Below, piece by piece: positions 1-64,000 of a stretch of DNA of 64,000 bases. Under the pieces are notes generated by a model. It was given only the letters and a program-made list of their open reading frames with translations. It did no database searches and was not told where the DNA came from. Positions within the stretch are counted from its first letter, which is position 1; each line of letters begins with the position of its first letter. The translations under genes and the position numbers were made by a program. Origin of the DNA: Lentimicrobiaceae bacterium (GTDB lineage Bacteria; Bacteroidota; Bacteroidia; Bacteroidales; UBA4417); assembly GCA_033809755.1 (NCBI GenBank), contig JAPXLB010000004.1, forward strand, positions 3,030-67,029, in the 5' to 3' direction.

Positions 1-99
1 GATAGTCATTTTATCTTTTCTATTTTCAAGAATATGATTTATAATAATTTCACCGGCTTTTTGGTGTTTTTCAGTTATAAGTAATACGTCTCCTAACAT
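1..99 (-). CDS. Partial CDS (N-terminal 33 aa only), unknown function
   Basis: Manual translation of the minus strand from ATG at 99-97 gives MLGDVLLITEKHQKAGEIIINHILENRKDKMTI with no stop before the window edge. It starts 6 nt after the stop of the upstream GH65 gene, so it is probably co-transcribed. Confidence 0.3.
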   Translation of the reverse strand, partial: MLGDVLLITEKHQKAGEIIINHILENRKDKMTI

Positions 100-105
100 A
101 TAATT

Positions 106-3100
106 TTATTTTTTAACATTAAATTCAATCAATTTATTGCGGAAGTTTATGGAAAAATTAATTTCATCCCAGCGCTCAGGCATGTTGGGTTTGACAACAG
201 GTTCGTTTTTGTGATAATTCAGTCCTGCATACGTATTAAGGGCTGTCATAATAGTTCCGCCCATAACTCCTGTGTGAATGCCTTCGGCAGTGGTTCCGCC
301 CTGAATATCGATAAAATCGCTGCTTAGTGCCTCTTGGTACAATTTCCAGCTTAATTTCATATTAGTTTTTGCCAATAATTTTGCGTGAACAATTCTGCTA
401 AGAGTAGAACCATGCGATGTTCTGGCTAAGTAGTAATTTAAGTTTTTATCAAAATAGTCGGCTGGTAATGAGTAGTTCATTTTAAGTAGTATTTCGTCAA
501 CCTCGTCCTTTTCCAACAAGTAGAAAACCATTAGGAAATCGGCTTGCTTTGCTACTTTGTAATCGTCGGGACTTTTGCCTTCGGCTTTCAAAATACGATC
601 CATTCTGTAAACATTTCCGTATTTTTGCTTGTATTCGTCTAAGTTGACTTCTTTCAAATCGAAATATCCTTCGTACTGAGCGATAATACCGTCTTTGTCA
701 ATATCAAGAAACAGTTTGGTTTTAATTTCGTCCCATTTTCTTATTTCATCTTTCGTGAAATTAATTCTGTTTAATGCCTCATCTATTTTATCTCCTTTGT
801 TGTTGATTAGATTTTGAGCTTTATCGAAAAGCCAAGCAACCATAATATTTGTGTAGGCGTTATTATTTAAGCCACCGGTTTCGGCGTCGGGATATTTTTC
901 GTGGAACTCGTCGGGTCCCATTACTTTTTTAATGTCGTACCTGTTTCTAACTTCGTTCCATTCGGTTTTGCTTTCCCAAAATCGGCATATTTCCAAAAAC
1001 ATTTCCAAACCGTAATTGAGTAGAAAATCCATGTCGTTAGTAACGTGGAAGTATTCCCAAACGTTGAACGCAATGGCAATGGAAACATGTCTTTGAAGCG
1101 AACTGTTGTCGTCTCCCCATTGTCCGTTTAGCGGATTTAGGTGTATAATTTGAGTTTGTTCGGTTCCGTCGGAGCCGCTTTGCCATGGAAACATAGCACC
1201 TTTGTAGCCGTGTTGTTTGGCGTATTTGCGAGCAGCATCTAATCTCCTGTACCTGTACATCAGCATAGCTTTTGAAATTTCGGGCAACTTGAGTGTATAG
1301 AACGGCAAGATGAAAATTTCGTCCCAAAAAATATGACCTCTGTACGCCTCGCCGTGTAAACCTCTGGCTGTAATGCTAGCATCGAAATTTACGTTGTGTG
1401 GCGACATTGATGATAACAAGTGATAGATATGCAAACGTAGTAATTTTTGAGTAAATCTGTTGTAAACGACTTTTACATCTAACTTTTGCCATAATTTTTC
1501 CCATTGACTAACCGATTGTTGCAGAAGTTCGTTGAATGATACCGTATCAATCAGGTTGTTGACAAATTGCATTGGCTCTTTTTGGTCGTCGTGCTTTGAC
1601 GTTGCAACAGCCATTATTTTTTGAATAATTATTTGCGAATTTTGTTCAACTTGAATAGTATATTCGGCAATTATTTCACCATCTTTTTTCAAAATTTTCG
1701 GCTGAATATTTATTGGCTTACCGTCGAGTAAAAAGTTGTGCTTAACGGTTTGTGCTATACTTATTCCCGACTGTGTGGTTTTGGTTTGAATTGAAATAGT
1801 GTTTTTTTCTTCGTTACAATCGACAAATTCAGCTTTAATATGCTTTTGGTTCAAGGATTTATATCTTTCAACTCCGGCATTAATAATATTTCCGTCAAGT
1901 TTTGAAATAAATGTAATTGTGTTTTTGGAATTTGTAGGAGTAATAGTGTAGCTTATCGCAGCAAGGTGTGGATTGTCCATTGAAGCAAACTTCTTAGACG
2001 AAATATCCAAAACTGAATTTTCGGGAGTTTCGACAAGCATATTTTTATAAAGTACGCCCTCTTTAAACTTCAAAGTCCTATTAATTTCTAATATTTTTGA
2101 GTCGTGCAGGTTGAAAACAGGATTGTCATCTATTTTGAAAAACACGTTCAATCCGTCGGGAATTCTGACAAAGTCTTCATTATAAATATCTCTATCGGCT
2201 ATGCGAGTTGGGAGAGTATTGTACAAACCAGCGATATACGTTGCAGGATAATTAAATTTATCTTCTGCTTGTTCAACCATACAGCCTCTGATGCCCATGT
2301 AGCCGTTTCCGACTGTCAGCATGGCTTCTCTCGACTTTTCATTGCTTGTATTATAGTCGTGATACGATATTTGCCATTGGTCTTTTTCTGCACCTGTTTC
2401 AAACCATTGGTTAATACGGTCGTCGGAAATTTCTGCCATGTCATTAGCAACCATATCGGCTCCGTGCTGCCAAAGCTGACTATGATTATTTTCTCTGGCA
2501 AGTCCTATAACCAAGCCGAAGCCACCGTTTCTGCCAGCTTCAACGCCTGATGATGCATCTTCTACAACAATTGTATCTTTAGGGTTAACATTTAAATTTT
2601 CGGCTGCCTTTAAAAATATATCAGGTGCAGGTTTACCGTTCAAGCCAATTTCGGCAGAAACAACACCATCGACTCTTGTTAGAACATAATGAGTAAGGTT
2701 TGCAGCTTTTAATACGGCTTTGCAGTTTTTACTCGACGATGCAACTCCAATAGGGATACCGCATTGAGTTAATCTTTTCATAAAATCTACAGTGCTTTCG
2801 TAGGTTTTAACACCATCTTGTTCTAACACTTGATTAAACATTTCGTTCTTTTTGTTGCCTAAACCGCAAATGCTAATAATTTCCGGCGAGTCGTCAGGTG
2901 TTCCCATTTCCAAATCAATATTTCTAGATTTCAAAAACGACTTAACTCCTTCGTATCTGGGCTTTCCATCAACATATTTCAGATAATCCTGATTGGAAAA
3001 CTCGACAAATTCGGTATTTGTATTTTTTGCGTGTTCTTTCAAAAAAGAGTCGAACATTTTTTTCCATGCAGAGTTGTGTACTTGCGCAGTTTGGGTGATA

Positions 3101-3147
3101 ACACCGTCTAAATCGAATATTACAGCTTTAAATTTGTATTTATACAT
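106..3147 (-). CDS. Fusion protein: N-terminal HAD-type beta-phosphoglucomutase plus GH65 disaccharide phosphorylase (maltose/kojibiose/trehalose phosphorylase family)
   Basis: 1013-aa ORF. The N-terminus AVIFDLDGVITQT has the HAD motif I (DxDG) of beta-PGM, and VVEDASSGVEAGRNGG is HAD motif IV-like. From about residue 260 it reads as GH65 (GNGYMGIRG, RGHIFWDEIFILPFY, catalytic-region style). Confidence 0.85.
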   Translation of the reverse strand: MYKYKFKAVIFDLDGVITQTAQVHNSAWKKMFDSFLKEHAKNTNTEFVEFSNQDYLKYVDGKPRYEGVKSFLKSRNIDLEMGTPDDSPEIISICGLGNKKNEMFNQVLEQDGVKTYESTVDFMKRLTQCGIPIGVASSSKNCKAVLKAANLTHYVLTRVDGVVSAEIGLNGKPAPDIFLKAAENLNVNPKDTIVVEDASSGVEAGRNGGFGLVIGLARENNHSQLWQHGADMVANDMAEISDDRINQWFETGAEKDQWQISYHDYNTSNEKSREAMLTVGNGYMGIRGCMVEQAEDKFNYPATYIAGLYNTLPTRIADRDIYNEDFVRIPDGLNVFFKIDDNPVFNLHDSKILEINRTLKFKEGVLYKNMLVETPENSVLDISSKKFASMDNPHLAAISYTITPTNSKNTITFISKLDGNIINAGVERYKSLNQKHIKAEFVDCNEEKNTISIQTKTTQSGISIAQTVKHNFLLDGKPINIQPKILKKDGEIIAEYTIQVEQNSQIIIQKIMAVATSKHDDQKEPMQFVNNLIDTVSFNELLQQSVSQWEKLWQKLDVKVVYNRFTQKLLRLHIYHLLSSMSPHNVNFDASITARGLHGEAYRGHIFWDEIFILPFYTLKLPEISKAMLMYRYRRLDAARKYAKQHGYKGAMFPWQSGSDGTEQTQIIHLNPLNGQWGDDNSSLQRHVSIAIAFNVWEYFHVTNDMDFLLNYGLEMFLEICRFWESKTEWNEVRNRYDIKKVMGPDEFHEKYPDAETGGLNNNAYTNIMVAWLFDKAQNLINNKGDKIDEALNRINFTKDEIRKWDEIKTKLFLDIDKDGIIAQYEGYFDLKEVNLDEYKQKYGNVYRMDRILKAEGKSPDDYKVAKQADFLMVFYLLEKDEVDEILLKMNYSLPADYFDKNLNYYLARTSHGSTLSRIVHAKLLAKTNMKLSWKLYQEALSSDFIDIQGGTTAEGIHTGVMGGTIMTALNTYAGLNYHKNEPVVKPNMPERWDEINFSINFRNKLIEFNVKK

Positions 3148-3195
3148 ATTAATTATTTATTAATGTGCAATTTCTGTCTTCGTGGTCGTTGGTGT

Positions 3196-3293
3196 GAGTT
3201 TTAAGTTCTGATTTCTGAGTTCTGAGTCTTGAGTATTAAAAACTCAAAACTCCTGACTCAAAACTCAGAACTTTCAACTTCTGGTTTCAAACT
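3196..3293. repeat. Imperfect palindrome built from period-7 units (TGAGTTC/TGAGTCT versus ACTCAAA/ACTCAGA) between two PUL genes
   Basis: gttctgatttctgagttctgagtcttgagt ... actcaaaactcctgactcaaaactcagaac. The arms are approximately reverse-complementary around position 3238. Confidence 0.6.
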
Positions 3294-3337
3294 TACATAT
3301 TTGCATAAAAATTGCATATTTACTTTATTTTTACTTT

Positions 3338-5065
3338 CTAACACAATATCCATAAAAAACCGTACGGAGCTAATTTATCGCTTATTGTATTTCCCAACAA
3401 GTCGGATTGAGAGTTGTGTTTTACGATAAAGTCGCTTATGTCTTTGGTTTGCTCGCTTAAATTATGAATTATTTGTATCGTAACATTTTCGCACTCACGC
3501 TTGTAAATCAGAAGGTTTTTATCCTTATTGTTTTCGTCAAAATGTAAGGTTCCCCTGCCAAAAACATTGTATTTATTTCTGACGTTTATCATGTTTTTCA
3601 AAGGATAAAACACCTTTGAAGGCAGCGAGTTCTTGTTATTCAAATCGGTTTCAACCTCATTCCAATTTATATAGTTTCTTACTAAAAATCTGGTGTCGTC
3701 TTTTCCTGTTTTTTCAATTGTTGAGTAATACAGGTCTTCGTCATTCACAGTAGCAAACTCATCACCATAATAAATAATAGGAGAGCCTGTGAGTGTTAGC
3801 ATAATAGAGTATGCCAATAATATTTTATCTGAGTTGTATTGCATAAGGTCTGCAAGTCGGGCAGAAATTCCTTCGCCATTCCTGAAATCCCACAATTCTT
3901 TGTGGCAATAGTGTTCGTGAATAAACTTGCGTTCTTCTTCGGTAACGTAGACCAATTCCAAGCTCAACTCATCGTGGCATCTCAAGAAAGTAAACCACTG
4001 TGCTTCGGGACTAATAATCGGTGTAAATTTTTCGTCAAGTGTATCAATAATCGGGTTGCCGTCTTGTTGTGCTATTGCCTTAAACATACGTGGCATAAGC
4101 GGGAAGTGGTATGCAGCGTGGCATTCGTCGCCATCGCCTAAATATTCTACAACTTTGTTAGGTTGTTGGCAAGCCTCTGCTAATAAAAGAGTTCCAGGCG
4201 AAACGTAATCTAAAACAGCTCTGAAAAACTTAACCACCAAATGCGTTTGTGGCAGATTTTCGCAATCTGTGCCTTCTTCTTTCCATAAGTAGGGGATAGC
4301 ATCGGCTCTAAAGCCGTCGATGCCAATATTTTGCCAATAAAGCATGGCTCTACACATGGAAAAGAGAACTTCGGGATTTTTGTAGTTTAGATCGGGCTGA
4401 AAATTAAAAAAACGATGAAAATAATATTGGTCGTCGCATTTTTGCCAATTTGAATCTTCAATACCTTTAAAAATAATGCGAGCATCGGCGTAGCCTTTGT
4501 CGTCGTCAGCCCAAATATAATAATTCCTATAAGGATTGTTTTTACATTTCTTAGCTTCTAAAAACCATGGATGTTGGTCGGAAGTGTGGTTTATAGCAAA
4601 ATCGAAAATAATATTTATTCCTCTCTTGTGAGCCTGATCTACAAATTGTTTAAATTGAATGTTGGTTTCGGTGTTTTTGTTTGCAAACAAACTGTCTCTG
4701 ACAGAGTAATGGTCGGAAATGTCAAATCCGGCATCTCTCATAGGAGATTCCAAAATAGGCAGAAGCCACAAGCAGTTCACTCCTAAATCTTGCAGATAAT
4801 CCAACTTTTTTTCCAAACCCGAAAAATCATTGTTAAACCTATCTACATATAACGAATAAATCACCGCATCTTTGTACCAATCGGTTTTATTGTTTTTAAT
4901 GCTTTTGTTTTTTTTATATATTTCTATAGATTTTAAAAAGTTGTGTAACAGCGTAATGTCATTATCGGGATAAATATTTTTCCATAATGACTCTAATTTT
5001 GATGTGTAATCCATATCTAATGCTAATTTAAAAACATTATAAAAGTACTCTTTTTTTATAAACAT
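3338..5065 (-). CDS. Cytoplasmic GH13 alpha-amylase-family enzyme (trehalose synthase / amylosucrase / alpha-glucosidase-like)
   Basis: 575-aa ORF with no signal peptide. GH13 conserved regions are present: VIYSLYVDRF, GINIIFDFAINHTS (region I), GIDGFRADAIPYLWKEEG (region II plus III) and FLRCHDEL (region IV). Confidence 0.8.
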   Translation of the reverse strand: MFIKKEYFYNVFKLALDMDYTSKLESLWKNIYPDNDITLLHNFLKSIEIYKKNKSIKNNKTDWYKDAVIYSLYVDRFNNDFSGLEKKLDYLQDLGVNCLWLLPILESPMRDAGFDISDHYSVRDSLFANKNTETNIQFKQFVDQAHKRGINIIFDFAINHTSDQHPWFLEAKKCKNNPYRNYYIWADDDKGYADARIIFKGIEDSNWQKCDDQYYFHRFFNFQPDLNYKNPEVLFSMCRAMLYWQNIGIDGFRADAIPYLWKEEGTDCENLPQTHLVVKFFRAVLDYVSPGTLLLAEACQQPNKVVEYLGDGDECHAAYHFPLMPRMFKAIAQQDGNPIIDTLDEKFTPIISPEAQWFTFLRCHDELSLELVYVTEEERKFIHEHYCHKELWDFRNGEGISARLADLMQYNSDKILLAYSIMLTLTGSPIIYYGDEFATVNDEDLYYSTIEKTGKDDTRFLVRNYINWNEVETDLNNKNSLPSKVFYPLKNMINVRNKYNVFGRGTLHFDENNKDKNLLIYKRECENVTIQIIHNLSEQTKDISDFIVKHNSQSDLLGNTISDKLAPYGFLWILC

Positions 5066-5150
5066 GATATTAATAATTCAAAAAACTGCTAATTCAAAGT
5101 CAGGCTATTCATTGAATTATGAGCACTACGTTTAGTTCCCAAAAAAGGTA

Positions 5151-5190
5151 TAAAAAAAATGGGCTGCCTTTGGTTTTCAGACAGCCCATT
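5151..5190 (-). terminator. Rho-independent terminator downstream of the SusE/F-like gene
   Basis: 9-bp stem aatgggctg (5158-5166) / cagcccatt (5182-5190). On the minus strand it is followed by a U-run (plus-strand A-run 5152-5159). Confidence 0.6.
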
Positions 5191-5213
5191 AGATAGATTT
5201 TTAAAATACAGTT

Positions 5214-6416
5214 TTAGTTTTTAGTAGCTTCAACTGTAAATGTTTCAGTAGCAGCATCAATAATAAGAACTAAAGTGTAATTTCCTTCTACATCAATTTT
5301 AATGTTACCACCGTTGTCTGAGAAGTCGCCTGCTGCAGGACCTGTCCATGTAAGGTCGTTGTATCCTAAGCTCATGCCTGCCCAATCATCACCTTGACGG
5401 AATTTGAATTCACCCGGAATAATTGGAATATTATATGTCCATGTGTAAACATTTCCATCAACTACAGGTAGGTGAGTTCCGAAGTTTTCGTCCCAAGCTG
5501 CTTGAGTTCCGTCAGCTTTGTTGTAGCAACTGCCAATAATACCTACTTGATAATTTGAGTAGTCAATCATGGGAATATCACCAGTTTTTGTTAAAGTAGC
5601 AATGTACTTTTCTCCAAGTTTCCATTCCAAGGTTGCGGTATATACACCTGAAACTTCATTGTTAATGTTAGGACCACCAGGAACTAAAGCATCAACAGCA
5701 CCACCAAAGTTGGTATTAACGCTAACTCCTTTTATGCCTTCACCAATTTCTAATTCCGTATCTAAGAATATTTTCCAACCATCTGAGTAACGATATTTAA
5801 ACTCAGATTTTGAAAGGTTAAGATCGGTAGCTTCAAAAACTATGTTGTTAAGGTCAAATGCTTTCATAGGCATTGGAGTACTTCCATTCCATCCGTTAGG
5901 AGTTGCAGCACCAATAACGCCCCATTCAACTTTACACATAACAACTTTGTTCAATTCAGTGTCAATAACAACATGGTATAACCCATCAGTGTTTACGGTA
6001 AATTTGTTGTCGTTTTCAACAAGATTACCTTTCCAAAGATCAACGCCTTTAGGTTCGTCGCCATGACGATCGGCATCGGGTACGATTGCAAAATCTGCAT
6101 CAGGTCCGTAGGTTTTTCTAACATCACCTTTAACTTCAACGATGTTAAAGCCTTCGTCTCCAGCTTTAACGGCAACGTATATTTCTAATAGAGTTGCTCT
6201 GTCTTCTTGGTTTACTTCGTTGCGAGTTACTTTAAGCATTCCTTTGGCGTCAAAATCTTCAAGAGCTGTTGCTCCACCTTTGATATAAACACCGTCGAGT
6301 ACTATGTTGTTGTCCTCATCTTCTTTGTCTTTTTTACATGATGTAAAAGCAAATGATAAGCCTAGTACGGCGATCATTAAATAACTAGCTAATTTTTTTA
6401 AATTTAAATGTCTCAT
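5214..6416 (-). CDS. SusE/SusF-like outer-membrane starch-binding lipoprotein
   Basis: 400-aa ORF with a lipoprotein signal (LGLSFAFTSCKKD). It lies immediately downstream of SusD in a starch PUL and is a Trp/Gly-rich beta-sandwich-like sequence. Confidence 0.6.
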   Translation of the reverse strand: MRHLNLKKLASYLMIAVLGLSFAFTSCKKDKEDEDNNIVLDGVYIKGGATALEDFDAKGMLKVTRNEVNQEDRATLLEIYVAVKAGDEGFNIVEVKGDVRKTYGPDADFAIVPDADRHGDEPKGVDLWKGNLVENDNKFTVNTDGLYHVVIDTELNKVVMCKVEWGVIGAATPNGWNGSTPMPMKAFDLNNIVFEATDLNLSKSEFKYRYSDGWKIFLDTELEIGEGIKGVSVNTNFGGAVDALVPGGPNINNEVSGVYTATLEWKLGEKYIATLTKTGDIPMIDYSNYQVGIIGSCYNKADGTQAAWDENFGTHLPVVDGNVYTWTYNIPIIPGEFKFRQGDDWAGMSLGYNDLTWTGPAAGDFSDNGGNIKIDVEGNYTLVLIIDAATETFTVEATKN

Positions 6417-6516
6417 TTTTTAAAATTTTAGTTAATAATAATTTTTTAATATTTAATTTATAAAGTCTTAATATTTTGCACAAAAATAATGCCAAACAAA
6501 AGGCTTTTATAAAGAT

Positions 6517-8004
6517 TTACAATAAGTTAGGATTTGAGTCGGTAGCCCATTTAGGAATGGGGAACGTTCTTCTTTCTGGAGTTGTAGCGGGTTTTTCCCA
6601 CCAAGCATTTTCCCATTTTCCGAATCTGATTTGGTCTTGTCTTCTGTGTCCTTCAACCCAAAGTTCTCTGCCTCTTTCGTCCAATAGTTGTTGCAAGGTA
6701 GCACCAGTCCATTCTTCAACGCCTGCACGTCTGCGAATTGGGTTTATCCATTGGTCGCCAGACCTGCCAAGTCGCATTTCACATTCGGCTTTCATCAGAT
6801 ATATGTCAGAAAGTCTGAAAAGTGGAAAGTCGTTGCTTAGGTTTTCTTTAGCACCTAACTTAATTTCATACTTAAGGACACGTGCACCTGTTGTCCTGAT
6901 TTGTTTGGGAGTAAAGTTACCTTCTTGCATATTTATTGACGGAACAAAAGGATCGATAACTAGAGGTTCGTTGGTAATACTCTCAATAATAATCTTTCCA
7001 TCGTGTGTATATTGCTGTCCTGTCATAAAGTAGCCGCTTTTACGAGCATCGTTGTCTTCGTAAGTCTGATAGAAATCATATACGGCACATAAGCCGTTCC
7101 ATGGACCAACAGGCATATCAAAGGTTAAGTTGCTTTGATAGTGTAGTGAACGCATGTGAAGACGGAAGCCATGTGCGGTATTTTCATCAAATGGTATTGA
7201 GAAAATGATTTCCGAAGAATTTTCATTATTTGTTTTAAAAGGTGCTAAAAAGTCAGCTTCTAACGAATAAGGTCCTGCTATAACGCTATCGCAGTACAGT
7301 CCTGCTTTTTCCCATTGCGGTACGCCTGTATAGACTTCTGCATTAAGGTATAGTTTAGCCAACAATGCATAAGCCATATATTTGGTTGCCATATATTTGT
7401 TATCAACATCTTTCAGATATTTAACGTTATTGGCTACAGTTGTAGTTATGCTGTCGAAAATAGCTTTGCGACTTACTTTGGTTGGTAAGAAATCGCTGGG
7501 CAAATTGGCAGTTGTTAGATAAGGTGCGTCGCCGTAATTGTCTAACAGTAAGTAGTAATAGAATGACCTTACAACCTCAACTTCAGCTTTTTTTCTATGT
7601 ATTGCTTCGCTGTCTTCAAGAGAGTTGAGCATGTCAATAATTTGATTACATGAGGTAATACCTTCCCAGAAGGCACTCCACATGGTATTAACTGCATCGA
7701 TGTCGTTTGTCCACTGGTGAGTGTGAAGATATAGCCATTTTCCGCCGTCGAACCAGTCGGAACCCCTAACGGGACAACAAAACTCGTCGGAGGTCATTTC
7801 CTGAGCCAAGAACCACCAGCCGTTGTCGTCAATAAGTATTTGAAGTCGTTTGTAGGCATCAACACTTAAATTGGCAATTTGAGCATCATTTTCGGGGTAT
7901 AAATGACCCGGAATTTTATCGTAGTAGATTTCGTCTAATTTGGTACAAGAGTAAAACGTAGTACCAACTATTGCTAATATTAATATTATAATTATTTTTT
8001 TCAT
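6517..8004 (-). CDS. susD: SusD/RagB family nutrient-binding outer-membrane lipoprotein
   Basis: 495-aa ORF with a lipobox (TTFYSCTKL). It lies directly downstream of the SusC-like gene and has SusD-typical segments (RSFYYYLLLDNYGDAPY, RAECEMRLG-like MKAECEMRLG). Confidence 0.85.
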   Translation of the reverse strand: MKKIIIILILAIVGTTFYSCTKLDEIYYDKIPGHLYPENDAQIANLSVDAYKRLQILIDDNGWWFLAQEMTSDEFCCPVRGSDWFDGGKWLYLHTHQWTNDIDAVNTMWSAFWEGITSCNQIIDMLNSLEDSEAIHRKKAEVEVVRSFYYYLLLDNYGDAPYLTTANLPSDFLPTKVSRKAIFDSITTTVANNVKYLKDVDNKYMATKYMAYALLAKLYLNAEVYTGVPQWEKAGLYCDSVIAGPYSLEADFLAPFKTNNENSSEIIFSIPFDENTAHGFRLHMRSLHYQSNLTFDMPVGPWNGLCAVYDFYQTYEDNDARKSGYFMTGQQYTHDGKIIIESITNEPLVIDPFVPSINMQEGNFTPKQIRTTGARVLKYEIKLGAKENLSNDFPLFRLSDIYLMKAECEMRLGRSGDQWINPIRRRAGVEEWTGATLQQLLDERGRELWVEGHRRQDQIRFGKWENAWWEKPATTPERRTFPIPKWATDSNPNLL

Positions 8005-8027
8005 CTTAAATAGTTTTTAAATGTTGA

Positions 8028-11024
8028 TTAAAATTTAGCGTTCAATCCTATTGAAACTGTTCTTGTTTTGGGATATACGTTGTATTGGTCAACTCCGTAC
8101 GACAAGCCGTCGATAAAAGTTTCTGGGTCTATGCCCGAATATCCTGTAATAGTAAACAGGTTGTTTGCCATAATGCTAAGGTTCAGACCTTTAAGCCATT
8201 TTATTTTTTCAACGTTGAAGTTGTATCCAATAGCTAAGTAATCCAAACGTAAGAATGAAGCATCTTCAAGGTAATAATCCGAGAAAATTACACTTTGGTC
8301 GGTTCTGCCCTTTTCGTACCAGTCAATAGCGTCGGGCGTTCCGTTGATTGAAGGCATATTGCCGGGTACATCGAAGAACATTCTTGTAGCATTAAAGACT
8401 TTGTTTCCAATCATAGAACGGAAAGCCAAGTCAACAGTCCAATTGTTAAACAATACAAATGAGTTTGACCATCCAATTTCTAATACTGGAGTTGCCGAGC
8501 CAACGAACGATCTTTTTGCTTCGACCAAATTCGTTGTGTAACCGCCTGAAAGCGAACGATAAACTGGCTTGCCATCTAATATAGACACAAATTCGGGTAG
8601 ATAAAATTCGCCAAATCCATGTCCAACTGCAATACCTGTGACGTAATATTGAGCTCCAATCATACCTCTACCGGTAAGCCATCCTTCGTGTCTAACTCCT
8701 GATGAGTCGGTTGCAAATTCTCCCAAATCGGTGAATTTCGATTTATTGTGAGATGCCGTTAAACTTGTTTTCCACGAGAAATTTTTATTGTCGATAACAA
8801 AAGCTTGAACAAATAATTCAACACCTTTATTGGTAACTGCTCCCGAGTTAGCAAAAGTTGTAGAAGCCAAGTTTGGTGGTACGGGAACGCTATACTGACC
8901 AAGCAAGTCGGTAGTGTTTTTTGAATATAATTCGATACTACCGCTAATTCTGCTGTTGAAAATTGCGAAGTCAATACCCAAGTTGATTTCTGATGTTCTT
9001 TCCCATTTCAAATTAGGGTTAGAGTTCCAAGCGGGTTGGTAAGAAATTACTTGTTCGCCTGTTTCAGGATTAATAGCTAAACCGCTGGGAGTCCATGATA
9101 ATCTGCTTCTATATTCTCCAATAGCTTGGTTTCCTGATACTCCGTAGCTGGCACGCAATTTAAGTTGATTTAACCACGAAACATCTTTTAGGAAGTTTTC
9201 GTTTTGCATATTCCAACCTAAAGCAAATGTTGGGAAAAGACCCCATTTGTTGTTTTCTCCAAATTTGGTTGAGCCGTCTCTACGTAGCGACGCCGAAGCG
9301 TAGTATGTAGAGTTAAAGTTATATTGAGCTCTAACAAACATACCGATTAATCGTGACATTCCGCGGTAAGAGCCAATATCGCCGTATTTAATGTCAGCTA
9401 ATGAGGATAAATTTTCGGCTCCAATAAAAGGTGATTGCGCATTTGAACCTTGTGCCCAAAATCCGTTGTAGTTGTTTTCTTGCCACGAGTGCCCGCCAAT
9501 AAGGTCAAGATTGTGTTTGTCGAAGTTTTTAATGTAAGTTAGTGTAGTTTCAATGGTTTTTTGTTCGTTGTTGGTGTAACCGTGACGACCATAACCATCG
9601 TCGGCAGAAGCGTAAACTCCTTTAGGACGGAAATATTTTGAGTGGCTGTCGTTACGCAAATACGATGCATTAACCGATAAAGTTAGGTCGGAGATGATTT
9701 CGTAGTCAGCTCTTATATTACCCAAGTAGCTTTTTAGGTTTCTAACGTTGGTAATCATATCAATAACGGCAAGCGGATTTTCGTAGTTAAACTCCCTTTG
9801 AGTTTTGTTGTATGTGCCGTCGGGGTTATAAACAGGGTCGGTTGGGTTGTGCGAAATAGCTTGATAAATAATATCATCTTTATCGTACCCGTCGTAGTTT
9901 TCGTAGTCGTTATTTTCAAACGATGTCATAATATTACCCGACAGATTTAGTTTGTCGTTGAGAGCTTTGTGAGTAACATTAAGTTTGGCAGTTGTTCTTT
10001 CTTTTTCAGTTCCTTTCATAACACCTTGCCAGTTGGCGTGTGTAACTGATGCGTAGTAAGAGCTATTTTCGCTACCGCCGCTAAAATTAAGGTTGTTGTT
10101 TGTAGTAATTCCTATTCTGTATATTTCGTCTTGCCAATCGGTGTTAGCACCGCCGTCGGTAAATATACTGTCAACAGTCCAGTTTGGGTGTTCAGCAAGA
10201 CTGTTTTGTAATTTTTGATTTGCAAAATCTCTTAGTTCGGAAGCAGAAAGAACGTCTAATTTTTTAGCAACCTTATCGAAAGATACTTGTGAGCTAAAGC
10301 CTGTAACAGTAGCACCTTTTTTCGCCGAACCTTTTTTAGTCGTGATAAGTATAACGCCGTTTGCTCCTTGCGAACCGTAAATAGCCGTAGAAGCAGCATC
10401 TTTCAATACGTTATAAGTTTCAATATCGCCAGGGGCGATAGCGGTCGGGTCAGCATTAGGAACTCCATCTATCACATACAGTGGAGACGTGTTGGAGTCG
10501 AATCCGGCAGAACCCCTAATTTTTACAGCAAATCCGGCATTAGGGTCGCCACCTTTTTTGGTAATTAAAACTCCGGCTGCCTTACCTTGCATTGCTTGAA
10601 TAGGGTCGGTAAGAAGACCTTTGTTTAGTTCATCCGATGTTAGGTGTGTGATAGCACCGGTTTTATCTGTCTTCTTTTGAGTTCCATAACCTATAACCAA
10701 AACTTCGTCAAGGTCGGTAACAGCAGTTTTTAGAGCAACGTTTATAACATTGTTGTCCGCCACAATTTCCTGACTTTCGTAACCAATAAACGAAAACACC
10801 AAGGTTTCTCCCTTATTGACGCTTATGCTGTAGTTTCCGTCAATATCGGTTAATGTACCCAAAAAAGTATCTTTAACCTGAATGGTTACTCCGGGTATTG
10901 TTGAACCGTCTTTCGCATCGGTTACTACCCCTCTTACATCTAATTGTTGAGAAAAGCCACTGAAAGCAAATCCCAACAGCAGGAATATCAGTAAGGATGT
11001 TTTAAAGAGTATATATCTTTTCAT
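8028..11024 (-). CDS. susC: SusC-type TonB-dependent outer-membrane transporter
   Basis: 998-aa ORF with a signal peptide and a carboxypeptidase-regulatory-like domain (VRGVVTDAKDGSTIPGVTIQVK). It has a plug region (VIGYGTQKKTDKTGA), SusC-typical NLSGGSENS-like motifs, and a C-terminal aromatic residue (LNAKF). Confidence 0.9.
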   Translation of the reverse strand: MKRYILFKTSLLIFLLLGFAFSGFSQQLDVRGVVTDAKDGSTIPGVTIQVKDTFLGTLTDIDGNYSISVNKGETLVFSFIGYESQEIVADNNVINVALKTAVTDLDEVLVIGYGTQKKTDKTGAITHLTSDELNKGLLTDPIQAMQGKAAGVLITKKGGDPNAGFAVKIRGSAGFDSNTSPLYVIDGVPNADPTAIAPGDIETYNVLKDAASTAIYGSQGANGVILITTKKGSAKKGATVTGFSSQVSFDKVAKKLDVLSASELRDFANQKLQNSLAEHPNWTVDSIFTDGGANTDWQDEIYRIGITTNNNLNFSGGSENSSYYASVTHANWQGVMKGTEKERTTAKLNVTHKALNDKLNLSGNIMTSFENNDYENYDGYDKDDIIYQAISHNPTDPVYNPDGTYNKTQREFNYENPLAVIDMITNVRNLKSYLGNIRADYEIISDLTLSVNASYLRNDSHSKYFRPKGVYASADDGYGRHGYTNNEQKTIETTLTYIKNFDKHNLDLIGGHSWQENNYNGFWAQGSNAQSPFIGAENLSSLADIKYGDIGSYRGMSRLIGMFVRAQYNFNSTYYASASLRRDGSTKFGENNKWGLFPTFALGWNMQNENFLKDVSWLNQLKLRASYGVSGNQAIGEYRSRLSWTPSGLAINPETGEQVISYQPAWNSNPNLKWERTSEINLGIDFAIFNSRISGSIELYSKNTTDLLGQYSVPVPPNLASTTFANSGAVTNKGVELFVQAFVIDNKNFSWKTSLTASHNKSKFTDLGEFATDSSGVRHEGWLTGRGMIGAQYYVTGIAVGHGFGEFYLPEFVSILDGKPVYRSLSGGYTTNLVEAKRSFVGSATPVLEIGWSNSFVLFNNWTVDLAFRSMIGNKVFNATRMFFDVPGNMPSINGTPDAIDWYEKGRTDQSVIFSDYYLEDASFLRLDYLAIGYNFNVEKIKWLKGLNLSIMANNLFTITGYSGIDPETFIDGLSYGVDQYNVYPKTRTVSIGLNAKF

Positions 11025-11080
11025 AGATTTAATATTTAGTTAATAGTTGATTAATTAATTTTATTACGTGTTCATAATTG

Positions 11081-11088
11081 CAAATTTA
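11081..11088 (-). promoter_or_regulatory. Candidate Bacteroidota -7 promoter box (TAAATTTG on the minus strand) upstream of susC
   Basis: Plus-strand caaattta is the reverse complement of TAAATTTG and matches the TAnnTTTG consensus. It lies 57 nt upstream of the susC ATG. Confidence 0.35.
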
Positions 11089-11153
11089 TATATATTTTTC
11101 TAAAGTACGGTTCAATAATAAATTTAATTATTTTTTCCTGTTAAAAAAGTTAG

Positions 11154-13967
11154 TTACAAACAAATTATTTTTGTCGTTTTTTTGAAGTTTCCGACAGTTA
11201 ATTCCACGACATATAATCCTTTTTTTGGAGCTTGCCATTTAATGTTGTTGCTGCCCGACATCACTCCGTTGAATATATCACAAACGTAGCTGCCATCGAC
11301 AGAAAAGGCTCTTAAACTTACTTTGTTATTGTCTTTTACTTGTAATAAAATGTTTGCATCGCCGTGGGTTGGGTTAGGATAGATGCTAAAATTTAAAAGC
11401 GAACTTTCAGGGATTTTTTTTTCGTAAGGAAAATCGATTTTAATATCGGAGTATAGTTTATAATCGCCTGCGTTGAGCAATATACTTTGATTTACATTGT
11501 CGATTATTATCGTATCGCCCGAAAATAGCTCGAACCAAGTGCCTGTGCGCTGAAATACAACGTTGGCTGTTTGTTGAGTAACGTCGAAGTTGCCGACAAC
11601 GACAATATTGTTTGCGGTATCCGACAAGTGTATTGTTTTTATTTTTCCCAAAAGATTTACATCAAAATTATTGGTTTGGAAAACCGGATTATTTTTCTTC
11701 AAATTTATGAGCAAAGAGTTTATTTCAAACAGGTAACGTCTGTTTTTATCGTCGAAATAATCCCATCGTACAGGTTTTGGAGTTAGCCTATCGTTAGAAG
11801 TTCCCGACGGATAGTTTATAGAGAAATCGTATCCCAACTCACCGAATTGCCACAACATTTTAGGACCAGGAATAGTGTAGAAAAATGTAGATGCCAAAGC
11901 CGCACGTTTAAGAGCTGTAGCTGTATTTTTAATATCGTATCCTTGTTGCGAATTTCCCCATTTTTGGCAACGGTAAACCTGTCGTTCTTCGTCGTGGCTT
12001 TCCATGTAAGAAATAAGGTGTGGTTTTTGCCATCCCCTTTTTGTATAAACTCCCGATGATAAATCGCTGTTATTAACGTATCCCATCATGGCTTCGCCGT
12101 AGTTGTAGTTTATATTTCCCCACAAGAGCATTCCTTTGTCGGATAATATTCTCTCTTCCGTATTGTCGGCGAAATGTTCTAAAATGACGTAGGTATTTGG
12201 ATTGTACGCTTTGATAGTATCGCAATATTTTGAAAGGATATTTACACGTGATGGGTCATATTGAGCCATAGCAGCTGAATTGCCGAGAGTGTTTTTCTGT
12301 GTAAATCCTTTTGATAAATCGAAACGGAAGCCATCGAAATTAAACTCTTTTATGTAGTATTTCAAGGCATCGCTAACTAATTTGTTGGAGAAATCCGACT
12401 CGTGATTTATGTCGTAACCGACGTTAAAATCGTGTTTTGGTATTTGGTTATAAACAGGATTGTTTCCTGCGGGTCTGTTGTTTTTGGCATCCCAATACAG
12501 TTGAACGTAGGGAGCAGTACCAAACGAATGATTGAAAACTACATCTAAAATTACGGCTATGTCGTTATTGTGGCACGAATCAATGAGCTCTTTAAGTTTG
12601 TTTTGGTGACCGTAGTATTTATCAATTGCGAAATAGTAATTTGGATTGTAACCCCAACTGTCGTTGCCTTCAAACTCAGTAACAGGCATAAGTTCTATTG
12701 CATTTACTCCTAATTTATTCAGGTAAGGTATTTTATCAATAACCGATTGGAAAGACCTTTGTTCGGAAAAATCTCTGATTAGCAACTCATAAATGATCAA
12801 ATTTTGCACTTCGGGAGCTTTAAAACTGCAATTGCTCCAATTGTACACATCTGGTTTAATTTTTAATGAAGATGCAATACCGTTGGTTTTGCCGTGTGGA
12901 TATGGTTTTATGTTAGGATACGTAGAGTTGGGAATATACTTGTCGTTCCACGGGTCGGCGACTTTATTGCAGTACGGGTCGCCAATTCTTATATTTTCAT
13001 CGACTAAATATTGGTAATAATATTCCTTGTCATATTGGAGATTTGAGACCTGAAGCCAATAATATTTTCCATCGGGCGTTCGGTTCATTTTGTAGTCGGT
13101 ATCAGGCAGCCAATTATTAAAATCTCCTATGATGTACACATTGTTCTTATAAGGAGCAAACAACGAAAATACTACAGTAGTGGAATCAACTACGTTAACG
13201 CCATTTTTTATTCCGTCAGGCATAGCGGCAATATTAGTCGGTGTGCTAACAACGTAGAAAAGCGTATCGAAAAACGTTTCGTTAGCTTTAACACCTTTCG
13301 CAACTATTCTGTTTTGATTGTTGTTTTGCGGAACAATATTGCATTCTATTTCATTAAGAGTATTTGCTGCAACAAGTTCGCCGTTATGATAAATCAGTAT
13401 TGAATCGGTATTGATAGAAGCAGCTTTAATATTGATAATTTCGCCGTCAGGCACAAAAACAAAGTTGCCGTCGGGTTCTATAATTTTAATATTGATTGTA
13501 TTAGGATAGACATCATAAAAAATATCGCCATTGTTTTCTGTTTTACCTTCTAACCAAGCTCCCGAGACCATATTTGCACTTCTGAAAACAAAAGCCATTT
13601 GCAAAATCGTATCAGTCGTAGGTACAGAGTAATACGAGCGTATATCGGGTTGTATAGTTAATTTCCACAAGTTTTCACCTATTTTTATAAGTTTACAATC
13701 GGGAGTATTTGTGCCCCAATTTGCTTTAACGTATTTCCAATCGGAAGGGCTAACACTTTTGTTTGTAATTACTCCGGTATGAGCATAAACGTCTCCATCG
13801 TAGTTTTCAAGTCCTTTATTTCCGAGCGTAGCATCAAAAATCACTTCAACACTTTGTTGCTGAGTTGGTAATGGAGGATGAACATAAATTTGAGAATTTA
13901 GTAAGGAATTACAAAACAAAAAAAGCGAAAAAACTAAAACTCCCTTTTTTATTGAAACTATACGCAT
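11154..13967 (-). CDS. Secreted multidomain GH13 alpha-amylase/pullulanase-like enzyme with a T9SS C-terminal sorting domain
   Basis: 937-aa ORF with a signal peptide. GH13 regions are present: VILDVVFNHS, FDGFRFDLSKG, YVILEHF and YMESHDEE. The C-terminal ~80 aa (FSIYPNPTHGDANILLQV...YVVELTVGNFKKTTKIICL) is typical of a Por/T9SS secretion tail. Confidence 0.85.
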   Translation of the reverse strand: MRIVSIKKGVLVFSLFLFCNSLLNSQIYVHPPLPTQQQSVEVIFDATLGNKGLENYDGDVYAHTGVITNKSVSPSDWKYVKANWGTNTPDCKLIKIGENLWKLTIQPDIRSYYSVPTTDTILQMAFVFRSANMVSGAWLEGKTENNGDIFYDVYPNTINIKIIEPDGNFVFVPDGEIINIKAASINTDSILIYHNGELVAANTLNEIECNIVPQNNNQNRIVAKGVKANETFFDTLFYVVSTPTNIAAMPDGIKNGVNVVDSTTVVFSLFAPYKNNVYIIGDFNNWLPDTDYKMNRTPDGKYYWLQVSNLQYDKEYYYQYLVDENIRIGDPYCNKVADPWNDKYIPNSTYPNIKPYPHGKTNGIASSLKIKPDVYNWSNCSFKAPEVQNLIIYELLIRDFSEQRSFQSVIDKIPYLNKLGVNAIELMPVTEFEGNDSWGYNPNYYFAIDKYYGHQNKLKELIDSCHNNDIAVILDVVFNHSFGTAPYVQLYWDAKNNRPAGNNPVYNQIPKHDFNVGYDINHESDFSNKLVSDALKYYIKEFNFDGFRFDLSKGFTQKNTLGNSAAMAQYDPSRVNILSKYCDTIKAYNPNTYVILEHFADNTEERILSDKGMLLWGNINYNYGEAMMGYVNNSDLSSGVYTKRGWQKPHLISYMESHDEERQVYRCQKWGNSQQGYDIKNTATALKRAALASTFFYTIPGPKMLWQFGELGYDFSINYPSGTSNDRLTPKPVRWDYFDDKNRRYLFEINSLLINLKKNNPVFQTNNFDVNLLGKIKTIHLSDTANNIVVVGNFDVTQQTANVVFQRTGTWFELFSGDTIIIDNVNQSILLNAGDYKLYSDIKIDFPYEKKIPESSLLNFSIYPNPTHGDANILLQVKDNNKVSLRAFSVDGSYVCDIFNGVMSGSNNIKWQAPKKGLYVVELTVGNFKKTTKIICL

Positions 13968-14037
13968 TTGATAAATATTTTGACAAAAACAAAGTTAATA
14001 TTGTTTGCTAAATAAATTAAAATTTCTAAAAATAAAT

Positions 14038-14045
14038 TAATTTTG
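14038..14045 (+). promoter_or_regulatory. Candidate -7 promoter box TAATTTTG upstream of the MFS transporter
   Basis: Matches TAnnTTTG. It lies 35 nt upstream of the ATG at 14080. Confidence 0.3.
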
Positions 14046-14079
14046 ACGCACAAAGATTGAATAATAATAAAATATAATC

Positions 14080-15624
14080 ATGAGACGTAAACCAAAATTG
14101 AGTTTTTGGCAAATTTGGAACATGAGTTTCGGCTTTTTGGGAATACAGTTCGGATTTGCCTTACAAAATGCTAATACAAGTCGTATTTTTGAGACCTTAG
14201 GAGCTCAAATAGATAAAATTCCTATTTTATGGATTGCTGCACCAATTACAGGACTGATTGTTCAGCCAATAATAGGTCATTTAAGCGATAAAACATGGAA
14301 CCGATTTGGAAGGCGGCGACCCTACTTTATGATTGGAGCCATATTTACGACCATAGCGCTTATAATTATGCCCAATTCGCCCGCACTGTGGGTAGCTGCA
14401 GGTATGTTGTGGATAATGGATGCGAGTATAAACATTTCAATGGAACCTTTCAGAGCTTTTGTTGGCGATATGTTGCCTTCGGAACAAAGAACTATAGGTT
14501 TCGCTATGCAAAGTTTTTTTATAGGTGTTGGAGCTGTCGTGGCTTCGGCATTGCCGTACATGCTAACAAATTGGTTCGGGATTTCCAACACAGCACCCGA
14601 AGGAGTAGTGCCTGTATCGGTTAAGTATTCGTTTTACATTGGAGCCGTCGTTCTGTTTCTTTCGGTATTATATACCGTTTTGAGAACCAAAGAATACTCG
14701 CCCGAGGAGTTAAAAGAATTTGAACTAGCCGAAAAAGCCGATAAAGGTATTATTGATATTGATGAAAAAGACAACTATTACGAAGATGTGTTTTTACCTA
14801 GTAAGGTTTTCTTCAAAAACGCTCTGCTATGGGGAGGTCTCGGATTAATAATTACTTTTCTGATATCTTACTTTTCGCTTGCAGGTGAACTGTTCATAAT
14901 AGGTGGATTACTTATATTTTTCGGACTTGCACTTTTGCTTTCGGGAAGTTTAGTTAAAAGAGATAAAACCAAAAATGGCTTAGTAGGCATTATGAACGAC
15001 CTTTTGAATATGCCAAAAACAATGGGACAGCTTGCTATTGTGCAATTTTTCACCTGGTTAGCTTTTTATGCACTTTGGATATATACAACTCCTGCTGTAA
15101 CACAACACATATACGGAACAACCGATAAAGCTTCGGCTTTATACAACGAAGGAGCCAATTGGGTGGGAATAATGTTTGCAGTGTATAATGGAGTTTCGGC
15201 TATTACGGCTTTTTTACTTCCGGCAATTGCACGAGTTATAGGTAGAAAAGCCACGCATACAATTGCTTTGATTATTGGAGGTTTGTCTTTCGTTTCAATG
15301 TATTTTATCTCAACACCCGAAATGCTTATTTTATCAATGATAGGCATTGGTTTTGCATGGGGAAGTGTGCTATCAATGCCGTATGCAATACTTACGGGTT
15401 CGTTGCCTGCACGAAAAATGGGAACCTACATGGGCATATTCAACTTTTTTATAGTCATACCGCAAATTTTAGCAGCAAGTATTTTGGGTTTCATAACCAA
15501 AACCGTTTTCGACGAAAAAGTTATTCTGACCATAGTATTGGCTGGAGTTTCAATGGTTATAGCTGGGCTTTGCGTCTTTATTGTTAACGATAAAGATGAT
15601 GTATACAAACTAAAAAGGAAATAA
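14080..15624 (+). CDS. MFS sugar (maltose/maltodextrin-type, SLC45/GPH-like) transporter
   Basis: 514-aa ORF with about 12 predicted hydrophobic spans and an SLC45-like N-terminus (FGFLGIQFGFALQNANTSRIFETLGA, GHLSDKTWNRFGRRRP). It is transcribed divergently from the amylase in the starch locus. Confidence 0.8.
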   Translation: MRRKPKLSFWQIWNMSFGFLGIQFGFALQNANTSRIFETLGAQIDKIPILWIAAPITGLIVQPIIGHLSDKTWNRFGRRRPYFMIGAIFTTIALIIMPNSPALWVAAGMLWIMDASINISMEPFRAFVGDMLPSEQRTIGFAMQSFFIGVGAVVASALPYMLTNWFGISNTAPEGVVPVSVKYSFYIGAVVLFLSVLYTVLRTKEYSPEELKEFELAEKADKGIIDIDEKDNYYEDVFLPSKVFFKNALLWGGLGLIITFLISYFSLAGELFIIGGLLIFFGLALLLSGSLVKRDKTKNGLVGIMNDLLNMPKTMGQLAIVQFFTWLAFYALWIYTTPAVTQHIYGTTDKASALYNEGANWVGIMFAVYNGVSAITAFLLPAIARVIGRKATHTIALIIGGLSFVSMYFISTPEMLILSMIGIGFAWGSVLSMPYAILTGSLPARKMGTYMGIFNFFIVIPQILAASILGFITKTVFDEKVILTIVLAGVSMVIAGLCVFIVNDKDDVYKLKRK

Positions 15625-15681
15625 ATCTTTTATTTATGATTAACTAATTATTAAGTTCAACAAAGCGAACGTAAAATAATA

Positions 15682-15689
15682 TATCTTTG
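15682..15689 (+). promoter_or_regulatory. Candidate -7 promoter box TATCTTTG upstream of pfk
   Basis: Matches TAnnTTTG. It lies 50 nt upstream of the ATG at 15739. Confidence 0.35.
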
Positions 15690-15738
15690 CAAGTGCTAAT
15701 AATTTAAAAACAACTTAATAAACACATATAAAAGAAAT

Positions 15739-16854
15739 ATGAAAAGAGTAATGATTGTAACGGGTGGTGGAGATTGTCCGGGATTGAATGCAGTTATACG
15801 AGCAATTGTTAAACGAGCTTCAAAGGAAAAAGGCTGGGAGGTAGTAGGTAGTATAAAGGCATTTGACGGGGTTTTGGTCGAGCCGACCGAAATAGTTGTT
15901 TTAGATGAGCGTAAGGTTGCCGGTATTCATTATCAAGGCGGAACTATATTACAAACTACAAATAAAGGAGGTCCTTTCAATTGGCCCTACAAAAATAGAG
16001 AAGGCAATATCGAATATGTTGACAGGTCTGAGGAGATGATTAGAAAACTGCGTTACATGGGAATAGATGCTGTTATTAATATTGGTGGCGACGGTTCGCA
16101 GCGAATATCACAGGCTTTATATGAAAGAGGATTAAACATAATTGGTGTCCCCAAAACCATTGATAACGACTTGTCGGCAACGGATTCTACTTTCGGGTTC
16201 CAAACGGCTATTGAAGTCGCTACCGATGCAGTAGATAAGTTGGTTACCACAGCTGCAAGCCATAATAGAGTTTTTATACTTGAGGTTATGGGACGTAACG
16301 CAGGTTGGATAGCTTTAAATGCTGCAGTTGCCGGCGGAGCGGAAGTCTGTTTAATACCCGAAATCCCTTACGATTTAGTGCATGTTTTAAGTAAACTTAA
16401 TTCCCGTTTCGTAAAAGGCAAAGGTTTTGCTATTATTGTTGTTGCCGAAGGAGCTCACCCCAAGGGTGGAGATGTTGTAAAGCAGAGAATACAAGAGGCT
16501 GGCTACGAAAACGTTCACTTGGGAGGTATCGGATTTAAACTTCAAGAAGATTTAAAAGCTGCCGGTTTTGAGCACGATATTCGTGTTACGGTACTTGGAC
16601 ACCTTCAACGTGGCGGAATACCTATTGCTTACGATAGAGTTTTGGCATCGCAGTTTGGAGTTAAAGCTTTTGAAATGGTGCTAAATCAAGAGTACGGACG
16701 AATGGTATCATATCGACATCCATACATCACAAGTGTTCCGCTTATTGAAGCAATTAGAGAACCAAACTTAGTTACACAAGGCACAGCTCTTATGAAAACC
16801 GCAAGAGGCTTGAATATAGGTTTTGGCGATGATGAGTCAGCATTAGAGGACTGA
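15739..16854 (+). CDS. pfkA: 6-phosphofructokinase (PFK family A)
   Basis: 371-aa ORF with TGGGDCPGLNAVIRA, NIGGDGS, GVPKTIDNDL, MGRNAGW and LGHLQRGG motifs. Confidence 0.9.
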   Translation: MKRVMIVTGGGDCPGLNAVIRAIVKRASKEKGWEVVGSIKAFDGVLVEPTEIVVLDERKVAGIHYQGGTILQTTNKGGPFNWPYKNREGNIEYVDRSEEMIRKLRYMGIDAVINIGGDGSQRISQALYERGLNIIGVPKTIDNDLSATDSTFGFQTAIEVATDAVDKLVTTAASHNRVFILEVMGRNAGWIALNAAVAGGAEVCLIPEIPYDLVHVLSKLNSRFVKGKGFAIIVVAEGAHPKGGDVVKQRIQEAGYENVHLGGIGFKLQEDLKAAGFEHDIRVTVLGHLQRGGIPIAYDRVLASQFGVKAFEMVLNQEYGRMVSYRHPYITSVPLIEAIREPNLVTQGTALMKTARGLNIGFGDDESALED

Positions 16855-16893
16855 AACAATTAGCAATTAACAATGCGCAATTAGCAATTACCC
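16855..16893. repeat. Period-7 repeat (AGCAATT units) immediately after the pfk stop codon
   Basis: aacaattagcaattaacaatgcgcaattagcaattaccc. Confidence 0.5.
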
Positions 16894-16939
16894 AGCTATA
16901 TGGGTTTTTGCCCATCTATGGATAATGAGCTATACCAGC

Positions 16940-17233
16940 TTAACAAATTAGTTTCTGATATTCTTCAACAAATTGCTTTATAATATTTTCGCTTTCTCCT
17001 GAGTCAGCAATGTGTGTAGGAATTTCAACTGTAAGGTTTACAAAATCTTTACTAACGAATCTGATAATTAATTTTTTTTCTTGTAAGAGGACTGATTTTC
17101 CAATAACAGATGTTATTTCAGATTTAGATTCGTCAATAGAATATTCCCATCCTAATTTTTCTAAAGCTTGCTTTGCTTTTTGAATAAAATTCACTTTATC
17201 AACACAAGGGTTGAATGTTAAAAATGCTTTCAT
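16940..17233 (-). CDS. Hypothetical small protein (97 aa)
   Basis: ATG-started ORF preceded by a conserved promoter/leader module. I recognise no family. Confidence 0.5.
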   Translation of the reverse strand: MKAFLTFNPCVDKVNFIQKAKQALEKLGWEYSIDESKSEITSVIGKSVLLQEKKLIIRFVSKDFVNLTVEIPTHIADSGESENIIKQFVEEYQKLIC

Positions 17234-17245
17234 ATTAATTATTTA

Positions 17246-17280
17246 TATTGATTAAAGTCCAAAATTAAAAAAATATTTAT
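17246..17280 (-). promoter_or_regulatory. Shared promoter/leader module, copy A (contains -7 box TAATTTTG on the minus strand)
   Basis: tattgattaaagtccaaaattaaaaaaatatttat matches 18512-18546 with 2 mismatches. Plus-strand caaaatta at 17260-17267 is TAATTTTG on the minus strand. Confidence 0.5.
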
Positions 17281-17339
17281 TGAATGTTTTTTTACAATAT
17301 AACATAAGTATAGAGCAAAAGACATACAAGCGTTTCAGA

Positions 17340-18473
17340 CTAAATTTTTAGCAATAATTCTTCTAAATCTTTTTCAAGATTGTCATTATATCCATTTATT
17401 ATTGATATTATTTTATTATCGCTTGCATTATACAACACAAAAATAGGATAACCTTTGTCGCTTAGATTTTTAAAAAAGCCCCTCTTTGAAGGAATAACAA
17501 TAGGCATAGTTACATGCATTTTATCAGCAAATTTCTTTATTTTTTCTATATCATCATCAACTTCATTAATACTATAAAAAGCTATTCTATCTTTATATTT
17601 CTCATAAAGTTTTTCAACAATTGGAGCGGCTCGCATGCATGGCATGCAACCGGCATACCAAACATCGACAAATACATAACCTTGTTTAGGTAACATAACT
17701 TTGTTCTTGTTTATATCTGTAAAGGTAACATCTTTAAAATCAATAAACATATCTGAACTTATTTGAGTATCATCAGAAATAACAACAATTTCATCTTGTC
17801 TTTCTTCATAAATTATTTCGTATGGATAATAAAAGTTTGTATTTATTGGTTCAAAGCTGTAATTACTAAAGGTATAACCCTGAAATTGCATTCCAATGTT
17901 ATTTATATATTTAATTTGAAGATAATATCGGTCAATAACATTATTTATTGTGTCAAGATATGTAACATAATCAATATCTTCAATCATTTCCGGAAATGAT
18001 TGACTATTGTGTTTTAGTAGTACATTTCTGCCGTTACTTCCAATTTTTTTATAGGAATCTTGACCGTAATACTTTACAACTGTAGTATCAAAAAAAATAC
18101 TTCCTATTGGAAAAAAATCAATTATTGCTCCATAACCTGCAACATCATTTCTCCCACCAATATATCTAATTTGTTTTTCTTTATGAACAATTTGCCATAT
18201 TGAATCATTTTTAAGTATGTATTCTATATTATTACTAATATCATTTATCCTAAAGAAAGCCACCTTATTGCCATTTTTGACTAACTGAACTTTAGCACTT
18301 TTTGCGGTAGTGTCATTCTCAAATAAATTTAATTTCTTTACTGTAATTTCGTATGAAAGGAATTTTTTTTCAATAATATTTTTCGAATACTCGTAAATAT
18401 AATTCTTATTTTGTCCTATTACTAATATTTGTGTCGCAAACAAATATGCTAGAATAATTATTTTTTTTCCCAT
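17340..18473 (-). CDS. Secreted TlpA/redoxin-like thiol-disulfide oxidoreductase with a large N-terminal domain of unknown function
   Basis: 377-aa ORF with a signal peptide. The C-terminal thioredoxin fold carries a CxxC motif (VWYAGCMPCMRAAP). Confidence 0.65.
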   Translation of the reverse strand: MGKKIIILAYLFATQILVIGQNKNYIYEYSKNIIEKKFLSYEITVKKLNLFENDTTAKSAKVQLVKNGNKVAFFRINDISNNIEYILKNDSIWQIVHKEKQIRYIGGRNDVAGYGAIIDFFPIGSIFFDTTVVKYYGQDSYKKIGSNGRNVLLKHNSQSFPEMIEDIDYVTYLDTINNVIDRYYLQIKYINNIGMQFQGYTFSNYSFEPINTNFYYPYEIIYEERQDEIVVISDDTQISSDMFIDFKDVTFTDINKNKVMLPKQGYVFVDVWYAGCMPCMRAAPIVEKLYEKYKDRIAFYSINEVDDDIEKIKKFADKMHVTMPIVIPSKRGFFKNLSDKGYPIFVLYNASDNKIISIINGYNDNLEKDLEELLLKI

Positions 18474-18511
18474 CTGTAATTTTTTTTGTTTTTAATACGA
18501 AAAATATTTTG

Positions 18512-18546
18512 TATTGATTAAAGTCCAAAGTTAAAACAATATTTAT
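18512..18546 (-). promoter_or_regulatory. Shared promoter/leader module, copy B (contains -7 box TAACTTTG on the minus strand)
   Basis: tattgattaaagtccaaagttaaaacaatatttat. Plus-strand caaagtta at 18526-18533 is TAACTTTG on the minus strand. Confidence 0.5.
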
Positions 18547-18616
18547 AATAGAACAAAATTTTTTATTAAATAAATAATAAATTTCGATTTTTTCTTTGTA
18601 GATCAGAAAATTATAA

Positions 18617-18624
18617 TATTTTTG
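18617..18624 (+). promoter_or_regulatory. Candidate -7 promoter box TATTTTTG upstream of the lipid operon
   Basis: Matches TAnnTTTG. It lies 54 nt upstream of the ATG at 18678. Confidence 0.3.
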
Positions 18625-18677
18625 TAATATGTTTAATAGATTTATTAAATAACTCAATTAAATAGATTAATTAAATT

Positions 18678-19460
18678 ATGTATAATCGGAACATACATTG
18701 CCAAGAAAGGTATTACACTTCTTTCGACGTGGACTTTGTAGAAAACCGCGGTCAGAACTACGTGCTGCCGGAGGATTACGAGTGGATTCCCAAAAAGAAA
18801 TCTCAAATAAGGAAACAAAAATGGGCATATTTGCTTGCAAGGATTTTCGCCTACTTTTACTGTAAGTTCAGATTACACATTACAGTGGTCGGGAAGGAGA
18901 AAATAAGAGATGTAGGGAAGTCGGGTTTTTTCTTGTATGGAAATCACACCTTGGCGATGGGCGATGTATTCCTACCTGCTCACGTCTGCGGTAGTAAGAG
19001 AGTTTTCATCGTCGCAGATACAGCTAACCTTGGTATCCCCGTGGTAGGAAAATGGTTACCCTGCTTGGGTGCTTTACCAATACCCAGTGGGATTAAAGCA
19101 ATGGCAAAATTTTGTGCGGCTATTAATACTAGGATAGAGCAGGGCTGTTGTGTTACTTTATATCCTGAGGCTCACCTGTGGCCCTACTGTACCTTTATCC
19201 GTCCTATGAGCCGAACTGCATTTCGTTTTCCGGTCGAAAACCGAGTGCCCTCTTTCACGCTTTCAGTTACCTTTCAAAAAAGACGTTTCGGTAAGAAACC
19301 AAGAATCACGGCTTTTGTCGATGGTCCAATAGTTCCCGATGCGAACTTAACACTTAGAGAGCAATCAGCTGACCTGCAAAGCAAGGTAATGAAAACAATA
19401 AAAGACCGTTTAATTGCGAATACGTACACCTATGTTAACTATATAAAATCACCATTATGA
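18678..19460 (+). CDS. Divergent LPLAT/PlsC-superfamily acyltransferase
   Basis: 260-aa ORF. The motif-I-like GNHTLAMGD has atypical His-Asp spacing. LYPEAHLW is motif-III-like. The stop overlaps the next start (ATGA). Confidence 0.6.
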   Translation: MYNRNIHCQERYYTSFDVDFVENRGQNYVLPEDYEWIPKKKSQIRKQKWAYLLARIFAYFYCKFRLHITVVGKEKIRDVGKSGFFLYGNHTLAMGDVFLPAHVCGSKRVFIVADTANLGIPVVGKWLPCLGALPIPSGIKAMAKFCAAINTRIEQGCCVTLYPEAHLWPYCTFIRPMSRTAFRFPVENRVPSFTLSVTFQKRRFGKKPRITAFVDGPIVPDANLTLREQSADLQSKVMKTIKDRLIANTYTYVNYIKSPL

Positions 19461-20308
19461 ATGTATTATACTGTGGCGATAAGAATATTGAGGATGGTCT
19501 CATCATATCTGTGCTTTCTCTTATCGAGCATACGAAAGAGGAGCTTAACGTGTATGTGATGACAGCCCAATTTTCGTACAAGAATAAAGAGTACCTCAAG
19601 GTTGGCGAGGATACTATTTCAATTCTTAGGCAATACCTAAAAAAAGCTAACCAGTTGAGTGACATTAAACTATTAGACATAACGCAACTTTTCAAATCCG
19701 AATTACCTACTGCTAACATGAGAACGCGTTTCACACCTTGCTGCATGTTGCGTCTATTGGCTGATCGCGTAGAAGAATTGCCCGATAAGTTGCTTTACCT
19801 TGATAACGACGTAGTTTGTCGGAAGAGCATTGACGAATTTTACAATCAAGATATATCTGATGTTGAATTCGTCGGCATCCTCGACCATTACGGTAGTTGG
19901 TTATTTAGGAAGAAACCCTTTAAACGCAATTATGTCAATTCCGGCGTATTGCTTATGAACCTTTCAAAAATCCGAGAAACCGGATTATTTAAGAAAGCGT
20001 TGCAACGATGCAAGGAGAAAAGGATGTTTATGCCCGACCAAACTGCCATAAATCATTATGTTACAGAAAAGCGACTCGCAGAGAGAAAATTCAACGAGCA
20101 GCGAAGGATGCGTGCTGATACGGTAATGCGGCACTACACCACCACGTTCCGATTTTTCCCATGGTTCCATCATGTTTATGTTAAACCCTGGCAAATTGAT
20201 CGTATGCATAAGATCCTCAAAGATTACGAATTTGATCACCTGTTTCAGGAATACTCTAAGATTAAGATGTCAATAGTTGGATGTGAACAAAGTTATAATA
20301 TTAACTGA
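19457..20308 (+). CDS. Glycosyltransferase family 8 (retaining, LPS glucosyl/galactosyltransferase-like)
   Basis: 283-aa ORF with LLYLDNDVVC (DxD), VNSGVLLMNL and HHVYVKPW (the GT8 C-terminal H..KPW signature). Confidence 0.8.
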   Translation: MNVLYCGDKNIEDGLIISVLSLIEHTKEELNVYVMTAQFSYKNKEYLKVGEDTISILRQYLKKANQLSDIKLLDITQLFKSELPTANMRTRFTPCCMLRLLADRVEELPDKLLYLDNDVVCRKSIDEFYNQDISDVEFVGILDHYGSWLFRKKPFKRNYVNSGVLLMNLSKIRETGLFKKALQRCKEKRMFMPDQTAINHYVTEKRLAERKFNEQRRMRADTVMRHYTTTFRFFPWFHHVYVKPWQIDRMHKILKDYEFDHLFQEYSKIKMSIVGCEQSYNIN

Positions 20309-20394
20309 CGGCTTAACATATAAGTCTGAATAAAACTAAACAAACATGTATAAAAAAGACACTTTAGAATTAATAAATTAATAAATATAACCAA

Positions 20395-21354
20395 ATGGAA
20401 TCCAAAAATTTAATCCCCGTGTTTTTTGCTATTGATGACGCATACGCGCCCTTGCTTGGTGTGGCGTTAAAATCAATCATCATTAATGCTTCAAAGAAGA
20501 GAAACTACAAAGTCATTATTATTCAAGAGAATGTTAGTGATACTAACCAGCGTAAATTGTTATCACTTGCCAACGAGAATTTTGATATAGAAATCATATC
20601 AATGGGCAAATCGTTAGAAAATATTACCGACCGCAGCGAGAATAGACTTCGATGTGACTATTTCACGATGACCATCTTCTTTAGATTGTTCATTCCTGAA
20701 ATGTTTCCGGAATACGATAAGTGTCTTTACTTAGACAGCGACATCGTAGTTCCCGGTGATATATCCGAGCTGTATGACACTGACGTACAAAACTACCTTA
20801 TCGCTGCTTGCCCCGACTACTCATCCTCCGACGTACCTCCGCTCATCAATTGGATGGAAAACGCCGTCGGGGTTGATCGGCACAAATACGTTAATTCGGG
20901 TATCTTGGTAATGAACCTGAAGAAGTTGCGTGAAGTGAAACTTGAGGAACACTTCATGCATTTGCTCAACACCTACCACTTTGATTGCATTGCACCCGAC
21001 CAAGATTACTTGAACGCAATGTGCAAGGGGCAGATTTTCTTTCTTGATGAATCGTGGGACGTTATGCCTAACCCGCGAAGGAAGGAGCATCCTGCGCCAA
21101 AGCTTATCCATTACAACCTGTTTGAAAAACCATGGTGCTACGATAATATTCAATATGCCGATTATTTCTGGAAGTACGCCGAAATGAGCGATTTCTATGC
21201 ACAAGTAAAGGAGATAAAAGATAACTACAGTGAGGAACAAAAGCTTCGTGACGAGCAAAGTTTCAATCTGCTCATTCAAAAAGCTAAAACCGTCCCCGAC
21301 ACCGGAGTAACTTTCGTAAAAATGGGCAAAGAGAACGTAAAGATAAAGCTATGA
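20395..21354 (+). CDS. Glycosyltransferase family 8
   Basis: 319-aa ORF with IPVFFAIDDAYAP, CLYLDSDIVVPGD (DxD), VNSGILVMNLKKLRE and IHYNLFEKPW. Confidence 0.85.
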   Translation: MESKNLIPVFFAIDDAYAPLLGVALKSIIINASKKRNYKVIIIQENVSDTNQRKLLSLANENFDIEIISMGKSLENITDRSENRLRCDYFTMTIFFRLFIPEMFPEYDKCLYLDSDIVVPGDISELYDTDVQNYLIAACPDYSSSDVPPLINWMENAVGVDRHKYVNSGILVMNLKKLREVKLEEHFMHLLNTYHFDCIAPDQDYLNAMCKGQIFFLDESWDVMPNPRRKEHPAPKLIHYNLFEKPWCYDNIQYADYFWKYAEMSDFYAQVKEIKDNYSEEQKLRDEQSFNLLIQKAKTVPDTGVTFVKMGKENVKIKL

Positions 21355-22205
21355 ACGATATAGATGGAAATCCGGTAATTTGCAATATCCGCAATGCAGT
21401 TGAAAAGGGATTGTTTCACGTCAAAGTGGAAGTGGGAGAGCCTGAATTTAATGCTGATGAGAAACGTGAAATTATCGAGAAATACTCGAAAGAACGAGAA
21501 ACAATGTCTTATTGGGTTAAAAATCGCATTGTTTGCATAGCTCAAAATGTGGTGTCTTTGTTGAGAAACATCAATACTAAGTATATTGGCATTGAAAACA
21601 CAAAAACGCTGGGAGACACGGGCGCAATTGTTACTAGTAATCATTTTAACCCGTTGGAAAACACTGCCATCTTCCGTGTGATAAAAAAAATAGGACGTCG
21701 AAAAAAAATGTATGCCATCAGTCAGGTATCGAACTTCAAAATGACGGGAATCATCGGCTTCTTATTGCGTTACGCTAATGTAATTCCAATCAGCAAGGAT
21801 TCTACGGAGTACATGTGCGAGAAATTTCCTGACCATGTTCAAATGGTGCTAAAAAAGGGCAATTTCATCCTCATGTATCCGGAGCAAGAAATGTGGCGCA
21901 ATTATCGTAAGCCTCGTCCATTGAAGTTGGGAGCTTATTTTTATGCTGCTAAATTTAATGTGCAGATTTTGCCTTGTTTCGTGGAGATACGTGATGAGCG
22001 TACTTTGTTCGGTATTTGGAATACGCGATATTTCGTTCATATACTGCCTGTCATAACCCCCAATCCGGAGTTAGATATAAAAACTGATGCTAAGCGCATG
22101 TTGCTCATCGATTACGAGCAGAAAAAAAATGCTTACGAGCGAGCATACGGACGACCCTTGGATTACACTTTTGACGCTTCGGATATTGCAGGAGGCATAA
22201 AATGA
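21351..22205 (+). CDS. Divergent LPLAT/PlsC-superfamily acyltransferase
   Basis: 284-aa ORF with TSNHFNPLEN (HX4E variant of motif I) and MYPEQEMW (motif III-like). Both neighbouring gene junctions are ATGA overlaps. Confidence 0.6.
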   Translation: MNDIDGNPVICNIRNAVEKGLFHVKVEVGEPEFNADEKREIIEKYSKERETMSYWVKNRIVCIAQNVVSLLRNINTKYIGIENTKTLGDTGAIVTSNHFNPLENTAIFRVIKKIGRRKKMYAISQVSNFKMTGIIGFLLRYANVIPISKDSTEYMCEKFPDHVQMVLKKGNFILMYPEQEMWRNYRKPRPLKLGAYFYAAKFNVQILPCFVEIRDERTLFGIWNTRYFVHILPVITPNPELDIKTDAKRMLLIDYEQKKNAYERAYGRPLDYTFDASDIAGGIK

Positions 22206-25200
22206 TACATGTAGGTATAGACATCGGGTCAACCACGGTTAAAATTGCCGCGATATCACCAACGGATAACAAATTGTTATACAAGAAATACGTCAGGCAT
22301 CATTCTCTGCAGGTTCGTACGTTAATAGAATTGTTAGACAACTTTCACGATGAATTCCGGTCGGAAACATGTAAAGTTGCAATTTGCGGTTCAGGTGGGA
22401 AACCCATCGCTGAGAAATTACGCGTTCCGTTCATTCAAGAGGTAGTTGCCAATGCCAACGCTGTCTGTTACTTGTACCCTGAAACCCGAACTGCGATTGA
22501 GCTTGGGGGACAGGATGCCAAGGTCATCTTTTTTTACCGAGACGAACACGACGGTCAACCAAAGGTATCAGATATGCGTATGAATGGTAATTGTGCCGGC
22601 GGCACGGGTGCCTTTATTGATGAAATAGCCCAATTACTTGATGTTCAAACTTCGGAATTTGATGCGCTCGCAGCCCAAGCTTCCAGAGTTTATGATATTT
22701 CAGGTCGTTGTGGCGTGTTTGCCAAGACAGATATCCAGCCCTTATTGATTCAAGGGGCAGCCCATGCCGACATTGCCCTTTCTACGTTTCATGCGATAGC
22801 GAAGCAAACAATCGGGGGACTTTCACAAGGTCTTGAGATTACTCCTCCTATTATTTTCGAAGGTGGACCCTTAACTTTCAACAAACAGTTGGTGAGAGTC
22901 TTCGTGGAACGGCTCCAACTTAAGGGAAATGATATCATCGTTCCGAAATACCCTGAAATTATCGTTGCCTATGGTGCTGCTCTTTCCATTGATAGACTCC
23001 AGAATGATAAGACCGATAATAGCTTCACGATAGATGAACTTCTAAAAAAATTAAGAAACATAGAGAGCGAAATCAGAATATCAACTAATGAGCCTCCTTT
23101 CTTTGATACTGAAAAAGATTACGCCGAATTCGCCGAAAGGCATGACAAAGAGTTGCGTGAAAATGCGATAGCAACTCCTCAAAACGGTATATTAGACGTT
23201 TACCTTGGCATAGATTCGGGTAGCACTACCTCTAAGTTTGTGCTCATAAATGAAGAAGAACAAGTGATTGAACGCTTTTACGCACCCAATTTAGGCAAAC
23301 CTTTGGACGTATTGAAGCGGGGACTGACGGAAGTTTACGGCAAGTACAAAAAGCAAGGCATTGAGTTGAACGTTAAGGGGTTTGGCAGTACGGGCTACGG
23401 TGAATTGATGACGGCAAACGCGTTAGGGGCAGATTATCACATCGTTGAGACAGTCGCACATGCTCAAGCTGCCTTACATTATTACCCCGACACCACATTC
23501 CTTTTAGATATTGGAGGACAGGACATGAAAGCCATATGGATTGATAACGGAGTGATAACCAATATTATGCTAAATGAAGCCTGCTCTTCGGGTTGCGGTT
23601 CTTTCCTTGAGAATTTCGCTGTTACGATGAAGATTCCGGTGGAAGAGATTGGTGCAGCTGCATTTCGCTCAACATCCCCGGCTAAGTTGGGAAGCCGTTG
23701 TACGGTTTTTATGACCAGTAGCATCGTAACCGAGCAACGCAACGGTAAGTCGCCGGACGATATCATGGCTGGTCTATGCCGTTCCATCATAGAGAATGTC
23801 TTCACTAAGGTGGTTAGGATTAACAATACCGATAGCTTGGGTAATAAAATTGTAGTACAGGGAGGTACTTTTCGAAATCGTGCGGTGCTGCGTGCCTTTG
23901 AAGAATACCTTGGCAAGGAGGTGCGACTTGCGCCATACCCGGGAGAGATGGGTGCAGTCGGTGTCGCCTTGCTCACGAAACAGCATATTGAGAAGTTAGG
24001 GTGCGTAGCTGAAAATAGTAGCAATTTCATAGGTTTCGACGAATTGAAAAGTTTTGACTATGTAACTGAGTCGGGTGTGCCATGTCCGCATTGTGCTAAT
24101 CATTGCTTACGAACCATAATCCGTTTCCCGAAAGGAAAAGCTTGGGTAACCGGAAACAAGTGCGAACGTGGGGCTGAACTTACCGACGGGAAAAAAGACA
24201 AAAAATTGAAGGTAAAAAAAACCGAAAGAAGTGCGACAGACCTTTTCTCAAAAAGAGCGAGGATGTTATTTGAGCCATACCCTTGTGAAAATGTGTCGAA
24301 CCAAAAAAGAGAAATTGTGGGCTTGCCCCGCACGTTGGAATTCTGGAACAGTATGCCGTTTTGGAGTACTTTCTTTAAAGCATTGGGATTCAAAACGTTG
24401 TTCTCAAACCCTAGCGATCAAGAAATCTACGAGAAAGGTCTTCAGTTTGTGGCATCCGATACTATATGTTTTCCGGCTAAGATGGTACACGGGCATATCG
24501 AAAACCTTGCCGAAAAAGGTGTCGACCGCGTATTCCTGCCTTATGTGATGCATTTGCCACCTGAGGGCGTGGACAAGTTAAGTCCCTACGTCTGTTCCAT
24601 CATCATGGGATATTCCATGGTAGTCAGAAATACGCAAGATCCGGCAAAAAGGCATAGTATTCACTTAGATACACCTATATTTCACTGGTTTTCAGAAAAA
24701 GACAGAATTCGACAAATTTGCGATTTCGCCGTTGAAAGTCTAAATGTTAGCCGAAAGGAGGCAAAACAAGCTTACCTATCAGCCCTAAACTCTATGACAA
24801 CATTTAAAACTATGCTCCGCTCCGAAGCTGAACGCCTTATACAGGAAGCTGAACGTGCGAACAAAACGGTTATTGTTTTAGCCGGTCGACCTTATCACAG
24901 TGACCCGTTTATTTCGCACAATGTTACCAAGTTCTTTATTGAAAAAGGACTCTCCGTTATCCCTGTAGATGCTTTACCCGGCTTAGAAGAAGTGGATTTA
25001 CGCCATACTAACATTGAGATTACTAACAACTTCCACACGAGGATGCTAGCGGGGGCTGTTATAGCAGCACAAAACCCGGCGCTCGAATACGTACAATTGG
25101 TCAGTTTTGGATGTGGGCACGATGCTGTACTCTCCGACGAGATTGTTCGCATAATGAAATGTTGCGGTAACAAATCTCCATTAATCCTAAAAATTGATGA

Positions 25201-26551
25201 AAGCGAGGCAAGCGGTTCTTTACGCATTCGTATCCAATCGTTCATAGAAACCATTACCAATCATAAGAATAGTACGATTCCTGCGAGCACTCTACCAGCA
25301 CCAAATCCTGTGAAATTTTATAAAAAAGACAAACAAAAACGTACGGTATTGATTCCCAACATTTCTGCAGAAATGATGATATTGATGGATGCTATCTTAG
25401 AGAAGAAGGGCTTTAGAGTACAGAGGGTTCCTGTGGGTGGTAAGCGACAAATCAGTTTAGGTAAGAAGTACGTACACAACGACATTTGTTTCCCGTGCCA
25501 AATGGTTATAGGTGAGTTGATAGCTGCGTTGCAGGACGGCAACTATCGTAGCGATGAGGTGGCAGTGGGTATGGTGAAGTTTCAATGCGACTGTCGGCTA
25601 TCGCACTATGCCGGCTTACTGCGTAAAGGACTCGATGCGGCGGGCTTCAACGATGTGCCCATTATTACTACCGATGTGAATGACACTAAAGAGAATAATC
25701 CCGGCATAACGTTGTTGAGTCTGCCGGCTATTTTTGAAGTCGCAAACAGCTTTATGATGTTGGATATTATAAATGAGCTTTGTCGGAAAATCCGTCCGTA
25801 CGAACTTCGTGCCGGCGATACAGACCAATGGCTGCAAAAAAGCATCCGAAGTATTGCTAAAGCTATTAATGATGGTATTTTAGCCGCCAGAGAAACTTTT
25901 AAGCAATGTATCAACGAGCTAAAACATATTAAATACAATAGAGAGAGACCTAAACCGAGAGTTTTCGTAACGGGTGAGTTGTTAGTAACGTACCATCCGG
26001 GGTCTAATTTTAACATAGAACGTTATCTTGAAAAAACGGGCATGGAAACCATTTTCCCACGCTTTACCGACCAGCTAAGGAAAGATTTTTTAGCACAAGT
26101 GTGGCAAAAACGAGATTTTAAGGCAGACGTGCCACGTTATCCGTACTTGGTTACGTGGCTGTTCAACAACACGCAACGCTCTCTTGAAAATATTGCTGTT
26201 GCTCATCCATTGTTTCAAAAGACCCTTAGTCCGGCAAAGTTATACGAAGATGTAAAAGAAATCATCCCGGGAACGTTAAGTTGTGGCGAAGGTTGGCTAA
26301 TGGCGGCAGATATAATGCATTATGCTAAACAAGGCGTAACCTCGCACATTATTTTGCAACCCTTTGGCTGTCTGCCGAACCACGTGTGCGGTAGAGGCGT
26401 GATAAAAAAGTTAAAGGAGTGTTGTCCCGACATTTCTATTTTACCGCTTGACCTCGACCCTGACACAAGCTACGCAAATATAGAGAACCGACTACAAATG
26501 TTAATTATGAACATGCAATATAGCACAAAAAATGCTTACCTTTGCAAATAG
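22202..26551 (+). CDS. Fusion of two BcrAD/BadFG (HgdC-like) activase ATPase domains with DUF2229 and HgdB/2-hydroxyacyl-CoA-dehydratase-like modules; BCR/HAD-type radical enzyme resembling anaerobic plasmalogen synthase PlsA/PlsR
   Basis: 1449-aa ORF. Domain 1 has VGIDIGSTTVKIA, NGNCAGGTGAFIDE and SGRCGVFAKTD. Domain 2 has LGIDSGSTTSKFV, NEACSSGCGSFLE and GSRCTVFMTSS. A Cys motif CPHCANHC follows, then a DUF2229-like part (GLPRTLEFWNSMPFWSTFFKALGF...DTICFPAKMVHGH) and a second HAD-like part (VHNDICFPCQMVIGE...FQCDCRLSHY...QPFGCLPNHV). Confidence 0.85.
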   Translation: MIHVGIDIGSTTVKIAAISPTDNKLLYKKYVRHHSLQVRTLIELLDNFHDEFRSETCKVAICGSGGKPIAEKLRVPFIQEVVANANAVCYLYPETRTAIELGGQDAKVIFFYRDEHDGQPKVSDMRMNGNCAGGTGAFIDEIAQLLDVQTSEFDALAAQASRVYDISGRCGVFAKTDIQPLLIQGAAHADIALSTFHAIAKQTIGGLSQGLEITPPIIFEGGPLTFNKQLVRVFVERLQLKGNDIIVPKYPEIIVAYGAALSIDRLQNDKTDNSFTIDELLKKLRNIESEIRISTNEPPFFDTEKDYAEFAERHDKELRENAIATPQNGILDVYLGIDSGSTTSKFVLINEEEQVIERFYAPNLGKPLDVLKRGLTEVYGKYKKQGIELNVKGFGSTGYGELMTANALGADYHIVETVAHAQAALHYYPDTTFLLDIGGQDMKAIWIDNGVITNIMLNEACSSGCGSFLENFAVTMKIPVEEIGAAAFRSTSPAKLGSRCTVFMTSSIVTEQRNGKSPDDIMAGLCRSIIENVFTKVVRINNTDSLGNKIVVQGGTFRNRAVLRAFEEYLGKEVRLAPYPGEMGAVGVALLTKQHIEKLGCVAENSSNFIGFDELKSFDYVTESGVPCPHCANHCLRTIIRFPKGKAWVTGNKCERGAELTDGKKDKKLKVKKTERSATDLFSKRARMLFEPYPCENVSNQKREIVGLPRTLEFWNSMPFWSTFFKALGFKTLFSNPSDQEIYEKGLQFVASDTICFPAKMVHGHIENLAEKGVDRVFLPYVMHLPPEGVDKLSPYVCSIIMGYSMVVRNTQDPAKRHSIHLDTPIFHWFSEKDRIRQICDFAVESLNVSRKEAKQAYLSALNSMTTFKTMLRSEAERLIQEAERANKTVIVLAGRPYHSDPFISHNVTKFFIEKGLSVIPVDALPGLEEVDLRHTNIEITNNFHTRMLAGAVIAAQNPALEYVQLVSFGCGHDAVLSDEIVRIMKCCGNKSPLILKIDESEASGSLRIRIQSFIETITNHKNSTIPASTLPAPNPVKFYKKDKQKRTVLIPNISAEMMILMDAILEKKGFRVQRVPVGGKRQISLGKKYVHNDICFPCQMVIGELIAALQDGNYRSDEVAVGMVKFQCDCRLSHYAGLLRKGLDAAGFNDVPIITTDVNDTKENNPGITLLSLPAIFEVANSFMMLDIINELCRKIRPYELRAGDTDQWLQKSIRSIAKAINDGILAARETFKQCINELKHIKYNRERPKPRVFVTGELLVTYHPGSNFNIERYLEKTGMETIFPRFTDQLRKDFLAQVWQKRDFKADVPRYPYLVTWLFNNTQRSLENIAVAHPLFQKTLSPAKLYEDVKEIIPGTLSCGEGWLMAADIMHYAKQGVTSHIILQPFGCLPNHVCGRGVIKKLKECCPDISILPLDLDPDTSYANIENRLQMLIMNMQYSTKNAYLCK
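26537..26544 (+). promoter_or_regulatory. Candidate internal -7 box TACCTTTG just upstream of tetR
   Basis: Matches TAnnTTTG. It lies 28 nt upstream of the ATG at 26572, inside the last codons of the 1449-aa gene. Confidence 0.3.
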
Positions 26552-26571
26552 ATATACAAGCACGAGATATA

Positions 26572-27195
26572 ATGAAGAATAATTCACCAAATACTGAATT
26601 TCAGATACTTGCATCAGCAGAAAAACTTTTCCTTGAAAAAGGATTTAGAGGCGCATCTACCACCGAGATTGCTAAGGATGCAGGTTGTAATCAAGCCCTA
26701 GTACATTATTATTTTCGCACTAAGGAAAACCTGTTTCAAAAAGTCTTCTTGAGGAAGTTCGAATACCTTTTGGAACAAATTAAGATACCTTTGGAAAAGG
26801 AGACAGACTTTTTCTCAAAATTGGAAAATATGGTTGAAGTGTACTTTAACTTTATGATAAAGAACCCTACGATTCCTTACTTCATATTCAATGAACTGAA
26901 TAGCAACCCAAAACGAAGGAGACAACTTCGAGATTGGCTCATAAAGAGACCTAATCTGGAAGAAGTTTTTCTAAAGTTTGCCGCTTCGGTAGAAGATGCT
27001 AAATCACAAGGACTAATTCGCGACATCAGTCCTTCAAATCTACTCATGAATATAGGCTCACTCGTAATTTCCACATTCCTTATGGCTCCTATTATCACTG
27101 ATTTACAAGATTTGGATCAATCCCACACTGTTGACTTTATTGTCTATCGAAAAAAAGAAGTGCTGACACAACTATTCCAAGGTTTACGAGTATAG
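26572..27195 (+). CDS. TetR/AcrR family transcriptional regulator
   Basis: The helix-turn-helix region reads ILASAEKLFLEKGFRGASTTEIAKDAGCNQALVHYYFRTKENLF. The track ORF begins at a TTG (26542), and I prefer the ATG at 26572. Confidence 0.85.
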   Translation: MKNNSPNTEFQILASAEKLFLEKGFRGASTTEIAKDAGCNQALVHYYFRTKENLFQKVFLRKFEYLLEQIKIPLEKETDFFSKLENMVEVYFNFMIKNPTIPYFIFNELNSNPKRRRQLRDWLIKRPNLEEVFLKFAASVEDAKSQGLIRDISPSNLLMNIGSLVISTFLMAPIITDLQDLDQSHTVDFIVYRKKEVLTQLFQGLRV

Positions 27196-27236
27196 ACGAT
27201 GACCGTTGCGTAACAAAAATAATTTGAAATATCGGG

Positions 27237-27290
27237 TCGAACCCGCACCCCGTAACACACCGTTCACCCATCACTCACCACTCATCACCC
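27237..27290. repeat. Heptamer-type intergenic repeat element (ACCCGCA-like plus CACCCATCACTCA-like units)
   Basis: tcgaacccgcaccccgtaac...caccgttcacccatcactcaccactcatcaccc. It lies between convergent tetR and NUDIX and overlaps the NUDIX stop codon. Confidence 0.6.
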
Positions 27291-27914
27291 ATTTTCAATA
27301 ACATCAATAAGTTCCCCCAAAATCATCGCAGTAGCACCCCAAATAAAGTGTTCGCCAATTTCAAACCCCGGCACTTGCGACATTCCCCTTATGGTTTTTA
27401 GTTGTTTGCAAATAATTTTTTTGCTGTTTATTTCGTTTAATAAATCGACTGTAATTACTTCTTGAACTTCTTTCGGGTCGGGTTTAAAGTTGGGTTTGCT
27501 TTTTGAAAAACTTACGAAAGGGTGGGTGATGAAATTGCTAGGAAGTACAAACAACGGAGTTAAAGCTCCTATGTATTCATATTCGTTGCTGCTTACGTTA
27601 ATTTCTTCAAGAGTTTCTCTTTTGGCGGTATCGTATTTGCTGAGGTCGCAGCTTTCACATCTTCCGCCGGGCAATCCTATCTGTCCGGAATGAGCACCAT
27701 TGTAAACATTTCGCAAAATTACTGGAAAATGAATACTGCCATTTTCAGGATAAAGCATTATCATTACGGCACTTGGTCTGGGATTTTTGAGAGCTTTTCC
27801 AGACAATAATTCTTTTTCCAAAGATTTTGGAGCCAATTTTATTTGAGCACTCATACCCGGCAAGGGCTGACTAAGTTTCTTTTTTAATTTTTGTATAATT
27901 TCCAAATTCATCAA
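27285..27914 (-). CDS. NUDIX hydrolase (CoA pyrophosphatase-like)
   Basis: 209-aa ORF with the Nudix box GLPGGRCESCDLSKYDTAKRETLEEINV. Confidence 0.8.
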   Translation of the reverse strand: MMNLEIIQKLKKKLSQPLPGMSAQIKLAPKSLEKELLSGKALKNPRPSAVMIMLYPENGSIHFPVILRNVYNGAHSGQIGLPGGRCESCDLSKYDTAKRETLEEINVSSNEYEYIGALTPLFVLPSNFITHPFVSFSKSKPNFKPDPKEVQEVITVDLLNEINSKKIICKQLKTIRGMSQVPGFEIGEHFIWGATAMILGELIDVIENG

Positions 27915-27916
27915 TC

Positions 27917-29104
27917 TTACACTTTATACATGATTTCTTGCATGCTATCGCAGGCGGTTTCAATTTCTTGAATAGAGATTGTCAGAGGCGGAGCAATACG
28001 AATAGCAGATTCGTTAAACAAGAAATTATCGACAATTATTCCGTGCTTGACGCAAGAATTACAAGTTTTTATTGCTAACTCGGCACTTTCCATTTGCAAT
28101 GCTATGAGCAGTCCGCTGCGTCTTACTTCAGTTACAAGCGGATTGTCGGCAAAAAACTCGTAGAAGAAATCACTTTTTTCTTTAACACTTTCTATAAGTT
28201 TTTCGTTTTCAATAACATCAATGGCAGCACTTGCAGCAGCACAACAAACTGGATGTCCGCCAAAAGTCGTGATATGTCCCAAAACAGGTTCGTGAGTCAG
28301 CGAATCCATTATTTCCTGCGAAGAAATAAAAGCACCTAAAGGCATTCCACCGCCAAGAGCTTTGGCTGTTAACAGAATATCTGGAACTATACCGCTGTGT
28401 TGAAAGTAAAACCATTTCCCTGTTCGTCCCATTCCCGACTGTATTTCGTCGAATATGAGCAAAGCACCTTTTTGTGAGCATGTTTTACGAAGCTCATTCA
28501 GGTATTGGTCGTTGGCTTTTACAACGCCTGCTTCGCCTTGTACCGGCTCAATAATTACGCATGCGGTATCTTCATCAATATTTTTTAAATCGTCAATATT
28601 GTTAATCTCGATGAGTGTAATATTTGGGAGCAAGGGTGCAAATGCTTTTATGTGTTCGGCACTTGATGTTAAACTAAGTGCACCGTGAGTGCCGCCGTGG
28701 TAGGCGTTTTTCAGAGCTACTATTTTTCTTCTTCCGGTGTAGCGTTTGGCTAATTTTAAAGCACCTTCAACGGCTTCGCTTCCCGAATTAACGTAATATA
28801 CCGAGTTTAGTTGTTCAGGCAATATAGCTACAAGTTTTTGTGTTAGAAGCACTTGTGCCGATTGTATCATTTCGCCGTAAACCGAAATGTGCATATGTTT
28901 GTCTAATTGCTGTTTGATAGCGTTTATGACGTACCGGTTGTTGTGTCCTACGTTGCTTACCGAAGTGCCTGAAATTAAATCCAAGTATTTTTTGCCTTCG
29001 GGCGAATACAAATAGCAACCTTCGGCTCTCTCGATGGTCAGACCCATAGGGTTTTTGCTTGTTTGAGCAACGTGCTGATAAAATATTTCTCTTTGTGATA
29101 GCAT
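27917..29104 (-). CDS. Class-III PLP aminotransferase (acetylornithine/GABA aminotransferase family)
   Basis: 395-aa ORF with NSGSEAVEGALKLAK, LIFDEIQSGMGRTGK and ILLTAKALGGGMPLGA (PLP-Lys region). Confidence 0.85.
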   Translation of the reverse strand: MLSQREIFYQHVAQTSKNPMGLTIERAEGCYLYSPEGKKYLDLISGTSVSNVGHNNRYVINAIKQQLDKHMHISVYGEMIQSAQVLLTQKLVAILPEQLNSVYYVNSGSEAVEGALKLAKRYTGRRKIVALKNAYHGGTHGALSLTSSAEHIKAFAPLLPNITLIEINNIDDLKNIDEDTACVIIEPVQGEAGVVKANDQYLNELRKTCSQKGALLIFDEIQSGMGRTGKWFYFQHSGIVPDILLTAKALGGGMPLGAFISSQEIMDSLTHEPVLGHITTFGGHPVCCAAASAAIDVIENEKLIESVKEKSDFFYEFFADNPLVTEVRRSGLLIALQMESAELAIKTCNSCVKHGIIVDNFLFNESAIRIAPPLTISIQEIETACDSMQEIMYKV

Positions 29105-29203
29105 CTTTTAAAAATTTCACCAAAGTTAATGGTTTTGCGAAAAAAAGAGGAATAAAATCTAATATTTCGCTGTTTGTGTTAATTTTGCAAGAAAAGCGAC
29201 AAA

Positions 29204-30013
29204 ATGAAAGGAAAAGTTGTAATAATAACGGGAGCATCGTCGGGGATTGGCAGAGCACTTGCAATTGAGTTTTCAAAGAAAGGAAGTAAGGTTGCTTTGG
29301 CGGCTCGCAATTCCGAAAAGTTAGATGCGGTTCTATCCGAAGTTAAGCAATACAATGCTGATGCTATTTCGGTAGTAACTGATGTAAGCGTTGTAAGCGA
29401 TTGCGAAAATTTGGTTAAAAAAACCGTTGAAGCGTTTGGCAAAATAGATGTGTTGATTAACAATGCCGGCATTAGCATGCGTTCGATGTTTATAGACACA
29501 GACCTGTCTGTTATGCACAAAGTTATTGATACCAACTATTGGGGGACGGTTAATTGTACAAAATTTGCTTTGCCTTATTTAGTCGAGCAGAAAGGGAGTT
29601 TGGTTGGTGTAATTTCCATAGCCGGATATTTGGGCTTACCTGCACGTTCGGCTTACTCGTCTTCAAAGTACGCTATCAGAGGGTTTTTAGATACTATAAG
29701 AGTAGAATATTTAAAATCCGGATTACATGTTTTGGTTGCTGCACCCGGCTTTACAGCTTCAAATATAAGGAAAGTAGCACTTTTAGGAGATGGAAGTCCA
29801 CAAGGCGAAACTCCAAGAAATGAAGAAAAAATGATGACTTCCGAACAGGTAGCAAAAAAAATCTACAGGGCTGTTGTAAAACGCAAACGCACTTTGATAC
29901 TGACTTTCGTTGAAGGAAAATTTGCAGTATTTTTGTCAAAGTGGTTTCCGTCGCTGCTCGATAGGTTTAACTATAATCATATGGCGAAAGAAGAAGGCTC
30001 ACCGTTGGGGTGA
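29204..30013 (+). CDS. Short-chain dehydrogenase/reductase (SDR)
   Basis: 269-aa ORF with VVIITGASSGIGRALA, NNAGI and a YSSSKYAIRGF catalytic YxxxK. Confidence 0.9.
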   Translation: MKGKVVIITGASSGIGRALAIEFSKKGSKVALAARNSEKLDAVLSEVKQYNADAISVVTDVSVVSDCENLVKKTVEAFGKIDVLINNAGISMRSMFIDTDLSVMHKVIDTNYWGTVNCTKFALPYLVEQKGSLVGVISIAGYLGLPARSAYSSSKYAIRGFLDTIRVEYLKSGLHVLVAAPGFTASNIRKVALLGDGSPQGETPRNEEKMMTSEQVAKKIYRAVVKRKRTLILTFVEGKFAVFLSKWFPSLLDRFNYNHMAKEEGSPLG

Positions 30014-30105
30014 GCGGTGGTCGGTGGTGAGTGATGAGTGGTGAGTGATGAGTGATGGGTGATGAGTGATGAGTGGTTGGTGATGAGTGGTGGGTGGTGG
30101 GTGAG
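30008..30105. repeat. Heptamer repeat tract (GGTGAGT/GGTGATG/GGTGGGT units)
   Basis: gggtgagcggtggtcggtggtgagtgatgagtggtgagtgatgagtgatgggtgatgagtgatgagtggttggtgatgagtggtgggtggtgggtgag. It starts at the SDR stop codon. Confidence 0.7.
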
Positions 30106-30297
30106 TTCCAAAAACTTCGGTCGCTGAGTGCCGAAGGTGTATCGAAGCGCCGAAGTTTTAATCGTTCTCCATTTTCGGCATTTCGGGTTTCGGCTACGCT
30201 CCCTTCGCTACCGCACGATTGCATCGTGTGGGAATTGTGCATTTCGATACACCGATATTTCGCTATGCTCAATATCGGCACTCAATGACCGAAAATG
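30106..30297. other. GC-richer non-coding core with nested inverted repeats (candidate structured RNA or decayed insertion)
   Basis: Outer 9-bp pair gagtgccga (30126-30134) / tcggcactc (30275-30283). Inner 11-bp pair ggtgtatcgaa (30136-30146) / ttcgatacacc (30243-30253). Local hairpin cacgat-tgc-atcgtg (30214-30228). Confidence 0.4.
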
Positions 30298-30331
30298 TCG
30301 AACCCGCAACCCGCACCCCGCACCCCGCAAC
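30298..30331. repeat. Heptamer repeat tract (ACCCGCA units)
   Basis: tcgaacccgcaacccgcaccccgcaccccgcaac. The same tcgaacccgca seed occurs at 27237. Confidence 0.65.
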
Positions 30332-30333
30332 AT

Positions 30334-30876
30334 TTAAAACCCAAATCCTAATCCCATCCTAATAACAGGATTATTATACAACGAGTTTTGCGAATCGTTT
30401 AAGTTCCAAAGTATGGAAATGTGAACAAAAGTCTTTTCTCCAACTTGCTGGCGATATCCGCCACCGACTAAGAAACTATCAAAATCTTGCTTTTGATTTT
30501 CGATAAGGTCGGATTTTGTATTGAAAAAGAGCTTTTCGTATTCGGCATGTAGAAAAATGTTGTAAACAACTACGTATCGTGCAAAAATGCTGCCGCCGTA
30601 AACGTTGGTTACAATTTTGTCGGAGGTATAATAAGGTCTATATCTGTAATACTTGTATGTTGGTGTAACTCCTATACCAAAATTAGGTAATAGTTCAACT
30701 CCAATTGAGGGAGAAACTTCGATAAGAGTAGTATTTCCGAACTGTAAGCCAAATCCGCCGCCATAAAAAATTCTTGGTTTAAAGGGAGTTCTTTGCTTAT
30801 TGCTTTCTTGTCCGAAAGTCAAGCCATGAAGCAGAATAATTAGAATCAGCGTTATAAATATTTTTTCATTTTTCAT
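30334..30876 (-). CDS. Small outer-membrane beta-barrel protein (porin-family-like), function unknown
   Basis: 180-aa ORF with a signal peptide, an alternating hydrophobic/Gly-Tyr-rich pattern and a C-terminal GLGFGF. Confidence 0.5.
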   Translation of the reverse strand: MKNEKIFITLILIILLHGLTFGQESNKQRTPFKPRIFYGGGFGLQFGNTTLIEVSPSIGVELLPNFGIGVTPTYKYYRYRPYYTSDKIVTNVYGGSIFARYVVVYNIFLHAEYEKLFFNTKSDLIENQKQDFDSFLVGGGYRQQVGEKTFVHISILWNLNDSQNSLYNNPVIRMGLGFGF

Positions 30877-30944
30877 TAGTTTTGTTTTAACAACTTAATA
30901 ATTACAATAAATATGCCTACAAAATTAAGTTAGATACTGCAAAT

Positions 30945-32018
30945 TTACAATAAATTATAAATATGTTCGGCTGCAATATCCGCTGCATCGCCTTTTCCGT
31001 ACAAACTAGCACTAAAATCGATATTTTTATTGTTCATGGTTTCGTAGGCATTTATAATGCTTTTGGTATTATGTCCGGCAAGCATATTGCATCCATGTTC
31101 TATCAATTCCGTCCATTCGGTTTCGTTACGCAAAGTTACACAAGGTTTTTTAAAGAAAAAAGCTTCTTTTTGAACTCCGCCGCTGTCGGTTAAAATTAAA
31201 TTACAATTTTGTTGCAAAGTAATCATATCGAAATAACCAACAGGTTCAATTATTGTAAAGTCGGGTCGAACATTGTGTTTTTGTATTATATTTTTGGTTC
31301 GAGGATGCAAAGGCACAACAACTTCAACAGATTTATTGATAGTATTCAGTGCATCAATAATTTGCTTTAGGTTATCGATATTATCGGTGTTTTCTTGTCG
31401 GTGCACGGTAGCTAAAACAAATTCGTTCAAGTTCAGAGAATTAATAATATTCGATTTTGTTTTTGCAATAGGAGAGTAGAACAAACTTGCATCAAACATA
31501 ACATCTCCGTTTTTGACAATAATGGCGTCAAACTTATCGAAACTTTCGTTATGCAGGTTTTTTACGGCTGTGTCCGAAGGGCAAAGTAGCAACGAGGATA
31601 TTCTGTCGGTAATAATTCTGTTGATTTCTTCGGGCATATTATTGTTAAACGAACGCAAGCCGGCTTCAACGTGGACAACCGGAATGTTAAGTTTTCGTGC
31701 TGCCAATGCACCTGCCAAAGTACTGTTGGTATCGCCGTAAACCATGACAACTTCGGGCTTTTCCGAAAAAAGAATTTCTTCTATAGCTTCCAACATTTTG
31801 CCTGTCATGGCTCCGTGTGATAAGCTGTTTATGTCAAGATTGTAGTCGGGTAACGGAATTTGCATTTCCGAAAAGAAAATATCAGACATATTCTTATCAA
31901 AGTGTTGCCCGGTGTGAACAATAACTTCTTTTACTGGAAATTTCTTAAAAGCTCTGCTTATGGTTGCCGCCTTTATAAATTGAGGTCTGGCTCCTATTAC
32001 TGTTACTACTTTTTTCAT
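30945..32018 (-). CDS. wecB: UDP-N-acetylglucosamine 2-epimerase (non-hydrolysing)
   Basis: 357-aa ORF with GARPQFIKAA, VYGDTNSTLAGALAA, HVEAGLRSFN, MPEEINR and TDSGGVQKEA. Confidence 0.9.
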   Translation of the reverse strand: MKKVVTVIGARPQFIKAATISRAFKKFPVKEVIVHTGQHFDKNMSDIFFSEMQIPLPDYNLDINSLSHGAMTGKMLEAIEEILFSEKPEVVMVYGDTNSTLAGALAARKLNIPVVHVEAGLRSFNNNMPEEINRIITDRISSLLLCPSDTAVKNLHNESFDKFDAIIVKNGDVMFDASLFYSPIAKTKSNIINSLNLNEFVLATVHRQENTDNIDNLKQIIDALNTINKSVEVVVPLHPRTKNIIQKHNVRPDFTIIEPVGYFDMITLQQNCNLILTDSGGVQKEAFFFKKPCVTLRNETEWTELIEHGCNMLAGHNTKSIINAYETMNNKNIDFSASLYGKGDAADIAAEHIYNLL

Positions 32019-32059
32019 ACTTATTTATTTTATTGTTGTCCGGTAAATATCTTTGGCTG

Positions 32060-32193
32060 TTGGTGATGGGTGATGGGTGATGAGTGATGAGTGTTGAGTC
32101 AGGAGTATTGACACTCGGAACTCGGAACTCGCAACCCGCAACCCGCAACCCGCAACCCGCACCATTCACCGACCACCAATCACCATTCACCAC
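32060..32193. repeat. Composite heptamer repeat hairpin element (GGTGATG arm; GGAACTC and ACCCGCA core; CACCATT arm)
   Basis: tggtgatgggtgatgggtgatgagtgatgagtg...ggaactcggaactcgcaacccgcaacccgcaacccgcaacccgca...ccattcaccgaccaccaatcaccattcaccac. The outer arms are approximately complementary. Confidence 0.7.
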
Positions 32194-32235
32194 AAAGTTA
32201 CATTCTTTTGCATGATTTCACCAAACATTAATATA

Positions 32236-34281
32236 CTATTTAGGTTTAACATTAAACTGTTCCATTTTATTTTTGTACATGTACATTTCATCTCTAAGGC
32301 GTGCAGCTTCCATAAAATCGAGGTCTTTGGCGGCTTTTTGCATAAGAGTTTTTGATGTATTGTAAAGTTTTTCCAACTGTTGATAGCTAAGATATTCGCT
32401 CAATGGGTCTGCGGCTGAGTTAATAATCGAACCTTCGACGTAGATTTTATTGGCTTTGTCGGGAGTCGGCGTTCCGCTATCGGCACTCAATCCGACCAAA
32501 TCGGTGCTAATATCTTTAATAATTTGTTTTGGAGTAATATTGTTTATGCGGTTGTATTCCAACTGGATACTGCGTTTTCTGTTGGTTTCGTCTATTGTTT
32601 TTTGCATAGAATCGGTTATAGTATCGGCGTAGAAAATAACCTTGCTGTTTATGTTTCTGGCGGCTCTTCCTGCTGTTTGCGTAAGCGATTTTTCCGAACG
32701 CAAAAATCCTTCTTTGTCGGCATCCAAAATTGCAACCAACGAAACTTCAGGAAGGTCTAATCCTTCGCGCAGCAAGTTTACACCAACCAAAACGTCGATT
32801 TCGCCTGTTCGCAGACTGTTAAGAATCTCAACACGTTCAATAGTAAGCACACCCGAGTGCAAGTATTTGGTTTTGATATTAAGATTGCTCAAATATTTTG
32901 AAAGCTCTTCAGCCATGCGTTTGGTAAGCGTTGTAATGAGAGTTCTCTCGTTATTTTTAGTTCTAATCTGAATTTCATTAAGCAAATCGTCGATTTGGTT
33001 TAAGCTGGGCTTAACTTCAATAATCGGGTCTATGAGTCCTGTTGGTCTTACAATTTGCTCAACAATAACTCCGTTGGCTTTTGCGAGTTCGTAGTCGGCA
33101 GGTGTGGCACTAACGTATATAACCTGATTTGTCAGGGCTTCAAATTCCGGAAATTTAAGAGGTCTGTTATCCAAAGCCGAAGGCAGTCTGAAACCGTACT
33201 CAACCAAATTTTGCTTTCGCGAGCGGTCGCCGCCGTACATGGCTCTAATTTGCGGAACCGTAACATGGCTTTCGTCAACGACCATTAAATAATCGTCGGG
33301 AAAATAATCGAGCAAGCAAAACGGACGTGTGCCGGGTTTTCTGCCGTCGAAATAACGACTGTAATTTTCAATTCCCGAACAATAACCGAGCTCTCGCATC
33401 ATCTCCAAATCGTAAGTAACTCTGTCTTCCAAACGTTTGGCTTCAATAATTTTACCGGTTTCTTTGAAAAAATCAATTTGTTTGCCTAAATCAATATGAA
33501 TATTTCTTATAGCTGATTGAATTTTTTCTTTTGAAGTAACGAAAATATTTGTAGGAAATATTGTAAATTGTTCCAAATGCTCGATGAGGTTGCCGCTTAT
33601 GGGGTTGAATGTGGAAATTTCTTCAATTTCGTCGCTAAAAAAAATAACTTTGCAAGCAAAATCGGCTTCAACAGGAAAAATATCAACAGTGTCGCCTTTA
33701 ACTCTGAATTTTCCCCTTTCGAGGTCAAATTCGGTTCTGGAATAAAGACTATCGACCAAACGACGCAGAAATTTATCACGACTGATTTTGTCGCCAACTT
33801 TGATATGGATAGTGTTGTTATTGATATCTTCGGGATTTCCAATTCCGTAAATGCACGAAACCGAAGCAACAATAATTATATCGCGTCTGCCTGTGAGCAG
33901 CGAAGAAGTAGCATCAATTCTCAGTTTTTCAATTTCTTCGTTTATGGAAATATCCTTTTCAATATAAGTATTGGTGGTAGGAATAAAAGCTTCGGGTTGG
34001 TAATAGTCGTAGTACGAAATAAAAAACTTGACAGCGTTTTCGGGGAAAAACTGCTTGAACTCAGCGTACAGCTGTGCTGCAAGAGTTTTATTGTGGCTGA
34101 GGACTAATGTCGGACGTTGAATTTGATTTATTACATTGGCAATAGTAAAAGTTTTTCCCGACCCCGTAACACCTAATAAAACCTGATGCTTATCGTTTCT
34201 GAGCAAGCCCTCGTACAATTGTTTAATCGCCGAAGGTTGGTCGCCGGTAGGTTCAAATTTAGATGTTAGTTTAAACTCCAT
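32236..34281 (-). CDS. uvrB: Excinuclease ABC subunit B
   Basis: 681-aa ORF with QVLLGVTGSGKTFT (Walker A), YYDYYQPEA, VDESHVT, LLREGLDLPEVSLV and a C-terminal UVR domain (MQKAAKDLDFMEAARLRDE). Confidence 0.95.
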   Translation of the reverse strand: MEFKLTSKFEPTGDQPSAIKQLYEGLLRNDKHQVLLGVTGSGKTFTIANVINQIQRPTLVLSHNKTLAAQLYAEFKQFFPENAVKFFISYYDYYQPEAFIPTTNTYIEKDISINEEIEKLRIDATSSLLTGRRDIIIVASVSCIYGIGNPEDINNNTIHIKVGDKISRDKFLRRLVDSLYSRTEFDLERGKFRVKGDTVDIFPVEADFACKVIFFSDEIEEISTFNPISGNLIEHLEQFTIFPTNIFVTSKEKIQSAIRNIHIDLGKQIDFFKETGKIIEAKRLEDRVTYDLEMMRELGYCSGIENYSRYFDGRKPGTRPFCLLDYFPDDYLMVVDESHVTVPQIRAMYGGDRSRKQNLVEYGFRLPSALDNRPLKFPEFEALTNQVIYVSATPADYELAKANGVIVEQIVRPTGLIDPIIEVKPSLNQIDDLLNEIQIRTKNNERTLITTLTKRMAEELSKYLSNLNIKTKYLHSGVLTIERVEILNSLRTGEIDVLVGVNLLREGLDLPEVSLVAILDADKEGFLRSEKSLTQTAGRAARNINSKVIFYADTITDSMQKTIDETNRKRSIQLEYNRINNITPKQIIKDISTDLVGLSADSGTPTPDKANKIYVEGSIINSAADPLSEYLSYQQLEKLYNTSKTLMQKAAKDLDFMEAARLRDEMYMYKNKMEQFNVKPK

Positions 34282-34299
34282 TTAAATACAATTTAAAAC

Positions 34300-35448
34300 T
34301 TATTTAATTGAAAATTTAGAAAGAATAGGGTAGTGGTCGGAAATTTTACTGCTGATTACTTCAAATTCGGCACAATTCAATTCATTTGAAAAGAAAATAT
34401 AATCAATACGCAGAAGAGGAATTTTTTCGGCGTAAGTTTTTCCAAAACCCCAACCCGCTTCTTTAAAAGAGTCTTTCAAGTTTTTGCTTATAATTCTGTA
34501 CGTGTAGCTGACAGGTGTATCGTTAAAATCGCCGACCAAAATTAATGGTTTGTTACACTTGTCAATAACTTCTTGTAGTTTCGAGACTTGCGGAATCCTG
34601 CGTTCGTACGCTGTTTCGAGTTTTTTTAATATAGATTTCGACGATTTTTTTATTTGCTCATTGCTTGTCGTACCCGCAATTATTTCGCTCATTAAGTTGT
34701 AGTCTTCCTTACCTAATTTGATACTTTCCAAGTGAGTATTAATAAGGTTTAACGTGTCGTTACCAACTAATACATCGCATTTAATTGCATAGTTTACTTT
34801 ACTGTTGTCGAAATTTATTTTTTCCTGATTTACGATTGGATATTTTGATAAAATCGCTAAACCGAATGGCTGACGAGGGTTTATGCTTTTGATGGTTTCA
34901 ACGTAAGTAAAAGGCAGATGGCAATTTTTCGACAAAAGTTTAAGAGTATTGCTACCCGATTGCGAACCGTCGTAAAACTCTTGCAAACAAAGAATTTCGA
35001 CCTTGTTATCGTTTACAAGTTTAATAATACCATCGACAGATTTTTTTATCTCGTTTTCGGGATGCGAAAAATAGTCGAATAGCTTCACATTGTACGACAT
35101 CACCGAAACGTATTCGTTTTGGTCTAGAGTTAGTTTTTTACTTGTAAATCCGAAAGTTTTGGCAACATTGCCGTAGCTTATGGCAATAGCAATTAATGAA
35201 AATACAAAGCTGTACCTAAACCTTAAAAGCCAAACGATAATAAAAACTAAGTTTGCAATTATAAGCAATGGATAGACAAGTCCGAGTGTGGAAATATAAA
35301 AATATTTTTCGGGAGAGAGAATAGGAGCTAAGTTGGCAAGCAAAAGCAGTAGAATGAAAAAGATATTCACTATTAGCAAAATTGTTTCGCCAATACCGAA
35401 TTTCTTTTTTTTCTTAGTTTTCTTGGTTCTTCTAGTTTTCTTAGCCAT
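34300..35448 (-). CDS. Membrane-anchored endonuclease/exonuclease/phosphatase (EEP) family protein
   Basis: N-terminal TM helices followed by an EEP fold (VMSYNVKLF, ILCLQEF, INTHLES, LVGDFNDTP, ISDHYPI). I prefer the ATG at 35448, which avoids overlap with the upstream rhomboid gene. The track ORF extends to 35499. Confidence 0.75.
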   Translation of the reverse strand: MAKKTRRTKKTKKKKKFGIGETILLIVNIFFILLLLLANLAPILSPEKYFYISTLGLVYPLLIIANLVFIIVWLLRFRYSFVFSLIAIAISYGNVAKTFGFTSKKLTLDQNEYVSVMSYNVKLFDYFSHPENEIKKSVDGIIKLVNDNKVEILCLQEFYDGSQSGSNTLKLLSKNCHLPFTYVETIKSINPRQPFGLAILSKYPIVNQEKINFDNSKVNYAIKCDVLVGNDTLNLINTHLESIKLGKEDYNLMSEIIAGTTSNEQIKKSSKSILKKLETAYERRIPQVSKLQEVIDKCNKPLILVGDFNDTPVSYTYRIISKNLKDSFKEAGWGFGKTYAEKIPLLRIDYIFFSNELNCAEFEVISSKISDHYPILSKFSIK

Positions 35449-36388
35449 TTTTTGATGAATTTGAGAACAAAAACTCCTTTTCTTCCTTTGATAAGGCATT
35501 ATAACCTTTTTCAGAAATCTTATCTAATATTTTATCAATTTTCTCCTGATTTTCGCGTTTTTTTCTGTTATAGTCTTCGTCGCTGACGTACGTTTCGGTG
35601 TAGATATTTTCAGATTTTTTCTTTTTCTTCCTTTTGGGAGTAGAAAAATTTCTTTTACGCTTTTTTTGTCTGAAACTGTTGACAATATTAGCTTTGTTTC
35701 TAATCCACAATCCGTAAATAAACCCACACAAAGCACCACCCAAGTGAGCGAAATGTCCGCCGGCATTACCTTCTTTAATCATTAAAACATCAAGAATAAC
35801 GGTAAAAATTGCAATATGTTTAAGTTTGATGTTTCCAATTAACAGCAATCTGATATTGTAATTTGGAGCTATTGTTGCGGTTGCTATGGTAATACCCAAA
35901 ATTGCCGCCGATGCACCGATAGCGTTGGCACCATCTACCAAAGGTTTGAATACGGGAAAAATGTTATAAGCAGCGATAAAGAAGAATGAGCCGATAAAAC
36001 CGCTTATGAAGTACAAAAGCAATAATTCTTTTTTGGATTTGAATTCTAAAAATATTTTACCAAACCAGTATAGCCACAGCATATTGAAAAGCAAGTGCCA
36101 AAATGACGTATGAACAAACATGTAAGTTAGAATAGTCCAAGGTCTTGCAGCCAATGCAGATAAGGAAGCAGGCACTGCAAAATATTTCAAAATTTGTTCA
36201 GTCCAAGTGTAACCGCCGCTTTCAGGGTCTTGAAACAAAAAATACAAAACAGAAATCAAGCTTAACAAAACCCAAATAGTGACGTTTATTATAATTAATT
36301 GCGCCACTATAGGTTTGGATTTAAACTTCTTAATCAAATCCTTGATGCTTGTGTTATTTATGTTTGTATTTGAAAAATTATTCATCAA
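35441..36388 (-). CDS. Rhomboid-family intramembrane serine protease with a basic C-terminal tail
   Basis: 315-aa ORF with HTSFWHLLFNMLWLYWFG, a GASAAILG (GxSx) serine motif and a HFAHLGGALCG histidine motif. Confidence 0.8.
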   Translation of the reverse strand: MMNNFSNTNINNTSIKDLIKKFKSKPIVAQLIIINVTIWVLLSLISVLYFLFQDPESGGYTWTEQILKYFAVPASLSALAARPWTILTYMFVHTSFWHLLFNMLWLYWFGKIFLEFKSKKELLLLYFISGFIGSFFFIAAYNIFPVFKPLVDGANAIGASAAILGITIATATIAPNYNIRLLLIGNIKLKHIAIFTVILDVLMIKEGNAGGHFAHLGGALCGFIYGLWIRNKANIVNSFRQKKRKRNFSTPKRKKKKKSENIYTETYVSDEDYNRKKRENQEKIDKILDKISEKGYNALSKEEKEFLFSNSSKNG

Positions 36389-37254
36389 TAGCTAAAGTTA
36401 GAAGATTTTTTATCTTTTCTTCGCCAAATCAGTATCAAAATTATGCCGAAAATCATACCGCCTAAGTGAGCGAAGTGTGCAACATTTCCGCCCCTTCCAA
36501 AAATTCCTGAAAGAAGTTCTATAATGCCGAAAGCAATTACAAACCATTTTGCTTTCATGGGGACAAAAAAGTACAAATATATCATTGCGTTTGGGAACAT
36601 CATACCAAATGCTAACAGCAAACCATATACAGCACCCGAAGCTCCGACAACCACCGGCTGATTTAAGAAGTGAATTTTGTATTCGCTCATAAAATTCAAT
36701 ACGTTTTGCATTGCAGCTGTGTCGTATGGATTATTTACGAGTATTGAATAATTGATTTTAAACTGTTCGAAAAGAGATGTGATATTTCCGGTTTCGTCGT
36801 AAATAGCAAACCTGTGTGTGCTGACTATTTGCTGCAAATTTTCTATATTGGGTTGGTAAATAAAATTGTCGATTAACTGAACTACCGGAGTTATTTGAAA
36901 ATAGAAAACAACATAGTGAACAATAGCAGCACCAATGCCTGTAAAGAAATAATAAATCAAAAAACGTTTAGGACCCCAAGTTTGCTCCAAAATACTTCCG
37001 AACATCCACAAGGCAAACATATTGAAGAAAATGTGAGAAAAACCGCCATGCATAAACATGTAAGTTATAAACTGGTAAAACTCAAACTTTTCAGCTTTAA
37101 AATAGTGTAAACCAAGAATGTCAATCAAGTCTATATTCATTGAGTATCCCAAAGATATGGTAGCCAAGTAAAAAATACCGTTTATGATAATAAGGTTTTT
37201 TACTACTGGAGGTAATATGCTAAATCCGCCTGGCGAGTACTGTCTGTTTTCCAT
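36385..37254 (-). CDS. Rhomboid-family intramembrane serine protease
   Basis: 289-aa ORF with HGGFSHIFFNMFALWMFG, GASGAVYGLL and HFAHLGGMIFG. Confidence 0.85.
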   Translation of the reverse strand: MENRQYSPGGFSILPPVVKNLIIINGIFYLATISLGYSMNIDLIDILGLHYFKAEKFEFYQFITYMFMHGGFSHIFFNMFALWMFGSILEQTWGPKRFLIYYFFTGIGAAIVHYVVFYFQITPVVQLIDNFIYQPNIENLQQIVSTHRFAIYDETGNITSLFEQFKINYSILVNNPYDTAAMQNVLNFMSEYKIHFLNQPVVVGASGAVYGLLLAFGMMFPNAMIYLYFFVPMKAKWFVIAFGIIELLSGIFGRGGNVAHFAHLGGMIFGIILILIWRRKDKKSSNFSY

Positions 37255-37258
37255 AAAA

Positions 37259-39100
37259 TTATTTTAGTAAAGTTTCAATTTCTTCGTTCTTTAACACAGC
37301 GTACGTTTTTGAGCCATTTAAAGCAAGTTGCGGACTTGGCGATGCAAAAAGTTTGTCAACGATGCTTTGCATAGCTTCGGGTGTTAAGGTGTCGCCGTAT
37401 TTTATTGATGAAGAAATAGCAAGTTTGTGGGCTATTTGCTGAACCAAATCGGTTGAAGAGGCGTTGATGCCTTCTTTGTGCATATTTATTATTGAATCAA
37501 TCACATTTTCAACGGAAACGTTTTTTGTTATTTCGGGAACCGAAATAATTGCAAAACTGTTATTACCCAAATCGCTGATTTCAAGTCCGAACTCGTTTAA
37601 AGAAGGAAGCAGCTCTTGCAAAATAATTCCTTCCGACGGCGAAAGATGCAGAGTTTTAGGAAATATCAGTTTTTGTGAGTTTGTGATGGCTTTTGACTTT
37701 GAAACAATAATTTGATTGTATAAAATTCGCTGATGTGCCTTTTGTTGGTCTATTATCATTATCCCTGAAGGCAAATACGTTACAATATATTTATTATTTA
37801 TTTGTATGAAATTAGCACTTTGTTTGTTGTGCATGTATTCACTCGAGTCACTTTCACTTCCACCTTTATCGTCGATGTTATCTATGTTATCAAGTGTGTT
37901 GTCGGCAATACCGCTGCCTGCGGCAGCCGAAAAAAGATTTTCCCAACCTTTTGCATTACCTCTTAGAGGGTCTTTTACGGGCTTGCTTCCCGAAGTTTTA
38001 AAGGGATTATAGTCAGGGTTGATGTTAACAGTAGGAGGTTTCGGAATATAATTTTTAGGAAGATCGGTGTTGAATGCGGTTTCGGCATCAAAGTTTAGCT
38101 GAGGCGAAAGCGAGTACATACCCAAAGCGTGTTTTACAGCCGAGCGTAGCGAGGCGTATAATATCTGACTGTGTTGAAACTTCACTTCGGTTTTTGTCGG
38201 GTGAATATTGACATCAATTTCATCTTCTCTGATTTTCAGATAAATGAAATATTTGGGAACCGTAGCATCGGGAATTAAATCCTTGTAAGCTTGTTCTACT
38301 GCGTGATGTAAATAAGGTTGCCTTATAAATCTATTGTTTGCAAAAAAATACTGCGAACCCTTTGTCTTGCGTGCTATATCGGCTTTGCCAATGTAACCGC
38401 TAATATCAACATATTCGGTTTGTAGCGATATTGGCAACAGGTTTTCTTCAAACTGTTTTCCGCCGACTTGTATAACACGCTGTTTTGTATTACCTTTAAG
38501 GTAGTGAGCCACAACTTTTTCGTCGGAAATAAATTCAAATTCAATTTCGGGATACACTAAAACCACGCGGTTAAGTTCTTCAAAAATATGTCCGTATTCC
38601 ACCTTGTCCGATTTAAGGAAATTACGTCTGGCAGGAACATTGAAAAAGATGTTTTTAACGCTAAACGAAGTGCCGTTTTGAAACGAAATAGGCGTTTGAG
38701 AAATTAGTTTAGCACCTTGAATTTCTATTTTAGTACCGATTTCTTCGTCGGCTTTTTTGGTTTTAAGCTCAACATGAGCAATAGCTGCGATAGAAGCAAG
38801 AGCTTCGCCTCTAAATCCCAATGTTTTAAGTTTAAATAAATCGTTGGCGTTGCTAATTTTAGATGTGGCATGTCTTTCAAAACAGATGCGTGCGTCCATA
38901 TCGCTCATGCCGCAACCGTTATCGATGACTTGTATTAGCGTTTTACCGGCGTCTTTAATAATAAGTTTTATCTGGTCGGCTCCCGAATCTATGGAGTTTT
39001 CTAACAATTCTTTAACAACCGACGCAGGTCGTTGTATGACTTCGCCGGCTGCAATTTGATTGGCAACACTATCGGGTAGTAATTTTATTATATCAGACAT
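37259..39100 (-). CDS. mutL: DNA mismatch repair protein MutL
   Basis: 613-aa ORF with LPDSVANQIAAGEVIQRPASVVKELLENSIDSGA, DNGCGM and GFRGEALASIA. Confidence 0.95.
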   Translation of the reverse strand: MSDIIKLLPDSVANQIAAGEVIQRPASVVKELLENSIDSGADQIKLIIKDAGKTLIQVIDNGCGMSDMDARICFERHATSKISNANDLFKLKTLGFRGEALASIAAIAHVELKTKKADEEIGTKIEIQGAKLISQTPISFQNGTSFSVKNIFFNVPARRNFLKSDKVEYGHIFEELNRVVLVYPEIEFEFISDEKVVAHYLKGNTKQRVIQVGGKQFEENLLPISLQTEYVDISGYIGKADIARKTKGSQYFFANNRFIRQPYLHHAVEQAYKDLIPDATVPKYFIYLKIREDEIDVNIHPTKTEVKFQHSQILYASLRSAVKHALGMYSLSPQLNFDAETAFNTDLPKNYIPKPPTVNINPDYNPFKTSGSKPVKDPLRGNAKGWENLFSAAAGSGIADNTLDNIDNIDDKGGSESDSSEYMHNKQSANFIQINNKYIVTYLPSGIMIIDQQKAHQRILYNQIIVSKSKAITNSQKLIFPKTLHLSPSEGIILQELLPSLNEFGLEISDLGNNSFAIISVPEITKNVSVENVIDSIINMHKEGINASSTDLVQQIAHKLAISSSIKYGDTLTPEAMQSIVDKLFASPSPQLALNGSKTYAVLKNEEIETLLK

Positions 39101-39112
39101 GGCAAGTTATTT

Positions 39113-39379
39113 TTAGCGTACGAAAAAGAAATAAATCAGAAATGCAGCCAATAAAATCATTACTACAAGTCGCATTGGCTTTCTTCTTCGCTTACGACGC
39201 TCTTCATTCCTTGTTATTTCTCTTTTAAAACCTGTCTTAACAATTTGTCCGGGAACATAATCATCTCCTGAAGCATATCTCTTACGTATCTCATCAAACT
39301 TTTCCCTTTCGGGATCGTAAAAACGAGGTTTATAATTAAAGCTTCGCGGTTTAGACAGTTTAGGATTTAAAATAGACAT
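39113..39379 (-). CDS. Small basic protein with a C-terminal membrane anchor, unknown function
   Basis: The ATG at 39379 (MSILNPKLSK...) is preceded by TACCTTTG (a -7 box) at 39393-39400 on the minus strand. The track start at 39394 is a TTG. Confidence 0.45.
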   Translation of the reverse strand: MSILNPKLSKPRSFNYKPRFYDPEREKFDEIRKRYASGDDYVPGQIVKTGFKREITRNEERRKRRRKPMRLVVMILLAAFLIYFFFVR

Positions 39380-39501
39380 CTCTTTTTTTTGCAAAGGTAT
39401 GAAATTTCATAAAAAAAAGTGTATTTACGCATCACTTAACTTTATTTAGTTAAATGTCTACGGCGCACCCAGATTTATTTTTTTTATTGTTCCAAAAACT
39501 A

Positions 39502-39509
39502 TAACTTTG
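39502..39509 (+). promoter_or_regulatory. Candidate -7 promoter box TAACTTTG
   Basis: Matches TAnnTTTG. It lies 19 nt upstream of the ATG at 39528. Confidence 0.35.
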
Positions 39510-39527
39510 TAAAAAATAACGAAGAGT

Positions 39528-39881
39528 ATGTACGAAAACATTGTAGTAGTTGGCGATAAGATATTAATAAAACCCCTGACCGAAAGCAACAAAACCAAGG
39601 CAGGCTTGTATTTGCCTTCTGGATATTCGGAAAAAGATGAGATAAAACAAGGCTACGTTATAAAAACCGGTCCTGGCGTTCCTTACCCTCACTTTGATGG
39701 CGATGTCGAGCCATGGAAAAGCGAAGACAATACTACCAAGTACATGCCTTTGCAAGTCAAGGAAGGCGATTTGGCTTTTTTCTTAGCAAGATACGCTTAC
39801 GAAATAAAATACAAGCAAGAAACCTTGTTTGTTGTGTCGCAGCATCATATTTTGCTGGTAGAGAGAGATTTTGATTTATAG
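39528..39881 (+). CDS. GroES/Cpn10-family protein (orphan, no adjacent groEL)
   Basis: 117-aa ORF. VVGDKILIKPLTESNKTKAGLYLP resembles the GroES mobile-loop region. It is longer than canonical GroES. Confidence 0.55.
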   Translation: MYENIVVVGDKILIKPLTESNKTKAGLYLPSGYSEKDEIKQGYVIKTGPGVPYPHFDGDVEPWKSEDNTTKYMPLQVKEGDLAFFLARYAYEIKYKQETLFVVSQHHILLVERDFDL

Positions 39882-39886
39882 AAATA

Positions 39887-39970
39887 GTAGTGGTGGGTGA
39901 TGGGTGGTGGGTGGTGGGTGTTTTTTTTGAGATGTGAGGTTGCTGGCGATTCCTTTCACTCGTCACTCAC
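39887..39970. repeat. Heptamer repeat arm (GGTGGGT/GGTGATG) plus T-run plus TCCTTTCACTCGTCAC box, on the left flank of the four-helix-bundle gene
   Basis: gtagtggtgggtgatgggtggtgggtggtgggtg tttttttt gag...gcgattcctttcactcgtcactcac. Confidence 0.7.
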
Positions 39971-40326
39971 TTAATTTTTACTTCTAATTTTTTGATTAGG
40001 TTAATCAGTTGTTTTCTGGTTACCACAATTAGTTCTATAATATCATCCACCGATTGTATATATTTTTGTCTATAAGCTATGTATATTTGAGTTTCTAATT
40101 CAGCTATTGAACCAAGAGAGATATAACAAAACTGAATGTACTCCTTTGTATTCTTTCTATTAAAACCTTCTGCAATATTAGATGGAATAGAAACAGCGCA
40201 TCTCCTTATTTGGGATGTTAGAGAAAAAACTTCATCTTTAGGGAACTGTTTAGTCAACACATATACTTTGTCGACTAAATCCATTGCATTGTTCCAAACA
40301 TCCATATCTTTAAACGAAAGTATCAT
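39967..40326 (-). CDS. Four-helix-bundle protein (23S rRNA intervening-sequence protein family)
   Basis: 119-aa ORF. FPKDEVFSLTSQIRRCAVSIPSNIAEGFNRKNTKEYIQFCYISLGSIAELETQ is the hallmark of this family. Confidence 0.85.
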   Translation of the reverse strand: MILSFKDMDVWNNAMDLVDKVYVLTKQFPKDEVFSLTSQIRRCAVSIPSNIAEGFNRKNTKEYIQFCYISLGSIAELETQIYIAYRQKYIQSVDDIIELIVVTRKQLINLIKKLEVKIK

Positions 40327-40345
40327 AATTTTGTCTTTTATTTGT

Positions 40346-40420
40346 GGTCAGAGGTCGGTGTTTTTTGGAGGCGAGTCCTTTCACTCTTCACCCATCACTC
40401 ATCACTCATCACCTTTCACC
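40346..40420. repeat. Heptamer repeat arm (CACCCAT/CACTCAT) plus T-run plus TCCTTTCACTCTTCAC box, on the right flank of the four-helix-bundle gene
   Basis: ggtcagaggtcggtg tttttt ggaggcgagtcctttcactcttcacccatcactcatcactcatcacctttcacc. It abuts the stop codon of the phosphoglucomutase gene. Confidence 0.7.
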
Positions 40421-42159
40421 TAATTAAGTCCCATATCACTAATGATATCATCAAGTTTCTTCTCCAACTTCTCATCAACCGCATCAAAATCGGCTTTATC
40501 TTTCAATTCTTCCTTAACGCTGAAATAAAACTTTATTTTAGGTTCGGTTCCTGATGGTCTTACACTGATTTTGCTTCCATCTTCCAACAAAAATTGCAAC
40601 ACATCGCTTGAAGGTAAGTCAATGGTTGTAACCGCATTAGTTTCAATATCGGTACGTTTGTGAGTTTTGTAATCTTTTATAGTAACAACCTTGCTGCCGT
40701 TGATATATTCGGGAGGGTTATTGCGGTAGTTATCCATCATGCTTTTAATTTCTTTTTTACCGCTAATACCTTTGCGTACAATGTTGACAAGTCGTTCTTT
40801 GTAGAAACCGTATTCTAAGTAAATTTCAATTAAAATTTCAAACAGAGACATGTTTCTGCTATTAGCCCAAGCTACGCACTCGGCAAAAACGCTACACGAA
40901 ATAAGTGCATCTTTATCTCTCACGAAATCGCCTACCATATATCCGAAACTTTCTTCGCCACCGCCTATAAACGTCTTTTTACCTTCATTTTCGCGTATTA
41001 TTTTGGCAATCCATTTAAAACCGGTTAAAACATCGTAGTATTCAACGCCGGCTTTAACAGCGATATCGCTCATAAGTTCGGAGGTTACAACGGTTTTGAC
41101 AATAAATTCGTTTCCTGTAAGTTTGTTTTTGTCTTTCCATTGTTTTATCAGGTAATATGTAAGCAAGACGGCTGTTTGGTTGCCGTTAAGCAAAACGTAT
41201 TCGTTTTTATGGTTTTTAAGACCAACGGCAAGTCTGTCGGCGTCGGGGTCGGTTGCTAAAATAATATCGGCATCAACTTTTTCAGCTTTTTTCAAAGCCA
41301 AAGCCATAGCACTTCTTTCTTCCGGATTTGGCGAAACAACGGTTGGGAAATTGCCATCTTGAAATGCCTGCTCTTCTACTAAAATTATATTTTTAAAGCC
41401 AAACTCTTTTAACGCACGCGGAACAGTGTGTAAGCCGGTTCCATGAATAGGAGTGTAAACTATTTTAATGTTTTCGTTTTGTTTGATTACATCGGGTTGT
41501 AAAACGTAAGTTTTCAGTTTGTTAAAATAAGCATTATCAACATCTTCGCCAATAGGAACGATGAGATTATCGTTGCCGTTGAATTTAACTTCTTTCAAAC
41601 CGTTTATTTTGTTCACCCTATCAATAACGTTTGTATCGTGCGGAGGTGTAAGCTGGGCGCCATCGTCCCAATAAACTTTGTATCCGTTGTACTCTTTCGG
41701 ATTGTGCGAAGCTGTGATTACAATACCACTTTGGCAATTCAGATGCCTAACGGCAAATGAAAGCATAGGAGTTGGTCGCGGTTCTTGAAACAAGAATACT
41801 TTAATACTGTTGGCACTAAGCACGTTGGCAGCAACTTGTGCAAAGTATTTGCTGTTGTTTCTGACATCGTAAGCAATAGCCACTTTAATTTCCATATCGC
41901 TAAACGACTCTATAAGGTAGTTGGCAAGACCTTGCGTTGCCATGCCGACTGTGTATTTATTCATACGATAAGAGCCAACTCCCATTATACCACGCAAGCC
42001 ACCGGTTCCAAATTCTAAATTTGCATAAAAGGCTTCGTTAAGCTCTGCAGGATTGTTCTCCATCATATTTTTTATTTCCGACTTGGTTTCGTCGTCGATA
42101 ACGGGGTCGTTTAACCACGCCTGAGCGTTTTTCAAAGTGTTTTCATTTATTGTATTCAT
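40420..42159 (-). CDS. Phosphoglucomutase / phospho-sugar mutase (alpha-D-phosphohexomutase family)
   Basis: 579-aa ORF with GIVITASHNPKEYNGYK (active-site Ser), ATDPDADRL (metal loop), GGEESFGY and RPSGTEPKIK. Confidence 0.9.
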   Translation of the reverse strand: MNTINENTLKNAQAWLNDPVIDDETKSEIKNMMENNPAELNEAFYANLEFGTGGLRGIMGVGSYRMNKYTVGMATQGLANYLIESFSDMEIKVAIAYDVRNNSKYFAQVAANVLSANSIKVFLFQEPRPTPMLSFAVRHLNCQSGIVITASHNPKEYNGYKVYWDDGAQLTPPHDTNVIDRVNKINGLKEVKFNGNDNLIVPIGEDVDNAYFNKLKTYVLQPDVIKQNENIKIVYTPIHGTGLHTVPRALKEFGFKNIILVEEQAFQDGNFPTVVSPNPEERSAMALALKKAEKVDADIILATDPDADRLAVGLKNHKNEYVLLNGNQTAVLLTYYLIKQWKDKNKLTGNEFIVKTVVTSELMSDIAVKAGVEYYDVLTGFKWIAKIIRENEGKKTFIGGGEESFGYMVGDFVRDKDALISCSVFAECVAWANSRNMSLFEILIEIYLEYGFYKERLVNIVRKGISGKKEIKSMMDNYRNNPPEYINGSKVVTIKDYKTHKRTDIETNAVTTIDLPSSDVLQFLLEDGSKISVRPSGTEPKIKFYFSVKEELKDKADFDAVDEKLEKKLDDIISDMGLN

Positions 42160-42200
42160 AGTTCAAAAATTTTTAACAAACAGATTACAAAAGTAAAAAA

Positions 42201-45200
42201 TTATATCCATTTAACCATTTTCATATCGTGCGAATATGGAAGTAACGGATGGGTAGGAGTTATTCTGAATGAAAAGTCGAACACACCCGACATTACAGTT
42301 GGAAATTCAATGGTATAAGTCGCGATATTATCGCCGTTTTTCTCCAAGTAGAATTTTTTTATGCTGATTGGTTCGCCAATTTTATCGTCAACTTTTTGAC
42401 CTAAAATAAGTTCAACTTTAATATTTTGAGGGTCAATTGCGCTAGTATCCAATTTGATAACAGCTTTAAAATTTTCACCTAATTCCAACGGTCTTGCCGT
42501 AGAATCAGGATACGAGACTTCTAAAACTTTTACGTCGTTCCAATAGCGTGCAACTTTATATTTGAATGCTGCAAGTGCTCTAACGTTTTTACAATCGTCT
42601 TTTTTAAGCAAGTTGTGCCTTTTGTCAAGAACAGAGTAAAATTTGGCGTAATAGTCGTCCAATTGCCTTTTCATTGTAAAATGCGGTGCAATTCCGGAGA
42701 TTGTATTCTTAATGTATTGTATCCACTGATGTGGGATTCCATCTTTATCTCTATTGTAGAATATTGGAGCTATCTCATCTTCAAGGTAATTGTAAATGAT
42801 TTCGGCATCGAGCTCATCTTGAAATTTTTGATTATCGAAGGTTCTTTCTTCTGACAGAGCCCAACCTGCATTTTCCTTATAACCTTCTGCCCACCAGCCA
42901 TCGAGTACACTTAAGTTTACAACTCCATTCATAATTGTTTTTTCGCCGCTTGTTCCGCTCGCTTCTAACGGACGAGTAGGAGTGTTAAGCCAAATATCAA
43001 CGCCTTGCACAAGTCTCCTTGATGTAGCCATTGAGTAATTTTCTAAGAAAATGATTTTCCCTACAAATTGCGGCATGTGCGATATTTGAATAATGCGTTT
43101 TATGAGGTCGGAGCCGGCTTTATCGTGAGGGTGAGCCTTTCCGGCAAAAACAAATTGTATAGGTCTATCTTTGTGATTGACAATTTTTTCTAAGCGATCT
43201 AAATCGGTAAACAACAGATGAGCACGCTTATATGTTGCAAATCGGCGAGCAAAACCTATTGTCAGTACGTTGTGGTCGAGTTTTTCGACAATATCAATAA
43301 TTCTTCGCGGACTTGTTTGTGATTTTCCAATATTATCTTGCAGATGCTTTTTAATAAAATCGATAAGAACCTTACGCAAATCTTGCCTTATATCCCATAT
43401 TACTTTATCATCCACATTGTGAATATTTTCCCAATACGTAGGATTAGATTGGTCTTTGAGGAATTCTTCGCCGAAAGTTTCTCTATACAATTTATCCCAT
43501 TTGCTGTTAACCCAGGTAGGATAGTGTATTCCGTTGGTAACGTAGCCAATATGGCTTTCGCTCAAATAGTAGCCGGGATAAAGCGGCTTAAACATTTTTT
43601 GCGTAACTCTGCCGTGTATTCTACTCACTCCGTTCATTTCTTGCGAAAGTTTTGTAGCCAGCACACTCATCGAAAATTTTTCGCCCTGCTTATCTTCGTT
43701 CCATCTACCCAAGTTCATAAAATCGTTCCACGTAATAGTGAGTCTTTCGGGGTAGTGTGCCAAATAAGTTCTCATCATATCTTCGGCAAACTCGTCGTGA
43801 CCGGCGGGTACGGGAGTGTGGGTAGTAAACAATGTTGATGATTTTACCAATTCCAAAGCCTGGAAAAACGACATTTGTTGTGTATTAATATACTTGTTAA
43901 GTCTTTCAACGCCCATAAACGCTGCGTGTCCTTCATTGCAGTGATATATTTGCGGTTGTAGCTTTAACTTATTGATAAGTCTTATGCCGCCAACACCAAG
44001 TAGTAACTCTTGTTTGAAGCGATTTTCCCAATCGCCACCGTACAGTTGGTAGGTCACACTTTTATCAGTTTCGGTATTCTCTTCTATGTCGGTATCCAAA
44101 AGGTATAGAGGAATGCGTCCAACGTTCACGCACCAAGCTTTTGCAGTAAGGTTTCGTCCGGGAAGTGCTATAGATACTGTAAGCCAATCGCCGTTTTCAT
44201 CTCTTACAGGGATAAGAGGTAGAGTGCTGAACTTTTGAGGATGGTACATGGCAATTTGGTCGCCTGATGGAGAAAACGACTGGTGGAAGTATCCGTAACG
44301 ATACAGTAATCCAACGCCTATCATGTTTACGTTAGAGTCGGAGGCTTCTTTAAGATAGTCGCCAGCCAAAACGCCCAAACCACCGGAGTATATTTGCAGA
44401 CTTTCGTGCAATCCGTATTCCATACTGAAATAAGCAATTTGAGGCTCTTTTTGCTCAGATTTCTTATCCATGTAAGCTTTAAAATCGGAGTAAACTTTTT
44501 GAAGTCTTGCCATAAAAGTTTCATTTTCGGTTAGAGCTTCAAGCTCCGAGAGGCGTAAACTTTCTAATAACGCAACAGGATTGTTGTTTAGTTTCGCCCA
44601 CTTTTCTTTATCTATACTCTCAAAAAGCTCAATAGCTTCGGTGTTCCAACACCAATAAAGGTTGTTAGAAAGTTCAAACAAGCCGTTTAGTGCTTCTGGA
44701 ACTTTTAATTTTACTAACACTTTTTTCCATTCGGCTGTGGCGTACTTTTGGCTTTGGGTAATAGTTGTGATATCTGCCTGTTTTTTTAAAAGATAGTCGG
44801 AGCGTCTTGTATTTACTTTTTCAACTGCCAATTTGTAAGTTTCTCTGTAATTTGAAAAAAGATTGTTCCATAGTGCTTTGCGGGCAATAGCAATAGCATT
44901 AAGCCCTAGTTGGGTTTGTTGTTTTTCGGATAAATTTGAAACTCCCGATAATATATTTGAAATATCTTCAACAACGCTGTCGTAATTGCCGTCGGTGCGC
45001 TCCACTACAAACACACCATCGTGATTTTGCAGGTCTTTGCACCACATACCGAACCCTGCCAAAGTTGTAGTTACGGTTGGCACTCCAAATGCAATACTTT
45101 CTAATGGAGTGTAGCCCCAAGGCTCGTAGTATGACGGGAATATGGAAAGGTCAACACCTTTAAGCAAATCCCAATAGGTGAGGTTAAATATACCGTCGTT

Positions 45201-46433
45201 GCCGTTGAGGTACGAAGGTACAAAGAACACCTTTACTTTGTTGTTTTTGCAGTTGTTTAAACCAACTTCTTTAAGTTTGTTTAGAATAGGGTCATAGTTA
45301 GGTTCTACTAAGTTATGAGTCAAAAACTTATTGCTGAGTTCTTTGTTGTCATTGTTTTTTAGGACATCTATAAGTTCGCTTGAAGCTCCCAAGTTGTTTG
45401 ACGGAACCATTATAAAAGCAAGAACTTTTTTATCTGATTTTTCCGATGCATTGTATTTAGCAAGCGAGTCGATAAAAACGTCGATGCCTTTGTTTTTATA
45501 CTCGTATCTACCCGAAGTGGCAGCAATAAACGTATCTTCGGAGTAAGTTTCGTTTGTAAGTGCAGCTGCGACTTCCAAAAATTTCTGTCTGGATATTTTT
45601 CTTTTTTCGCCTGCAAGGTATTCTTCGTCTGATAAGACAAGTTTTTCGTCAAAGCCGTTGGTAGTAATTACATCATTTTTCTTATTCAAAAAATGTTCAC
45701 ATTCCTTGGCTGTAATTTGACTAACTGTTGTAAATACATCGCAAGTTGCAGCAGATTTTTCTTCGAGAGAATGTTTGGCTGTAAGATTAAATTTCTTAGC
45801 AATTTCTGAAGGCACGTAAGCATTCAGTTGGTCGTACAAAGGCAAGTTGTTACCGGCAATGCTTCTGCCAAGAACCGTTGCGTGAGTGGTGAAAACCAAT
45901 CCTATTTGCGGAGCTTTTTGTTTCAGATATAATATGCCGCTGCCTGTCATCCATTCGTGGAAGTGAGCTAAAATGCTGTCTTGAGCAGTAACATTATAAT
46001 CGTAAAAACTTTCAATTACTTTGCCGGCGGCGTAGCCAAAAAGTACAGGTTCAATGTAATCCCAGCCGCCTGAAATGCTATCTAAGTAGTATTTTTCCCA
46101 AAAATCGGCTAAAATTTTGTCTTTTTCATTTATGTATTTAGAAAAATCGACTAAAATCGCTATAGGTTTGCTTTCAATATTCCAATATCCTATTTTGAAA
46201 TTGATGCCGTCAATTTCGGCAACTTCTCTCCATGCTCTTAGTAGCGATTTGTCTTCGATAAACAAAGGATTATCGACAGTTTCTTTCCAAACGTCGGGAC
46301 CGATAAGTATGTAATTGTTTTGTAGTTCTTTTTTTAAAATCGAAGCCTTTGTGGATAGTACTGTGTATATGCCTCCAACCATGTTGGATACTTCCCAGCT
46401 GACTTCAAACAAGTAATTAGGTTTTGTATTCAT
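42201..46433 (-). CDS. Fusion protein: GT3 (eukaryote-type) glycogen synthase plus DUF3417/GT35 alpha-glucan phosphorylase
   Basis: 1410-aa ORF. The N-terminal ~550 aa reads [24 protein letters not shown] and [20 protein letters not shown] (GT3). The C-terminal ~850 aa reads [39 protein letters not shown] and [15 protein letters not shown] (PLP-Lys region, GT35). Confidence 0.85.
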   Translation of the reverse strand: [1410 protein letters not shown]

Positions 46434-46633
46434 TAGTAAATTCTTTTCTATTTTTAAATTTCAAGCGCGCCAAAAATAGTATAAATAAATTAAATAAGAG
46501 TTAATATTAAAGTTAAGATATTTAAAATCCATTATTTAAAACTCGCTTATAGACTCAATAACAGCTATTTAAGTGTGAATGGCTTAGTTTTTGTGAAAAT
46601 CAAAACGGTATATAATAACTGAGTTAGCAAAAA

Positions 46634-47563
46634 CTACTTAATAAGTTTTAAGTAATTAACTTCCGTATCGCTCAGGTGTCTGTACTTCCCACGCGGAAGG
46701 TCTTTTTTGGTTAGTCCTGCAAAGCTGACTCTGTCTAATTTTACAACCTGATAGCCAAGATGTTCAAATATTCTTCTAATTATTCTGTTTTTCCCCGAAT
46801 GAATCACAATGCTAACATCTCTTTTGGAAGTACTGTTTTCAGAGTAAGCAATATCATCAACTTTTATAAATCCGTCTTCGAGTTTTAAACCTTTTTTTAT
46901 TGCCATCAAATCGTTGTAGTCTAAGTTTTTATCAAGGGTTGCGGAATATATTTTTCTGATATTATGTTTCGGGTGTGTTAGCTTTTTTGCCAAGTCGCCA
47001 TCGTTTGTAAAAAGCAATAATCCTGTGGTATTTCTGTCTAATCGACCCACAGGGTAGATTCTTTCTTTGCAGGCTTTATCGACAAGCAACATCACAGTTT
47101 TGCGTTCTTGCGGGTCGTCAGTTGTAGTTATGTACCCTTTAGGCTTGTTAAGTAAAACATATCTGAAAGTCTCTCTTTTGAGCGTTTCGCCACAGTACTG
47201 GACGGTATCAGTGGGAAGTATCTTTGTTCCCAATTCGGTAACAACCACACCGTTAACCTTAACTTCGCCTGCCAAAATAAGTTGGTCGGCTTCACGTCTT
47301 GATGCGACACCGGAGTTGGCTATGTATTTGTTCAACCTGATAGTTTCAGGAACGGTGTTAGTAGTAGCCGTTTTGGTTTTTGTGGAATTGGTTTTTCTTT
47401 TGTTATACTTTTTTGTACGTAGATTATCTTCTTTTACAGTCTTATCGCCACGACGTACGTTAGTTTTTTTTTCGGAGTCTTTACTGCTTTTATTGACCCT
47501 TTTACTGCCCACACGCGTATTATCAGCCTTTTGTTTGTTGTTTTTATTCCTTTGCAGAGCCAT
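46634..47563 (-). CDS. rluB: 23S rRNA pseudouridine synthase, RluB-like, with a basic N-terminal extension and an S4 domain
   Basis: IRLNKYIANSGVASRREADQLILAGEVKVNG (S4 domain) and YPVGRLDRNTTGLLLFTNDG (catalytic Asp motif). I prefer the ATG at 47563, because the track start at 47578 is a TTG. Confidence 0.85.
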   Translation of the reverse strand: MALQRNKNNKQKADNTRVGSKRVNKSSKDSEKKTNVRRGDKTVKEDNLRTKKYNKRKTNSTKTKTATTNTVPETIRLNKYIANSGVASRREADQLILAGEVKVNGVVVTELGTKILPTDTVQYCGETLKRETFRYVLLNKPKGYITTTDDPQERKTVMLLVDKACKERIYPVGRLDRNTTGLLLFTNDGDLAKKLTHPKHNIRKIYSATLDKNLDYNDLMAIKKGLKLEDGFIKVDDIAYSENSTSKRDVSIVIHSGKNRIIRRIFEHLGYQVVKLDRVSFAGLTKKDLPRGKYRHLSDTEVNYLKLIK

Positions 47564-47672
47564 TTCTTTTTTTTGCAAAATTAAAAAAATGCTGATATTC
47601 AGGTAAATTCGTCAATTAAAAAACAAAGCAAAAAAATAACGTTTTTTTGAGCCATATAGTTACAATTATTAT

Positions 47673-47680
47673 TACATTTG
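47673..47680 (+). promoter_or_regulatory. Candidate -7 promoter box TACATTTG
   Basis: Matches TAnnTTTG. It lies 27 nt upstream of the ATG at 47707 and so supports that start. Confidence 0.35.
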
Positions 47681-47706
47681 CAAATAAACCTTTAATATTA
47701 AACGCC

Positions 47707-48831
47707 ATGGAAGCACAAGATCAAAAAATTATTACAATTGGAAGGTTTTCGTATTCACGCTCATTATTATTGCAAGCATTGCTTAACGACTCAAATATTG
47801 AGTCTTTTTTGGTTCCCAAAGATGTATTTTTCCCACCAAAATATACCGATATTAGAGTTAAAGAAAGCGATGTCGCAGAAGCTATGAAAGTTATAGCAAA
47901 TTCTCAACAAGACTATGGTAAGTCAAAAGCCAAAGCTTTAAAAGAATTGCTTGTTATGCGTAGGATTCTCGTCCCTGTCGATTTTTCGGAAACATCGTTA
48001 GAGGCAGCTAAATTTGCGTGCAGTATAGCTAATAGGTTTAAATCGGAGGTTATGCTTGTTCATGTTACCTATAATTTTGTTATAGATACCGTTCCGCGTT
48101 CCGATTTTTACGACTATCAGAAACGACTTGCAGAGAGCCTTATAGAGATAAAAGATGTTGCCAACGACAATTTGGAAAAATTGCAGAAAAAACTACAAAA
48201 TTATTGTAAGGAAAACAATTACAACAAAGTTGAGATAAACTCAGTAATGCTCGCAGGCAACGCATCTGCCGAAATAATCGATTATGCTGATACTTATAAA
48301 CCGTTTTTGATAATTATGGGTATCAGAGGACTCTCGGCAAAAAATAAATATACCTACGGTAAAGTTGCCGATGAGGTTGTCAACAAATCCAACCGACCGG
48401 TTTTGGTGTTGCCATCCGATCAGGCTGGCACCATTGACGATATAAAAGAAGTGATGTATGCAATGGACTACGACGACCACGATATTTCGTCTATCAACAA
48501 GATTATACAAATGGTTTCACCTCTGAATATCAAAATTCACTGTGTACACTTTAGTTTTGTTAGAACAAAACCATGGGATAAAATGAAATTAGAGGAGATT
48601 GAAAACCACTTGAGAACGGAATATAAAGACGTTGATATAACGTTTCAAAACATAGTTACCGGCGATGTTTCAATAGGAATAGAAACCTTTATCAGAAACA
48701 ATAACATAGGAGCTATAGCGGTAACGACTTACAAAAGAAAATTCTTAGAGAACCTTTTTAGCCCTAATTTTTCTGAAAAACTATTCAAAACCACAGGCAA
48801 ACCTATACTATTTTTCCCCGTCAGGAGATAA
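47707..48831 (+). CDS. Tandem universal stress protein (two UspA domains) with a small N-terminal DUF2007-like domain
   Basis: RILVPVDFSETSLEAAKFA...LIIMGIRG...VADEVVNKSNRPVLVLP is Usp domain 1. A second Usp-like half follows. I prefer the ATG at 47707 to the TTG at 47647. Confidence 0.75.
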   Translation: MEAQDQKIITIGRFSYSRSLLLQALLNDSNIESFLVPKDVFFPPKYTDIRVKESDVAEAMKVIANSQQDYGKSKAKALKELLVMRRILVPVDFSETSLEAAKFACSIANRFKSEVMLVHVTYNFVIDTVPRSDFYDYQKRLAESLIEIKDVANDNLEKLQKKLQNYCKENNYNKVEINSVMLAGNASAEIIDYADTYKPFLIIMGIRGLSAKNKYTYGKVADEVVNKSNRPVLVLPSDQAGTIDDIKEVMYAMDYDDHDISSINKIIQMVSPLNIKIHCVHFSFVRTKPWDKMKLEEIENHLRTEYKDVDITFQNIVTGDVSIGIETFIRNNNIGAIAVTTYKRKFLENLFSPNFSEKLFKTTGKPILFFPVRR

Positions 48832-48858
48832 ATTTCAGGTAGATTTCAGTTAATATTT

Positions 48859-48866
48859 TATTTTTG
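48859..48866 (+). promoter_or_regulatory. Candidate -7 promoter box TATTTTTG
   Basis: Matches TAnnTTTG. It lies 34 nt upstream of the ATG at 48900. Confidence 0.3.
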
Positions 48867-48899
48867 CAAAAAAATAATAAACAATAAAAACATAATATC

Positions 48900-50114
48900 A
48901 TGCATTGTGTAAGAAATATTACAGATAAAATTTTTTGGATTGGAGTGAATGACAGGCGTTTGGAACTATTTGAAAACATGTTTCCATTGCCAAAAGGAGT
49001 TTCGTACAACTCATACTTAATATTAGACGAAAAAACCGCTGTGGTCGACACAGTTGACGCAACTCAAAGGCAGCAGTTTATTGATAATATCAGATATTTA
49101 CTCAACGGTCGTCAATTAGACTACCTGATTATAAATCACATGGAGCCTGATCATTGCGGTAATATCGAAAGCCTTGTTGAGCTTTATCCCGATGTTAAAC
49201 TGATAGGAAACAGAACAACCTTCACCTTTTTTGAGCAATTTTATACTTCAGATAAAAAAGCAAACTATCAAATATTGGGAAAAGATGAAGTTTTGGATTT
49301 GGGCGAAAACAAGTTGCACTTTGTTCCTGCTCCTATGGTTCATTGGCCCGAAGTTACAGTAGCTTACGAGTCAACAAATAAAATACTGTTTTCCGCTGAT
49401 GCCTTTGGCACATTTGGCTCATTGAACGGAAATATTTTTATGGATGAAATCGATTACGACCTTGAACTACTCGACGAAGCTCGCAGATATTATACAAATA
49501 TAGTAGGTAAGTTTGGTCCGCAGGTTCAGTCCTTACTCAAAAAAGCTTCCGAATTAGAAATTAAAACCATTTGTCCGCTTCACGGTCCTGTTATCAGAAC
49601 AAGTGATGACATTGCAAAAATGATTCATCTTTACAACAAATGGAGTACCTACACTCCCGAAGAAAAAGGCATTGTTATTTCTTTCGGCTCAATGTACGGC
49701 AACACCGAAAATATTGTCGATTGCATTGCTCATAAACTTGCCGTAAACGGAATTAGAAATATAAAAATGTACGATGTATCTAAAACTCATGCATCGTATA
49801 TTATCGCCGATATGTTCAAATATTCGCATATGCTTATAGCAGCTCCTACGTACAACTTAGGGCTTTATCACGGAATGGAATGTTTGCTAAGAGAGCTTGC
49901 AGCTCTTAACTTTAAAAATCGTAAAGTAGCTATTGTCGGTAATCATACATGGGCTTCGGGAGCCTTAAAAACCATGAGAAATATTATCGAAAACGATTTC
50001 AAAAACATGGAAATAATTGGCGAAACTCTCGATATTAAATCTTCGTTGAAAGCAGAACAAGAAGCTATTATCGACGAATTGGCACAAGTAATTTCAAATT
50101 CTATTAAAGCATAA
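48900..50114 (+). CDS. Flavodiiron protein (FprA-type O2/NO reductase: metallo-beta-lactamase-like plus flavodoxin domains)
   Basis: 404-aa ORF with YLIINHMEPDHCG (di-iron HxExDH motif), SADAFG and PLHGP. The C-terminal flavodoxin-like region reads ISFGSMYGNTE. Confidence 0.85.
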   Translation: MHCVRNITDKIFWIGVNDRRLELFENMFPLPKGVSYNSYLILDEKTAVVDTVDATQRQQFIDNIRYLLNGRQLDYLIINHMEPDHCGNIESLVELYPDVKLIGNRTTFTFFEQFYTSDKKANYQILGKDEVLDLGENKLHFVPAPMVHWPEVTVAYESTNKILFSADAFGTFGSLNGNIFMDEIDYDLELLDEARRYYTNIVGKFGPQVQSLLKKASELEIKTICPLHGPVIRTSDDIAKMIHLYNKWSTYTPEEKGIVISFGSMYGNTENIVDCIAHKLAVNGIRNIKMYDVSKTHASYIIADMFKYSHMLIAAPTYNLGLYHGMECLLRELAALNFKNRKVAIVGNHTWASGALKTMRNIIENDFKNMEIIGETLDIKSSLKAEQEAIIDELAQVISNSIKA

Positions 50115-50149
50115 AACACAACGCAAAAATAGAATAAAGATAAGTTACT

Positions 50150-51217
50150 ATGAATGTAGCAGCTTTGGTTTCGGGTGGTGTTGATAGTTCGGTTATGCTG
50201 TACTTGCTCAAAGAACAGGGCATTAATCCTACTATGTTTTACATACAAATTGGTATGAAAGAAGATGAGCATTTCTTAGATTGTTCGTCTGAGGAAGACA
50301 TAGAAATTGCTACGGCTTTGGCAAAAAAATACGGACTTAAGTTGGAAGTCGTTCCGCTTCACAACGAGTATTGGGATAATGTTATTGAATACACCATCAA
50401 TTCCGTAAAAAAAGGTTTGACACCAAACCCCGATGTTATGTGTAATCGTCTGATTAAATTCGGAGAGTTTGAAAAACATTGGGGAAAAGACTTCGATTTA
50501 ATTGCTACAGGGCACTACGCAGGCACCGAAAACAAAATGCAAAAAAAGTATCTGACTACAGCCAAAGACAAGTTGAAAGACCAAACTGATTTTTTGGCTC
50601 AAATTACTTATAATCAGCTGTTAAAACTAACTTTCCCACTCGCCGATTATATGAAATCGGAGGTTAGAGATATTGCATTAGAACAAAACATGCCAAGCGC
50701 TATGCGTAAGGATAGTCAAGGGATTTGTTTTTTGGGGAAAGTTAATTACAACGATTTTATAAAAAAGTATTTGGGAATCAAGACTGGAAACATTGTTGAG
50801 CTAAGTACGGGAAAAATTTTGGGAACTCACAACGGATTTTGGTTTCACACTATAGGACAGCGAAAAGGACTTAATTTGGGCGGCGGTCCTTGGTTCGTTA
50901 TAAAAAAAGACGTTGAGCAAAACATAATTTATGTTGACAACGGCTACGACCCGCCTTCGCAATATACCGACACTGTTCTGCTAGAAAACATGCATTTTAT
51001 AACCGAAAATCCTTTTGGCGAGGAAGATAGTATCAATATCACTTTTAAAATCAGGCATACTCCTGATTTCACAAAAGGCGTTTTGCTCAAAACCAGTGAT
51101 AAATATATTATTAAGTCGGAAGAACCGCTTTCTGGTGTCGCTGCGGGACAATTCGGAGTCATTTACGACACAAATTCTCATATTTGTATGGGTAGTGGAA
51201 TTATTGATAACAATTAA
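50150..51217 (+). CDS. mnmA: tRNA 2-thiouridine(34) synthase MnmA
   Basis: 355-aa ORF with ALVSGGVDSSV (PP-loop), NPDVMCN, ATGHYA, KDQTDFL, DSQGICFLG and GQRKGL. Confidence 0.95.
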   Translation: MNVAALVSGGVDSSVMLYLLKEQGINPTMFYIQIGMKEDEHFLDCSSEEDIEIATALAKKYGLKLEVVPLHNEYWDNVIEYTINSVKKGLTPNPDVMCNRLIKFGEFEKHWGKDFDLIATGHYAGTENKMQKKYLTTAKDKLKDQTDFLAQITYNQLLKLTFPLADYMKSEVRDIALEQNMPSAMRKDSQGICFLGKVNYNDFIKKYLGIKTGNIVELSTGKILGTHNGFWFHTIGQRKGLNLGGGPWFVIKKDVEQNIIYVDNGYDPPSQYTDTVLLENMHFITENPFGEEDSINITFKIRHTPDFTKGVLLKTSDKYIIKSEEPLSGVAAGQFGVIYDTNSHICMGSGIIDNN

Positions 51218-51230
51218 AAAATACATACAT

Positions 51231-51704
51231 ATGAAAAAAACACATCTTCTTCTATTAGCAGTCGCGGTACTCTTATTAATGAGTTCATGCGGCAATAAAA
51301 CAATTTACACCGAACAAGTAGATTTTTCGAATAATATTTGGAACCGATTCGATAAAAAAAATATTAAAATACCATTCACTTCCGATGACGTAATTGTTGA
51401 TATTAGCATTGCTATAAAATACAATAATGATTTGCAGTACAACAATGTTGCCATGTATGCCATATTAACTTTACCTTCAGGCGAAGAAAGATTTCGTGAG
51501 ATACATGTTCCAATAAATCGAAATCTTGACAAAAAAATTGAAGCTGATAGTGTTTATGAAGCACAGGCATTTTTATGGAGAGGTGTTAATGTTTCGGAAG
51601 AAGGCACAGGTAACTTGGAAATCGAAAATATGATACCATACTTCGAAACAAAAGGAATTAAGCAACTAACTGTAGAGGTGTTGAAGTCGGGTTCCGACGA
51701 TTAG
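51231..51704 (+). CDS. gldH: Small lipoprotein, GldH-like (gliding-motility lipoprotein family)
   Basis: The ATG at 51231 gives MKKTHLLLLAVAVLLLMSSCGNK (lipobox). Size is ~157 aa, and the layout resembles GldH (early W-containing segment, then NN..YNN...L block). The track ORF from 51015 overlaps mnmA and is rejected. Confidence 0.5.
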   Translation: MKKTHLLLLAVAVLLLMSSCGNKTIYTEQVDFSNNIWNRFDKKNIKIPFTSDDVIVDISIAIKYNNDLQYNNVAMYAILTLPSGEERFREIHVPINRNLDKKIEADSVYEAQAFLWRGVNVSEEGTGNLEIENMIPYFETKGIKQLTVEVLKSGSDD

Positions 51705-51815
51705 TGATTGGTGATTAGTGGATGGTGGATGGTGGATGGTGGATGGTGGATGGTGGATGGTGAAAGATACTAACCACTCATCACCCATCACTCACCACTC
51801 ATCACTCATCACCAT
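51704..51815. terminator. Long heptamer-repeat hairpin between convergent genes (probable bidirectional terminator)
   Basis: The left arm is gtgattggtgattagt followed by five perfect GGATGGT copies (51720-51754). The loop is aagatactaa. The right arm ccactcatcacccatcactcaccactcatcactcatcaccatc is imperfectly complementary. Confidence 0.6.
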
Positions 51816-53594
51816 CTAGTCACTAACAAAATCCTTAACCAACTCTCTATAAGCCGAAAAGAAATTTGCTCTTGAAATAAAACCCAAGTACTTGTTATCT
51901 TTAATGACAGGCAGATTATAGTGCGGAGTGTCGGAAAATTTTTGAGCTACGCTTTCCATGCTTTCGTCGTATTCAACAACTGTATCGGGGTAAAAAGACA
52001 AAGTATCTGTGGTTACGATATCGTATTTATCTTTATCGAATAGCAGATGTTTTACGTCGTTGATGAAAATTATTCCCAAAAAGTTATTTTCTTCGTCAAC
52101 TACAGGGAAAATGCTACGCGTAGATTGTGCAACCAATTTTACGAACTCACCTAATGTTATGTTAGGAGGTGTTGTAGTAAAGTCTTTTTCAATTAATTTG
52201 TCAATCGAAAGTATGTTAAGCGCTGCTTTATCTTTGTCGTGTGTAATAAGTTCGCCCGAAGAGATTAAAGTTTTATGAAAATACGAATGAGGTTCAAATA
52301 TTATTGTCGTTAGATAAGAAGAAACAGCCGTAATAATAAGTGGAACAAGCAATTGGTAGCCCCCAGTAATTTCGGCTATAAGAAAAATTGCTGTAAGTGG
52401 AGCTAACATTACACCTGCCATCAAACCTGCCATTCCAGCTAAAATGAAGCATGTTCTGGGTAGTGCCGGTTCTGTGAATTTGTTTAAAAATTCGATTAAA
52501 ATGTAGCCTAATACTCCACCGGTAAATAGAGTAGGGGCAAATATACCACCAACTCCACCTCCAGAGTTTGTTGTGGTCATTGCTACAACTTTTAGCAACA
52601 TTACCAACACTAAAAAGATAATAACAACGACGTATTGTGAAGATAAAGCTTCGAATATACTACCTTTAAGTATTTGCTCAGCCGTGCCTTCGTTTATCAG
52701 TAGATTTAAAAAACTATAACCTTCGCCGAAGAGTGGGGGAAATAAAAATATTAAAAGACTTGTAAGCAAGCCACCTGCAACCATCTGTCTCCATTTGTTG
52801 TCGCGGGTTAGTTTTTTTTCAATACGTGTGCTTGTTCTCGAAAAGTAAACAGAAATAAATCCCGCTAAAATTCCTAGTATTATATAATAGGGTATATGTT
52901 TTAAAACAAAAAGGTTAGAAGCCAAATCAATGGTAAACAGAACATCTTTTCCCATAAAAAAGGCAGCTAAAATATAGCCCGTAGCCGATGAAATAAGTAG
53001 CGGTATAAGGCGACGAGCAGTCAAATCAAGCATAAGCACTTCTAAACAAAACACAACGCCTGCTATAGGAGCTTTAAAAATACCGGCAGTTGCACCGGCA
53101 GCACCGCAGCCTATCAGCAATGTTATCGATTTATAATCGAAACCGAAATATCTTCCCAAATTCGAACCTATTGCTGCACCCGTCAATACAATAGGTCCCT
53201 CAAGACCAATACTTCCACCAAACGCCGATGTAATACTACTCCCAACTAAAGACGAGTACGTATTGTGCATCTTTATTTTTCCCCTATTTCTGGACATTGC
53301 GTACAAAACCCTGCTTATCCCCTGACTTATAGAGTCTTTTACCACGTACCTGACGAACAACCATGCTAGCATTATTCCAATAAACGGAAGTATCAAATAC
53401 AAAAAACTTAAGTTATAGTTGTAAATAATCTTGGTTACAGTGGCGTACAGGAAATGTATAAGGTTTTTTAATACAACACCTGCCAATCCCCCCATTAATC
53501 CGGTAATAAGACTCAGTATAAGCAGCAATTGCTTCGACGAAATATGTTTCATTCGCCATTTGTGCAGGTTGTCTATTATAGGTTTTGTGTCCAT
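51816..53594 (-). CDS. ClC-family chloride channel / H+-Cl- antiporter with C-terminal CBS pair
   Basis: 592-aa ORF with GGSIGLEGP, GCGAAGATAGIFKAPIAGVVFCLE and GGIFAPTLFTGG selectivity-filter motifs. A C-terminal CBS-like region is present. Confidence 0.9.
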   Translation of the reverse strand: MDTKPIIDNLHKWRMKHISSKQLLLILSLITGLMGGLAGVVLKNLIHFLYATVTKIIYNYNLSFLYLILPFIGIMLAWLFVRYVVKDSISQGISRVLYAMSRNRGKIKMHNTYSSLVGSSITSAFGGSIGLEGPIVLTGAAIGSNLGRYFGFDYKSITLLIGCGAAGATAGIFKAPIAGVVFCLEVLMLDLTARRLIPLLISSATGYILAAFFMGKDVLFTIDLASNLFVLKHIPYYIILGILAGFISVYFSRTSTRIEKKLTRDNKWRQMVAGGLLTSLLIFLFPPLFGEGYSFLNLLINEGTAEQILKGSIFEALSSQYVVVIIFLVLVMLLKVVAMTTTNSGGGVGGIFAPTLFTGGVLGYILIEFLNKFTEPALPRTCFILAGMAGLMAGVMLAPLTAIFLIAEITGGYQLLVPLIITAVSSYLTTIIFEPHSYFHKTLISSGELITHDKDKAALNILSIDKLIEKDFTTTPPNITLGEFVKLVAQSTRSIFPVVDEENNFLGIIFINDVKHLLFDKDKYDIVTTDTLSFYPDTVVEYDESMESVAQKFSDTPHYNLPVIKDNKYLGFISRANFFSAYRELVKDFVSD

Positions 53595-53652
53595 TTTGGG
53601 AAGAATGAATAACTAGGTATGTGTTATTATGGCGTTATAGTGTATAGTCGTG

Positions 53653-53727
53653 TGCGTTGTACTGGATTCGAACCAGTGACCCCTACCCTGTCAAGGTAAT
53701 GCTCTAAACCAACTGAGCTAACAACGC
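53653..53727 (-). tRNA. tRNA-Val (anticodon GAC)
   Basis: The minus-strand sequence folds by hand. Acceptor GCGTTGT/ACAACGC, D arm GCTC-AGTTGGTTTA-GAGC, anticodon arm TTACC-TTGACAG-GGTAG (GAC at positions 34-36), T arm ACTGG-TTCGAAT-CCAGT, discriminator A. CCA is not encoded. Confidence 0.9.
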
Positions 53728-53889
53728 ATTATTTTTTGCAAAGATATGTTATTTTATTAATAATGGCTTTTTATTTCTTTATTTTAAATATTGTGTATTT
53801 TTGATGAAAAATAACAAAGTGTTATTAATCGGCACGCATGATGACTATTGAAGTAACGATAAGTATAAATCACATAAAATAATATCAGT

Positions 53890-56100
53890 ATGAAAATTAA
53901 AGTATTCTTTAAACTAAGTTTTTTGTTTTTGTTTGTTGCGATTGCTCAAACTGCTTTAGGTCAAGATAATAAGAAAGTAATTGAATTTGACGACATTTTC
54001 AAAAACCGCACTTTTTATTCACCTGGAATTAGAGGTTTCAATTCTATGAACGACGGAATACATTACACTGCCTTTGATTATAAGACACAGCAAATTGTGA
54101 AGAAAAGATTCGACAACGACGAACTTGTCGATGTTTTGTTTGATGCCGGAAAGTTTAAAGAACAAATTGCATATGTAGGCACGTACAGTTTTAGTAAAAG
54201 CGAAGATAAACTTTTGATAGCCTCCGATATTGAAATGATATACAGACGCTCTTACAAGGCAAATTTTTATGTTTACGATGTAAAGAAAAACACTCTAGAA
54301 AAATTATCGGAAAATGGTAAGCAACAATTGGCGACTTTTTCACCCGACGGAAACAAGGTGGCTTTTGTGAGAGACAATAATCTTTTTTATAAGGATATTG
54401 TATCGGGTAAAGAATTTCAAATAACAAACGACGGTAAGAGAAATGCTATAATCAACGGTGCACCCGATTGGGTTTACGAAGAAGAATTTGAGTTTAGCCG
54501 TGCCTTCGATTGGTCGCCAAACAGCGAAAACATAGCTTGGATTAGATTCGACGAAAGCGATGTTCCGGAATTTAGCATGTACATGTATCAAGGTCAAAAT
54601 CCGTCTCTCGACGAATATAAACTTTATCCTGGCATGCAAACATTTAAGTATCCTAAAGCAGGAGACCCAAATTCTTTAGTTTCGGTAAAAGTGTACAACA
54701 TTAAATCGGGCAAAGTTATTAATGTGGATGTAGGACCCGAAACCGACCAATACATTCCACGCGTTAGGTTTACCAACGATGATGCGAAATTGGCTGTATA
54801 TAGGTTAAACAGATTGCAAAACTTTTTAGAAATATTGATTGCAAATCCAAATACAGGTGCTACAAGTCATTTATACACCGAAAAAAACGAACGTTATATT
54901 GATGAAAAATATTTCGACCAAATTTTGTTTCTCGATGATAACGAGCACTTTATCATAATGAGCGAAAAAGAAGGATACGCTCAATTGTACTTGTATCAAA
55001 TGGACGGAAAACTCAAAAACAAAATAACCGAAGGCAATTTCGATGTTACCGATTTTTACGGATGCAATCAAAAAGATAAGATTGTGTATTTTCAGGCAGC
55101 ATTGCCAAATCCTTATCAAAGGGAAGTCTTGCAAATAAATCTCGACGGCAGCAATATGAAAAAATTAAGTACCGACGATGGCGACAACTATGCTTATTTT
55201 TCCGCTACTTACGAATACTTTTTATTAAATCATTCTTCTGTCAACGTGCCGCCAACATCGGTTATGTACGATAAAAACTGCAACAAGATTAGAACCATTA
55301 AAGATAATGACGAGTTAAAACAATTAGTAGATCAATACGAAATATCGTACAGAGAGTTTTTTAGTTTCAAAACTTCCGAAAATGTTGAATTATACGGTTG
55401 GATATTGAAACCTTACAACTTCGACCCTAACAAAAAATATCCTGTATTTATGACTCAATACAGCGGACCTAATTCTCAGAGTGCGACAGACGAATGGACT
55501 ATTAATTGGGAAAATTATCTTGCAGCTAACGATTATATTGTTGTTTGCGTTGATGGCAGAGGTACAGGTGGAAGAGGCGAGGAGTTTCGCAAATGCACCT
55601 ATTTGCAGTTAGGTAAGTACGAAACAATAGACCAAATAGAAACTGCTAAGTATCTTAAAACTCTTCCTTTCGTCGATGGCGATAGGATAGGGATTTGGGG
55701 CTGGAGTTTTGGCGGATATATTTCTTCTCTGTGTATGGCTAAAGGAGACGGGATTTTTAAAATGGGAATAGCAGTTGCACCTGTTACTAATTGGCGTTAT
55801 TACGACAATATTTACACTGAAAGATTTATGAGAACTCCGCAAGAAAATCCCGACGGATACGACGACAATTCGCCATTGAATTTTGCCAAAGATTTTAAAG
55901 GTAAGTTCCTTATGTGCCACGGCACCGCCGACGACAACGTTCACGTGCAAAACACTATGGAATTAGCCGAAAGACTTGTGCAAGCCAATTTTCAGTTCGA
56001 TATGCAAATATATACCAACCGAAATCACGGCATTTACGGAGGTAATACGTCATATCACCTCTATACCAAAAAGGTAAACTTTATTTTTAATAATTTGTAA
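53890..56100 (+). CDS. Dipeptidyl-peptidase IV (peptidase S9B)
   Basis: 736-aa ORF with a signal peptide, an N-terminal beta-propeller region (INGAPDWVYEEEF) and a catalytic triad context (GIWGWSFGGY, HGTADDNVH, NHGI). Confidence 0.9.
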   Translation: MKIKVFFKLSFLFLFVAIAQTALGQDNKKVIEFDDIFKNRTFYSPGIRGFNSMNDGIHYTAFDYKTQQIVKKRFDNDELVDVLFDAGKFKEQIAYVGTYSFSKSEDKLLIASDIEMIYRRSYKANFYVYDVKKNTLEKLSENGKQQLATFSPDGNKVAFVRDNNLFYKDIVSGKEFQITNDGKRNAIINGAPDWVYEEEFEFSRAFDWSPNSENIAWIRFDESDVPEFSMYMYQGQNPSLDEYKLYPGMQTFKYPKAGDPNSLVSVKVYNIKSGKVINVDVGPETDQYIPRVRFTNDDAKLAVYRLNRLQNFLEILIANPNTGATSHLYTEKNERYIDEKYFDQILFLDDNEHFIIMSEKEGYAQLYLYQMDGKLKNKITEGNFDVTDFYGCNQKDKIVYFQAALPNPYQREVLQINLDGSNMKKLSTDDGDNYAYFSATYEYFLLNHSSVNVPPTSVMYDKNCNKIRTIKDNDELKQLVDQYEISYREFFSFKTSENVELYGWILKPYNFDPNKKYPVFMTQYSGPNSQSATDEWTINWENYLAANDYIVVCVDGRGTGGRGEEFRKCTYLQLGKYETIDQIETAKYLKTLPFVDGDRIGIWGWSFGGYISSLCMAKGDGIFKMGIAVAPVTNWRYYDNIYTERFMRTPQENPDGYDDNSPLNFAKDFKGKFLMCHGTADDNVHVQNTMELAERLVQANFQFDMQIYTNRNHGIYGGNTSYHLYTKKVNFIFNNL

Positions 56101-56105
56101 ACCTT

Positions 56106-56582
56106 TTACCAAGTACTAAAAGGATGCTCCGATAGGTAAGCATTCGTGTATCTTATATCTTCGCTGACTTCTCTACCAAACCAACTTATGTCGGGGATGG
56201 GTGCATCTTTGTCGCTAAGTTCTATTTCTGCCAGAACTAAACCTTTATTTAAGCCCTTAAATTCGTCAACTTCTACAATAAGGTCTTGAATTTTTACTGT
56301 GTGGCGAGTCTTTTCAACTAATTCGTTTTTATTGCAAGCAGACAAAAGCGATTTCGCATCGTCTATATCTATATTTATTTCCCATTCTTCGCGCTCTATT
56401 AAGCTACCGTTTATTGGCTTTTTGATATTGATGTTGGCTTCGTCTCCGCATATTCTAATTCTTATAGATACTTCAGAATTATTGAACAAGTAGCCTTGAA
56501 TCATATCGTAACTACTGTCAACTTTGTCTTTGTAATCACCATCAACTATAAATTTCCGTTCTATTTCAATTGTTTTAGCCAT
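56106..56582 (-). CDS. CYTH-domain protein (CyaB-like adenylyl cyclase / triphosphatase fold)
   Basis: 158-aa ORF starting IEIERKFIV (ExExK signature). Confidence 0.85.
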   Translation of the reverse strand: MAKTIEIERKFIVDGDYKDKVDSSYDMIQGYLFNNSEVSIRIRICGDEANINIKKPINGSLIEREEWEINIDIDDAKSLLSACNKNELVEKTRHTVKIQDLIVEVDEFKGLNKGLVLAEIELSDKDAPIPDISWFGREVSEDIRYTNAYLSEHPFSTW

Positions 56583-56957
56583 ATTGTTGCATTATTTGTT
56601 TGTAAAAGTAAACAAGTTGTCTGATAAAGCGAGTTTTATGAGAAAAATATAATCTATTTATATCCAAATTGTTCAGTATATACCTTTATAGAGAGAAGTG
56701 GAAATTTTAATAATTTCAGTATAATAAAAGAAAATATATCTTAGCATTATAAATCGATATTTCCCAATTTGATATAGTGAGTAGGATGCTAAAAACGAAT
56801 AGAATTTCCAAAATTTTGTTTAATAACATGCTAATCAAAGCTATAACAAATTGTTATGTGTAATAATTTGTAATTATTTTAAAACTCGGTATTTATTTTC
56901 TTTGGAAATGTTATTTTTGTGGTTATTAATTTATAATTCATTAAATATTATACCATT

Positions 56958-58262
56958 ATGCACAGTGTATCTACAGACTATAAATTAAAATCGTACAGAA
57001 CAAAAACAGTTTTTGAAGATACAGGTTGGTTGTTATCCGAACCTTTTGAAGATGAACCCTCATTGATAAGGGCAATTTATTCAGAAAAACAATTAAATCT
57101 AAAAGACGACTCGTACGGTTTGTTTAAGTACGCCGATTGGTTGCCTGTTAGAAGATATATGGAAGGCTCATCTGCACCGGTTACTTTTAAAAGTGAAGGC
57201 TTGGCAAATTATTTAGGACTACCTTATTTATATATAGTATTCAGTGGTTGGTATCCAAAAATAGGAGCAAAAATGCCGACTTGTTCTTTTAAAGAAACAG
57301 AAGTTTACCCGGTTTGTGCTAGATTAGACCAGTCCGTTAAAGATAAAGTTATGGTTGTTGCTTCGGCAGGAAATACAGCAAGATCGTTTGCGAAAGTGTG
57401 TTCCGATAACAATATCCCATTGCTTTTGTGCATGCCTTTATCGCGTATAGATGCGTTGTGGTTTGATAAACCGCTTAACCCTTGTGTTAAATTAATATGT
57501 ACACCCGAAGGATCTGATTACTATGATGCTATTTATTTGTCAGAGGAAGTCTGCAAAAATGAAATGTTCTTTGCAGAAGGAGGAGCTAAAAATGTTGCTC
57601 GTAGGGATGGTATGGGCACAACTATGCTTTCGGCGGTAACTCACATTGGCAAAATACCCGATTATTATTTTCAAGCCATAGGTAGTGGAACAGGTGCAGT
57701 AGCTGCTTGGGAAGCAAACTTGCGTTTTATTGAAGATGGCAGATTCGGCTCTAATAAAACGAAGTTAATGCTCTCTCAAAATATACCTTTTACCCCAATG
57801 TATGATGCATGGATGAATAAATCTAGACAAATCCCCGAAATAGACCCCGAAAAAGCAAGACTTCAAGTCAGTCAAATTTATTCTAGGGTTTTGTCTAACA
57901 GAAAACCACCGTATGGTGTGCCTGGCGGATTATTTGATGCAATGGTTGATACTTCGGGAGAAATGTTCGCAGTAACTAACGAACAAGCTATCGAAGCCTC
58001 TGAGATATACGAAAAATACGAAGGAGTTGATATACATCCCGCGGCAGCTGTAGCCTTAGCTTCTCTTATTCAAGCCAAAGACAAAAACATGTTAGATATT
58101 AATAAAAACATTCTTCTTAATATTACCGGAGGTGGAGAAAAATTATATTTTGAAGAACGCAAAAATAAATTAAGCTTTCTTGAACCCAGATTTATCCTCA
58201 AAGCCCCTAGTGAAATTAATGAAGTAGTGGATAAATTAATTTATGAATATTCAATGTTGTAA
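56958..58262 (+). CDS. Threonine-synthase-like fold-type II PLP enzyme, probably cysteate synthase
   Basis: 434-aa ORF with PTCSFKETE (PLP-Lys SFK motif), ASAGNTARSF and GSGTGAVAAW. The overall N-terminal layout resembles proteins annotated as cysteate synthase in Bacteroidota. Specificity cannot be read from the sequence alone. Confidence 0.55.
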   Translation: MHSVSTDYKLKSYRTKTVFEDTGWLLSEPFEDEPSLIRAIYSEKQLNLKDDSYGLFKYADWLPVRRYMEGSSAPVTFKSEGLANYLGLPYLYIVFSGWYPKIGAKMPTCSFKETEVYPVCARLDQSVKDKVMVVASAGNTARSFAKVCSDNNIPLLLCMPLSRIDALWFDKPLNPCVKLICTPEGSDYYDAIYLSEEVCKNEMFFAEGGAKNVARRDGMGTTMLSAVTHIGKIPDYYFQAIGSGTGAVAAWEANLRFIEDGRFGSNKTKLMLSQNIPFTPMYDAWMNKSRQIPEIDPEKARLQVSQIYSRVLSNRKPPYGVPGGLFDAMVDTSGEMFAVTNEQAIEASEIYEKYEGVDIHPAAAVALASLIQAKDKNMLDINKNILLNITGGGEKLYFEERKNKLSFLEPRFILKAPSEINEVVDKLIYEYSML

Positions 58263-58270
58263 AAAAACTT

Positions 58271-58312
58271 ATGTCGCCTATATCTCAAGATATAGGCGAC
58301 ATACTTTTTATT
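58271..58312 (+). terminator. Rho-independent terminator
   Basis: Perfect 14-bp stem atgtcgcctatatc / gatataggcgacat with loop tcaa, followed by actttttatt. Confidence 0.75.
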
Positions 58313-58799
58313 AGTTATATCTATTTATTTATATTAATTAATGTTTATTGAAGAGTTGAAGTATTGTTGAGAAAATTTTCCTTACAACTTAATGTAGGTT
58401 TTAATTTTTTTATTGAATTAGAAAGCCTACTGATTTTAGGTTAAGGAATAGTTTCGACCACAAGAATGTTAACTTCACTTAAATTTTTTATTAAGTTCAT
58501 TTTGTATTGAAAAATAAATTAATTTTACAATAGGATGCGATTTTGCTTTAATCAAAAACCTAGCTAAATAATGCTACATATGGGGTGTTGCTAGACAAAA
58601 TTGCAAAAAGATAACTAATAAAAAAATGAAAAATAAATGAAAAAATACCGACTGTCTCAAATTTGGAAATTAGCTACCATAATGGGAAAACCCGTGATCG
58701 AGTCAATAGTGAGCTGGTAATCAGATTGATGGACAAGAAAGTTTGTTAAATTATAAAAAAGAAATAAAAAAGTAGAAAAATTAAAAATACAATAAAGTA

Positions 58800-61700
58800 A
58801 TGAAGAGACTATTACTACCGTTTTTATCCTTAATCATGCTTATGTTTGCTACGCAACTAAGCTATTCACAGTGTAATATTACTATTGCAGAGCCTGATCC
58901 GTTAAACGTTATAATTAGTGGAACAACTACTATTTGTAGTGGGAATACTACAGTTATAACGGTTAAACTTGAAGGAGGGACGCAACCCTGGCATATTTCC
59001 TATCCAGGTTTGGGGCTTTCATCTGAAGAAATTTATGATACAGATGGAACTGATGATAGTACTTTTGTACACACGTTTACAACACCTGTTTTAACGAACA
59101 GTATTACATTTAATTCGTCAAATGTGGTGGTCACAGATGTCAATAGTTGTACAGCGAATTATACAGGTGCAGCTATTGTTACAGTCAACCCTCAGGCAGA
59201 AATTTTTGCCGGTGCTGACGCGACTATTTGTGAAACAGGTACTTATTCTTTGTCAGATGCTACATCAAGTAATACCTCTTCATTGCTGTGGACAACAAGT
59301 GGCACTGGTACCTTCAGTGATAATACTATAACAAATCCTATCTATACTCCAAGTGCTGCTGATATATCAGTAGGCACGGTAACATTAACCTTAACAGGTA
59401 AAGGTCTAGAATCCTGTGATAATGTAAGTGATGTTATGACATTGACCATCACACCTCAGGCTACAATATTTGCCGGTGTTGACGCGACTATTTGTGAAAC
59501 AGGTACTTATTCTTTGTCAGATGCTACATCAAGTAATACCTCTTCATTGCTGTGGACAACAAGTGGTAGTGGAACCTTCAGTGATTCTACTATAATAAAT
59601 CCTATTTACACTCCAAGTGCTGCTGATATAACAGCAGGCGTAGTAACCTTAACCTTGACAGGAAAAGCACAATCACCCTGCGATAATGTAAGTGATGTTA
59701 TGACATTGACCATCACACCACAAGCTACAATATTTGCCGGTGCTGACGCGACTATTTGTGAAACAGATACTTATTCTTTATCAGATGCTACATCAAGTAA
59801 TACCTCTTCATTGCTGTGGACAACAAGTGGCACTGGTACCTTCAGTGATAATACTATAACAAATCCTATCTATACTCCAAGTGCTGCTGATATAGCAGCA
59901 GGTACGGTAACTTTAACCCTGACAGGTAGAGGTATAACACCATGTTCTGACGTAGTAGATAAAATGACTCTGAAAATAGGTGTTCAACCAATTGCTGTTA
60001 ATGATATTAATAGCACCTTGCAGGGAGTAGCAGTATCAGGTAATGTTTCTACCAACGATATTCCTAGTCCTGGTGACGGCAACGTTTGGAATATATTAAC
60101 TCAACCCTCTGAAGGAACAGTGGTACTTAATGCCGATGGTAGTTATACCTACACACCAAATGTTGACTTTATAGGTAGTGATTTGTTTGCATATTTATTA
60201 TGTGATACAAATAGTACATGTGACTGTGACACCGCTTGGGTCAGTATTGCAGTGATACCGGCTACACCGGTAGACACTAATCAACGTCCAATCGCTTTGA
60301 ATGATACTTATGTCACCTATATAGGCACTACTTTATCTGGCAATGTCTTACATAATGATTACGATCCTGATGGAGATGCTTTGACAGTTTCTACAATTCC
60401 AGTAGTAGCCCCATTACATGGAACTTTAACACTAAATACTGATGGTACGTTTACTTACATACCTACTCCAGGCTTTGTAGGAGAAGATAGTTTCACTTAC
60501 CGAGTATGCGATGATGGTACCCCAAGTTTATGTACCGAGGCTGTCGTTAGTATTATGGTTATAGACAATGTAGGTGTTAACACCACTTATGCAATGGATG
60601 ACATGTTCGTAACAGACTATAACACCCCATTATCCGGCAATGTATTAGACAACGACTACGATTTAGAAGGCGATGCTCAGACAGTAACTACAACACCATT
60701 GTCAGGCGTAAGTAATGGAACTTTAGTCTTGAACTCAGATGGCACCTTCACTTACACCCCGGCAGCAGGATATTTTGGGCCTGATCAATTTGTTTACCAA
60801 GTATGTGATAATGGTTCGCCTGTTGCATGCGATTCTGCCACAGTTTATTTAGTAGTTAAGGTTAACGAAGCACCGATTGTTGATGATGTAGAAGTTTCAA
60901 CACCCGAAGATACTCCTATCGAGATATGTCTTGATATAACAGATGTCAACTCAGGTAGTACGTTTACAGCAAGTGTATGCGGCGATCCTGTCAATGGAGT
61001 TATTAGCGCACCTGTTGTAAATAATACAACAAGCCAGGTATGTTTCACTTATACACCAAACGCAAACTTCAATGGGATTGATAGTTTATGTATAGAGGTA
61101 TGTGATAACGGACTTCCAATCTTATGTGATCAAGCAACGGTTACAATAATAGTAACTCCTGTGAATGATCCACCTGTTGTGTTTAATGAATATGAAAACA
61201 TATGTTCTAACACAGTACTAGTTTCCACTGTATTTAACGGAGATTATGATGTTGATTCTACCGATTTGTTTGTAGGTAATATCATAAGGGATGGTACGTA
61301 TGGTAATATTATAATAACAGATGCAACTATAGGAACGTATTCTTATACTGTTAATACAACAATAACAGCTACGGTAGTTGACACGGTAGTAGTTGAAATA
61401 TGTGATAACGGAATTCCATTACCATCACTTTGTACAAACGATACAATATTTATTACTATTTTCCCTGAAGCAATAGTAAACGCAGGTGCAGATGCTACAA
61501 TCTGTGAAACAGGCACTTACAGCTTATCAGATGCAACCGCAAGTTATGTAGATGCAGTAGTGTGGACAACAAGTGGAGACGGCACATTCAGCGATACCAC
61601 TATATTGAATCCGATTTATACTCCTGGTGCAAATGATATTATCGCAGGAACTGTAACATTGACATTGACAGGTATGGCCCAGACAGGATTTAATAAAGCC

Positions 61701-64000
61701 TATTTCCCAGCACCATGTGCTGATGTGAGAGATGACATGATTTTGACAATTGTACCACAAGCAATAGTAAATGCTGGAGCAGATGCCACTATTTGCGAAA
61801 CTGGCACTTATTCATTATCAGACGCTACATCAAGTAATACCACTTCATTGTTGTGGACAACAAGTGGCAGCGGAACCTTCAGTGATTCTACTATAACAAA
61901 TCCTATTTATACTCCAAGCGCTGCTGATATAACAGCAGGCGTGGTAACCTTAACATTGACAGGTGTACCACAATCACCCTGCGATACTGTCAGCGATGTT
62001 ATGACATTGACCATCACACCGCAGGCAGTAGTTTATGCTGGAGCAGATGCCACCATTTGTGAAACAGATACTTATCCCTTATCAAATGCCACAGCAACTA
62101 ATACTTCTTCATTGTTGTGGACAACAAGTGGTAGTGGAACATTCAGTGGTACTACCATAATAAATCCCATTTATACTCCAAGTGCTGCTGATATAACAGC
62201 AGGTGTAGTAACTTTAACCTTAACAGGTACATCACAATCACCCTGCAATAATGTAAGTGATGTTATGACATTGACAATCAATCCACAGGCAGTAGTTGAT
62301 GCTGGAGCAGATGCCACTATTTGCGAAACAGGTACCTATACCTTATCAGATGCTACATCAAGTAATACCAGTGCTTTATTATGGACAACAACAGGGGACG
62401 GTAATTTTAACAATTCAACCATCTTGCGACCTATTTATACGCCAGGTCTTGGTGATATAACTGCAGGTACGGTAACTCTTACCTTAACGGGCAGGGGCAT
62501 AGCTCCGTGTAAGGATGTAACTGACAATATAACCATAACTATAAATGGTGCAGCAACAGTTTTAGCTGGTTCGGATGCGACCATTTGTGAGGGTAGTACC
62601 TATTCCTTATCAAATGCCACAGCAACTAATACTTCTTCATTGTTGTGGACAACAAGTGGTAGTGGAACCTTCAGTGATGCAGCCATAATAAATCCTATTT
62701 ATACTCCGAGTGCTGCTGATATATCAGCTGGTAGTGTAGTCTTAACCTTAACAGGTACAGGTCTAACATCATGTTCTGATGCTACAGATAATATGACTCT
62801 CAATATAAGTATTCAACCGCTTGCTGTTAACGATATTAATAGCACCTTGCAGGGAGTAGCAGTATCAGGTAATGTTTCTACTAATGACATTCCTAGTCCT
62901 GGTGACGGTAACACCTGGAGTGTTTTAACTCAACCCTCCGATGGAACGTTAGTATTCAGTGCCGATGGTAGTTATATTTATACACCGAGTCCAAATTTTG
63001 CTGGTAGCGACTTGTTTACTTATACATTATGTGATACAAACGGTGCATGTGACTGCGACACCGCTTGGGTCAATATCGCAGTAATACCGGCTACACCGGT
63101 AGACACCAATCAACGTCCAATAGCTTTGAATGATACTTATATCACTCATATAGGCACTACGTTATCTGGTAATGTCTTACATAATGATTACGATCCTGAT
63201 GGAGATGCTTTGACAGTTTCTACAATTCCGGTAGTAGCTCCACTACATGGAACTTTAACACTCAATGCCGATGGTACGTTTACTTACATACCAAATACTG
63301 GCTTTGTAGGCGAAGATAGTTTCACTTATCAAGTATGCGATGATGGTACCCCAAGCTTATGTACCGAGGCTGTGGTTAGTATTATTGTTATAGACAACGC
63401 AAGCGTAAACACCACTTATGCTATGGATGATATGTTCGTAACAGATTACGACACACCATTATCCGGCAATGTATTAGACAACGACTACGATTTGGAAGGC
63501 GATGCTCAGACAGTTGCGACATCACCGCTATCGGGAGTTAGTCATGGAACATTGATAATAAGTTCTGATGGAAGTTTCAATTATACGCCAAATGCCGGCT
63601 ACTATGGTCCCGATCAATTTGTTTACCAAGTCTGTGATAACGGCTCTCCGGTAGCATGCGATTCCGCAACCGTATATATAGTAGTTCGTAGCGAGAATTA
63701 TTATCCATTAGCTATTGATGATATTAACAGCACTTTAGAAGGTACAGCAGTATCAGGTAACGTATCTACCAACGACATTCCAAGTGCTGACGGAGGTAAC
63801 GTATGGAGTTCATTAACTCAACCAACAAACGGAACCTTAGTATTCAATGCCGATGGAAGTTACACATATACACCAAACTTAGGCTTTGTTGGTAGCGATT
63901 TATTTAGCTACAGTTTATGTGACATTGACGGCGATTGTGATACAGCAACAGTCAATATAGCTGTAATTCCAACAACACCGGTAGACACCAATCAACGTCC
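58800..64000 (+). CDS. Giant secreted repetitive cell-surface protein (partial, more than 1733 aa, continues past the window): 88-aa Cys-containing repeats plus cadherin/Ig-like ~95-aa modules
   Basis: The ATG at 58800 gives the signal peptide MKRLLLPFLSLIMLMFATQLSYSQ. By hand translation the frame stays open to the window end. It contains AGADATICETGTYSLSDATSSNTSSLLWTTSG.GTFSD...PIYTPSAADI.AGTVTLTLTG repeats and NDxYDxDGD Ca-binding-like modules (LHNDYDPDGDALTV, LDNDYDLEGDAQTV, VNDPPV). It is not in the supplied ORF track because no stop codon is reached. Confidence 0.85.
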   Translation, partial: MKRLLLPFLSLIMLMFATQLSYSQCNITIAEPDPLNVIISGTTTICSGNTTVITVKLEGGTQPWHISYPGLGLSSEEIYDTDGTDDSTFVHTFTTPVLTNSITFNSSNVVVTDVNSCTANYTGAAIVTVNPQAEIFAGADATICETGTYSLSDATSSNTSSLLWTTSGTGTFSDNTITNPIYTPSAADISVGTVTLTLTGKGLESCDNVSDVMTLTITPQATIFAGVDATICETGTYSLSDATSSNTSSLLWTTSGSGTFSDSTIINPIYTPSAADITAGVVTLTLTGKAQSPCDNVSDVMTLTITPQATIFAGADATICETDTYSLSDATSSNTSSLLWTTSGTGTFSDNTITNPIYTPSAADIAAGTVTLTLTGRGITPCSDVVDKMTLKIGVQPIAVNDINSTLQGVAVSGNVSTNDIPSPGDGNVWNILTQPSEGTVVLNADGSYTYTPNVDFIGSDLFAYLLCDTNSTCDCDTAWVSIAVIPATPVDTNQRPIALNDTYVTYIGTTLSGNVLHNDYDPDGDALTVSTIPVVAPLHGTLTLNTDGTFTYIPTPGFVGEDSFTYRVCDDGTPSLCTEAVVSIMVIDNVGVNTTYAMDDMFVTDYNTPLSGNVLDNDYDLEGDAQTVTTTPLSGVSNGTLVLNSDGTFTYTPAAGYFGPDQFVYQVCDNGSPVACDSATVYLVVKVNEAPIVDDVEVSTPEDTPIEICLDITDVNSGSTFTASVCGDPVNGVISAPVVNNTTSQVCFTYTPNANFNGIDSLCIEVCDNGLPILCDQATVTIIVTPVNDPPVVFNEYENICSNTVLVSTVFNGDYDVDSTDLFVGNIIRDGTYGNIIITDATIGTYSYTVNTTITATVVDTVVVEICDNGIPLPSLCTNDTIFITIFPEAIVNAGADATICETGTYSLSDATASYVDAVVWTTSGDGTFSDTTILNPIYTPGANDIIAGTVTLTLTGMAQTGFNKAYFPAPCADVRDDMILTIVPQAIVNAGADATICETGTYSLSDATSSNTTSLLWTTSGSGTFSDSTITNPIYTPSAADITAGVVTLTLTGVPQSPCDTVSDVMTLTITPQAVVYAGADATICETDTYPLSNATATNTSSLLWTTSGSGTFSGTTIINPIYTPSAADITAGVVTLTLTGTSQSPCNNVSDVMTLTINPQAVVDAGADATICETGTYTLSDATSSNTSALLWTTTGDGNFNNSTILRPIYTPGLGDITAGTVTLTLTGRGIAPCKDVTDNITITINGAATVLAGSDATICEGSTYSLSNATATNTSSLLWTTSGSGTFSDAAIINPIYTPSAADISAGSVVLTLTGTGLTSCSDATDNMTLNISIQPLAVNDINSTLQGVAVSGNVSTNDIPSPGDGNTWSVLTQPSDGTLVFSADGSYIYTPSPNFAGSDLFTYTLCDTNGACDCDTAWVNIAVIPATPVDTNQRPIALNDTYITHIGTTLSGNVLHNDYDPDGDALTVSTIPVVAPLHGTLTLNADGTFTYIPNTGFVGEDSFTYQVCDDGTPSLCTEAVVSIIVIDNASVNTTYAMDDMFVTDYDTPLSGNVLDNDYDLEGDAQTVATSPLSGVSHGTLIISSDGSFNYTPNAGYYGPDQFVYQVCDNGSPVACDSATVYIVVRSENYYPLAIDDINSTLEGTAVSGNVSTNDIPSADGGNVWSSLTQPTNGTLVFNADGSYTYTPNLGFVGSDLFSYSLCDIDGDCDTATVNIAVIPTTPVDTNQR
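59193..59984 (+). repeat. Three in-frame tandem 264-bp (88-aa) repeats inside the giant gene
   Basis: Unit starts at 59193, 59457 and 59721 (cag/caa GC.. A.ATTTTTGCCGGTG.TGACGCGACTATTTGTGAAACAG). The copies are near-identical. Confidence 0.9.
59985..60857 (+). repeat. 873-bp segment (three cadherin/Ig-like modules), copy 1 of an intragenic segmental duplication
   Basis: Collinear with 62814-63686 at a constant offset of 2829 nt (943 codons). Identity is high by eye. Confidence 0.85.
61467..62813 (+). repeat. Five further in-frame tandem repeats of the same 88-aa family (291 + 4 x 264 bp)
   Basis: Unit starts at 61467, 61758, 62022, 62286 and 62550. The first unit carries a 27-bp insertion. 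Confidence 0.85.
62814..63686 (+). repeat. 873-bp segment, copy 2 of the intragenic segmental duplication; a third, more diverged copy starts near 63708
   Basis: Same module order (AVNDINSTLQGVAVSGNVSTND..., RPIALNDTY..., TYAMDDMFVTDY...). Confidence 0.85.

Follow-up and report, generated by a model that had tools for sequence, protein, structure and literature searches.

The STRR arrays of cyanobacteria, a description credited to Mazel et al. in 1990, are said to be many dispersed intergenic heptamer arrays with several unit classes per genome, and in Nostoc punctiforme small palindromic dispersed repeats of 21-27 nt, attributed to Elhai et al. in 2008, are reportedly nested in heptamer arrays. 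Heptamers are also, in the summaries of Mrazek 2007 found in PMC4679880 and PMC4692102, the most abundant class of long simple-sequence repeats (SSRs) in most prokaryotic genomes; as far as these summaries go, they contradict the remark in the preliminary description of the present DNA that a period of 7 is unusual. Heptamer direct repeats have earlier been noted in several Bacteroidetes (PMC4679880). In Xanthomonas and Nostoc, the G-rich strand of the heptamers is the coding strand, and the arrays lie 0-50 nt from the stop codon or overlap it, are depleted between divergent genes, occur as inverted pairs and vary in length between relatives (PMC4692102).

In the 64-kb stretch of DNA analyzed here (the window), an autocorrelation scan (score ≥10) found 12 arrays with a period of 7 and at most one for each other period from 4 to 13, where thirty dinucleotide-preserving shuffles gave a mean of 0.07 period-7 arrays. 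Of the window, 59.2 kb are coding and 4.8 kb non-coding, and the 12 arrays are confined to the latter (binomial p = 3e-14). Tandem Repeats Finder made period-7 calls at 3195-3272, 16857-16890, 27264-27292, 30024-30104 (11.6 copies), 30301-30331, 32063-32192 (four unit classes), 39890-39920, 40381-40420 and 51709-51816, which places an array at every locus listed by the preliminary description. Two of these were overstated: the ACCCGCA heptamer is present at 27237 but in only ~2 units, and the AGCAATT array at 16855 exists but is weaker, with 77% matches. The seed tcgaacccgca was found at both 27237 and 30298, as reported. At least six mutually unrelated unit classes are in use, with 4 to 14 units per array and no preference for four, and tandem GTGRTGR units vary by purine transitions at two positions only. 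The density is 14 arrays per 100 kb, compared with ~1 per 100 kb in 80 other Bacteroidota loci. We agree that the arrays are not CRISPR, and the proposed Rfam check matched them to no family. These arrays recur in many independent assemblies of the organism and are therefore no assembly artefact. The gene content is that of Bacteroidota, without HIP1 sites. The host is an uncultured Bacteroidales of anaerobic digesters and biogas fermenters.

Past the alpha-amylase-family gene (3338-5065, - strand), a proximal arm of GAGTTTT/GAGTCAG-type heptamers (3239-3293, -) begins 44 nt after the stop codon, and a distal arm of GAACTCA-type heptamers (3195-3234, -) is its partner in a long hairpin (-40 kcal/mol, z = -6.6). 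The AGCAATT/AACAATT array (16855-16893, +), which is not G-rich, begins at the very next base after the phosphofructokinase stop, with a small hairpin and U-tract (CCCAgcuauaUGGGUUUUU) downstream. A single arm of the GGTGATG/GGTGAGT type (27237-27292, -) overlaps the stop of a NUDIX gene (27285-27287) and is followed by GGGGTGC and a small hairpin, CGGGTTCGACCCG; the arm folds into no long hairpin (z = -0.3). Fourteen units of the same type (30008-30105, +), whose words reach 24-45x flanking depth in DNA metagenomes, overlap the stop of a short-chain dehydrogenase gene (29204-30013). Next to them lie a short variant of a palindromic core (ACTTCGGTCGCTGAGTGCCGAAGGTGTATCGAAGCGCCGAAGT, 30113-30160, no strand assigned, 9-14x flanking depth) and the main core (30167-30302, no strand assigned), ~65-70 nt if intact; a 54-nt insert and a 7-nt direct repeat (CATTTCG) break it up here at 30186-30246. 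The TGCGGGG/TGCGGGT array at 30298-30331 (-), with a strain SNP at 30309, lies 2 nt past the stop of a 180-aa gene (30334-30876, -).

The composite locus after the UvrB gene consists of a proximal arm of AATGGTG/TCGGTGA-type units (32160-32193, -) that starts 42 nt past the stop (32236), inner blocks of TGCGGGT x4-5 and GAGTTCC x3 (32113-32161, -), and a distal arm of CATCACC/CATCACT-type units (32060-32111, -) that closes a 147-nt hairpin (-58.5 kcal/mol, z = -2.8). A GTGGTGG/GTGATGG array (39887-39928, +) lies 5 nt past the stop of a Cpn10-like gene and runs into T8; its 39887-39920 part pairs, read on the + strand, with a short GTGAGTG/ACGAGTG arm (39941-39966, -; z = -4.7). This short arm abuts the stop of a 23S_rRNA_IVP-family gene and is one copy of a ~26-nt direct repeat found on either side of that gene. 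A single arm of GGTGATG/AGTGATG units (40380-40420, -) begins at the phosphoglucomutase stop codon. Finally, GTGATTG x2 followed by GTGGATG x6.4 (51699-51762, +) begins at the stop of a GldH-like gene, and GTGATGA/GTGGTGA units (51769-51816, -) begin at that of a CLC channel gene, the two forming an imperfect hairpin (z = -2.9 and -3.8). The five perfect GGATGGT copies reported there proved to be 6.4 perfect copies at 51718-51762. The neighboring genes are ordinary housekeeping genes without a common theme.

A census of the window's spacers found arrays in five of six convergent, three of 28 co-directional and none of seven divergent spacers (Fisher p = 0.0004 for convergent against all others, p = 0.005 against divergent), and the array-bearing convergent spacers consist almost wholly of array. 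In the window, the arrays are confined to transcript-3' spacers and never occur in coding DNA or divergent spacers, which bears out the preliminary description of a dispersed, non-coding period-7 family located at the 3' ends of genes, for the most part where two genes converge. That the arrays stand immediately after stop codons is true of nine of the 11 stop-proximal arms, which begin 0-5 nt from the stop codon or overlap it, but not of those after the amylase and UvrB genes (44 and 42 nt). In the arm that adjoins the stop, the sense strand is always the one poor in C and rich in G/T and stop codons. The arm order is G-rich then C-rich in five of five two-arm loci and the G-rich strand is in sense in both single arms (p = 0.016), a rule based on only 7 independent loci and broken in an unrelated low-GC IMG/VR contig (L107), whose 11 arrays are all C-rich in sense. 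The recurrence of unit classes in fixed combinations also held, and extends to a fixed order: from the center outward, core, AACTCGN, AACCCGC, CACYCAT and stop codon.

Folding gave long hairpins of complementary arm pairs at five of nine loci, and at four of these five the folds were stronger than those of shuffles (z = -6.6, -4.7, -2.9/-3.8 and -2.8). The claim that G-rich and C-rich arms pair into long hairpins thus stands at five loci and fails at the single arms 27237 and 40385 and at 30008/30298, where the arms are of different, non-complementary classes. It is probably not the hairpin that is primary: arm orientation to the gene is constant and arm-arm complementarity is not.

The tracts had been called slippage-prone, and a strain comparison for copy-number variation was suggested; one array indeed differs by exactly one 7-nt unit. 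The window and runs X3 and X7 carry this unit (32130-32136); nine other assemblies lack it, as do runs X12, X17 and X25. The indel is nearly the sole difference across 11 kb otherwise identical between strains, and both alleles occur, in different metagenomes. In the spacer between the Cpn10 and PGM genes, altogether different heptamers (TTGCGTG / CAACCGC) are found in strains whose flanking genes are ~94% identical. Array length changes in 7-nt steps, and wholesale replacement outpaces the divergence of flanking genes. No period-7 arrays occur in 66 kb of the nearest relatives, which are partly syntenic and whose UvrB is 72-74% identical; several of their convergent spacers carry ordinary A-tract/hairpin/T-tract bidirectional terminators.

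It is rather probable that these are heptanucleotide SSR arrays, of the class that includes the cyanobacterial STRR and the heptameric long SSRs of many bacteria, which have proliferated in one uncultured Bacteroidales lineage. We see their spread through permissive sites as the primary cause, with a role at the 3' end as secondary. The arrays would arise by replication slippage, of which the 7-nt polymorphism is the one direct sign, with template switching between arms, and would persist where they are harmless, beside gene ends where they disturb no promoter and create no ORF. Between convergent genes, two opposed arrays would yield a long hairpin, at the site where several convergent spacers of the relatives hold bidirectional terminators, and this hairpin would probably serve as a transcription barrier or protective RNA 3' structure. 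In support, further mosaic loci of this genome appear as contigs at single-copy depth, and the layout of G-array, core and C-array recurs in a second Bacteroidales MAG (L013); against it, one L013 mosaic stands in a spacer that is apparently divergent. The fixed order in which unit classes recur is not readily accounted for by neutrality alone.

REP/BIME elements have been proposed to act as RNA 3' stabilizers or transcription barriers. It is possible, though doubtful, that the arrays are selected, as U-tract-independent bidirectional terminators or RNA 3'-end stabilizers that have replaced canonical terminators in this lineage, with the hairpin or the G-rich tract as the working part. They nearly fill five of six convergent spacers, those spacers hold no other terminator-like hairpins, folding is strong, with z as low as -6.6, and the nearest relatives have classical terminators in several convergent spacers. 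However, the single arms 27237 and 40385 and the non-complementary 30008/30298 form no hairpin, a consensus terminator scan showed no enrichment, the U-tract is missing at four of five hairpins and a T-run follows only the 39887 array. In RNA, represented by a single run in the form of low-depth contigs, contigs span uvrB through the whole composite array up to the hairpin base at 32064, but contig ends within repeats are expected from assembly alone, and one contig (39556-40222) crosses the 39887 hairpin, which, if it is truly RNA, argues against efficient termination there. The arrays are also absent in the nearest relatives, and hence answer no conserved requirement. We nevertheless infer some role as terminator or transcript 3' structure, secondary to the proliferation of SSRs that we prefer. 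The arrays could instead be arms of a REP/BIME-like or MITE-like mobile mosaic element, with a mobile core at whose ends heptamers are made, for instance by repeated 7-bp target duplications or footprints; we regard this as unlikely. The core is abundant, its main form reaching 139-163x flanking depth at ≥95% identity and ~200-225x at ≥90%, or ~150-220 copies per genome equivalent, at an equal ratio in three unrelated metagenomes. The 3' flanks of its other copies are mostly C-rich heptamer arrays, core-adjoining units resemble the core-terminal TCGAAC(C), and core variants, read from their sequences, show two stem-keeping paired changes (TTTTCGG/CCGAAAA vs ACTTCGG/CCGAAGT, and CATT/AATG vs CGC/GCG). 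A 54-nt insert within one core has a 7-nt direct repeat at its flanks, and in L013 a repeated core particular to that MAG lies between arrays. Yet the core is at only one of the nine array loci of the window (possibly two), so most arrays exist without it; no transposase or RAYT gene was seen in 72 kb; the cores themselves lack target duplications; and the lone 7-nt duplication that flanks the 54-nt insert could be due to chance.

The idea that GG-containing arms may adopt non-B structures gains from three canonical G-quadruplex motifs, the only ones in the 64 kb (local shuffles give 0.2). All lie inside arrays, at 39895-39918 (+, in 39887-39928), 32135-32158 (-, in the inner blocks past UvrB) and 30303-30326 (-, in 30298-30331), each on the sense strand of the upstream gene. 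The arrays might act as Rehm-type G-quadruplex elements, on the non-template DNA strand or in the RNA past the stop, to pause RNA polymerase or protect the 3' end, and their positional rule equals that of the G4-forming heptamers of Xanthomonas and Nostoc; this seems improbable, because most arms (GGTGATG, GTGGATG, GAGTTTT, AGCAATT) have GG runs at most or none and unit numbers range from 4 to 14 without favoring four. Least likely are binding sites, periodic along the RNA or DNA, for a regulator of the type that MacGregor proposed for TAACTGA repeats: the strict 7-nt spacing, conserved orientation to the gene and confinement of GTGRTGR variation to two purine positions would suit them, but at least six unrelated unit classes, a class swap within one spacer between strains and adjoining housekeeping genes without a common theme would not, and the arrays follow stop codons where the Beggiatoaceae repeats precede start codons.

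Taken as proliferated SSRs, the arrays reportedly have their counterpart in the cyanobacterial STRR, which likewise are dispersed intergenic heptamer arrays of several classes in one genome, and in the nested palindromes of Nostoc punctiforme, which are said to be shorter than the core here (~65 nt); the host, however, is not a cyanobacterium, as its Bacteroidota genes and lack of HIP1 sites indicate, and STRR1-3 units do not occur in tandem. The heptamer direct repeats of Beggiatoaceae and Bacteroidetes (TAACTGA and 'other heptamers'; MacGregor 2015, PMC4679880), which in the latter form intergenic arrays in, for example, Gramella, Aequorivita, Elizabethkingia, Flexibacter and Paludibacter, are similarly missing in close relatives, break contigs and show 7-nt-step indels, but TAACTGA is not in tandem here, and the Beggiatoaceae repeats stand just upstream of start codons, not past stop codons (PMC4679880). 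As a ~65-nt palindromic core is enclosed by arrays at some loci, the whole is a mosaic repeat comparable to BIMEs. Like enterobacterial REP/BIME and Pseudomonas REPINs (PMC3116915), it has an imperfect palindrome at hundreds of copies, in 3' and convergent spacers, combined in fixed order with other short motifs; here, however, these motifs are slippage-prone heptamer arrays, and there is no sequence similarity. The BrickBuilt MITE of Porphyromonas gingivalis (PMC4596501), also from the Bacteroidales, is a dispersed intergenic element that ends in small inverted repeats and encloses a tandem repeat, but it has a 23-nt unit instead of 7, 19 copies, promoter activity and no tie to stop codons. 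The rules of placement are shared, reportedly, with the cyanobacterial STRR, and with the GGGAATC / GGGGAYT heptamers of Xanthomonas and Nostoc (Rehm et al. 2015, PMC4692102), which are likewise dispersed intergenic tandem 7-nt units with the G-rich coding strand 0-50 nt past the stop, sometimes overlapping it, scarce in coding DNA and divergent spacers, capable of hairpins as inverted pairs, variable in length and sequence among close relatives and next to functionally mixed genes. In contrast, the host here is a Bacteroidales, neither GGGAATC nor GGGGAYT occurs in tandem, G3 runs are found in just 3 of ~12 arms, four units are not preferred, and several classes are concatenated in fixed order with a high-copy palindromic core. 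The arrays thus belong to a catalogued class in kind, if to no named family with known function: their unit sequences are new, and repeats of this kind have been described before in cyanobacteria and Xanthomonas. Newly described are the C-poor, stop-rich sense strand next to the stop codon, the fixed class order and the palindromic core of some loci; the present case is an unusually dense, mosaic form of a known kind of heptamer repeat.

Tandem Repeats Finder reported all nine of the period-7 loci first noticed by eye (at 3196, 16855, 27237, 30008, 30298, 32060, 39887, 40385 and 51704), with the units visible in a 7-nt register. An autocorrelation scan of the window (score of at least 10) recovered 12 arrays of period 7 and at most one of any other period between 4 and 13, and thirty dinucleotide-preserving shuffles gave a mean of 0.07 period-7 arrays. 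The tracts thus consist of head-to-tail 7-nt units beyond chance, as do heptanucleotide long simple-sequence repeats. Not one falls within the 59.2 kb of coding sequence: all are confined to the 4.8 kb that is non-coding (p = 3e-14), dispersed over nine loci in the 64-kb window and one more in a 4.5-kb extension. Further array loci of the same genome were found on contigs at single-copy depth. The arrays are identical across many independent assemblies and are therefore not artefacts.

The observation made in the preliminary description is thereby confirmed, with corrections of detail, while its interpretation is partly supported. The GGATGGT array is perfect as described but holds 6.4 copies, not five; ACCCGCA is present at 27237 but amounts to merely ~2 units; and the 16855 array is weaker than the others. 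With 7-nt units and no spacers, the tracts are indeed distinct from CRISPR arrays, which have repeats of 24–48 nt and unique spacers of like length. A period of 7 had been called unusual, which does not hold: as relayed in two later papers (Mrazek 2007, via PMC4679880 and PMC4692102), heptamers are the most abundant class of long simple-sequence repeats in most prokaryotic genomes, and polymerase slippage has been proposed to explain them.

Arrays occupy five of the six convergent spacers in the window, the sixth being 5 nt long, three of the 28 co-directional spacers and none of the seven divergent ones. The claimed preference for convergent genes is therefore real (Fisher p = 0.0004 against all other spacers, 0.005 against divergent spacers). 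The claim that every array directly follows a stop codon is true of most arms, 9 of the 11 stop-proximal ones lying at 0–5 nt or overlapping the stop, but two lie at 42–44 nt. On a contig of the same genome region (L155, 15700-15754), some 0.6 kb left of where the window begins, TTAATTG x3 and GGCTAAC x3.7 arrays sit between convergent phosphoribulokinase/uridine-kinase-family and aminotransferase genes, and the second of these arrays (GGCTAAC) overlaps a stop codon.

An arm adjoining a stop codon has its C-poor, G/T-rich strand as the sense strand of the gene that it follows, and two-arm loci therefore always read G-rich then C-rich on either strand (5/5). Both single arms are also G-rich in sense (2/2), giving seven independent observations of the orientation rule (p = 0.016); the 16855 array (AGCAATT) is neutral. 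GTGATGR arrays read in sense present stops in all three frames within 3–31 nt. Read antisense they are open, which accounts for the junk ORFs that had been noticed in translation of the tracts. The tandem GTGATGR unit also occurs in 56 IMG/VR contigs (L091-L146) with a G+C content of 0.26–0.70, several of which, of high GC (L098, L134), carry at least 10 arrays of many unit classes in ~13 kb. A universal G-rich-in-sense rule was rejected on these contigs: the high-GC ones gave 40 vs 13 for the rule (crude ORF calls), the low-GC ones 9 vs 6, and an unrelated low-GC contig (L107) was reversed, each of its 11 arrays being C-rich when read in the direction of its co-directional genes.

Between the arrays at 30008-30331 lies sequence that is not heptameric, and the right part of this stretch (30239-30302) recurs inverted and 97% identical in other strains, in the spacer between a Cpn10-like gene and the phosphoglucomutase (PGM) gene. 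The intact element, hereafter the core, is an imperfect palindrome of ~65-70 nt, CATTTTCGG...GAGCGAAGCGA...CCGAAAATG, with inverted ends CATTTTCGG...CCGAAAATG, and it folds as a hairpin (z = -4.4 to -5.0). Copies were located at window 30167-30302 (with a short variant at 30113-30160) and in two other strain sequences, L081 (2014-2080) and L083 (2033-2099). Read straight from the sequences, core variants keep both stems through paired changes; an RNAalifold run on four variants was discarded because MAFFT misaligned the short ones.

In three unrelated DNA metagenomes, the main core was present at 139-163 times the depth of single-copy flanks at an identity of at least 95%, and at ~200-225 times at an identity of at least 90%. 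The corresponding values were 24-45 times for GTGATGR array words and 9-14 times for the short core variant. The main-core ratio is nearly equal in all three metagenomes, which argues that the copies belong to this genome and suggests roughly 200 copies per genome. As an imperfect palindrome with ~100 or more copies arranged in extragenic mosaics, the core shares a hallmark of REP/BIME or REPIN elements. Searches of plasmid and phage collections with the core gave no match, nor did an IMG/VR scan with a 21-mer of it. A metagenome scan with the pattern CATTTTCGGN{35,65}CCGAAAATG gave 120 matches, none of them core-related by BLAST; so loose a pattern was not specific enough.

Other core copies are followed mostly by C-rich heptamer arrays of the types AACTCGN, AACACGA and AACCCGC. 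Further loci, seen on junction contigs of single-copy depth, are ordered as core, AACTCGN, (AACCCGC) and CACYCAT, and the composite locus after uvrB (32060-32193) follows the matching order from its centre outward. The fixed combinations of unit classes that had been described are thus real, and the whole is a mosaic. In the window, the core copy is itself split at 30186-30246, where a low-copy insert of 54 nt sits between the two halves of a 7-nt direct repeat, CATTTCG; a metagenome contig carries the uninterrupted form as a 61-nt skip. The length of this direct repeat (7 nt) equals the array period.

A second, distantly related Bacteroidales MAG (L013) shows this layout too, but with units and a repeated core that are its own, in the order stop codon, G-rich TTGGCTR x8, core of ~210 nt, AACCCGCAACTCGC and C-rich ACTGCTC x6. 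The L013 loci span 380-760 and 3400-4060; palindromes of the GTCATCCTGAGCGAAG type are also present, and one locus apparently falls between divergent genes.

Nine other assemblies of the species are identical to the window over the 11 kb around the arrays, bar a few scattered differences. These include a SNP at 30309, within one array, and, within another, the deletion of exactly one 7-nt unit in the ACCCGCA block (32130-32136), so that copy number does vary among strains in unit steps. Both length alleles are present in different public metagenomes. One strain at ~3.5% divergence keeps the arrays of the window without indels, and they are therefore not hyper-unstable. The strains are mosaic: when window 20945-33600 was compared with strain sequences L081-L090, identity was 100% up to 32790 or 33585 and divergence 3-6% thereafter, a switch inside uvrB that indicates recent homologous recombination between strains. 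Arrays as recombination breakpoints were rejected, the switch (32791 or 33586) falling within uvrB and away from the array. In other strains (tails of L157 and L158; nine samples), the amylase-GH65 hairpin is interrupted precisely in the loop, ...GAGTTTTTAAT|GTCATGTCCTGAAATAGG..., at about window 3236-3240. The contig ends at this break, which may reflect an insertion or rearrangement.

Where divergence is greater, the Cpn10-PGM spacer is wholly different between strains. A 23S_rRNA_IVP-family gene stands between GTGGTGG and CACTCAT arrays in the window and in some strains; strains without it have TTGCGTG and CAACCGC heptamers plus the core, and for each flanking gene the sense strand of these heptamers is once more the G/T-rich one. 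The strain-variable 23S_rRNA_IVP (bAvd-like) gene of the window (39967-40326, - strand) thus lies between two complementary heptamer arms, and a ~26-nt direct repeat, GGCGAnTCCTTTCACTCnTCAC, flanks it at 39941-39966 and 40365-40392. Mobility of this gene was considered and rejected, as the exact protein always occurs in one PGM-Cpn10 context. The Coxiella 23S intervening sequence carries tandem heptamers upstream of its S23p ORF (PMC4990558).

In the nearest relatives compared (UvrB 72-74% identical, MutL-rhomboid-UvrB synteny kept), no period-7 array was found in 66 kb, and several convergent spacers hold textbook bidirectional terminators of the A-tract/hairpin/T-tract form. Period-7 density is ~1 per 100 kb over the 1.31 Mb scanned in 80 other Bacteroidota species vs 14 per 100 kb here; a few of those genomes are array-rich, with their own units. 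Given their absence from the nearest relatives and rarity in the phylum, the arrays are a lineage-specific proliferation and not a conserved part of these spacers.

The genes of the window are typical of Bacteroidota, with a SusC/SusD pair, a GldH-like lipoprotein, a GH65 enzyme and a Por secretion tail. Its closest UvrB homologues are 72-75% identical, the named ones coming from Lentimicrobiaceae or Bacteroidales MAGs, and in one-genome-per-species collections the best-matching epimerase loci reach 63-65% identity. Near-identical DNA occurs in anaerobic-digester, biogas-fermenter, bioreactor and landfill metagenomes, one of which has the organism at ~1000x depth. At 58800-64000, a very long ORF runs past the window end; its repeats, at 59175-60022 and 61450-62851, comprise 264-nt tandem repeats (7-8 copies, 65-90% identical) and further ones of ~300 nt, and it probably encodes a large surface protein with repeated domains. 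The units of the cyanobacterial repeats STRR1-3 are CCCCAGT, TTGGTCA and CAACAGT. No tandem STRR, TAACTGA or GGGAATC unit is present in the window. A cyanobacterial origin (STRR proper), to which the heptamer arrays had at first pointed, is rejected on the absence of STRR units, the Bacteroidota genes and 0 HIP1 sites in 64 kb.

The best-supported reading is that the arrays are heptanucleotide simple-sequence repeats. Slippage would lengthen and shorten them in 7-nt steps: the tracts had been called slippage-prone, and the 7-nt polymorphism is there, with slippage as its presumed mechanism. The arrays would survive only at permissive sites, in transcript-3' spacers devoid of promoters, and in the orientation that keeps stops in all frames by the gene end, which would explain the orientation rule. 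Where genes converge, two facing arrays would form a long hairpin, in the position that a bidirectional terminator occupies in several convergent spacers of the nearest relatives. Judged by position and folding, such a hairpin could plausibly act as a transcription barrier or a stabiliser of RNA 3' ends. The long hairpins attributed to complementary arms do form at five loci, four of which fold better than shuffles (z = -6.6, -4.7, -2.9/-3.8 and -2.8), but arm complementarity is not constant: GTGGATG faces CACTCAT at 51704-51815, GGTGATG at 30008 and ACCCGCA at 30298 belong to separate classes, and a single arm makes up each of the loci at 27237 and 40385.

A selected terminator is one rival explanation. 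None of the five long array hairpins has a U-tract after its stem, so that they lack the structure of an intrinsic (Rho-independent) terminator, and the T8 after the 39887 arm falls within the loop. A consensus terminator scan of the window showed no enrichment (15 sites vs 15 expected), and none of the sites is an array hairpin; a small classical hairpin with a U-tract stands beside the array in the 16855 spacer only. Among low-depth contigs from a single RNA run, one covers the stretch between uvrB and the base of the 32060 hairpin, and another crosses the 39887 hairpin, although contig ends at repeats are uninformative on transcript 3' ends. For the rival that the arrays are G-quadruplex elements, the three canonical motifs of the window, its only ones, all lie in arrays (39895-39918, 32135-32158 and 30303-30326) on the sense strand of the upstream gene, where local shuffles give 0.2; however, the G-run of at least 3 per unit, with which four units make up a canonical motif, is found in three arrays and not in the GGTGATG, GTGGATG, GAGTTTT and AGCAATT arrays. 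Protein-binding sites are a further rival reading of the same tracts. Rfam searches of the window at the gathering threshold, and of 29900-30450 at E<=1, returned only a tRNA and chance C/D-box matches. The weak matches at 30041-30129 are to archaeal C/D-box sRNAs and arise because the GTGATGA unit reads as the C-box consensus RUGAUGA, a likeness that is probably a coincidence.

The remaining rival makes the mosaic mobile and its movement the source of the heptamers. The copy number of the core and the heptamer arrays that follow most of its copies count in favour of it, but no transposase was seen in the 72 kb read and no target duplication around the cores, the sole 7-nt direct repeat being the one that flanks the nested 54-nt insert. 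We consider unlikely a reading in which a BIME-like mosaic (the ~65-nt core at ~200 copies with ordered heptamer arrays) would have reached hundreds of gene ends in this lineage, taken the place of the canonical bidirectional terminators and come to act as a U-tract-less terminator or RNA 3'-end structure. On that reading, the way in which the core is moved or repaired (by a 7-bp staggered cut or footprint) would dictate the period of 7, and not polymerase slippage alone.

This lineage offers a clean natural case, with ~14 arrays per 100 kb, nearly every convergent pair occupied, array-less relatives that keep ordinary terminators at comparable spacers, and strain polymorphism in public data. 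Why bacteria prefer long repeats of seven bases, and what heptamer arrays after stop codons do, were left open in the 2007 and 2015 papers. What is added here is the orientation rule across unit classes, the contrast with array-less, terminator-keeping relatives, and the high-copy palindromic core to which the arrays are tied, in a phylum where neither has been characterised. In practice, short-read assemblies of this organism, which is abundant in digesters, break at the arrays, and junk ORFs enter its annotation because of them.

The arrays themselves are a known phenomenon in a new host; the ordered mosaic with its ~200-copy core is one without a described counterpart in Bacteroidota. A literature text search for the unit and core sequences returned nothing relevant. 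As the named units are not found in tandem, the units here are unprinted in the literature, and the Rfam, plasmid and phage searches were negative, we regard the arrays as new within a known class. Parallels reportedly exist in the cyanobacterial STRR sequences described by Mazel in 1990 and in the small dispersed repeats that Elhai is said to have found nested in Nostoc punctiforme heptamer arrays in 2008. MacGregor reported heptamer direct repeats in several Bacteroidetes that are missing from close relatives and at which contigs break (PMC4679880). The arrays share with the quadruplex-forming G-rich heptamers of Rehm et al. 2015 (Xanthomonas, Nostoc) a G-rich strand on the coding strand 0-50 nt after the stop, overlap with the stop, depletion in divergent spacers, inverted pairs and variation among relatives. 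The ordered mosaic with its core is alike in logic to BIMEs, and, as in the BrickBuilt MITE of Porphyromonas, a tandem repeat lies inside a dispersed element.

Follow-up and report, generated by a model that had tools for sequence, protein, structure and literature searches.

A fused PlsA-type ester reductase gene joined to a conserved acyltransferase–glycosyltransferase module on a putatively acquired island of a Bacteroidales genome

Within the 64,000-nucleotide window (the whole stretch of Lentimicrobiaceae DNA that was analysed), a gene for a predicted single-chain glycerol-ester reductase of the PlsA type and an adjacent TetR-family regulator lie directly behind four smaller genes—an acyltransferase, two family 8 glycosyltransferases, and a second acyltransferase (LPLAT1, GT8a, GT8b, and LPLAT2)—and it is this upstream four-gene module that looks new at the locus; no paper describing it was found. 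Our best explanation of the whole, held tentatively, is an acquired island in which a PlsA–TetR unit and a glycolipid module jointly make ether-linked glycosyl lipids. An ORF scan of the window recovered all six tightly packed plus-strand genes that the initial annotation had placed at 18678-27195 (Table 1), and the three start/stop overlaps that it had described (19457-19460, 21351-21354, and 22202-22205) all read ATGA. That the block is more than a chance arrangement is confirmed by DNA identity of 76% exactly over the island and by orthologous gene sets in many other genomes.

Table 1. Features of the six-gene island and its leader (positions counted from the first letter of the window)
Feature	Position	Strand	Description
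LPLAT1	18678-19460	+	260 aa; divergent acyltransferase of PlsC/PatA fold; NH-x5-D and YPE motifs
GT8a	19457-20308	+	283 aa; family 8 retaining glycosyltransferase
GT8b	20395-21354	+	319 aa; family 8 retaining glycosyltransferase
LPLAT2	21351-22205	+	284 aa; acyltransferase of PlsC/PatA fold; NHFNPLE and YPE motifs
Predicted PlsA+PlsR-type (or Ger-type) glycerol-ester reductase, single chain	22202-26551	+	1449 aa; predicted to be ATP-dependent
TetR-family regulator	26542-27195	+	217 aa; likely true start ATG 26572
Shared island	18629-27197	+	six genes and a leader of ~46 nt; from blastn against Petrimonas-type loci
Candidate Bacteroidales-type promoter	18593-18624	+	TTTG at 18593-18596; TATTTTTG at 18617-18624, fits TAnnTTTG
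Candidate TetR operator	18632-18649	.	18-bp palindrome TTTAATAGATTTATTAAA; conserved in alignment with L008 and L031

The limits of the island emerge from comparison with four Petrimonas-type loci (L005, L008, L030, and L031). In blastn searches with the whole window, ~76% DNA identity was recovered solely over 18629/18632-27197, and the island flanks had no DNA in common with these loci; tblastx against the same loci found no shared coding sequence outside the island across the 64 kb. The borders are sharp and the flanks non-syntenic, which speaks for acquisition; against it, neither mobile-element genes nor flanking repeats were seen at the borders. GC3 is 0.43-0.51 in the five enzyme genes versus 0.19-0.36 in the flanking genes. 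The host itself bears the signs of a member of the Bacteroidales—an amylase with a T9SS tail, a Sus-type PUL, and housekeeping genes in clusters named Bacteroidales or Lentimicrobiaceae—and Firmicutes supply the nearest named relatives both of PlsA and of every module protein, with a neighbor-joining tree placing the Bacteroidota PlsA pair inside the Clostridia radiation. It is possible, and in our view the best explanation, that the island represents Clostridia-like genes acquired laterally by a Bacteroidales (Lentimicrobiaceae-like) genome, in a direction of transfer that we infer. Upstream of the shared segment, the TTTG and TAnnTTTG elements resemble the Bacteroides -33/-7 consensus; this candidate has low information content because the region is AT-rich, and purely by inference it may serve as the promoter of the island operon.

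The 1449-aa ORF had been described as a giant fusion of two HgdC-like activases with DUF2229 and HgdB-like modules. Its activase and DUF2229 portions are well supported: BcrAD_BadFG (PF01869) matches at 260 bits and TIGR00241 at 308 bits, each over two stretches, and DUF2229 (PF09989) follows the activases at residues 706-924 (234 bits). The HgdB-like portion is faint, the last 520 residues yielding an HGD-D match at E 0.045 and a second, sub-threshold DUF2229 match (27 bits versus 29.4; E 4e-6). Among solved activators, HgdC and HadI align with residues 334-593, and residues 4-261 likewise have solved-activator matches. The ORF is colinear with split loci L090 and L097, residues 4-1022 corresponding to the PlsA gene and residues 1031-1439 to the PlsR gene, the latter segment at 42-46% identity to the second gene of each locus. 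It carries a CxxCxxxC...C cluster motif, and 14 cysteines (C131, C170, C461, C500, C628, C631, C635, C654, C756, C798, C971, C1096, C1131, and C1390) are invariant among 17 homologues of 34-100% identity; by analogy with HgdC, these may bind the activase-bridging and reductase Fe–S clusters. More than 8000 homologues were found, the nearest named ones all Clostridia at 57-63% identity, a range shared by more than 100 Clostridia proteins of like architecture. In size it agrees with validated PlsA encoded by a single gene, which spans 4248 bp in E. faecalis and 4311 bp in L. cremoris (PMC12838417). By architecture, length, and cysteines, the ORF is thus predicted to be an ester reductase of the PlsA/PlsR–Ger type, the validated members having been compared by description only; the likeness to PlsA/PlsR that the initial annotation proposed is borne out by these features and by the colinearity with the split two-gene forms. 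Because the domain content of PlsA and Ger is alike, the ORF is assignable to either; as PlsA it would be predicted to yield a vinyl ether, and as Ger an alkyl ether.

The PlsA/PlsR pair of Clostridium perfringens (CPE1194/CPE1195) was reportedly identified as the plasmalogen synthase by Jackson and colleagues in 2021. Like this pair and the single-gene PlsA of Enterococcus faecalis (EF1327), Lactococcus cremoris, and Bifidobacterium longum, the window ORF has two BcrAD_BadFG regions, DUF2229, and a putative PlsR-equivalent C-terminus, here in one chain of ~1450 aa; it further shares with known PlsA systems the conserved cysteines (Fe–S ligands by analogy), an adjacent TetR gene (EF1326/EF1327), and an anaerobic host. 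It likewise resembles Ger of Thermotoga maritima (Tmari_0479) and Desulfatibacillum alkenivorans (SHJ90043), which belongs to the same family, with a BBD core and small C-terminal D and H segments (PMC13159169). Ger, a modified PlsA, reduces the sn-1 ester anaerobically to give saturated alkyl ethers, whereas PlsA gives vinyl ethers (PMC13159169). Unlike known PlsA systems, the window gene comes fifth in its operon, preceded by genes for two acyltransferases and two GT8 enzymes, and lies on a putatively acquired Bacteroidales island, read here from sequence alone; unlike Ger, for which no such partners are reported, it has glycosyltransferase and acyltransferase neighbors. Considered by themselves, the large ORF and the TetR gene are of kinds described before, which tempers the initial annotation of an undescribed operon: PlsA fused into a single gene has been reported (PMC12838417), TetR adjoins pls in E. 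faecalis (PMC9702350), and PlsA homologues have been reported in ~15% of Bacteroidota (PMC10191378).

The module LPLAT1-GT8a-GT8b-LPLAT2 is conserved in more than 20 Firmicutes species, independently of PlsA. GT8b and LPLAT2 are kept in 22 of 22 GT8b loci and all four genes in 21, the exception (L016) showing just GT8b and LPLAT2; two gene orders occur among these loci, and a three-gene variant without GT8b is found at L111 and L112. Fusions are documented for LPLAT1-GT8a (P0428, P0441, and P0442), for GT8a-GT8b (L032, P0417, P0421, P0422, P0433, P0435, and P0438), and for GT8b-LPLAT2 (L019, L023, L025, and L026). Co-retention, together with fusion of every adjacent pair, argues that the four small genes do belong together as a conserved functional unit. 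Directly upstream of the module, 8 of the 22 loci carry a stand-alone LPG_synthase_TM gene, similar to the MprF flippase.

Both GT8 proteins are assigned to glycosyltransferase family 8 by score and by motif, as had been proposed: Pfam Glyco_transf_8 (PF01501, cut-off 24.3) matches GT8a at 64 bits and GT8b at 165 bits, and the DxD, NSG, and KPW motifs are all present (DND116, NSG161, and KPW243 in GT8a; DSD114, NSG167, and KPW245 in GT8b). The GT8a family is small, with 118 representatives at E<=1e-30 among 1.84 billion, and the solved structures nearest to GT8b are WbbM, 3tzt, LgtC, and GlyE. WaaI/J/O/R, LgtC, and WbbM, the best matches among named or solved proteins, resemble the window proteins in their GT8 fold, in their DxD motif, and in being retaining enzymes, and PRK15171 (LPS 3-alpha-galactosyltransferase) is the sole NCBIfam match of both. 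The default reading of Bacteroidales GT8 genes would place these, with the acyltransferases, among the ordinary genes by which a Gram-negative host modifies its LPS core or lipid A. We consider this very improbable: unlike the LPS/LOS enzymes, the window proteins score far below the PRK15171 equivalog cut-off (46.2 and 53.2 bits versus 461), their orthologues occur almost exclusively in LPS-free Firmicutes, the acyltransferases match PF01553 (LPLAT1 just under its cut-off) and gave no Pfam match to a lipid A acyltransferase family, and the genes sit on a foreign island beside PlsA.

The two acyltransferases had been annotated as sharing an NHxxxxD/E and a YPE motif, which is accurate for LPLAT2 and holds only in part for LPLAT1. 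LPLAT2 reaches 44.8 bits against Pfam Acyltransferase (PF01553, cut-off 23), contains N97-H98-FNPL-E103 and YPE176, and is, by this score and catalytic motif, assigned as an LPLAT/PlsC-like acyltransferase; its AlphaFold2 model (pLDDT 86.2) has PatA 5f2z, GPAT 1iuq, and PlsC 5kym as top Foldseek matches, and 1640 homologues were found. LPLAT1 keeps the fold and the YPE motif but differs in spacing, with H90-x5-D96 rather than H-x4-D, and at 22.6 bits falls just below the PF01553 cut-off. Its AlphaFold2 model (pLDDT 90.9) clearly matches the acyltransferase fold, with PlsC 5kym, LpxM 5kn7, and PatA as top Foldseek matches (E ~1e-5, TM ~0.5), and N89, H90, D96, P163, and E164 are invariant across its family (284 homologues, the named ones nearly all Firmicutes). 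Against the PlsC equivalog TIGR00530 (cut-off 102.95 bits), LPLAT2 scores 30.4 bits and LPLAT1 has no match.

These assignments bear on whether the module makes a glycerolipid at all. The acceptors of characterised GT8 enzymes are LPS cores, O-antigen, proteins, or small polyols, the nearest solved relatives here being WbbM, LgtC, and GlyE, and we know of no characterised case of a GT8 enzyme making a glycoglycerolipid. PatA, the best structural match of LPLAT2, acylates mannose rather than glycerol; the PlsC and Aas equivalog scores are far under their cut-offs; and no transmembrane helix is predicted in any of the four small module proteins. The product could accordingly be imagined as an acylated sugar or oligosaccharide, or as a decorated teichoic-acid-type polymer or protein, with the PlsA homologue reducing an ester there or acting elsewhere. 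That reading seems improbable given a lipid-flippase-like gene as a common neighbor, a fold of LPLAT1 nearest to PlsC, FadR and FasR among the sub-threshold matches of the TetR protein, and sn-1 glycerol ester reduction as the sole validated chemistry of the PlsA/Ger family (PMC13159169; PMC9702350). The PlsC/PatA/GPAT folds, the MprF-like neighbor, and the FadR/FasR matches point instead to a membrane lipid as the product of the module.

Direct joining of PlsA to the module is the minority of cases, and most loci of either kind are unlinked. The module occurs without PlsA in 21 of 22 species-level loci, within the fetched flanks, at least 12 of these having at least 4.5 kb on both sides; PlsA occurs without the module in 77 of 80 metagenomic PlsA loci; and among the nearest Firmicutes PlsA relatives the module is joined in three of eight and absent in five. 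In the complete genome of Aminipila luticellarii, MarR and an ABC pair come after the module, and PlsA is absent nearby. In [Lactobacillus] rogosae, PlsA (P0044 cluster) and the module (L013) coexist on separate contigs or in separate regions, with no linkage between them. The six genes are therefore not co-conserved in general, which qualifies their coupling as one pathway in the initial annotation; the unity of the four small genes and the joining of PlsA to them in several independent orders uphold it. Such counts favor the alternative that two independent units were co-transferred or co-regulated, PlsA and TetR acting on bulk PE/PG as in C. perfringens and the module making an unrelated envelope glycolipid or glycoconjugate, with adjacency reflecting shared membrane-remodelling regulation or hitch-hiking. 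In E. coli, validated PlsA needs no partner to convert bulk PE and PG to plasmalogens (PMC12838417; PMC13159169), so a dedicated substrate pathway is unnecessary, and the TetR–PlsA pair stands without the module in L103, L104, L106, L109, and E. faecalis. The locus would then be an ordinary fused PlsA and TetR beside an uncharacterised glycolipid-like operon.

We nevertheless judge independence of the two units somewhat unlikely, in view of how they are joined where they do meet. With AT for acyltransferase, the order AT1-GT8a-GT8b-AT2-PlsA(-TetR) is found in the window, L005, L008, L030, and L031, and in L006 with MarR replacing TetR; AT1-GT8a-AT2-PlsA in L111 and L112; and PlsA-[GT8a-GT8b fusion]-AT2-AT1-TetR in L032, where one tight operon holds, besides the full PlsA, the module, and TetR, an additional PlsA-like pair that is split. 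In each of these arrangements, at least three in number, the two units run in one direction and either overlap or lie less than ~100 nt apart, and random adjacency of two loci in a ~3 Mb genome would be expected in well under 1% of cases per lineage. Ten further PlsA clusters probably share a contig with a module acyltransferase match, the longest contig of each being equal in length to that of such a match. As the initial annotation had surmised of characterised pathways, no paper was found describing PlsA coupled with such an acyltransferase and glycosyltransferase set.

If the two units do act jointly, as in our preferred explanation, the fusion would be an oxygen-sensitive, ATP-driven [4Fe-4S] enzyme that takes a completed glycerolipid and reduces its sn-1 acyl ester to an alk-1-enyl, possibly alkyl, ether. 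The four module enzymes, peripheral to the membrane, would work as one assembly line: the two retaining GT8 enzymes would use nucleotide sugars to append two hexoses in alpha linkage (the sugars, acceptor, and order of steps being presumed), and the two PlsC/PatA-fold enzymes would attach two acyl chains. The module would yield a glycerolipid bearing two glycosyl groups and possibly additional acylation, which in many Firmicutes the adjacent MprF-like flippase may transfer across the membrane. In the fused operon, the reductase would most likely work on this product or its precursor pool, and the end products would be ether-linked (plasmalogen-type) glycosyl-diradylglycerols. In the module, no phosphatase or other evident step from the acyltransferases to a diacylglycerol acceptor was seen. 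The initial annotation had posited a TetR-controlled pathway building and glycosylating an ether glycerolipid; the enzyme types, the module as a unit, and the several joins are consistent with it, and the lack of general linkage is not. A bolder version, which we find doubtful, is that the module is a self-contained, unrecognised pathway to diglycosyl (acyl)glycerolipids, in which GT8 enzymes serve as the glycolipid synthases and the LPLATs represent two new subfamilies, and that it became fused with PlsA in some anaerobes as a mobile ether-glycolipid operon and moved from Clostridia to at least two Bacteroidales lineages, a diderm host thereby gaining a Gram-positive-type lipid.

Plasmalogen-type glycolipids have been chemically known in Clostridia for decades; to our knowledge, the enzymes of glycosyl-diradylglycerols in most anaerobes and the substrate choice of PlsA are not known. 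Clostridia contain glycosyl-diradylglycerols of which a large part is plasmalogen, and for which the genes are mostly not known (PMC9702350; PMC11898633). In Clostridioides difficile, hexSDF, with UgtA/UgtB, offers a parallel as a dedicated small operon for a hexose-diradylglycerol lipid (PMC10128005; PMC11898633), whose products take diacyl and plasmalogen forms (PMC10128005; PMC11898633). It encodes a glycosyltransferase, a deacetylase, and an MprF-like flippase, and the flippase-only HexF parallels the gene beside 8 of the 22 module loci (PMC10128005). Unlike the window module, HexS is annotated as a monogalactosyldiacylglycerol synthase, with GT8 unmentioned in either paper (PMC10128005; PMC11898633), and the hex operon has two-component regulation and neither acyltransferases nor a pls gene. 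The early phosphatidylinositol-mannoside pathway of mycobacteria (PimA, PimB', and PatA) is similar by analogy only, in that two successive glycosyl transfers to a glycerolipid are accompanied by sugar acylation by a peripheral-membrane acyltransferase; PatA has no sequence relationship with LPLAT2 past the fold, the acceptor is phosphatidylinositol, and no ether-forming enzyme takes part. Phosphatidylinositol-mannoside glycosyltransferases belong to GT4, not GT8. The module, tied by fusions and repeatedly joined to PlsA, is a testable candidate for the missing glycosyl-diradylglycerol chemistry; if this proved true, it would give bacterial GT8 enzymes a first role as lipid synthases. The island, for its part, suggests that ether-lipid capacity can travel between phyla as a compact six-gene package, which bears on the reading of ether-lipid biomarkers and on the range of lipids made by Bacteroidales of guts and digesters.

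The sixth gene encodes a TetR-family protein, as annotated initially (TetR_N, PF00440, 50 bits at residues 22-67), whose best NCBIfam matches, all below cut-off, are RefZ and then Bacillus FadR and FasR. Two starts are available, TTG 26542 overlapping the reductase ORF and ATG 26572 (MKNNSP...), 21 nt past its stop, the latter likely being the true one. TetR also adjoins PlsA in L032, L103, L104, L106, and L109, as it does in E. faecalis (EF1326/EF1327; PMC9702350). Its operator and ligand are presumptive elements of the proposed mechanism; the regulator probably binds the palindrome ahead of the first gene, the arms of which are invariant in the alignment with L008 and L031. In L008 the element reads TTTAATAG-CT-CTATTAAA, a perfect 8+8 palindrome despite a genome of 50% GC.

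The six forward-strand ORFs of the block lie exactly where the initial annotation had placed them, and the three ATGA start/stop overlaps it described are real. Pfam bears out most of the domain readings: Glyco_transf_8 for ORF2 (GT8a) and ORF3 (GT8b), Acyltransferase for ORF4 (LPLAT2), two BcrAD_BadFG domains plus DUF2229 for the large ORF5, and TetR_N for ORF6. The HgdB/DUF2229-like modules also proposed for ORF5 hold as far as DUF2229 is concerned; a second DUF2229 match is sub-threshold, and similarity to HGD-D is faint. ORF1 (LPLAT1) falls 0.4 bit under the Pfam Acyltransferase cut-off, but its assignment as an acyltransferase agrees with its AlphaFold2 model (pLDDT 90.9), which matches PlsC, LpxM and PatA, and with residues N89, H90, D96, P163 and E164, which are invariant across the LPLAT1 family. 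Its motif is NH-x5-D, rather than the NHxxxxD/E first given. No sequence-level PDB relatives were found for LPLAT1 or LPLAT2, and the PDB matches of ORF5 cover its activase domains only.

Homologues of the 1449-aa ORF5 number more than 8000. Its architecture is common to all of the best 120, which are mostly ~1410-1610 aa long, and the named relatives among them are all Clostridia (57-63% identity), except for the Petrimonas-type cluster P0002. At two metagenomic loci (L090, L097) the gene is split in two, with window residues 4-1022 aligning with the first part and 1031-1439 with the second; plsA and plsR are likewise two separate genes in C. perfringens (PMC12838417). Judging from this colinearity, ORF5 is probably a fusion of PlsA and PlsR, the anaerobic plasmalogen (vinyl ether) synthase. 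Validated single-gene PlsAs are of the same size (4248 bp in E. faecalis, 4311 bp in L. cremoris; PMC12838417). Fourteen cysteines are invariant in homologues down to 34% identity. Each activase holds two (C131 and C170 in the first, C461 and C500 in the second), the motif C628-x2-C-x3-C...C654 accounts for four, three fall within or shortly after the main DUF2229 region (residues 706-924), and the PlsR-equivalent part has the other three. Ger, which belongs to the same family and has the same core architecture, yields alkyl rather than vinyl ethers (PMC13159169); family and architecture therefore do not fix which of the two ORF5 would produce.

Features located in the window and at other genomic or metagenomic loci (L-numbers)
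Sequence	Positions	Strand	Feature	Details
Window	106-13967	-	Starch utilisation locus	1013-aa fusion of HAD-type hydrolase and GH65 phosphorylase; alpha-amylase; SusE/F-like, SusD, SusC; 937-aa amylase with T9SS C-terminal sorting domain
Window	17340-18473	-	Thioredoxin/redoxin-like gene beside island	GC 26.5%, GC3 0.185, vs GC of 37.6% for the whole window; deviates opposite way to island
Window	18629-27197	+	Six-gene island	LPLAT1, GT8a, GT8b, LPLAT2, PlsA-type, TetR
Window	18632-18649		18-bp palindrome in leader	Candidate TetR operator
Window	26542	+	TetR start candidate	TTG
Window	26572	+	TetR start candidate	ATG; may be used
Window	27285-27914	-	NUDIX protein just outside island	Opposite strand; not common to Petrimonas loci; best NCBIfam match CoA pyrophosphatase, 57 bits (cut-off 134)
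Window	40420-42159		Phosphoglucomutase gene	Adjoins glycogen synthase fusion
Window	42201-46433	-	1410-aa glycogen synthase fusion	Glycogen_syn / GT5-GT1, DUF3417, alpha-glucan phosphorylase part
L006	12313-16342		MarR and ABC_membrane/ABC_tran half-transporter pair	Firmicutes
L007	17961-21908		MarR and ABC_membrane/ABC_tran half-transporter pair	Firmicutes
L116	13607-17763		MarR and ABC_membrane/ABC_tran half-transporter pair	Firmicutes
L032	1668-5851		Second PlsA-like system	592-aa double activase and 802-aa DUF2229 protein; 41% and 30% identity to window ORF
L117	10001-12155		MarR-LPLAT1-GT8a	Anaerocolumna sp. MB42-C2 (CP133190); then only small ORFs of 73 and 109 aa

On comparison across genomes, the four small genes, LPLAT1-GT8a-GT8b-LPLAT2 (hereafter the module), are a conserved unit of their own. 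A GT8b alignment scanned against one genome per GTDB species recovered 22 loci, one in Petrimonas sp., with the complete six-gene block at 78-87% identity to the window, and 21 in Firmicutes (Lachnospira / [Lactobacillus] rogosae, Ruminococcus, Acutalibacteraceae, Oscillospiraceae, many Clostridia MAGs and Schleiferilactobacillus harbinensis). GT8b and LPLAT2 are kept in every locus and all four genes in 21, only GT8b and LPLAT2 being detected at L016. Writing AT1 and AT2 for the two acyltransferases, the order is either AT1-GT8a-GT8b-AT2 or GT8a-GT8b-AT2-AT1, and fusions are known for every adjacent pair: GT8b-LPLAT2 (L019, L023, L025, L026), GT8a-GT8b (L032 and six database clusters) and LPLAT1-GT8a (three database clusters). 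The family of GT8a itself is small: of 1.84 billion representatives, 118 match at E<=1e-30. A role for the GT8 genes in LPS modification is very hard to credit: the LPS-core reading was rejected on equivalog scores and on this Firmicutes distribution. The module of Anaerocolumna sp. MB42-C2 looks truncated or decayed.

No transmembrane helix is predicted in any of the four module proteins, and the folds of LPLAT1 and LPLAT2 resemble the peripheral-membrane enzymes PlsC, PatA and GPAT. Directly upstream of the module, 8 of the 22 loci carry a stand-alone MprF-flippase-like gene (LPG_synthase_TM), paralleling HexF of the C. difficile glycolipid operon (PMC10128005). A module product other than a glycerolipid seems improbable.

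PlsA is joined to the module tightly and co-directionally, and no fewer than three arrangements occur: that of the window (AT1-GT8a-GT8b-AT2-PlsA-TetR, with MarR replacing TetR in L006); AT1-GT8a-AT2-PlsA, a three-gene module variant (L111, L112); and, in L032, PlsA first, then a GT8a-GT8b fusion, AT2, AT1 and TetR. Of the eight nearest Firmicutes relatives with readable gene context, three show such linkage, and for ten further PlsA clusters the longest contig is equal in size to that of a module acyltransferase match. Co-conservation of all six genes, set beforehand as a test of the proposed operon, was found only in part and is not general: most module loci are without PlsA, which is absent from the fetched flanks of all 21 Firmicutes loci, and 77 of 80 metagenomic PlsA loci are without the module. 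Both units are present, unlinked, in [Lactobacillus] rogosae. Between this frequent separation and the repeated tight joining, it is possible, if rather unlikely, that the units are independent and co-located for regulation. In a neighbour-joining PlsA tree without support values, which has the form of a star-like radiation, PlsAs with and without the module are intermingled; a single monophyletic clade of module-linked PlsAs therefore fails to explain the linkage, and was rejected.

The L032 contig (metagenomic, 56% GC) also carries a second, differently split PlsA-like system directly upstream of its full-length PlsA, and would therefore hold two ether-lipid-synthase paralogues in one operon with the module and TetR. 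In Firmicutes, a MarR gene with an ABC half-transporter pair recurs near PlsA and/or the module, and in the complete genome of Aminipila luticellarii it directly follows the module; the pair may serve to export or flip lipids, or its recurrence may be a coincidence.

We tentatively favor, with a little less than even confidence, reading the block as a lipid island. The module would build a diglycosyl, possibly extra-acylated, glycerolipid; the PlsA+PlsR enzyme would convert its sn-1 ester to an ether; and TetR, which has fatty-acid regulators among its sub-threshold matches, would control the whole. Such a product would agree with the glycosyl-diradylglycerols, rich in plasmalogen, that are known from Clostridia (PMC9702350).

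As to the host, UvrB, PFK and MutL of the window fall in 90%-identity clusters named for Bacteroidales or Lentimicrobiaceae MAGs, and the upstream 14 kb of the window form a starch utilisation locus of Sus type, one of whose amylases has a T9SS tail. By blastn against the Petrimonas-type contigs (L005, L008, L030, L031; ~50% GC), similarity is confined to the island, at 76% identity, with no shared sequence elsewhere in the 64 kb. GC3 is 0.43-0.51 in the five enzyme genes versus 0.19-0.36 in neighboring genes, and a leader of ~46 nt is conserved between the window and the Petrimonas-type loci, its palindrome being perfect in L008. The Firmicutes affinity of the five enzymes, the sharp boundaries, the GC3 and the conserved leader together indicate that the island was laterally acquired and has spread between Bacteroidales lineages; we infer the direction of transfer from the nearest relatives, which point to Clostridia as the source. 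The search of the island ends turned up neither an integrase, a transposase nor a tRNA, and no convincing flanking direct or inverted repeats. Scanning for sigma-70 promoters and terminators gave counts equal to shuffled expectation and is therefore not informative in a Bacteroidales host.

The PlsA-type ORF5 is an enzyme of known type: fused PlsA (PMC12838417), TetR adjoining pls (PMC9702350), and PlsA homologues in ~15% of Bacteroidota (PMC10191378) have all been described. A literature search for the module, or for the module coupled to plsA, found no paper; apparently undescribed so far are the conserved LPLAT/GT8 module with the gene fusions that link it, the repeated joining of this module to PlsA, and a compact island common to different phyla.

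More distant PlsA loci (L100-L109) show 34-35% identity to the window ORF. At L103, L104, L106 and L109, TetR often directly adjoins PlsA, and the surroundings, with RND pump genes, DUF4906 and a Bacteroides-type integrase, look like those of Gram-negatives or Bacteroidota. These are hints that L100-L109 may represent the PlsA type native to Bacteroidota, as opposed to the Clostridia-like PlsA of the window. Lastly, an LPLAT1 homologue (P0209) occurs in Loigolactobacillus backii, a congener of L. coryniformis, the species whose plasmalogens have an aldehyde pattern fitting neither of two LAB types (PMC12838417); speculatively, module-linked lipids may lie behind this odd pattern.

Follow-up and report, generated by a model that had tools for sequence, protein, structure and literature searches.

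We identified, within the 64,000-nt stretch of Lentimicrobiaceae DNA analyzed here (the window), a gene whose product is probably a PlsA/PlsR-Ger family protein in single-chain form, an anaerobic ether-lipid synthase, in a cassette apparently derived from Clostridia (Table 1). The gene is one uninterrupted ORF with an ATG start that encodes 1449 aa without an internal stop. The protein contains, in order, two HgdC/BcrAD-type ATPase domains (Act1 and Act2), a knot of four Cys, and a pair of homologous modules that resemble reductases (Red1 and Red2). Pfam placed BcrAD_BadFG (PF01869) twice in the chain (E 3e-77) and DUF2229 (PF09989) at aa 706-924 (E 2e-69), and the NCBIfam model TIGR00241 (acyl-CoA dehydratase activase) scored 308 bits versus a cut-off of 125. 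Pfam, NCBIfam, and hhalign thereby identified the Act-Act-Red-Red architecture in a single chain whose length lies within the ~1400-1650 aa of unsplit PlsA/PlsR-Ger proteins. Together with AF2, they agreed with the parsing first proposed, in which a Cys knot separates two ATPase domains of the activase type from two modules of the reductase/dehydratase type. All of the motifs quoted at that stage were found: NGNCAGGTGAF (C131), SGRCGVFAKTD (C170), NEACSSGCGSF (C461/C465), GSRCTVFMTSS (C500), CPHCANHC (C628/631/635), DTICFPAKM (C756), and NDICFPCQM (C1096). Sixteen Cys are kept by 88 of the 89 full-length homologues, which come from two deep clades; these Cys include 131, 170, 461, 465, 500, 628, 631, 635, 654, 756, 798, 971, 1096, and 1131; C1390 is conserved in 87 of the 89.

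Table 1. The plsA/ger-like gene, the parts of its product, and the neighboring cassette genes (nucleotide positions in the window).
Feature	Position	Strand	Evidence
plsA/ger-like gene	22202..26551	+	Intact ORF; Pfam and NCBIfam matches; >8000 homologues of similar length
Act1, first BcrAD/HgdC-type ASKHA ATPase domain (aa 2-260), invariant C131 and C170	22205..22981	+	TIGR02261 aa 2-260; PDB 7yyl_E aa 4-261; Cys in 88/89
Act2, second ATPase domain (aa 334-593), invariant C461, C465, and C500	23201..23980	+	PF01869 best stretch aa 335-591; 1hux_A
Four-Cys knot (aa 621-660), C628-x2-C631-x3-C635 ... C654	24062..24181	+	Four Cys in 88/89 homologues
Red1, first reductase/dehydratase-type module (aa ~700-1040, DUF2229), invariant C756, C798, and C971	24299..25321	+	PF09989 E 2e-69; Cys conservation; AF2 and Foldseek match to DCCP/BzdNO
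Red2, second, diverged module copy (aa 1041-1449), invariant C1096, C1131, and C1390	25322..26548	+	Weak DUF2229 match; hhalign vs Red1; Cys conservation
AT1, LPLAT-type acyltransferase, 260 aa, HX5D variant, no TM helix, cassette gene 1	18678..19460	+	PF01553 E 1e-4
GT8a, family 8 (retaining) glycosyltransferase	19457..20308	+	PF01501 E 2e-17; kept in cassette
GT8b, family 8 glycosyltransferase	20395..21354	+	PF01501 E 2.5e-48; PDB WbbM GT8 domain, LgtC; kept in cassette
AT2, LPLAT-type acyltransferase, 284 aa, HX4E variant	21351..22205	+	PF01553 E 1e-11; TIGR00530 domain; kept in cassette
TetR/AcrR-family regulator	26542..27195	+	PF00440 E 2e-13

PDB sequence matches covered both ATPase domains, 7yyl_E the first and 1hux_A the second (aa 334-593, E 2e-34). 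The nucleotide motifs are intact in both domains, and DxGSTTxK and GGQD of Act1 are nearly invariant among homologues. C461 and C500 are the gap-free alignment partners of HgdC residues 127 and 166, which are its reported cluster ligands (Locher et al. 2001), and the 39-residue spacing of this pair is the same as that of C131 and C170. The alignments show HgdC/BcrAD-type ASKHA ATPase domains with two Cys placed to ligate an inter-domain [4Fe-4S] cluster. The likeness extends to the HgdAB-HgdC and HadBC-HadI systems, in which the ATPase domain is of the same 1hux/4eht-like type and two cluster Cys occupy equivalent positions. However, the HgdC/HadI activator is a separate homodimer that acts catalytically, with its electron being recycled, whereas the window protein is fused and presumably consumes its electrons.

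The four-Cys knot between the ATPase and reductase parts is probably a metal site, for either Zn or an extra Fe-S cluster. It matched no Pfam family and appears in the AF2 model as a small three-stranded element (pLDDT 65-80). Each of the Red modules that follow has three invariant Cys, as do HadB and HadC, which bind one [4Fe-4S] cluster per subunit through three Cys (PMC7317905). The DUF2229 match of Red2 (28.1 bits) falls below the cut-off of 29.4, and hhalign aligned it with Red1 at a probability of 92% (E 5e-7), indicating at the sequence level that Red2 is a diverged copy of Red1.

The AF2 model of the C-terminal 854 aa (aa 596-1449) had a pLDDT of 84.8 and a pTM of 0.82. Its best four Foldseek matches in the PDB (7yyl_B, 8s02_A, 6eno, and 8s2r_C), all catalytic subunits of the BCR/HAD/DCCP superfamily, have a probability of at least 0.99, with E values of only 3e-4 to 2e-3 and TM scores of 0.36-0.45; no HAD appeared among the top 50. 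The nearest folds in this comparison are DCCP and the BzdNO benzoyl-CoA reductase core, consistent with a catalytic module of the FldB/C-HgdA/B-BcrB/C-DCCP fold carrying conserved three-Cys sites. The first-pass annotation had described these regions as two Cys-containing, DUF2229/HgdB-like halves and had proposed a structure prediction as a check. The DUF2229 assignment, the Cys, and the superfamily fold held, but "HgdB-like" was not recognizable by sequence: PF06050 (HGD-D) was absent even at E up to 10 on the separated halves, and the C-terminal part gave no PDB sequence match, including to HgdAB, HadBC, or BcrBC.

The same structural matches could be read as a reductase of the DCCP type, in which a double-cubane [8Fe-9S] cluster would act on a small molecule. 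DCCP (7yyl_B, 6eno) is the best match of the Red module, DCCP-R (7yyl_E) matches Act1, and two cubanes might in principle be ligated by the six invariant Cys (3 + 3) (PMC7317905). We nevertheless regard this reading as highly improbable. DCCP, whose physiological substrate is unknown, is a homodimer with its 7-Cys motif in one ~420-aa chain (PMC7317905), whereas the six Cys here are spread over two diverged modules in the manner of HadB/HadC. In addition, the Foldseek E value is modest (3e-4), the BzdNO match is equally good, and the functional data for the family point to lipids.

Likewise very unlikely is the function given by the database names, in which the protein would be an acyl-CoA dehydratase or reductase that contains its own activase and uses a CoA thioester during fermentation or the breakdown of aromatics. 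The source annotations ("acyl-CoA dehydratase activase" or "2-hydroxyacyl-CoA dehydratase") and the similarity to HgdC, HadI, and BCR ATPase subunits are in line with such a function, but the benzoyl-CoA reductase equivalogs scored far under their cut-offs (TIGR02259, 162.6 vs 578; TIGR02261, 117.5 vs 312.85; TIGR03192, 110.1 vs 380.2), and glycerolipids are the substrates of all tested family members that have the same architecture (PMC12838417, PMC13159169). No genes for a CoA-transferase, an acyl-CoA dehydrogenase, or aromatic degradation were found near plsA, bearing out the earlier remark that a CoA-ester fermentation context is lacking. On these scores and this context, we rejected membership in the class I benzoyl-CoA reductases; a 2-hydroxyacyl-CoA dehydratase of the HgdAB/HadBC type was rejected on the PF06050, PDB, and gene-context results. 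The benzoyl-CoA reductases (BcrABCD, BzdNOPQ, MbdONQP) do share with the window protein two different HgdC-like ATPases and two homologous catalytic units, and the modeled Red module resembles BzdNO (8s02_A, 8s2r_C). Unlike the window protein, they are composed of four separate polypeptides and use an aromatic CoA thioester.

The assignment as an ether-lipid synthase is consistent with homology along the entire chain. The protein is 33-34% identical to the plsA orthologue of L. monocytogenes over 99% of its length and 36% identical to the split Fusobacterium pair (975 + 404 aa). The alignment against PlsA/PlsR suggested in the first-pass annotation was the correct lead. The Fusobacterium split falls at the Red2 boundary, and Red2 would, by sequence, be the equivalent of the separate PlsR. 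All of the cluster Cys are shared with the Listeria protein, which serves as a proxy for the experimentally validated enzymes; L. monocytogenes is treated in the literature as carrying plsA/plsR orthologues that are apparently active under anaerobiosis (PMC9702350). In a neighbor-joining tree, the window protein lies in clade B, apart from the Listeria/Paenibacillus/Fusobacterium clade A, to which its identity is 33-36%; these identity and tree comparisons were made without the validated C. perfringens (Q8XL48/Q8XL47), E. faecalis (Q835P9), B. longum, and T. maritima (AGL49404) proteins. For the validated single-gene enzymes, the identity to the C. perfringens proteins is 48-55% with PlsA and 41-42% with PlsR (PMC12838417). 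We found no member of clade B, the deep clade to which the window gene belongs, with a published phenotype or a validated product. Each whole chromosome checked (Listeria, F. vincentii, and Acetoanaerobium) has one Red-module gene. PlsA genes are found in anaerobes, and ~15% of sequenced Bacteroidota have homologues (PMC10191378).

The known PlsA systems comprise the split pair of C. perfringens (CPE1194/1195) and the single genes of E. faecalis (EF1327), L. cremoris, and B. longum subsp. suis. The window gene has the same Act1-Act2-Red1-Red2 order and conserved Fe-S Cys, and its size matches that of the published single genes (4248-4920 bp, ~1415-1640 aa; PMC12838417). The fusion had been presented as unusual, its substrate as unknown, and its obligate stoichiometric coupling as new. 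It is instead the ordinary, dominant architecture of the family: of 77 cluster representatives with full coverage, 57 are fused. A 2020 review already noted "archerase" ATPases fused to the catalytic subunits (PMC7317905), and B-B-D is the published architecture of PlsA/Ger (PMC13159169, PMC12838417). The fused form is thus the normal one among PlsA/Ger ether-lipid synthases, and a link between these enzymes and the plasmalogens made by gut anaerobes has already been drawn. Experiments on family members have demonstrated conversion of the glycerolipid sn-1 acyl ester into a vinyl or alkyl ether, and plasmalogens are formed in E. coli by a single-gene PlsA of the Act1-Act2-Red1-Red2 type (PMC12838417). 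Coupling has a precedent in the class I benzoyl-CoA reductases, in which ATP-coupled electron delivery is stoichiometric and which have been solved as multi-subunit assemblies (PDB 9gai, MbdQ + MbdP chains). The accompanying statement that classical activators make only transient contact is true of the dehydratases.

The end product might instead be a saturated 1-O-alkyl ether lipid, possibly also at sn-2, with the protein acting as a Ger-type glycerol ester reductase; we consider this rather unlikely. Ger of T. maritima (Tmari_0479) and D. alkenivorans (SHJ90043), which uses the glycerolipid sn-1 ester and yields 1-O-alkyl glycerol ethers only under anaerobic conditions, has the same B-B-D core (PMC13159169). 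Its two-activase (BB) plus D architecture has been tentatively tied by the authors to alkyl-ether production (PMC13159169, PMC13274423), and both ATPase domains of the window protein have intact nucleotide motifs. However, the BB arrangement is not diagnostic, because published drawings of the plasmalogen synthases validated in E. faecalis, L. cremoris, and B. longum likewise show both Act1 and Act2 (PMC12838417). PlsA and Ger are at present inseparable by sequence, and assignment on that basis is not yet possible (PMC13274423), leaving the vinyl- versus alkyl-ether question open in the field. The small C-terminal PF06050 fragments reported for Ger/PlsA were not detected in the window protein. 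We propose a vinyl ether, in contrast to the saturated ethers of Ger, as its product.

For an ether-lipid synthase of the PlsA type, we infer the cluster types, electron path, substrate, and product from the BCR/HAD enzymes as analogues and from the published proposal for PlsA, in which two one-electron reductions are combined with protonation and dehydration (PMC8788747). Act1 and Act2 would pair within the chain like the HgdC dimer, with a single [4Fe-4S] cluster bridging them through C131/C170 and C461/C500; this cluster would accept an electron from ferredoxin or flavodoxin. Driven by ATP hydrolysis, the electron would pass at very low potential to the Fe-S site(s) in Red1-Red2 (three Cys each), possibly via the four-Cys knot. 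At this point, the acyl ester carbonyl at sn-1 of a membrane glycerolipid would undergo two successive one-electron reductions, protonation, and dehydration to generate a 1-alk-1'-enyl (vinyl ether, plasmalogen) lipid, and further reduction to a saturated alkyl ether, as in Ger, could follow. Since every turnover would consume electrons, as happens in benzoyl-CoA reductase, the ATPase and reductase parts are expected to be permanently coupled.

The plsA gene is the fifth in a six-gene operon, AT1-GT8a-GT8b-AT2-plsA-tetR, in which the two LPLAT acyltransferases upstream are translationally coupled, the AT2 stop overlaps the plsA start, and plsA shares 10 nt at its stop with the start of tetR. 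The neighboring lipid and sugar transferases pointed out in the first-pass annotation are present but pose no puzzle: they fit a lipid-modifying enzyme, as the substrate class of the family is the sn-1 acyl ester of membrane glycerolipids. This lipid-metabolic and regulatory context is compatible with membrane-lipid modification, as supportive rather than defining evidence. The host is a Bacteroidota, with a Petrimonas MAG as the closest match, and the gene nests among Clostridia homologues sharing an AT-GT8-GT8-AT-PlsA cassette, which suggests horizontal transfer of the cassette from Clostridia into a Bacteroidota genome and possibly a glycolipid link. This is a likely case of such a genome gaining plsA along with four lipid/sugar transferase genes. 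The window shares the order AT1-GT8a-GT8b-AT2-PlsA with the Petrimonas MAG and with four MAGs of Clostridia, the neighbors being 40-87% identical, and AT1 stays with the cassette in loci L001, L002, L003, L027, L078, and L087. A rearranged order, GT8a-GT8b-AT2-PlsA-AT1-TetR, keeps the linkage in L124-126.

The enzyme could be specialized for the product of its own cassette. AT1, AT2, GT8a, and GT8b would then make or remodel a glycosylated glycerolipid, and PlsA would make or supply its alk-1-enyl form, a glycosyl plasmalogen, rather than bulk phospholipid plasmalogen. The conserved gene order, its survival of rearrangement, and the overlapping genes argue for this specialization, and Gram-positive anaerobes have glycosyldiradylglycerols with a large 1-alk-1'-enyl fraction, mostly structurally uncharacterized (PMC9702350). 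We hold it to be improbable, given that PlsA adjoins the four-gene module in only ~2 of 11 lineages of an AT2-centered metagenome sample, and that most clade B PlsA genes lack the module. GT8 enzymes are not known to be lipid glycosyltransferases; the GT8 matches are LPS/O-antigen and LOS transferases. AT1 and AT2 have no TM helix, and their HX4D motifs are non-canonical.

The placement of plsA within a lipid/sugar transferase cassette apparently from Clostridia is the fresh angle of this locus. We found no mention in the pls literature consulted of an acyltransferase/GT8 cassette around known pls genes. Its recurring linkage to the module offers a testable lead to glycosyl plasmalogen genes. 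Speculatively, and with the odds clearly against it, the six-gene unit might be a transferable pathway for a glycosylated ether lipid, e.g., a diglycosyl 1-alk-1'-enyl-2-acyl-glycerol, with a PlsA subclade dedicated to the products of an otherwise autonomous acyltransferase/GT8 module; the whole unit would have moved from Clostridia to Dysgonomonadaceae (Bacteroidota). If so, anaerobes' glycosyl plasmalogens, which are structurally uncharacterized, would have their first gene set, and GT8 enzymes would have a first role in lipids.

The wider context of the operon includes a starch PUL and glycolysis and DNA repair genes. As in E. faecalis pls, a TetR gene adjoins plsA (PMC9702350), but it lies downstream and overlaps here rather than standing upstream. 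The overlapping PlsA-TetR pair is also found in Petrimonas (L001), L087, L124-126, L127, and Collinsella (L082).

We assign the 1449-aa product of the plsA-like gene with high confidence to the PlsA/Ger family, whose characterised members are anaerobic ether-lipid synthases. The gene is one continuous ORF of 1449 codons with an ATG start and no internal stop. It occupies the fifth position in a close-packed same-strand array, in which neighboring genes overlap at four of the five junctions. The array is limited on its 5' side by an AT-rich, divergent intergenic region of 200 bp, and on its 3' side by a convergent NUDIX gene. We scanned the operon for promoters and terminators, using a model that does not cover Bacteroidota promoters, and the sites were no more numerous than in shuffled sequence. 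We also observed a 44-nt AT-rich direct repeat (89% identity between copies), with one copy on each side of a thioredoxin-like gene; the second copy falls within the intergenic region 5' of the cassette. The repeat may represent a shared regulatory or terminator element.

Positions of the plsA-like gene, its cassette and other features within the window
Feature	Positions	Strand
AT1 acyltransferase (LPLAT-type)	18678-19460	+
GT8a (family 8 glycosyltransferase)	19457-20308	+
GT8b (family 8 glycosyltransferase)	20395-21354	+
AT2 acyltransferase (LPLAT-type)	21351-22205	+
plsA-like large ORF	22202-26551	+
TetR regulator	26542-27195	+
Four-gene module (AT1-GT8a-GT8b-AT2)	18678-22205	
Whole array	18678-27195	
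44-nt direct repeat, first copy	17237-17280	
44-nt direct repeat, second copy	18503-18546	
Thioredoxin-like gene	17340-18473	
HAD-family hydrolase/GH65 ORF	106-3147	-
Starch utilisation locus	3338-13967	
Phosphoglucomutase gene	40420-42159	
Glycogen synthase/phosphorylase ORF	42201-46433	-

The first-pass annotation had described two activase ATPase domains, a cysteine knot and two reductase-type modules, and the domain, cysteine and fold evidence bears out this anatomy; all the motifs it quoted were found in the protein. Pfam searches detected two BcrAD_BadFG domains (E = 3e-77) and a DUF2229 domain on aa 706-924 (E = 2e-69). The NCBIfam 'acyl-CoA dehydratase activase' domain was clearly over its cut-off, and all the NCBIfam benzoyl-CoA reductase equivalogs scored far under theirs. 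The first ATPase domain (Act1) was matched at aa 4-261 by the solved activator DCCP-R (7yyl_E), and the second (Act2) at aa 334-599 by HgdC (1hux), HadI (4eht) and MbdQ/MbdP (9gai). The phosphate-binding motifs DxGSTTxK and GGQD are present in both. HMMER aligns C461 and C500 without gaps to HgdC residues 127 and 166, which we take, after Locher et al. 2001, to be the ligands of the bridging [4Fe-4S] cluster. The 39-residue spacing between C131 and C170 in Act1 equals that between C461 and C500.

The C-terminal modules, Red1 and Red2, had been called DUF2229/HgdB-like halves. They have a BCR-type fold, and at the sequence level no HgdA/B-like similarity was found: PF06050 had no Pfam match in the C-terminal part, and a profile search of PDB sequences with this part turned up only the ATPase matches. 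We modelled aa 596-1449 with AlphaFold2 from an alignment of 62 sequences (mean pLDDT 84.8, pTM 0.82). In a Foldseek comparison with the PDB, the four top-ranked structures were DCCP (7yyl_B and 6eno) and the catalytic module of the BzdNO benzoyl-CoA reductase (8s02_A and 8s2r_C), all with a probability of at least 0.99; the modest E-values (3e-4 to 2e-3) and TM-scores (0.36-0.45) are attributable to the presence of two modules in the query. The last 406 residues gave a sub-threshold DUF2229 match near NDICFPCQM (28.1 bits versus a cut-off of 29.4), and a profile-profile comparison matched aa 700-1040 to aa 1041-1449 (probability 92%, E = 5e-7). These two matches indicate that Red1 and Red2 are diverged copies of each other.

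We examined the candidate cluster ligands across 89 aligned full-length homologues, which represent two deep clades. Conserved positions, each retained in 88 of the 89 sequences except for one retained in 87, were C131 and C170 in Act1; C461, C465 and C500 in Act2; C628, C631, C635 and C654 in the knot; C756, C798 and C971 in Red1; and C1096, C1131 and C1390 in Red2. The C-terminal part thus combines a BCR-type fold with conserved cysteines. Three cysteines per Red module is the same pattern as in the subunits HadB and HadC, each of which carries one [4Fe-4S] cluster on three cysteines (PMC7317905).

In the mechanism we propose, Act1 and Act2 would take the place, within one chain, of the HgdC homodimer or the BcrA/BcrD heterodimer, and a single [4Fe-4S] cluster would be held between them by C131/C170 and C461/C500. 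ATP hydrolysis would push a low-potential electron into Fe-S centres of Red1 and Red2, and the invariant knot of four cysteines (aa 621-660) may form either an additional relay cluster or a Zn site with a structural role. The conversion of an ester to an ether would use up two electrons in each turnover, so the natural comparison would be the stoichiometric coupling of benzoyl-CoA reductase assemblies (9gai). The 2-hydroxyacyl-CoA dehydratases, in which activation is catalytic and transient, are a less apt comparison.

The literature assigns the same architecture to anaerobic ether-lipid synthases. The plsA-plsR operon of C. perfringens confers plasmalogen synthesis on E. coli, and in many bacteria one gene encodes both parts. 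Single genes from E. faecalis K-4 (4248 bp), L. cremoris (4311 bp) and B. longum subsp. suis (4920 bp), whose products are depicted as Act1-Act2-Red1-Red2, likewise yield plasmalogens in E. coli (PMC12838417). Ger, a 'modified PlsA' from T. maritima and D. alkenivorans with the Pfam order B-B-D plus small further fragments, produces 1-O-alkyl glycerol ethers under anaerobic conditions only (PMC13159169). In the proposed chemistry, the sn-1 ester accepts two electrons one after the other and is then protonated and dehydrated (PMC8788747). About 15% of sequenced Bacteroidota are reported to carry homologues (PMC10191378), and B. thetaiotaomicron makes PE plasmalogens (PMC10056535). The substrate had initially been considered unknown; this does not hold at the family level, as the characterised members act on the sn-1 ester of a glycerolipid.

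As proxies for the experimentally validated enzymes, we used Listeria and Fusobacterium proteins from chromosome records in a plasmid collection. The L. monocytogenes gene product shares 33-34% identity with the window protein across 99% of the query; the Listeria plsA and plsR orthologues are apparently active under anaerobiosis (PMC9702350). A split Fusobacterium pair (975 + 404 aa) is 36% identical, and the break between its two proteins coincides with the Red1/Red2 boundary. The best 120 matches to the Listeria protein were all from Listeria, Paenibacillus and Bacillaceae, and the 10 cluster representatives looked up by name were all metagenome singletons. An NJ tree separated clade A (Listeria, Paenibacillus and Fusobacterium) from clade B, which contains the window protein together with Clostridia, Spirochaetes, Coriobacteriia and Haliovirga. 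Each of the three whole chromosomes checked carried one Red-module gene, which, for this tiny sample, fits alternative forms of a single function better than paralogues sharing a genome. We looked for a published product of any clade-B member and found none; a vinyl ether is the more likely product of the window protein.

The fusion had been regarded as unusual, which the database searches contradict. A word-indexed search with the 1449-aa protein returned at least 8000 candidates at E ≤ 1e-10 (8000 of 8000 scored), and its best 120 matches were 1413-1722 aa long, most of them aligned across 96-100% of the query. When 1.84 billion 50%-identity representatives were searched exhaustively with the 854-aa Red module, 517 matched at E ≤ 1e-30, a number that rose to 2373 at E ≤ 1e-10. 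Among the best 150, 57 of the 77 whole-module representatives had at least 560 residues N-terminal to the Red module, indicating fusion to the ATPase pair, so that the fused form is the majority. All 80 retrieved genome loci, from Clostridia, Spirochaetes, Coriobacteriia and others, carried comparably long ORFs (~1170-1700 codons); the contigs with the shortest of these are truncated. The first-pass annotation is right on anatomy, and wrong on novelty and on the unknown substrate.

The SusC/SusD/SusE-F starch utilisation locus and a T9SS C-terminal sorting domain encoded in the window identify the host as a member of Bacteroidota. The closest genome match is a Petrimonas sp. MAG, whose PlsA is 80% identical and which has the six cassette genes in identical order between different flanking genes. 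Next come Clostridia MAGs (58-62%), and the window/Petrimonas pair is nested within them in the NJ tree. Over window positions 22001-26000, the GC content of the plsA-like gene is 43-45%, versus ~37% for the whole window and ~34-40% for the rest of it, which is consistent with either a foreign origin or strong constraint on a conserved gene. Taken together, the Petrimonas match, the nesting and the GC difference suggest acquisition of the gene from Clostridia by horizontal transfer. Around the cassette, a search for mobile-element signs revealed no notable flanking repeats and only one, distant tRNA-Val. Loci L064, L070 and L075, on GTDB genome contigs labelled Alloprevotella, Bacteroidaceae and Prevotella, were considered as a second transfer into Bacteroidales and rejected: these contigs are probably mis-binned Coriobacteriia, since their GC content is 60-62% and the PlsA homologues they encode branch among those of Eggerthellaceae.

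The AT1-GT8a-GT8b-AT2-PlsA order also occurs in four Clostridia MAGs (L002, L003, L027 and L078), whose cassette neighbors are 40-58% identical to the window counterparts, and in metagenome contig L087; L127, with its 5' end cut off, retains AT2-PlsA-TetR. In three JGI metagenome contigs (L124-126; about 5056-13654 in L124), with PlsA 58% identical to that of the window, the cassette is rearranged to GT8a-GT8b-AT2-PlsA-AT1-TetR. PlsA there lies within the module rather than after it, indicating that the linkage outlasts rearrangement. An AT2-centred metagenome scan found the four-gene module to be usually autonomous: one human-gut lineage is very common, making up 36 of the 68 loci retrieved, and in it the module is flanked by an alpha/beta-hydrolase gene (5') and copper-homeostasis genes (3'), with no adjacent PlsA. 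Overall, PlsA adjoins AT2 in 7 of ~17 AT2 lineages, and in ~2 of 11 in an unbiased metagenome sample; most clade-B PlsA genes are without the module. The module is itself a conserved unit, also seen in human-gut metagenome contigs L088, L090, L098, L103 and others.

AT1 and AT2 are soluble LPLAT-type proteins with the catalytic motif variants HX5D and HX4E, respectively, and GT8a/GT8b resemble LPS, LOS and O-antigen alpha-galactosyl/glucosyltransferases. Gram-positive anaerobes contain glycosyldiradylglycerols with a large alk-1-enyl fraction (PMC9702350), which makes a link between the cassette and a glycolipid a reasonable, unproven hypothesis. Three points make up a modest side-lead: the cassette, a transfer that is apparently horizontal, and a clade without a validated product. 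In the window, the plsA-like gene shares its 3' end with an overlapping TetR-family gene, as it does in Collinsella aerofaciens L082 (10412-11101), a genus we take to be strictly anaerobic. According to a review, a TetR regulator beside pls is found in facultative, not strict, anaerobes (PMC9702350).

A second long ORF in the window, of 1410 aa, was considered as a PlsA paralogue and rejected as an unrelated fusion of glycogen synthase (PF05693, GT1-type domains) to DUF3417 and alpha-glucan phosphorylase. Its domain content would place glycogen synthesis and degradation enzymes in one chain, and a phosphoglucomutase gene adjoins it. Among the products of the starch utilisation locus is an amylase bearing a T9SS sorting domain. 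At the end of this locus lies a 1013-aa ORF in which a GH65 glycoside phosphorylase is preceded by an HAD-family hydrolase domain (beta-phosphoglucomutase-like) at the N terminus.
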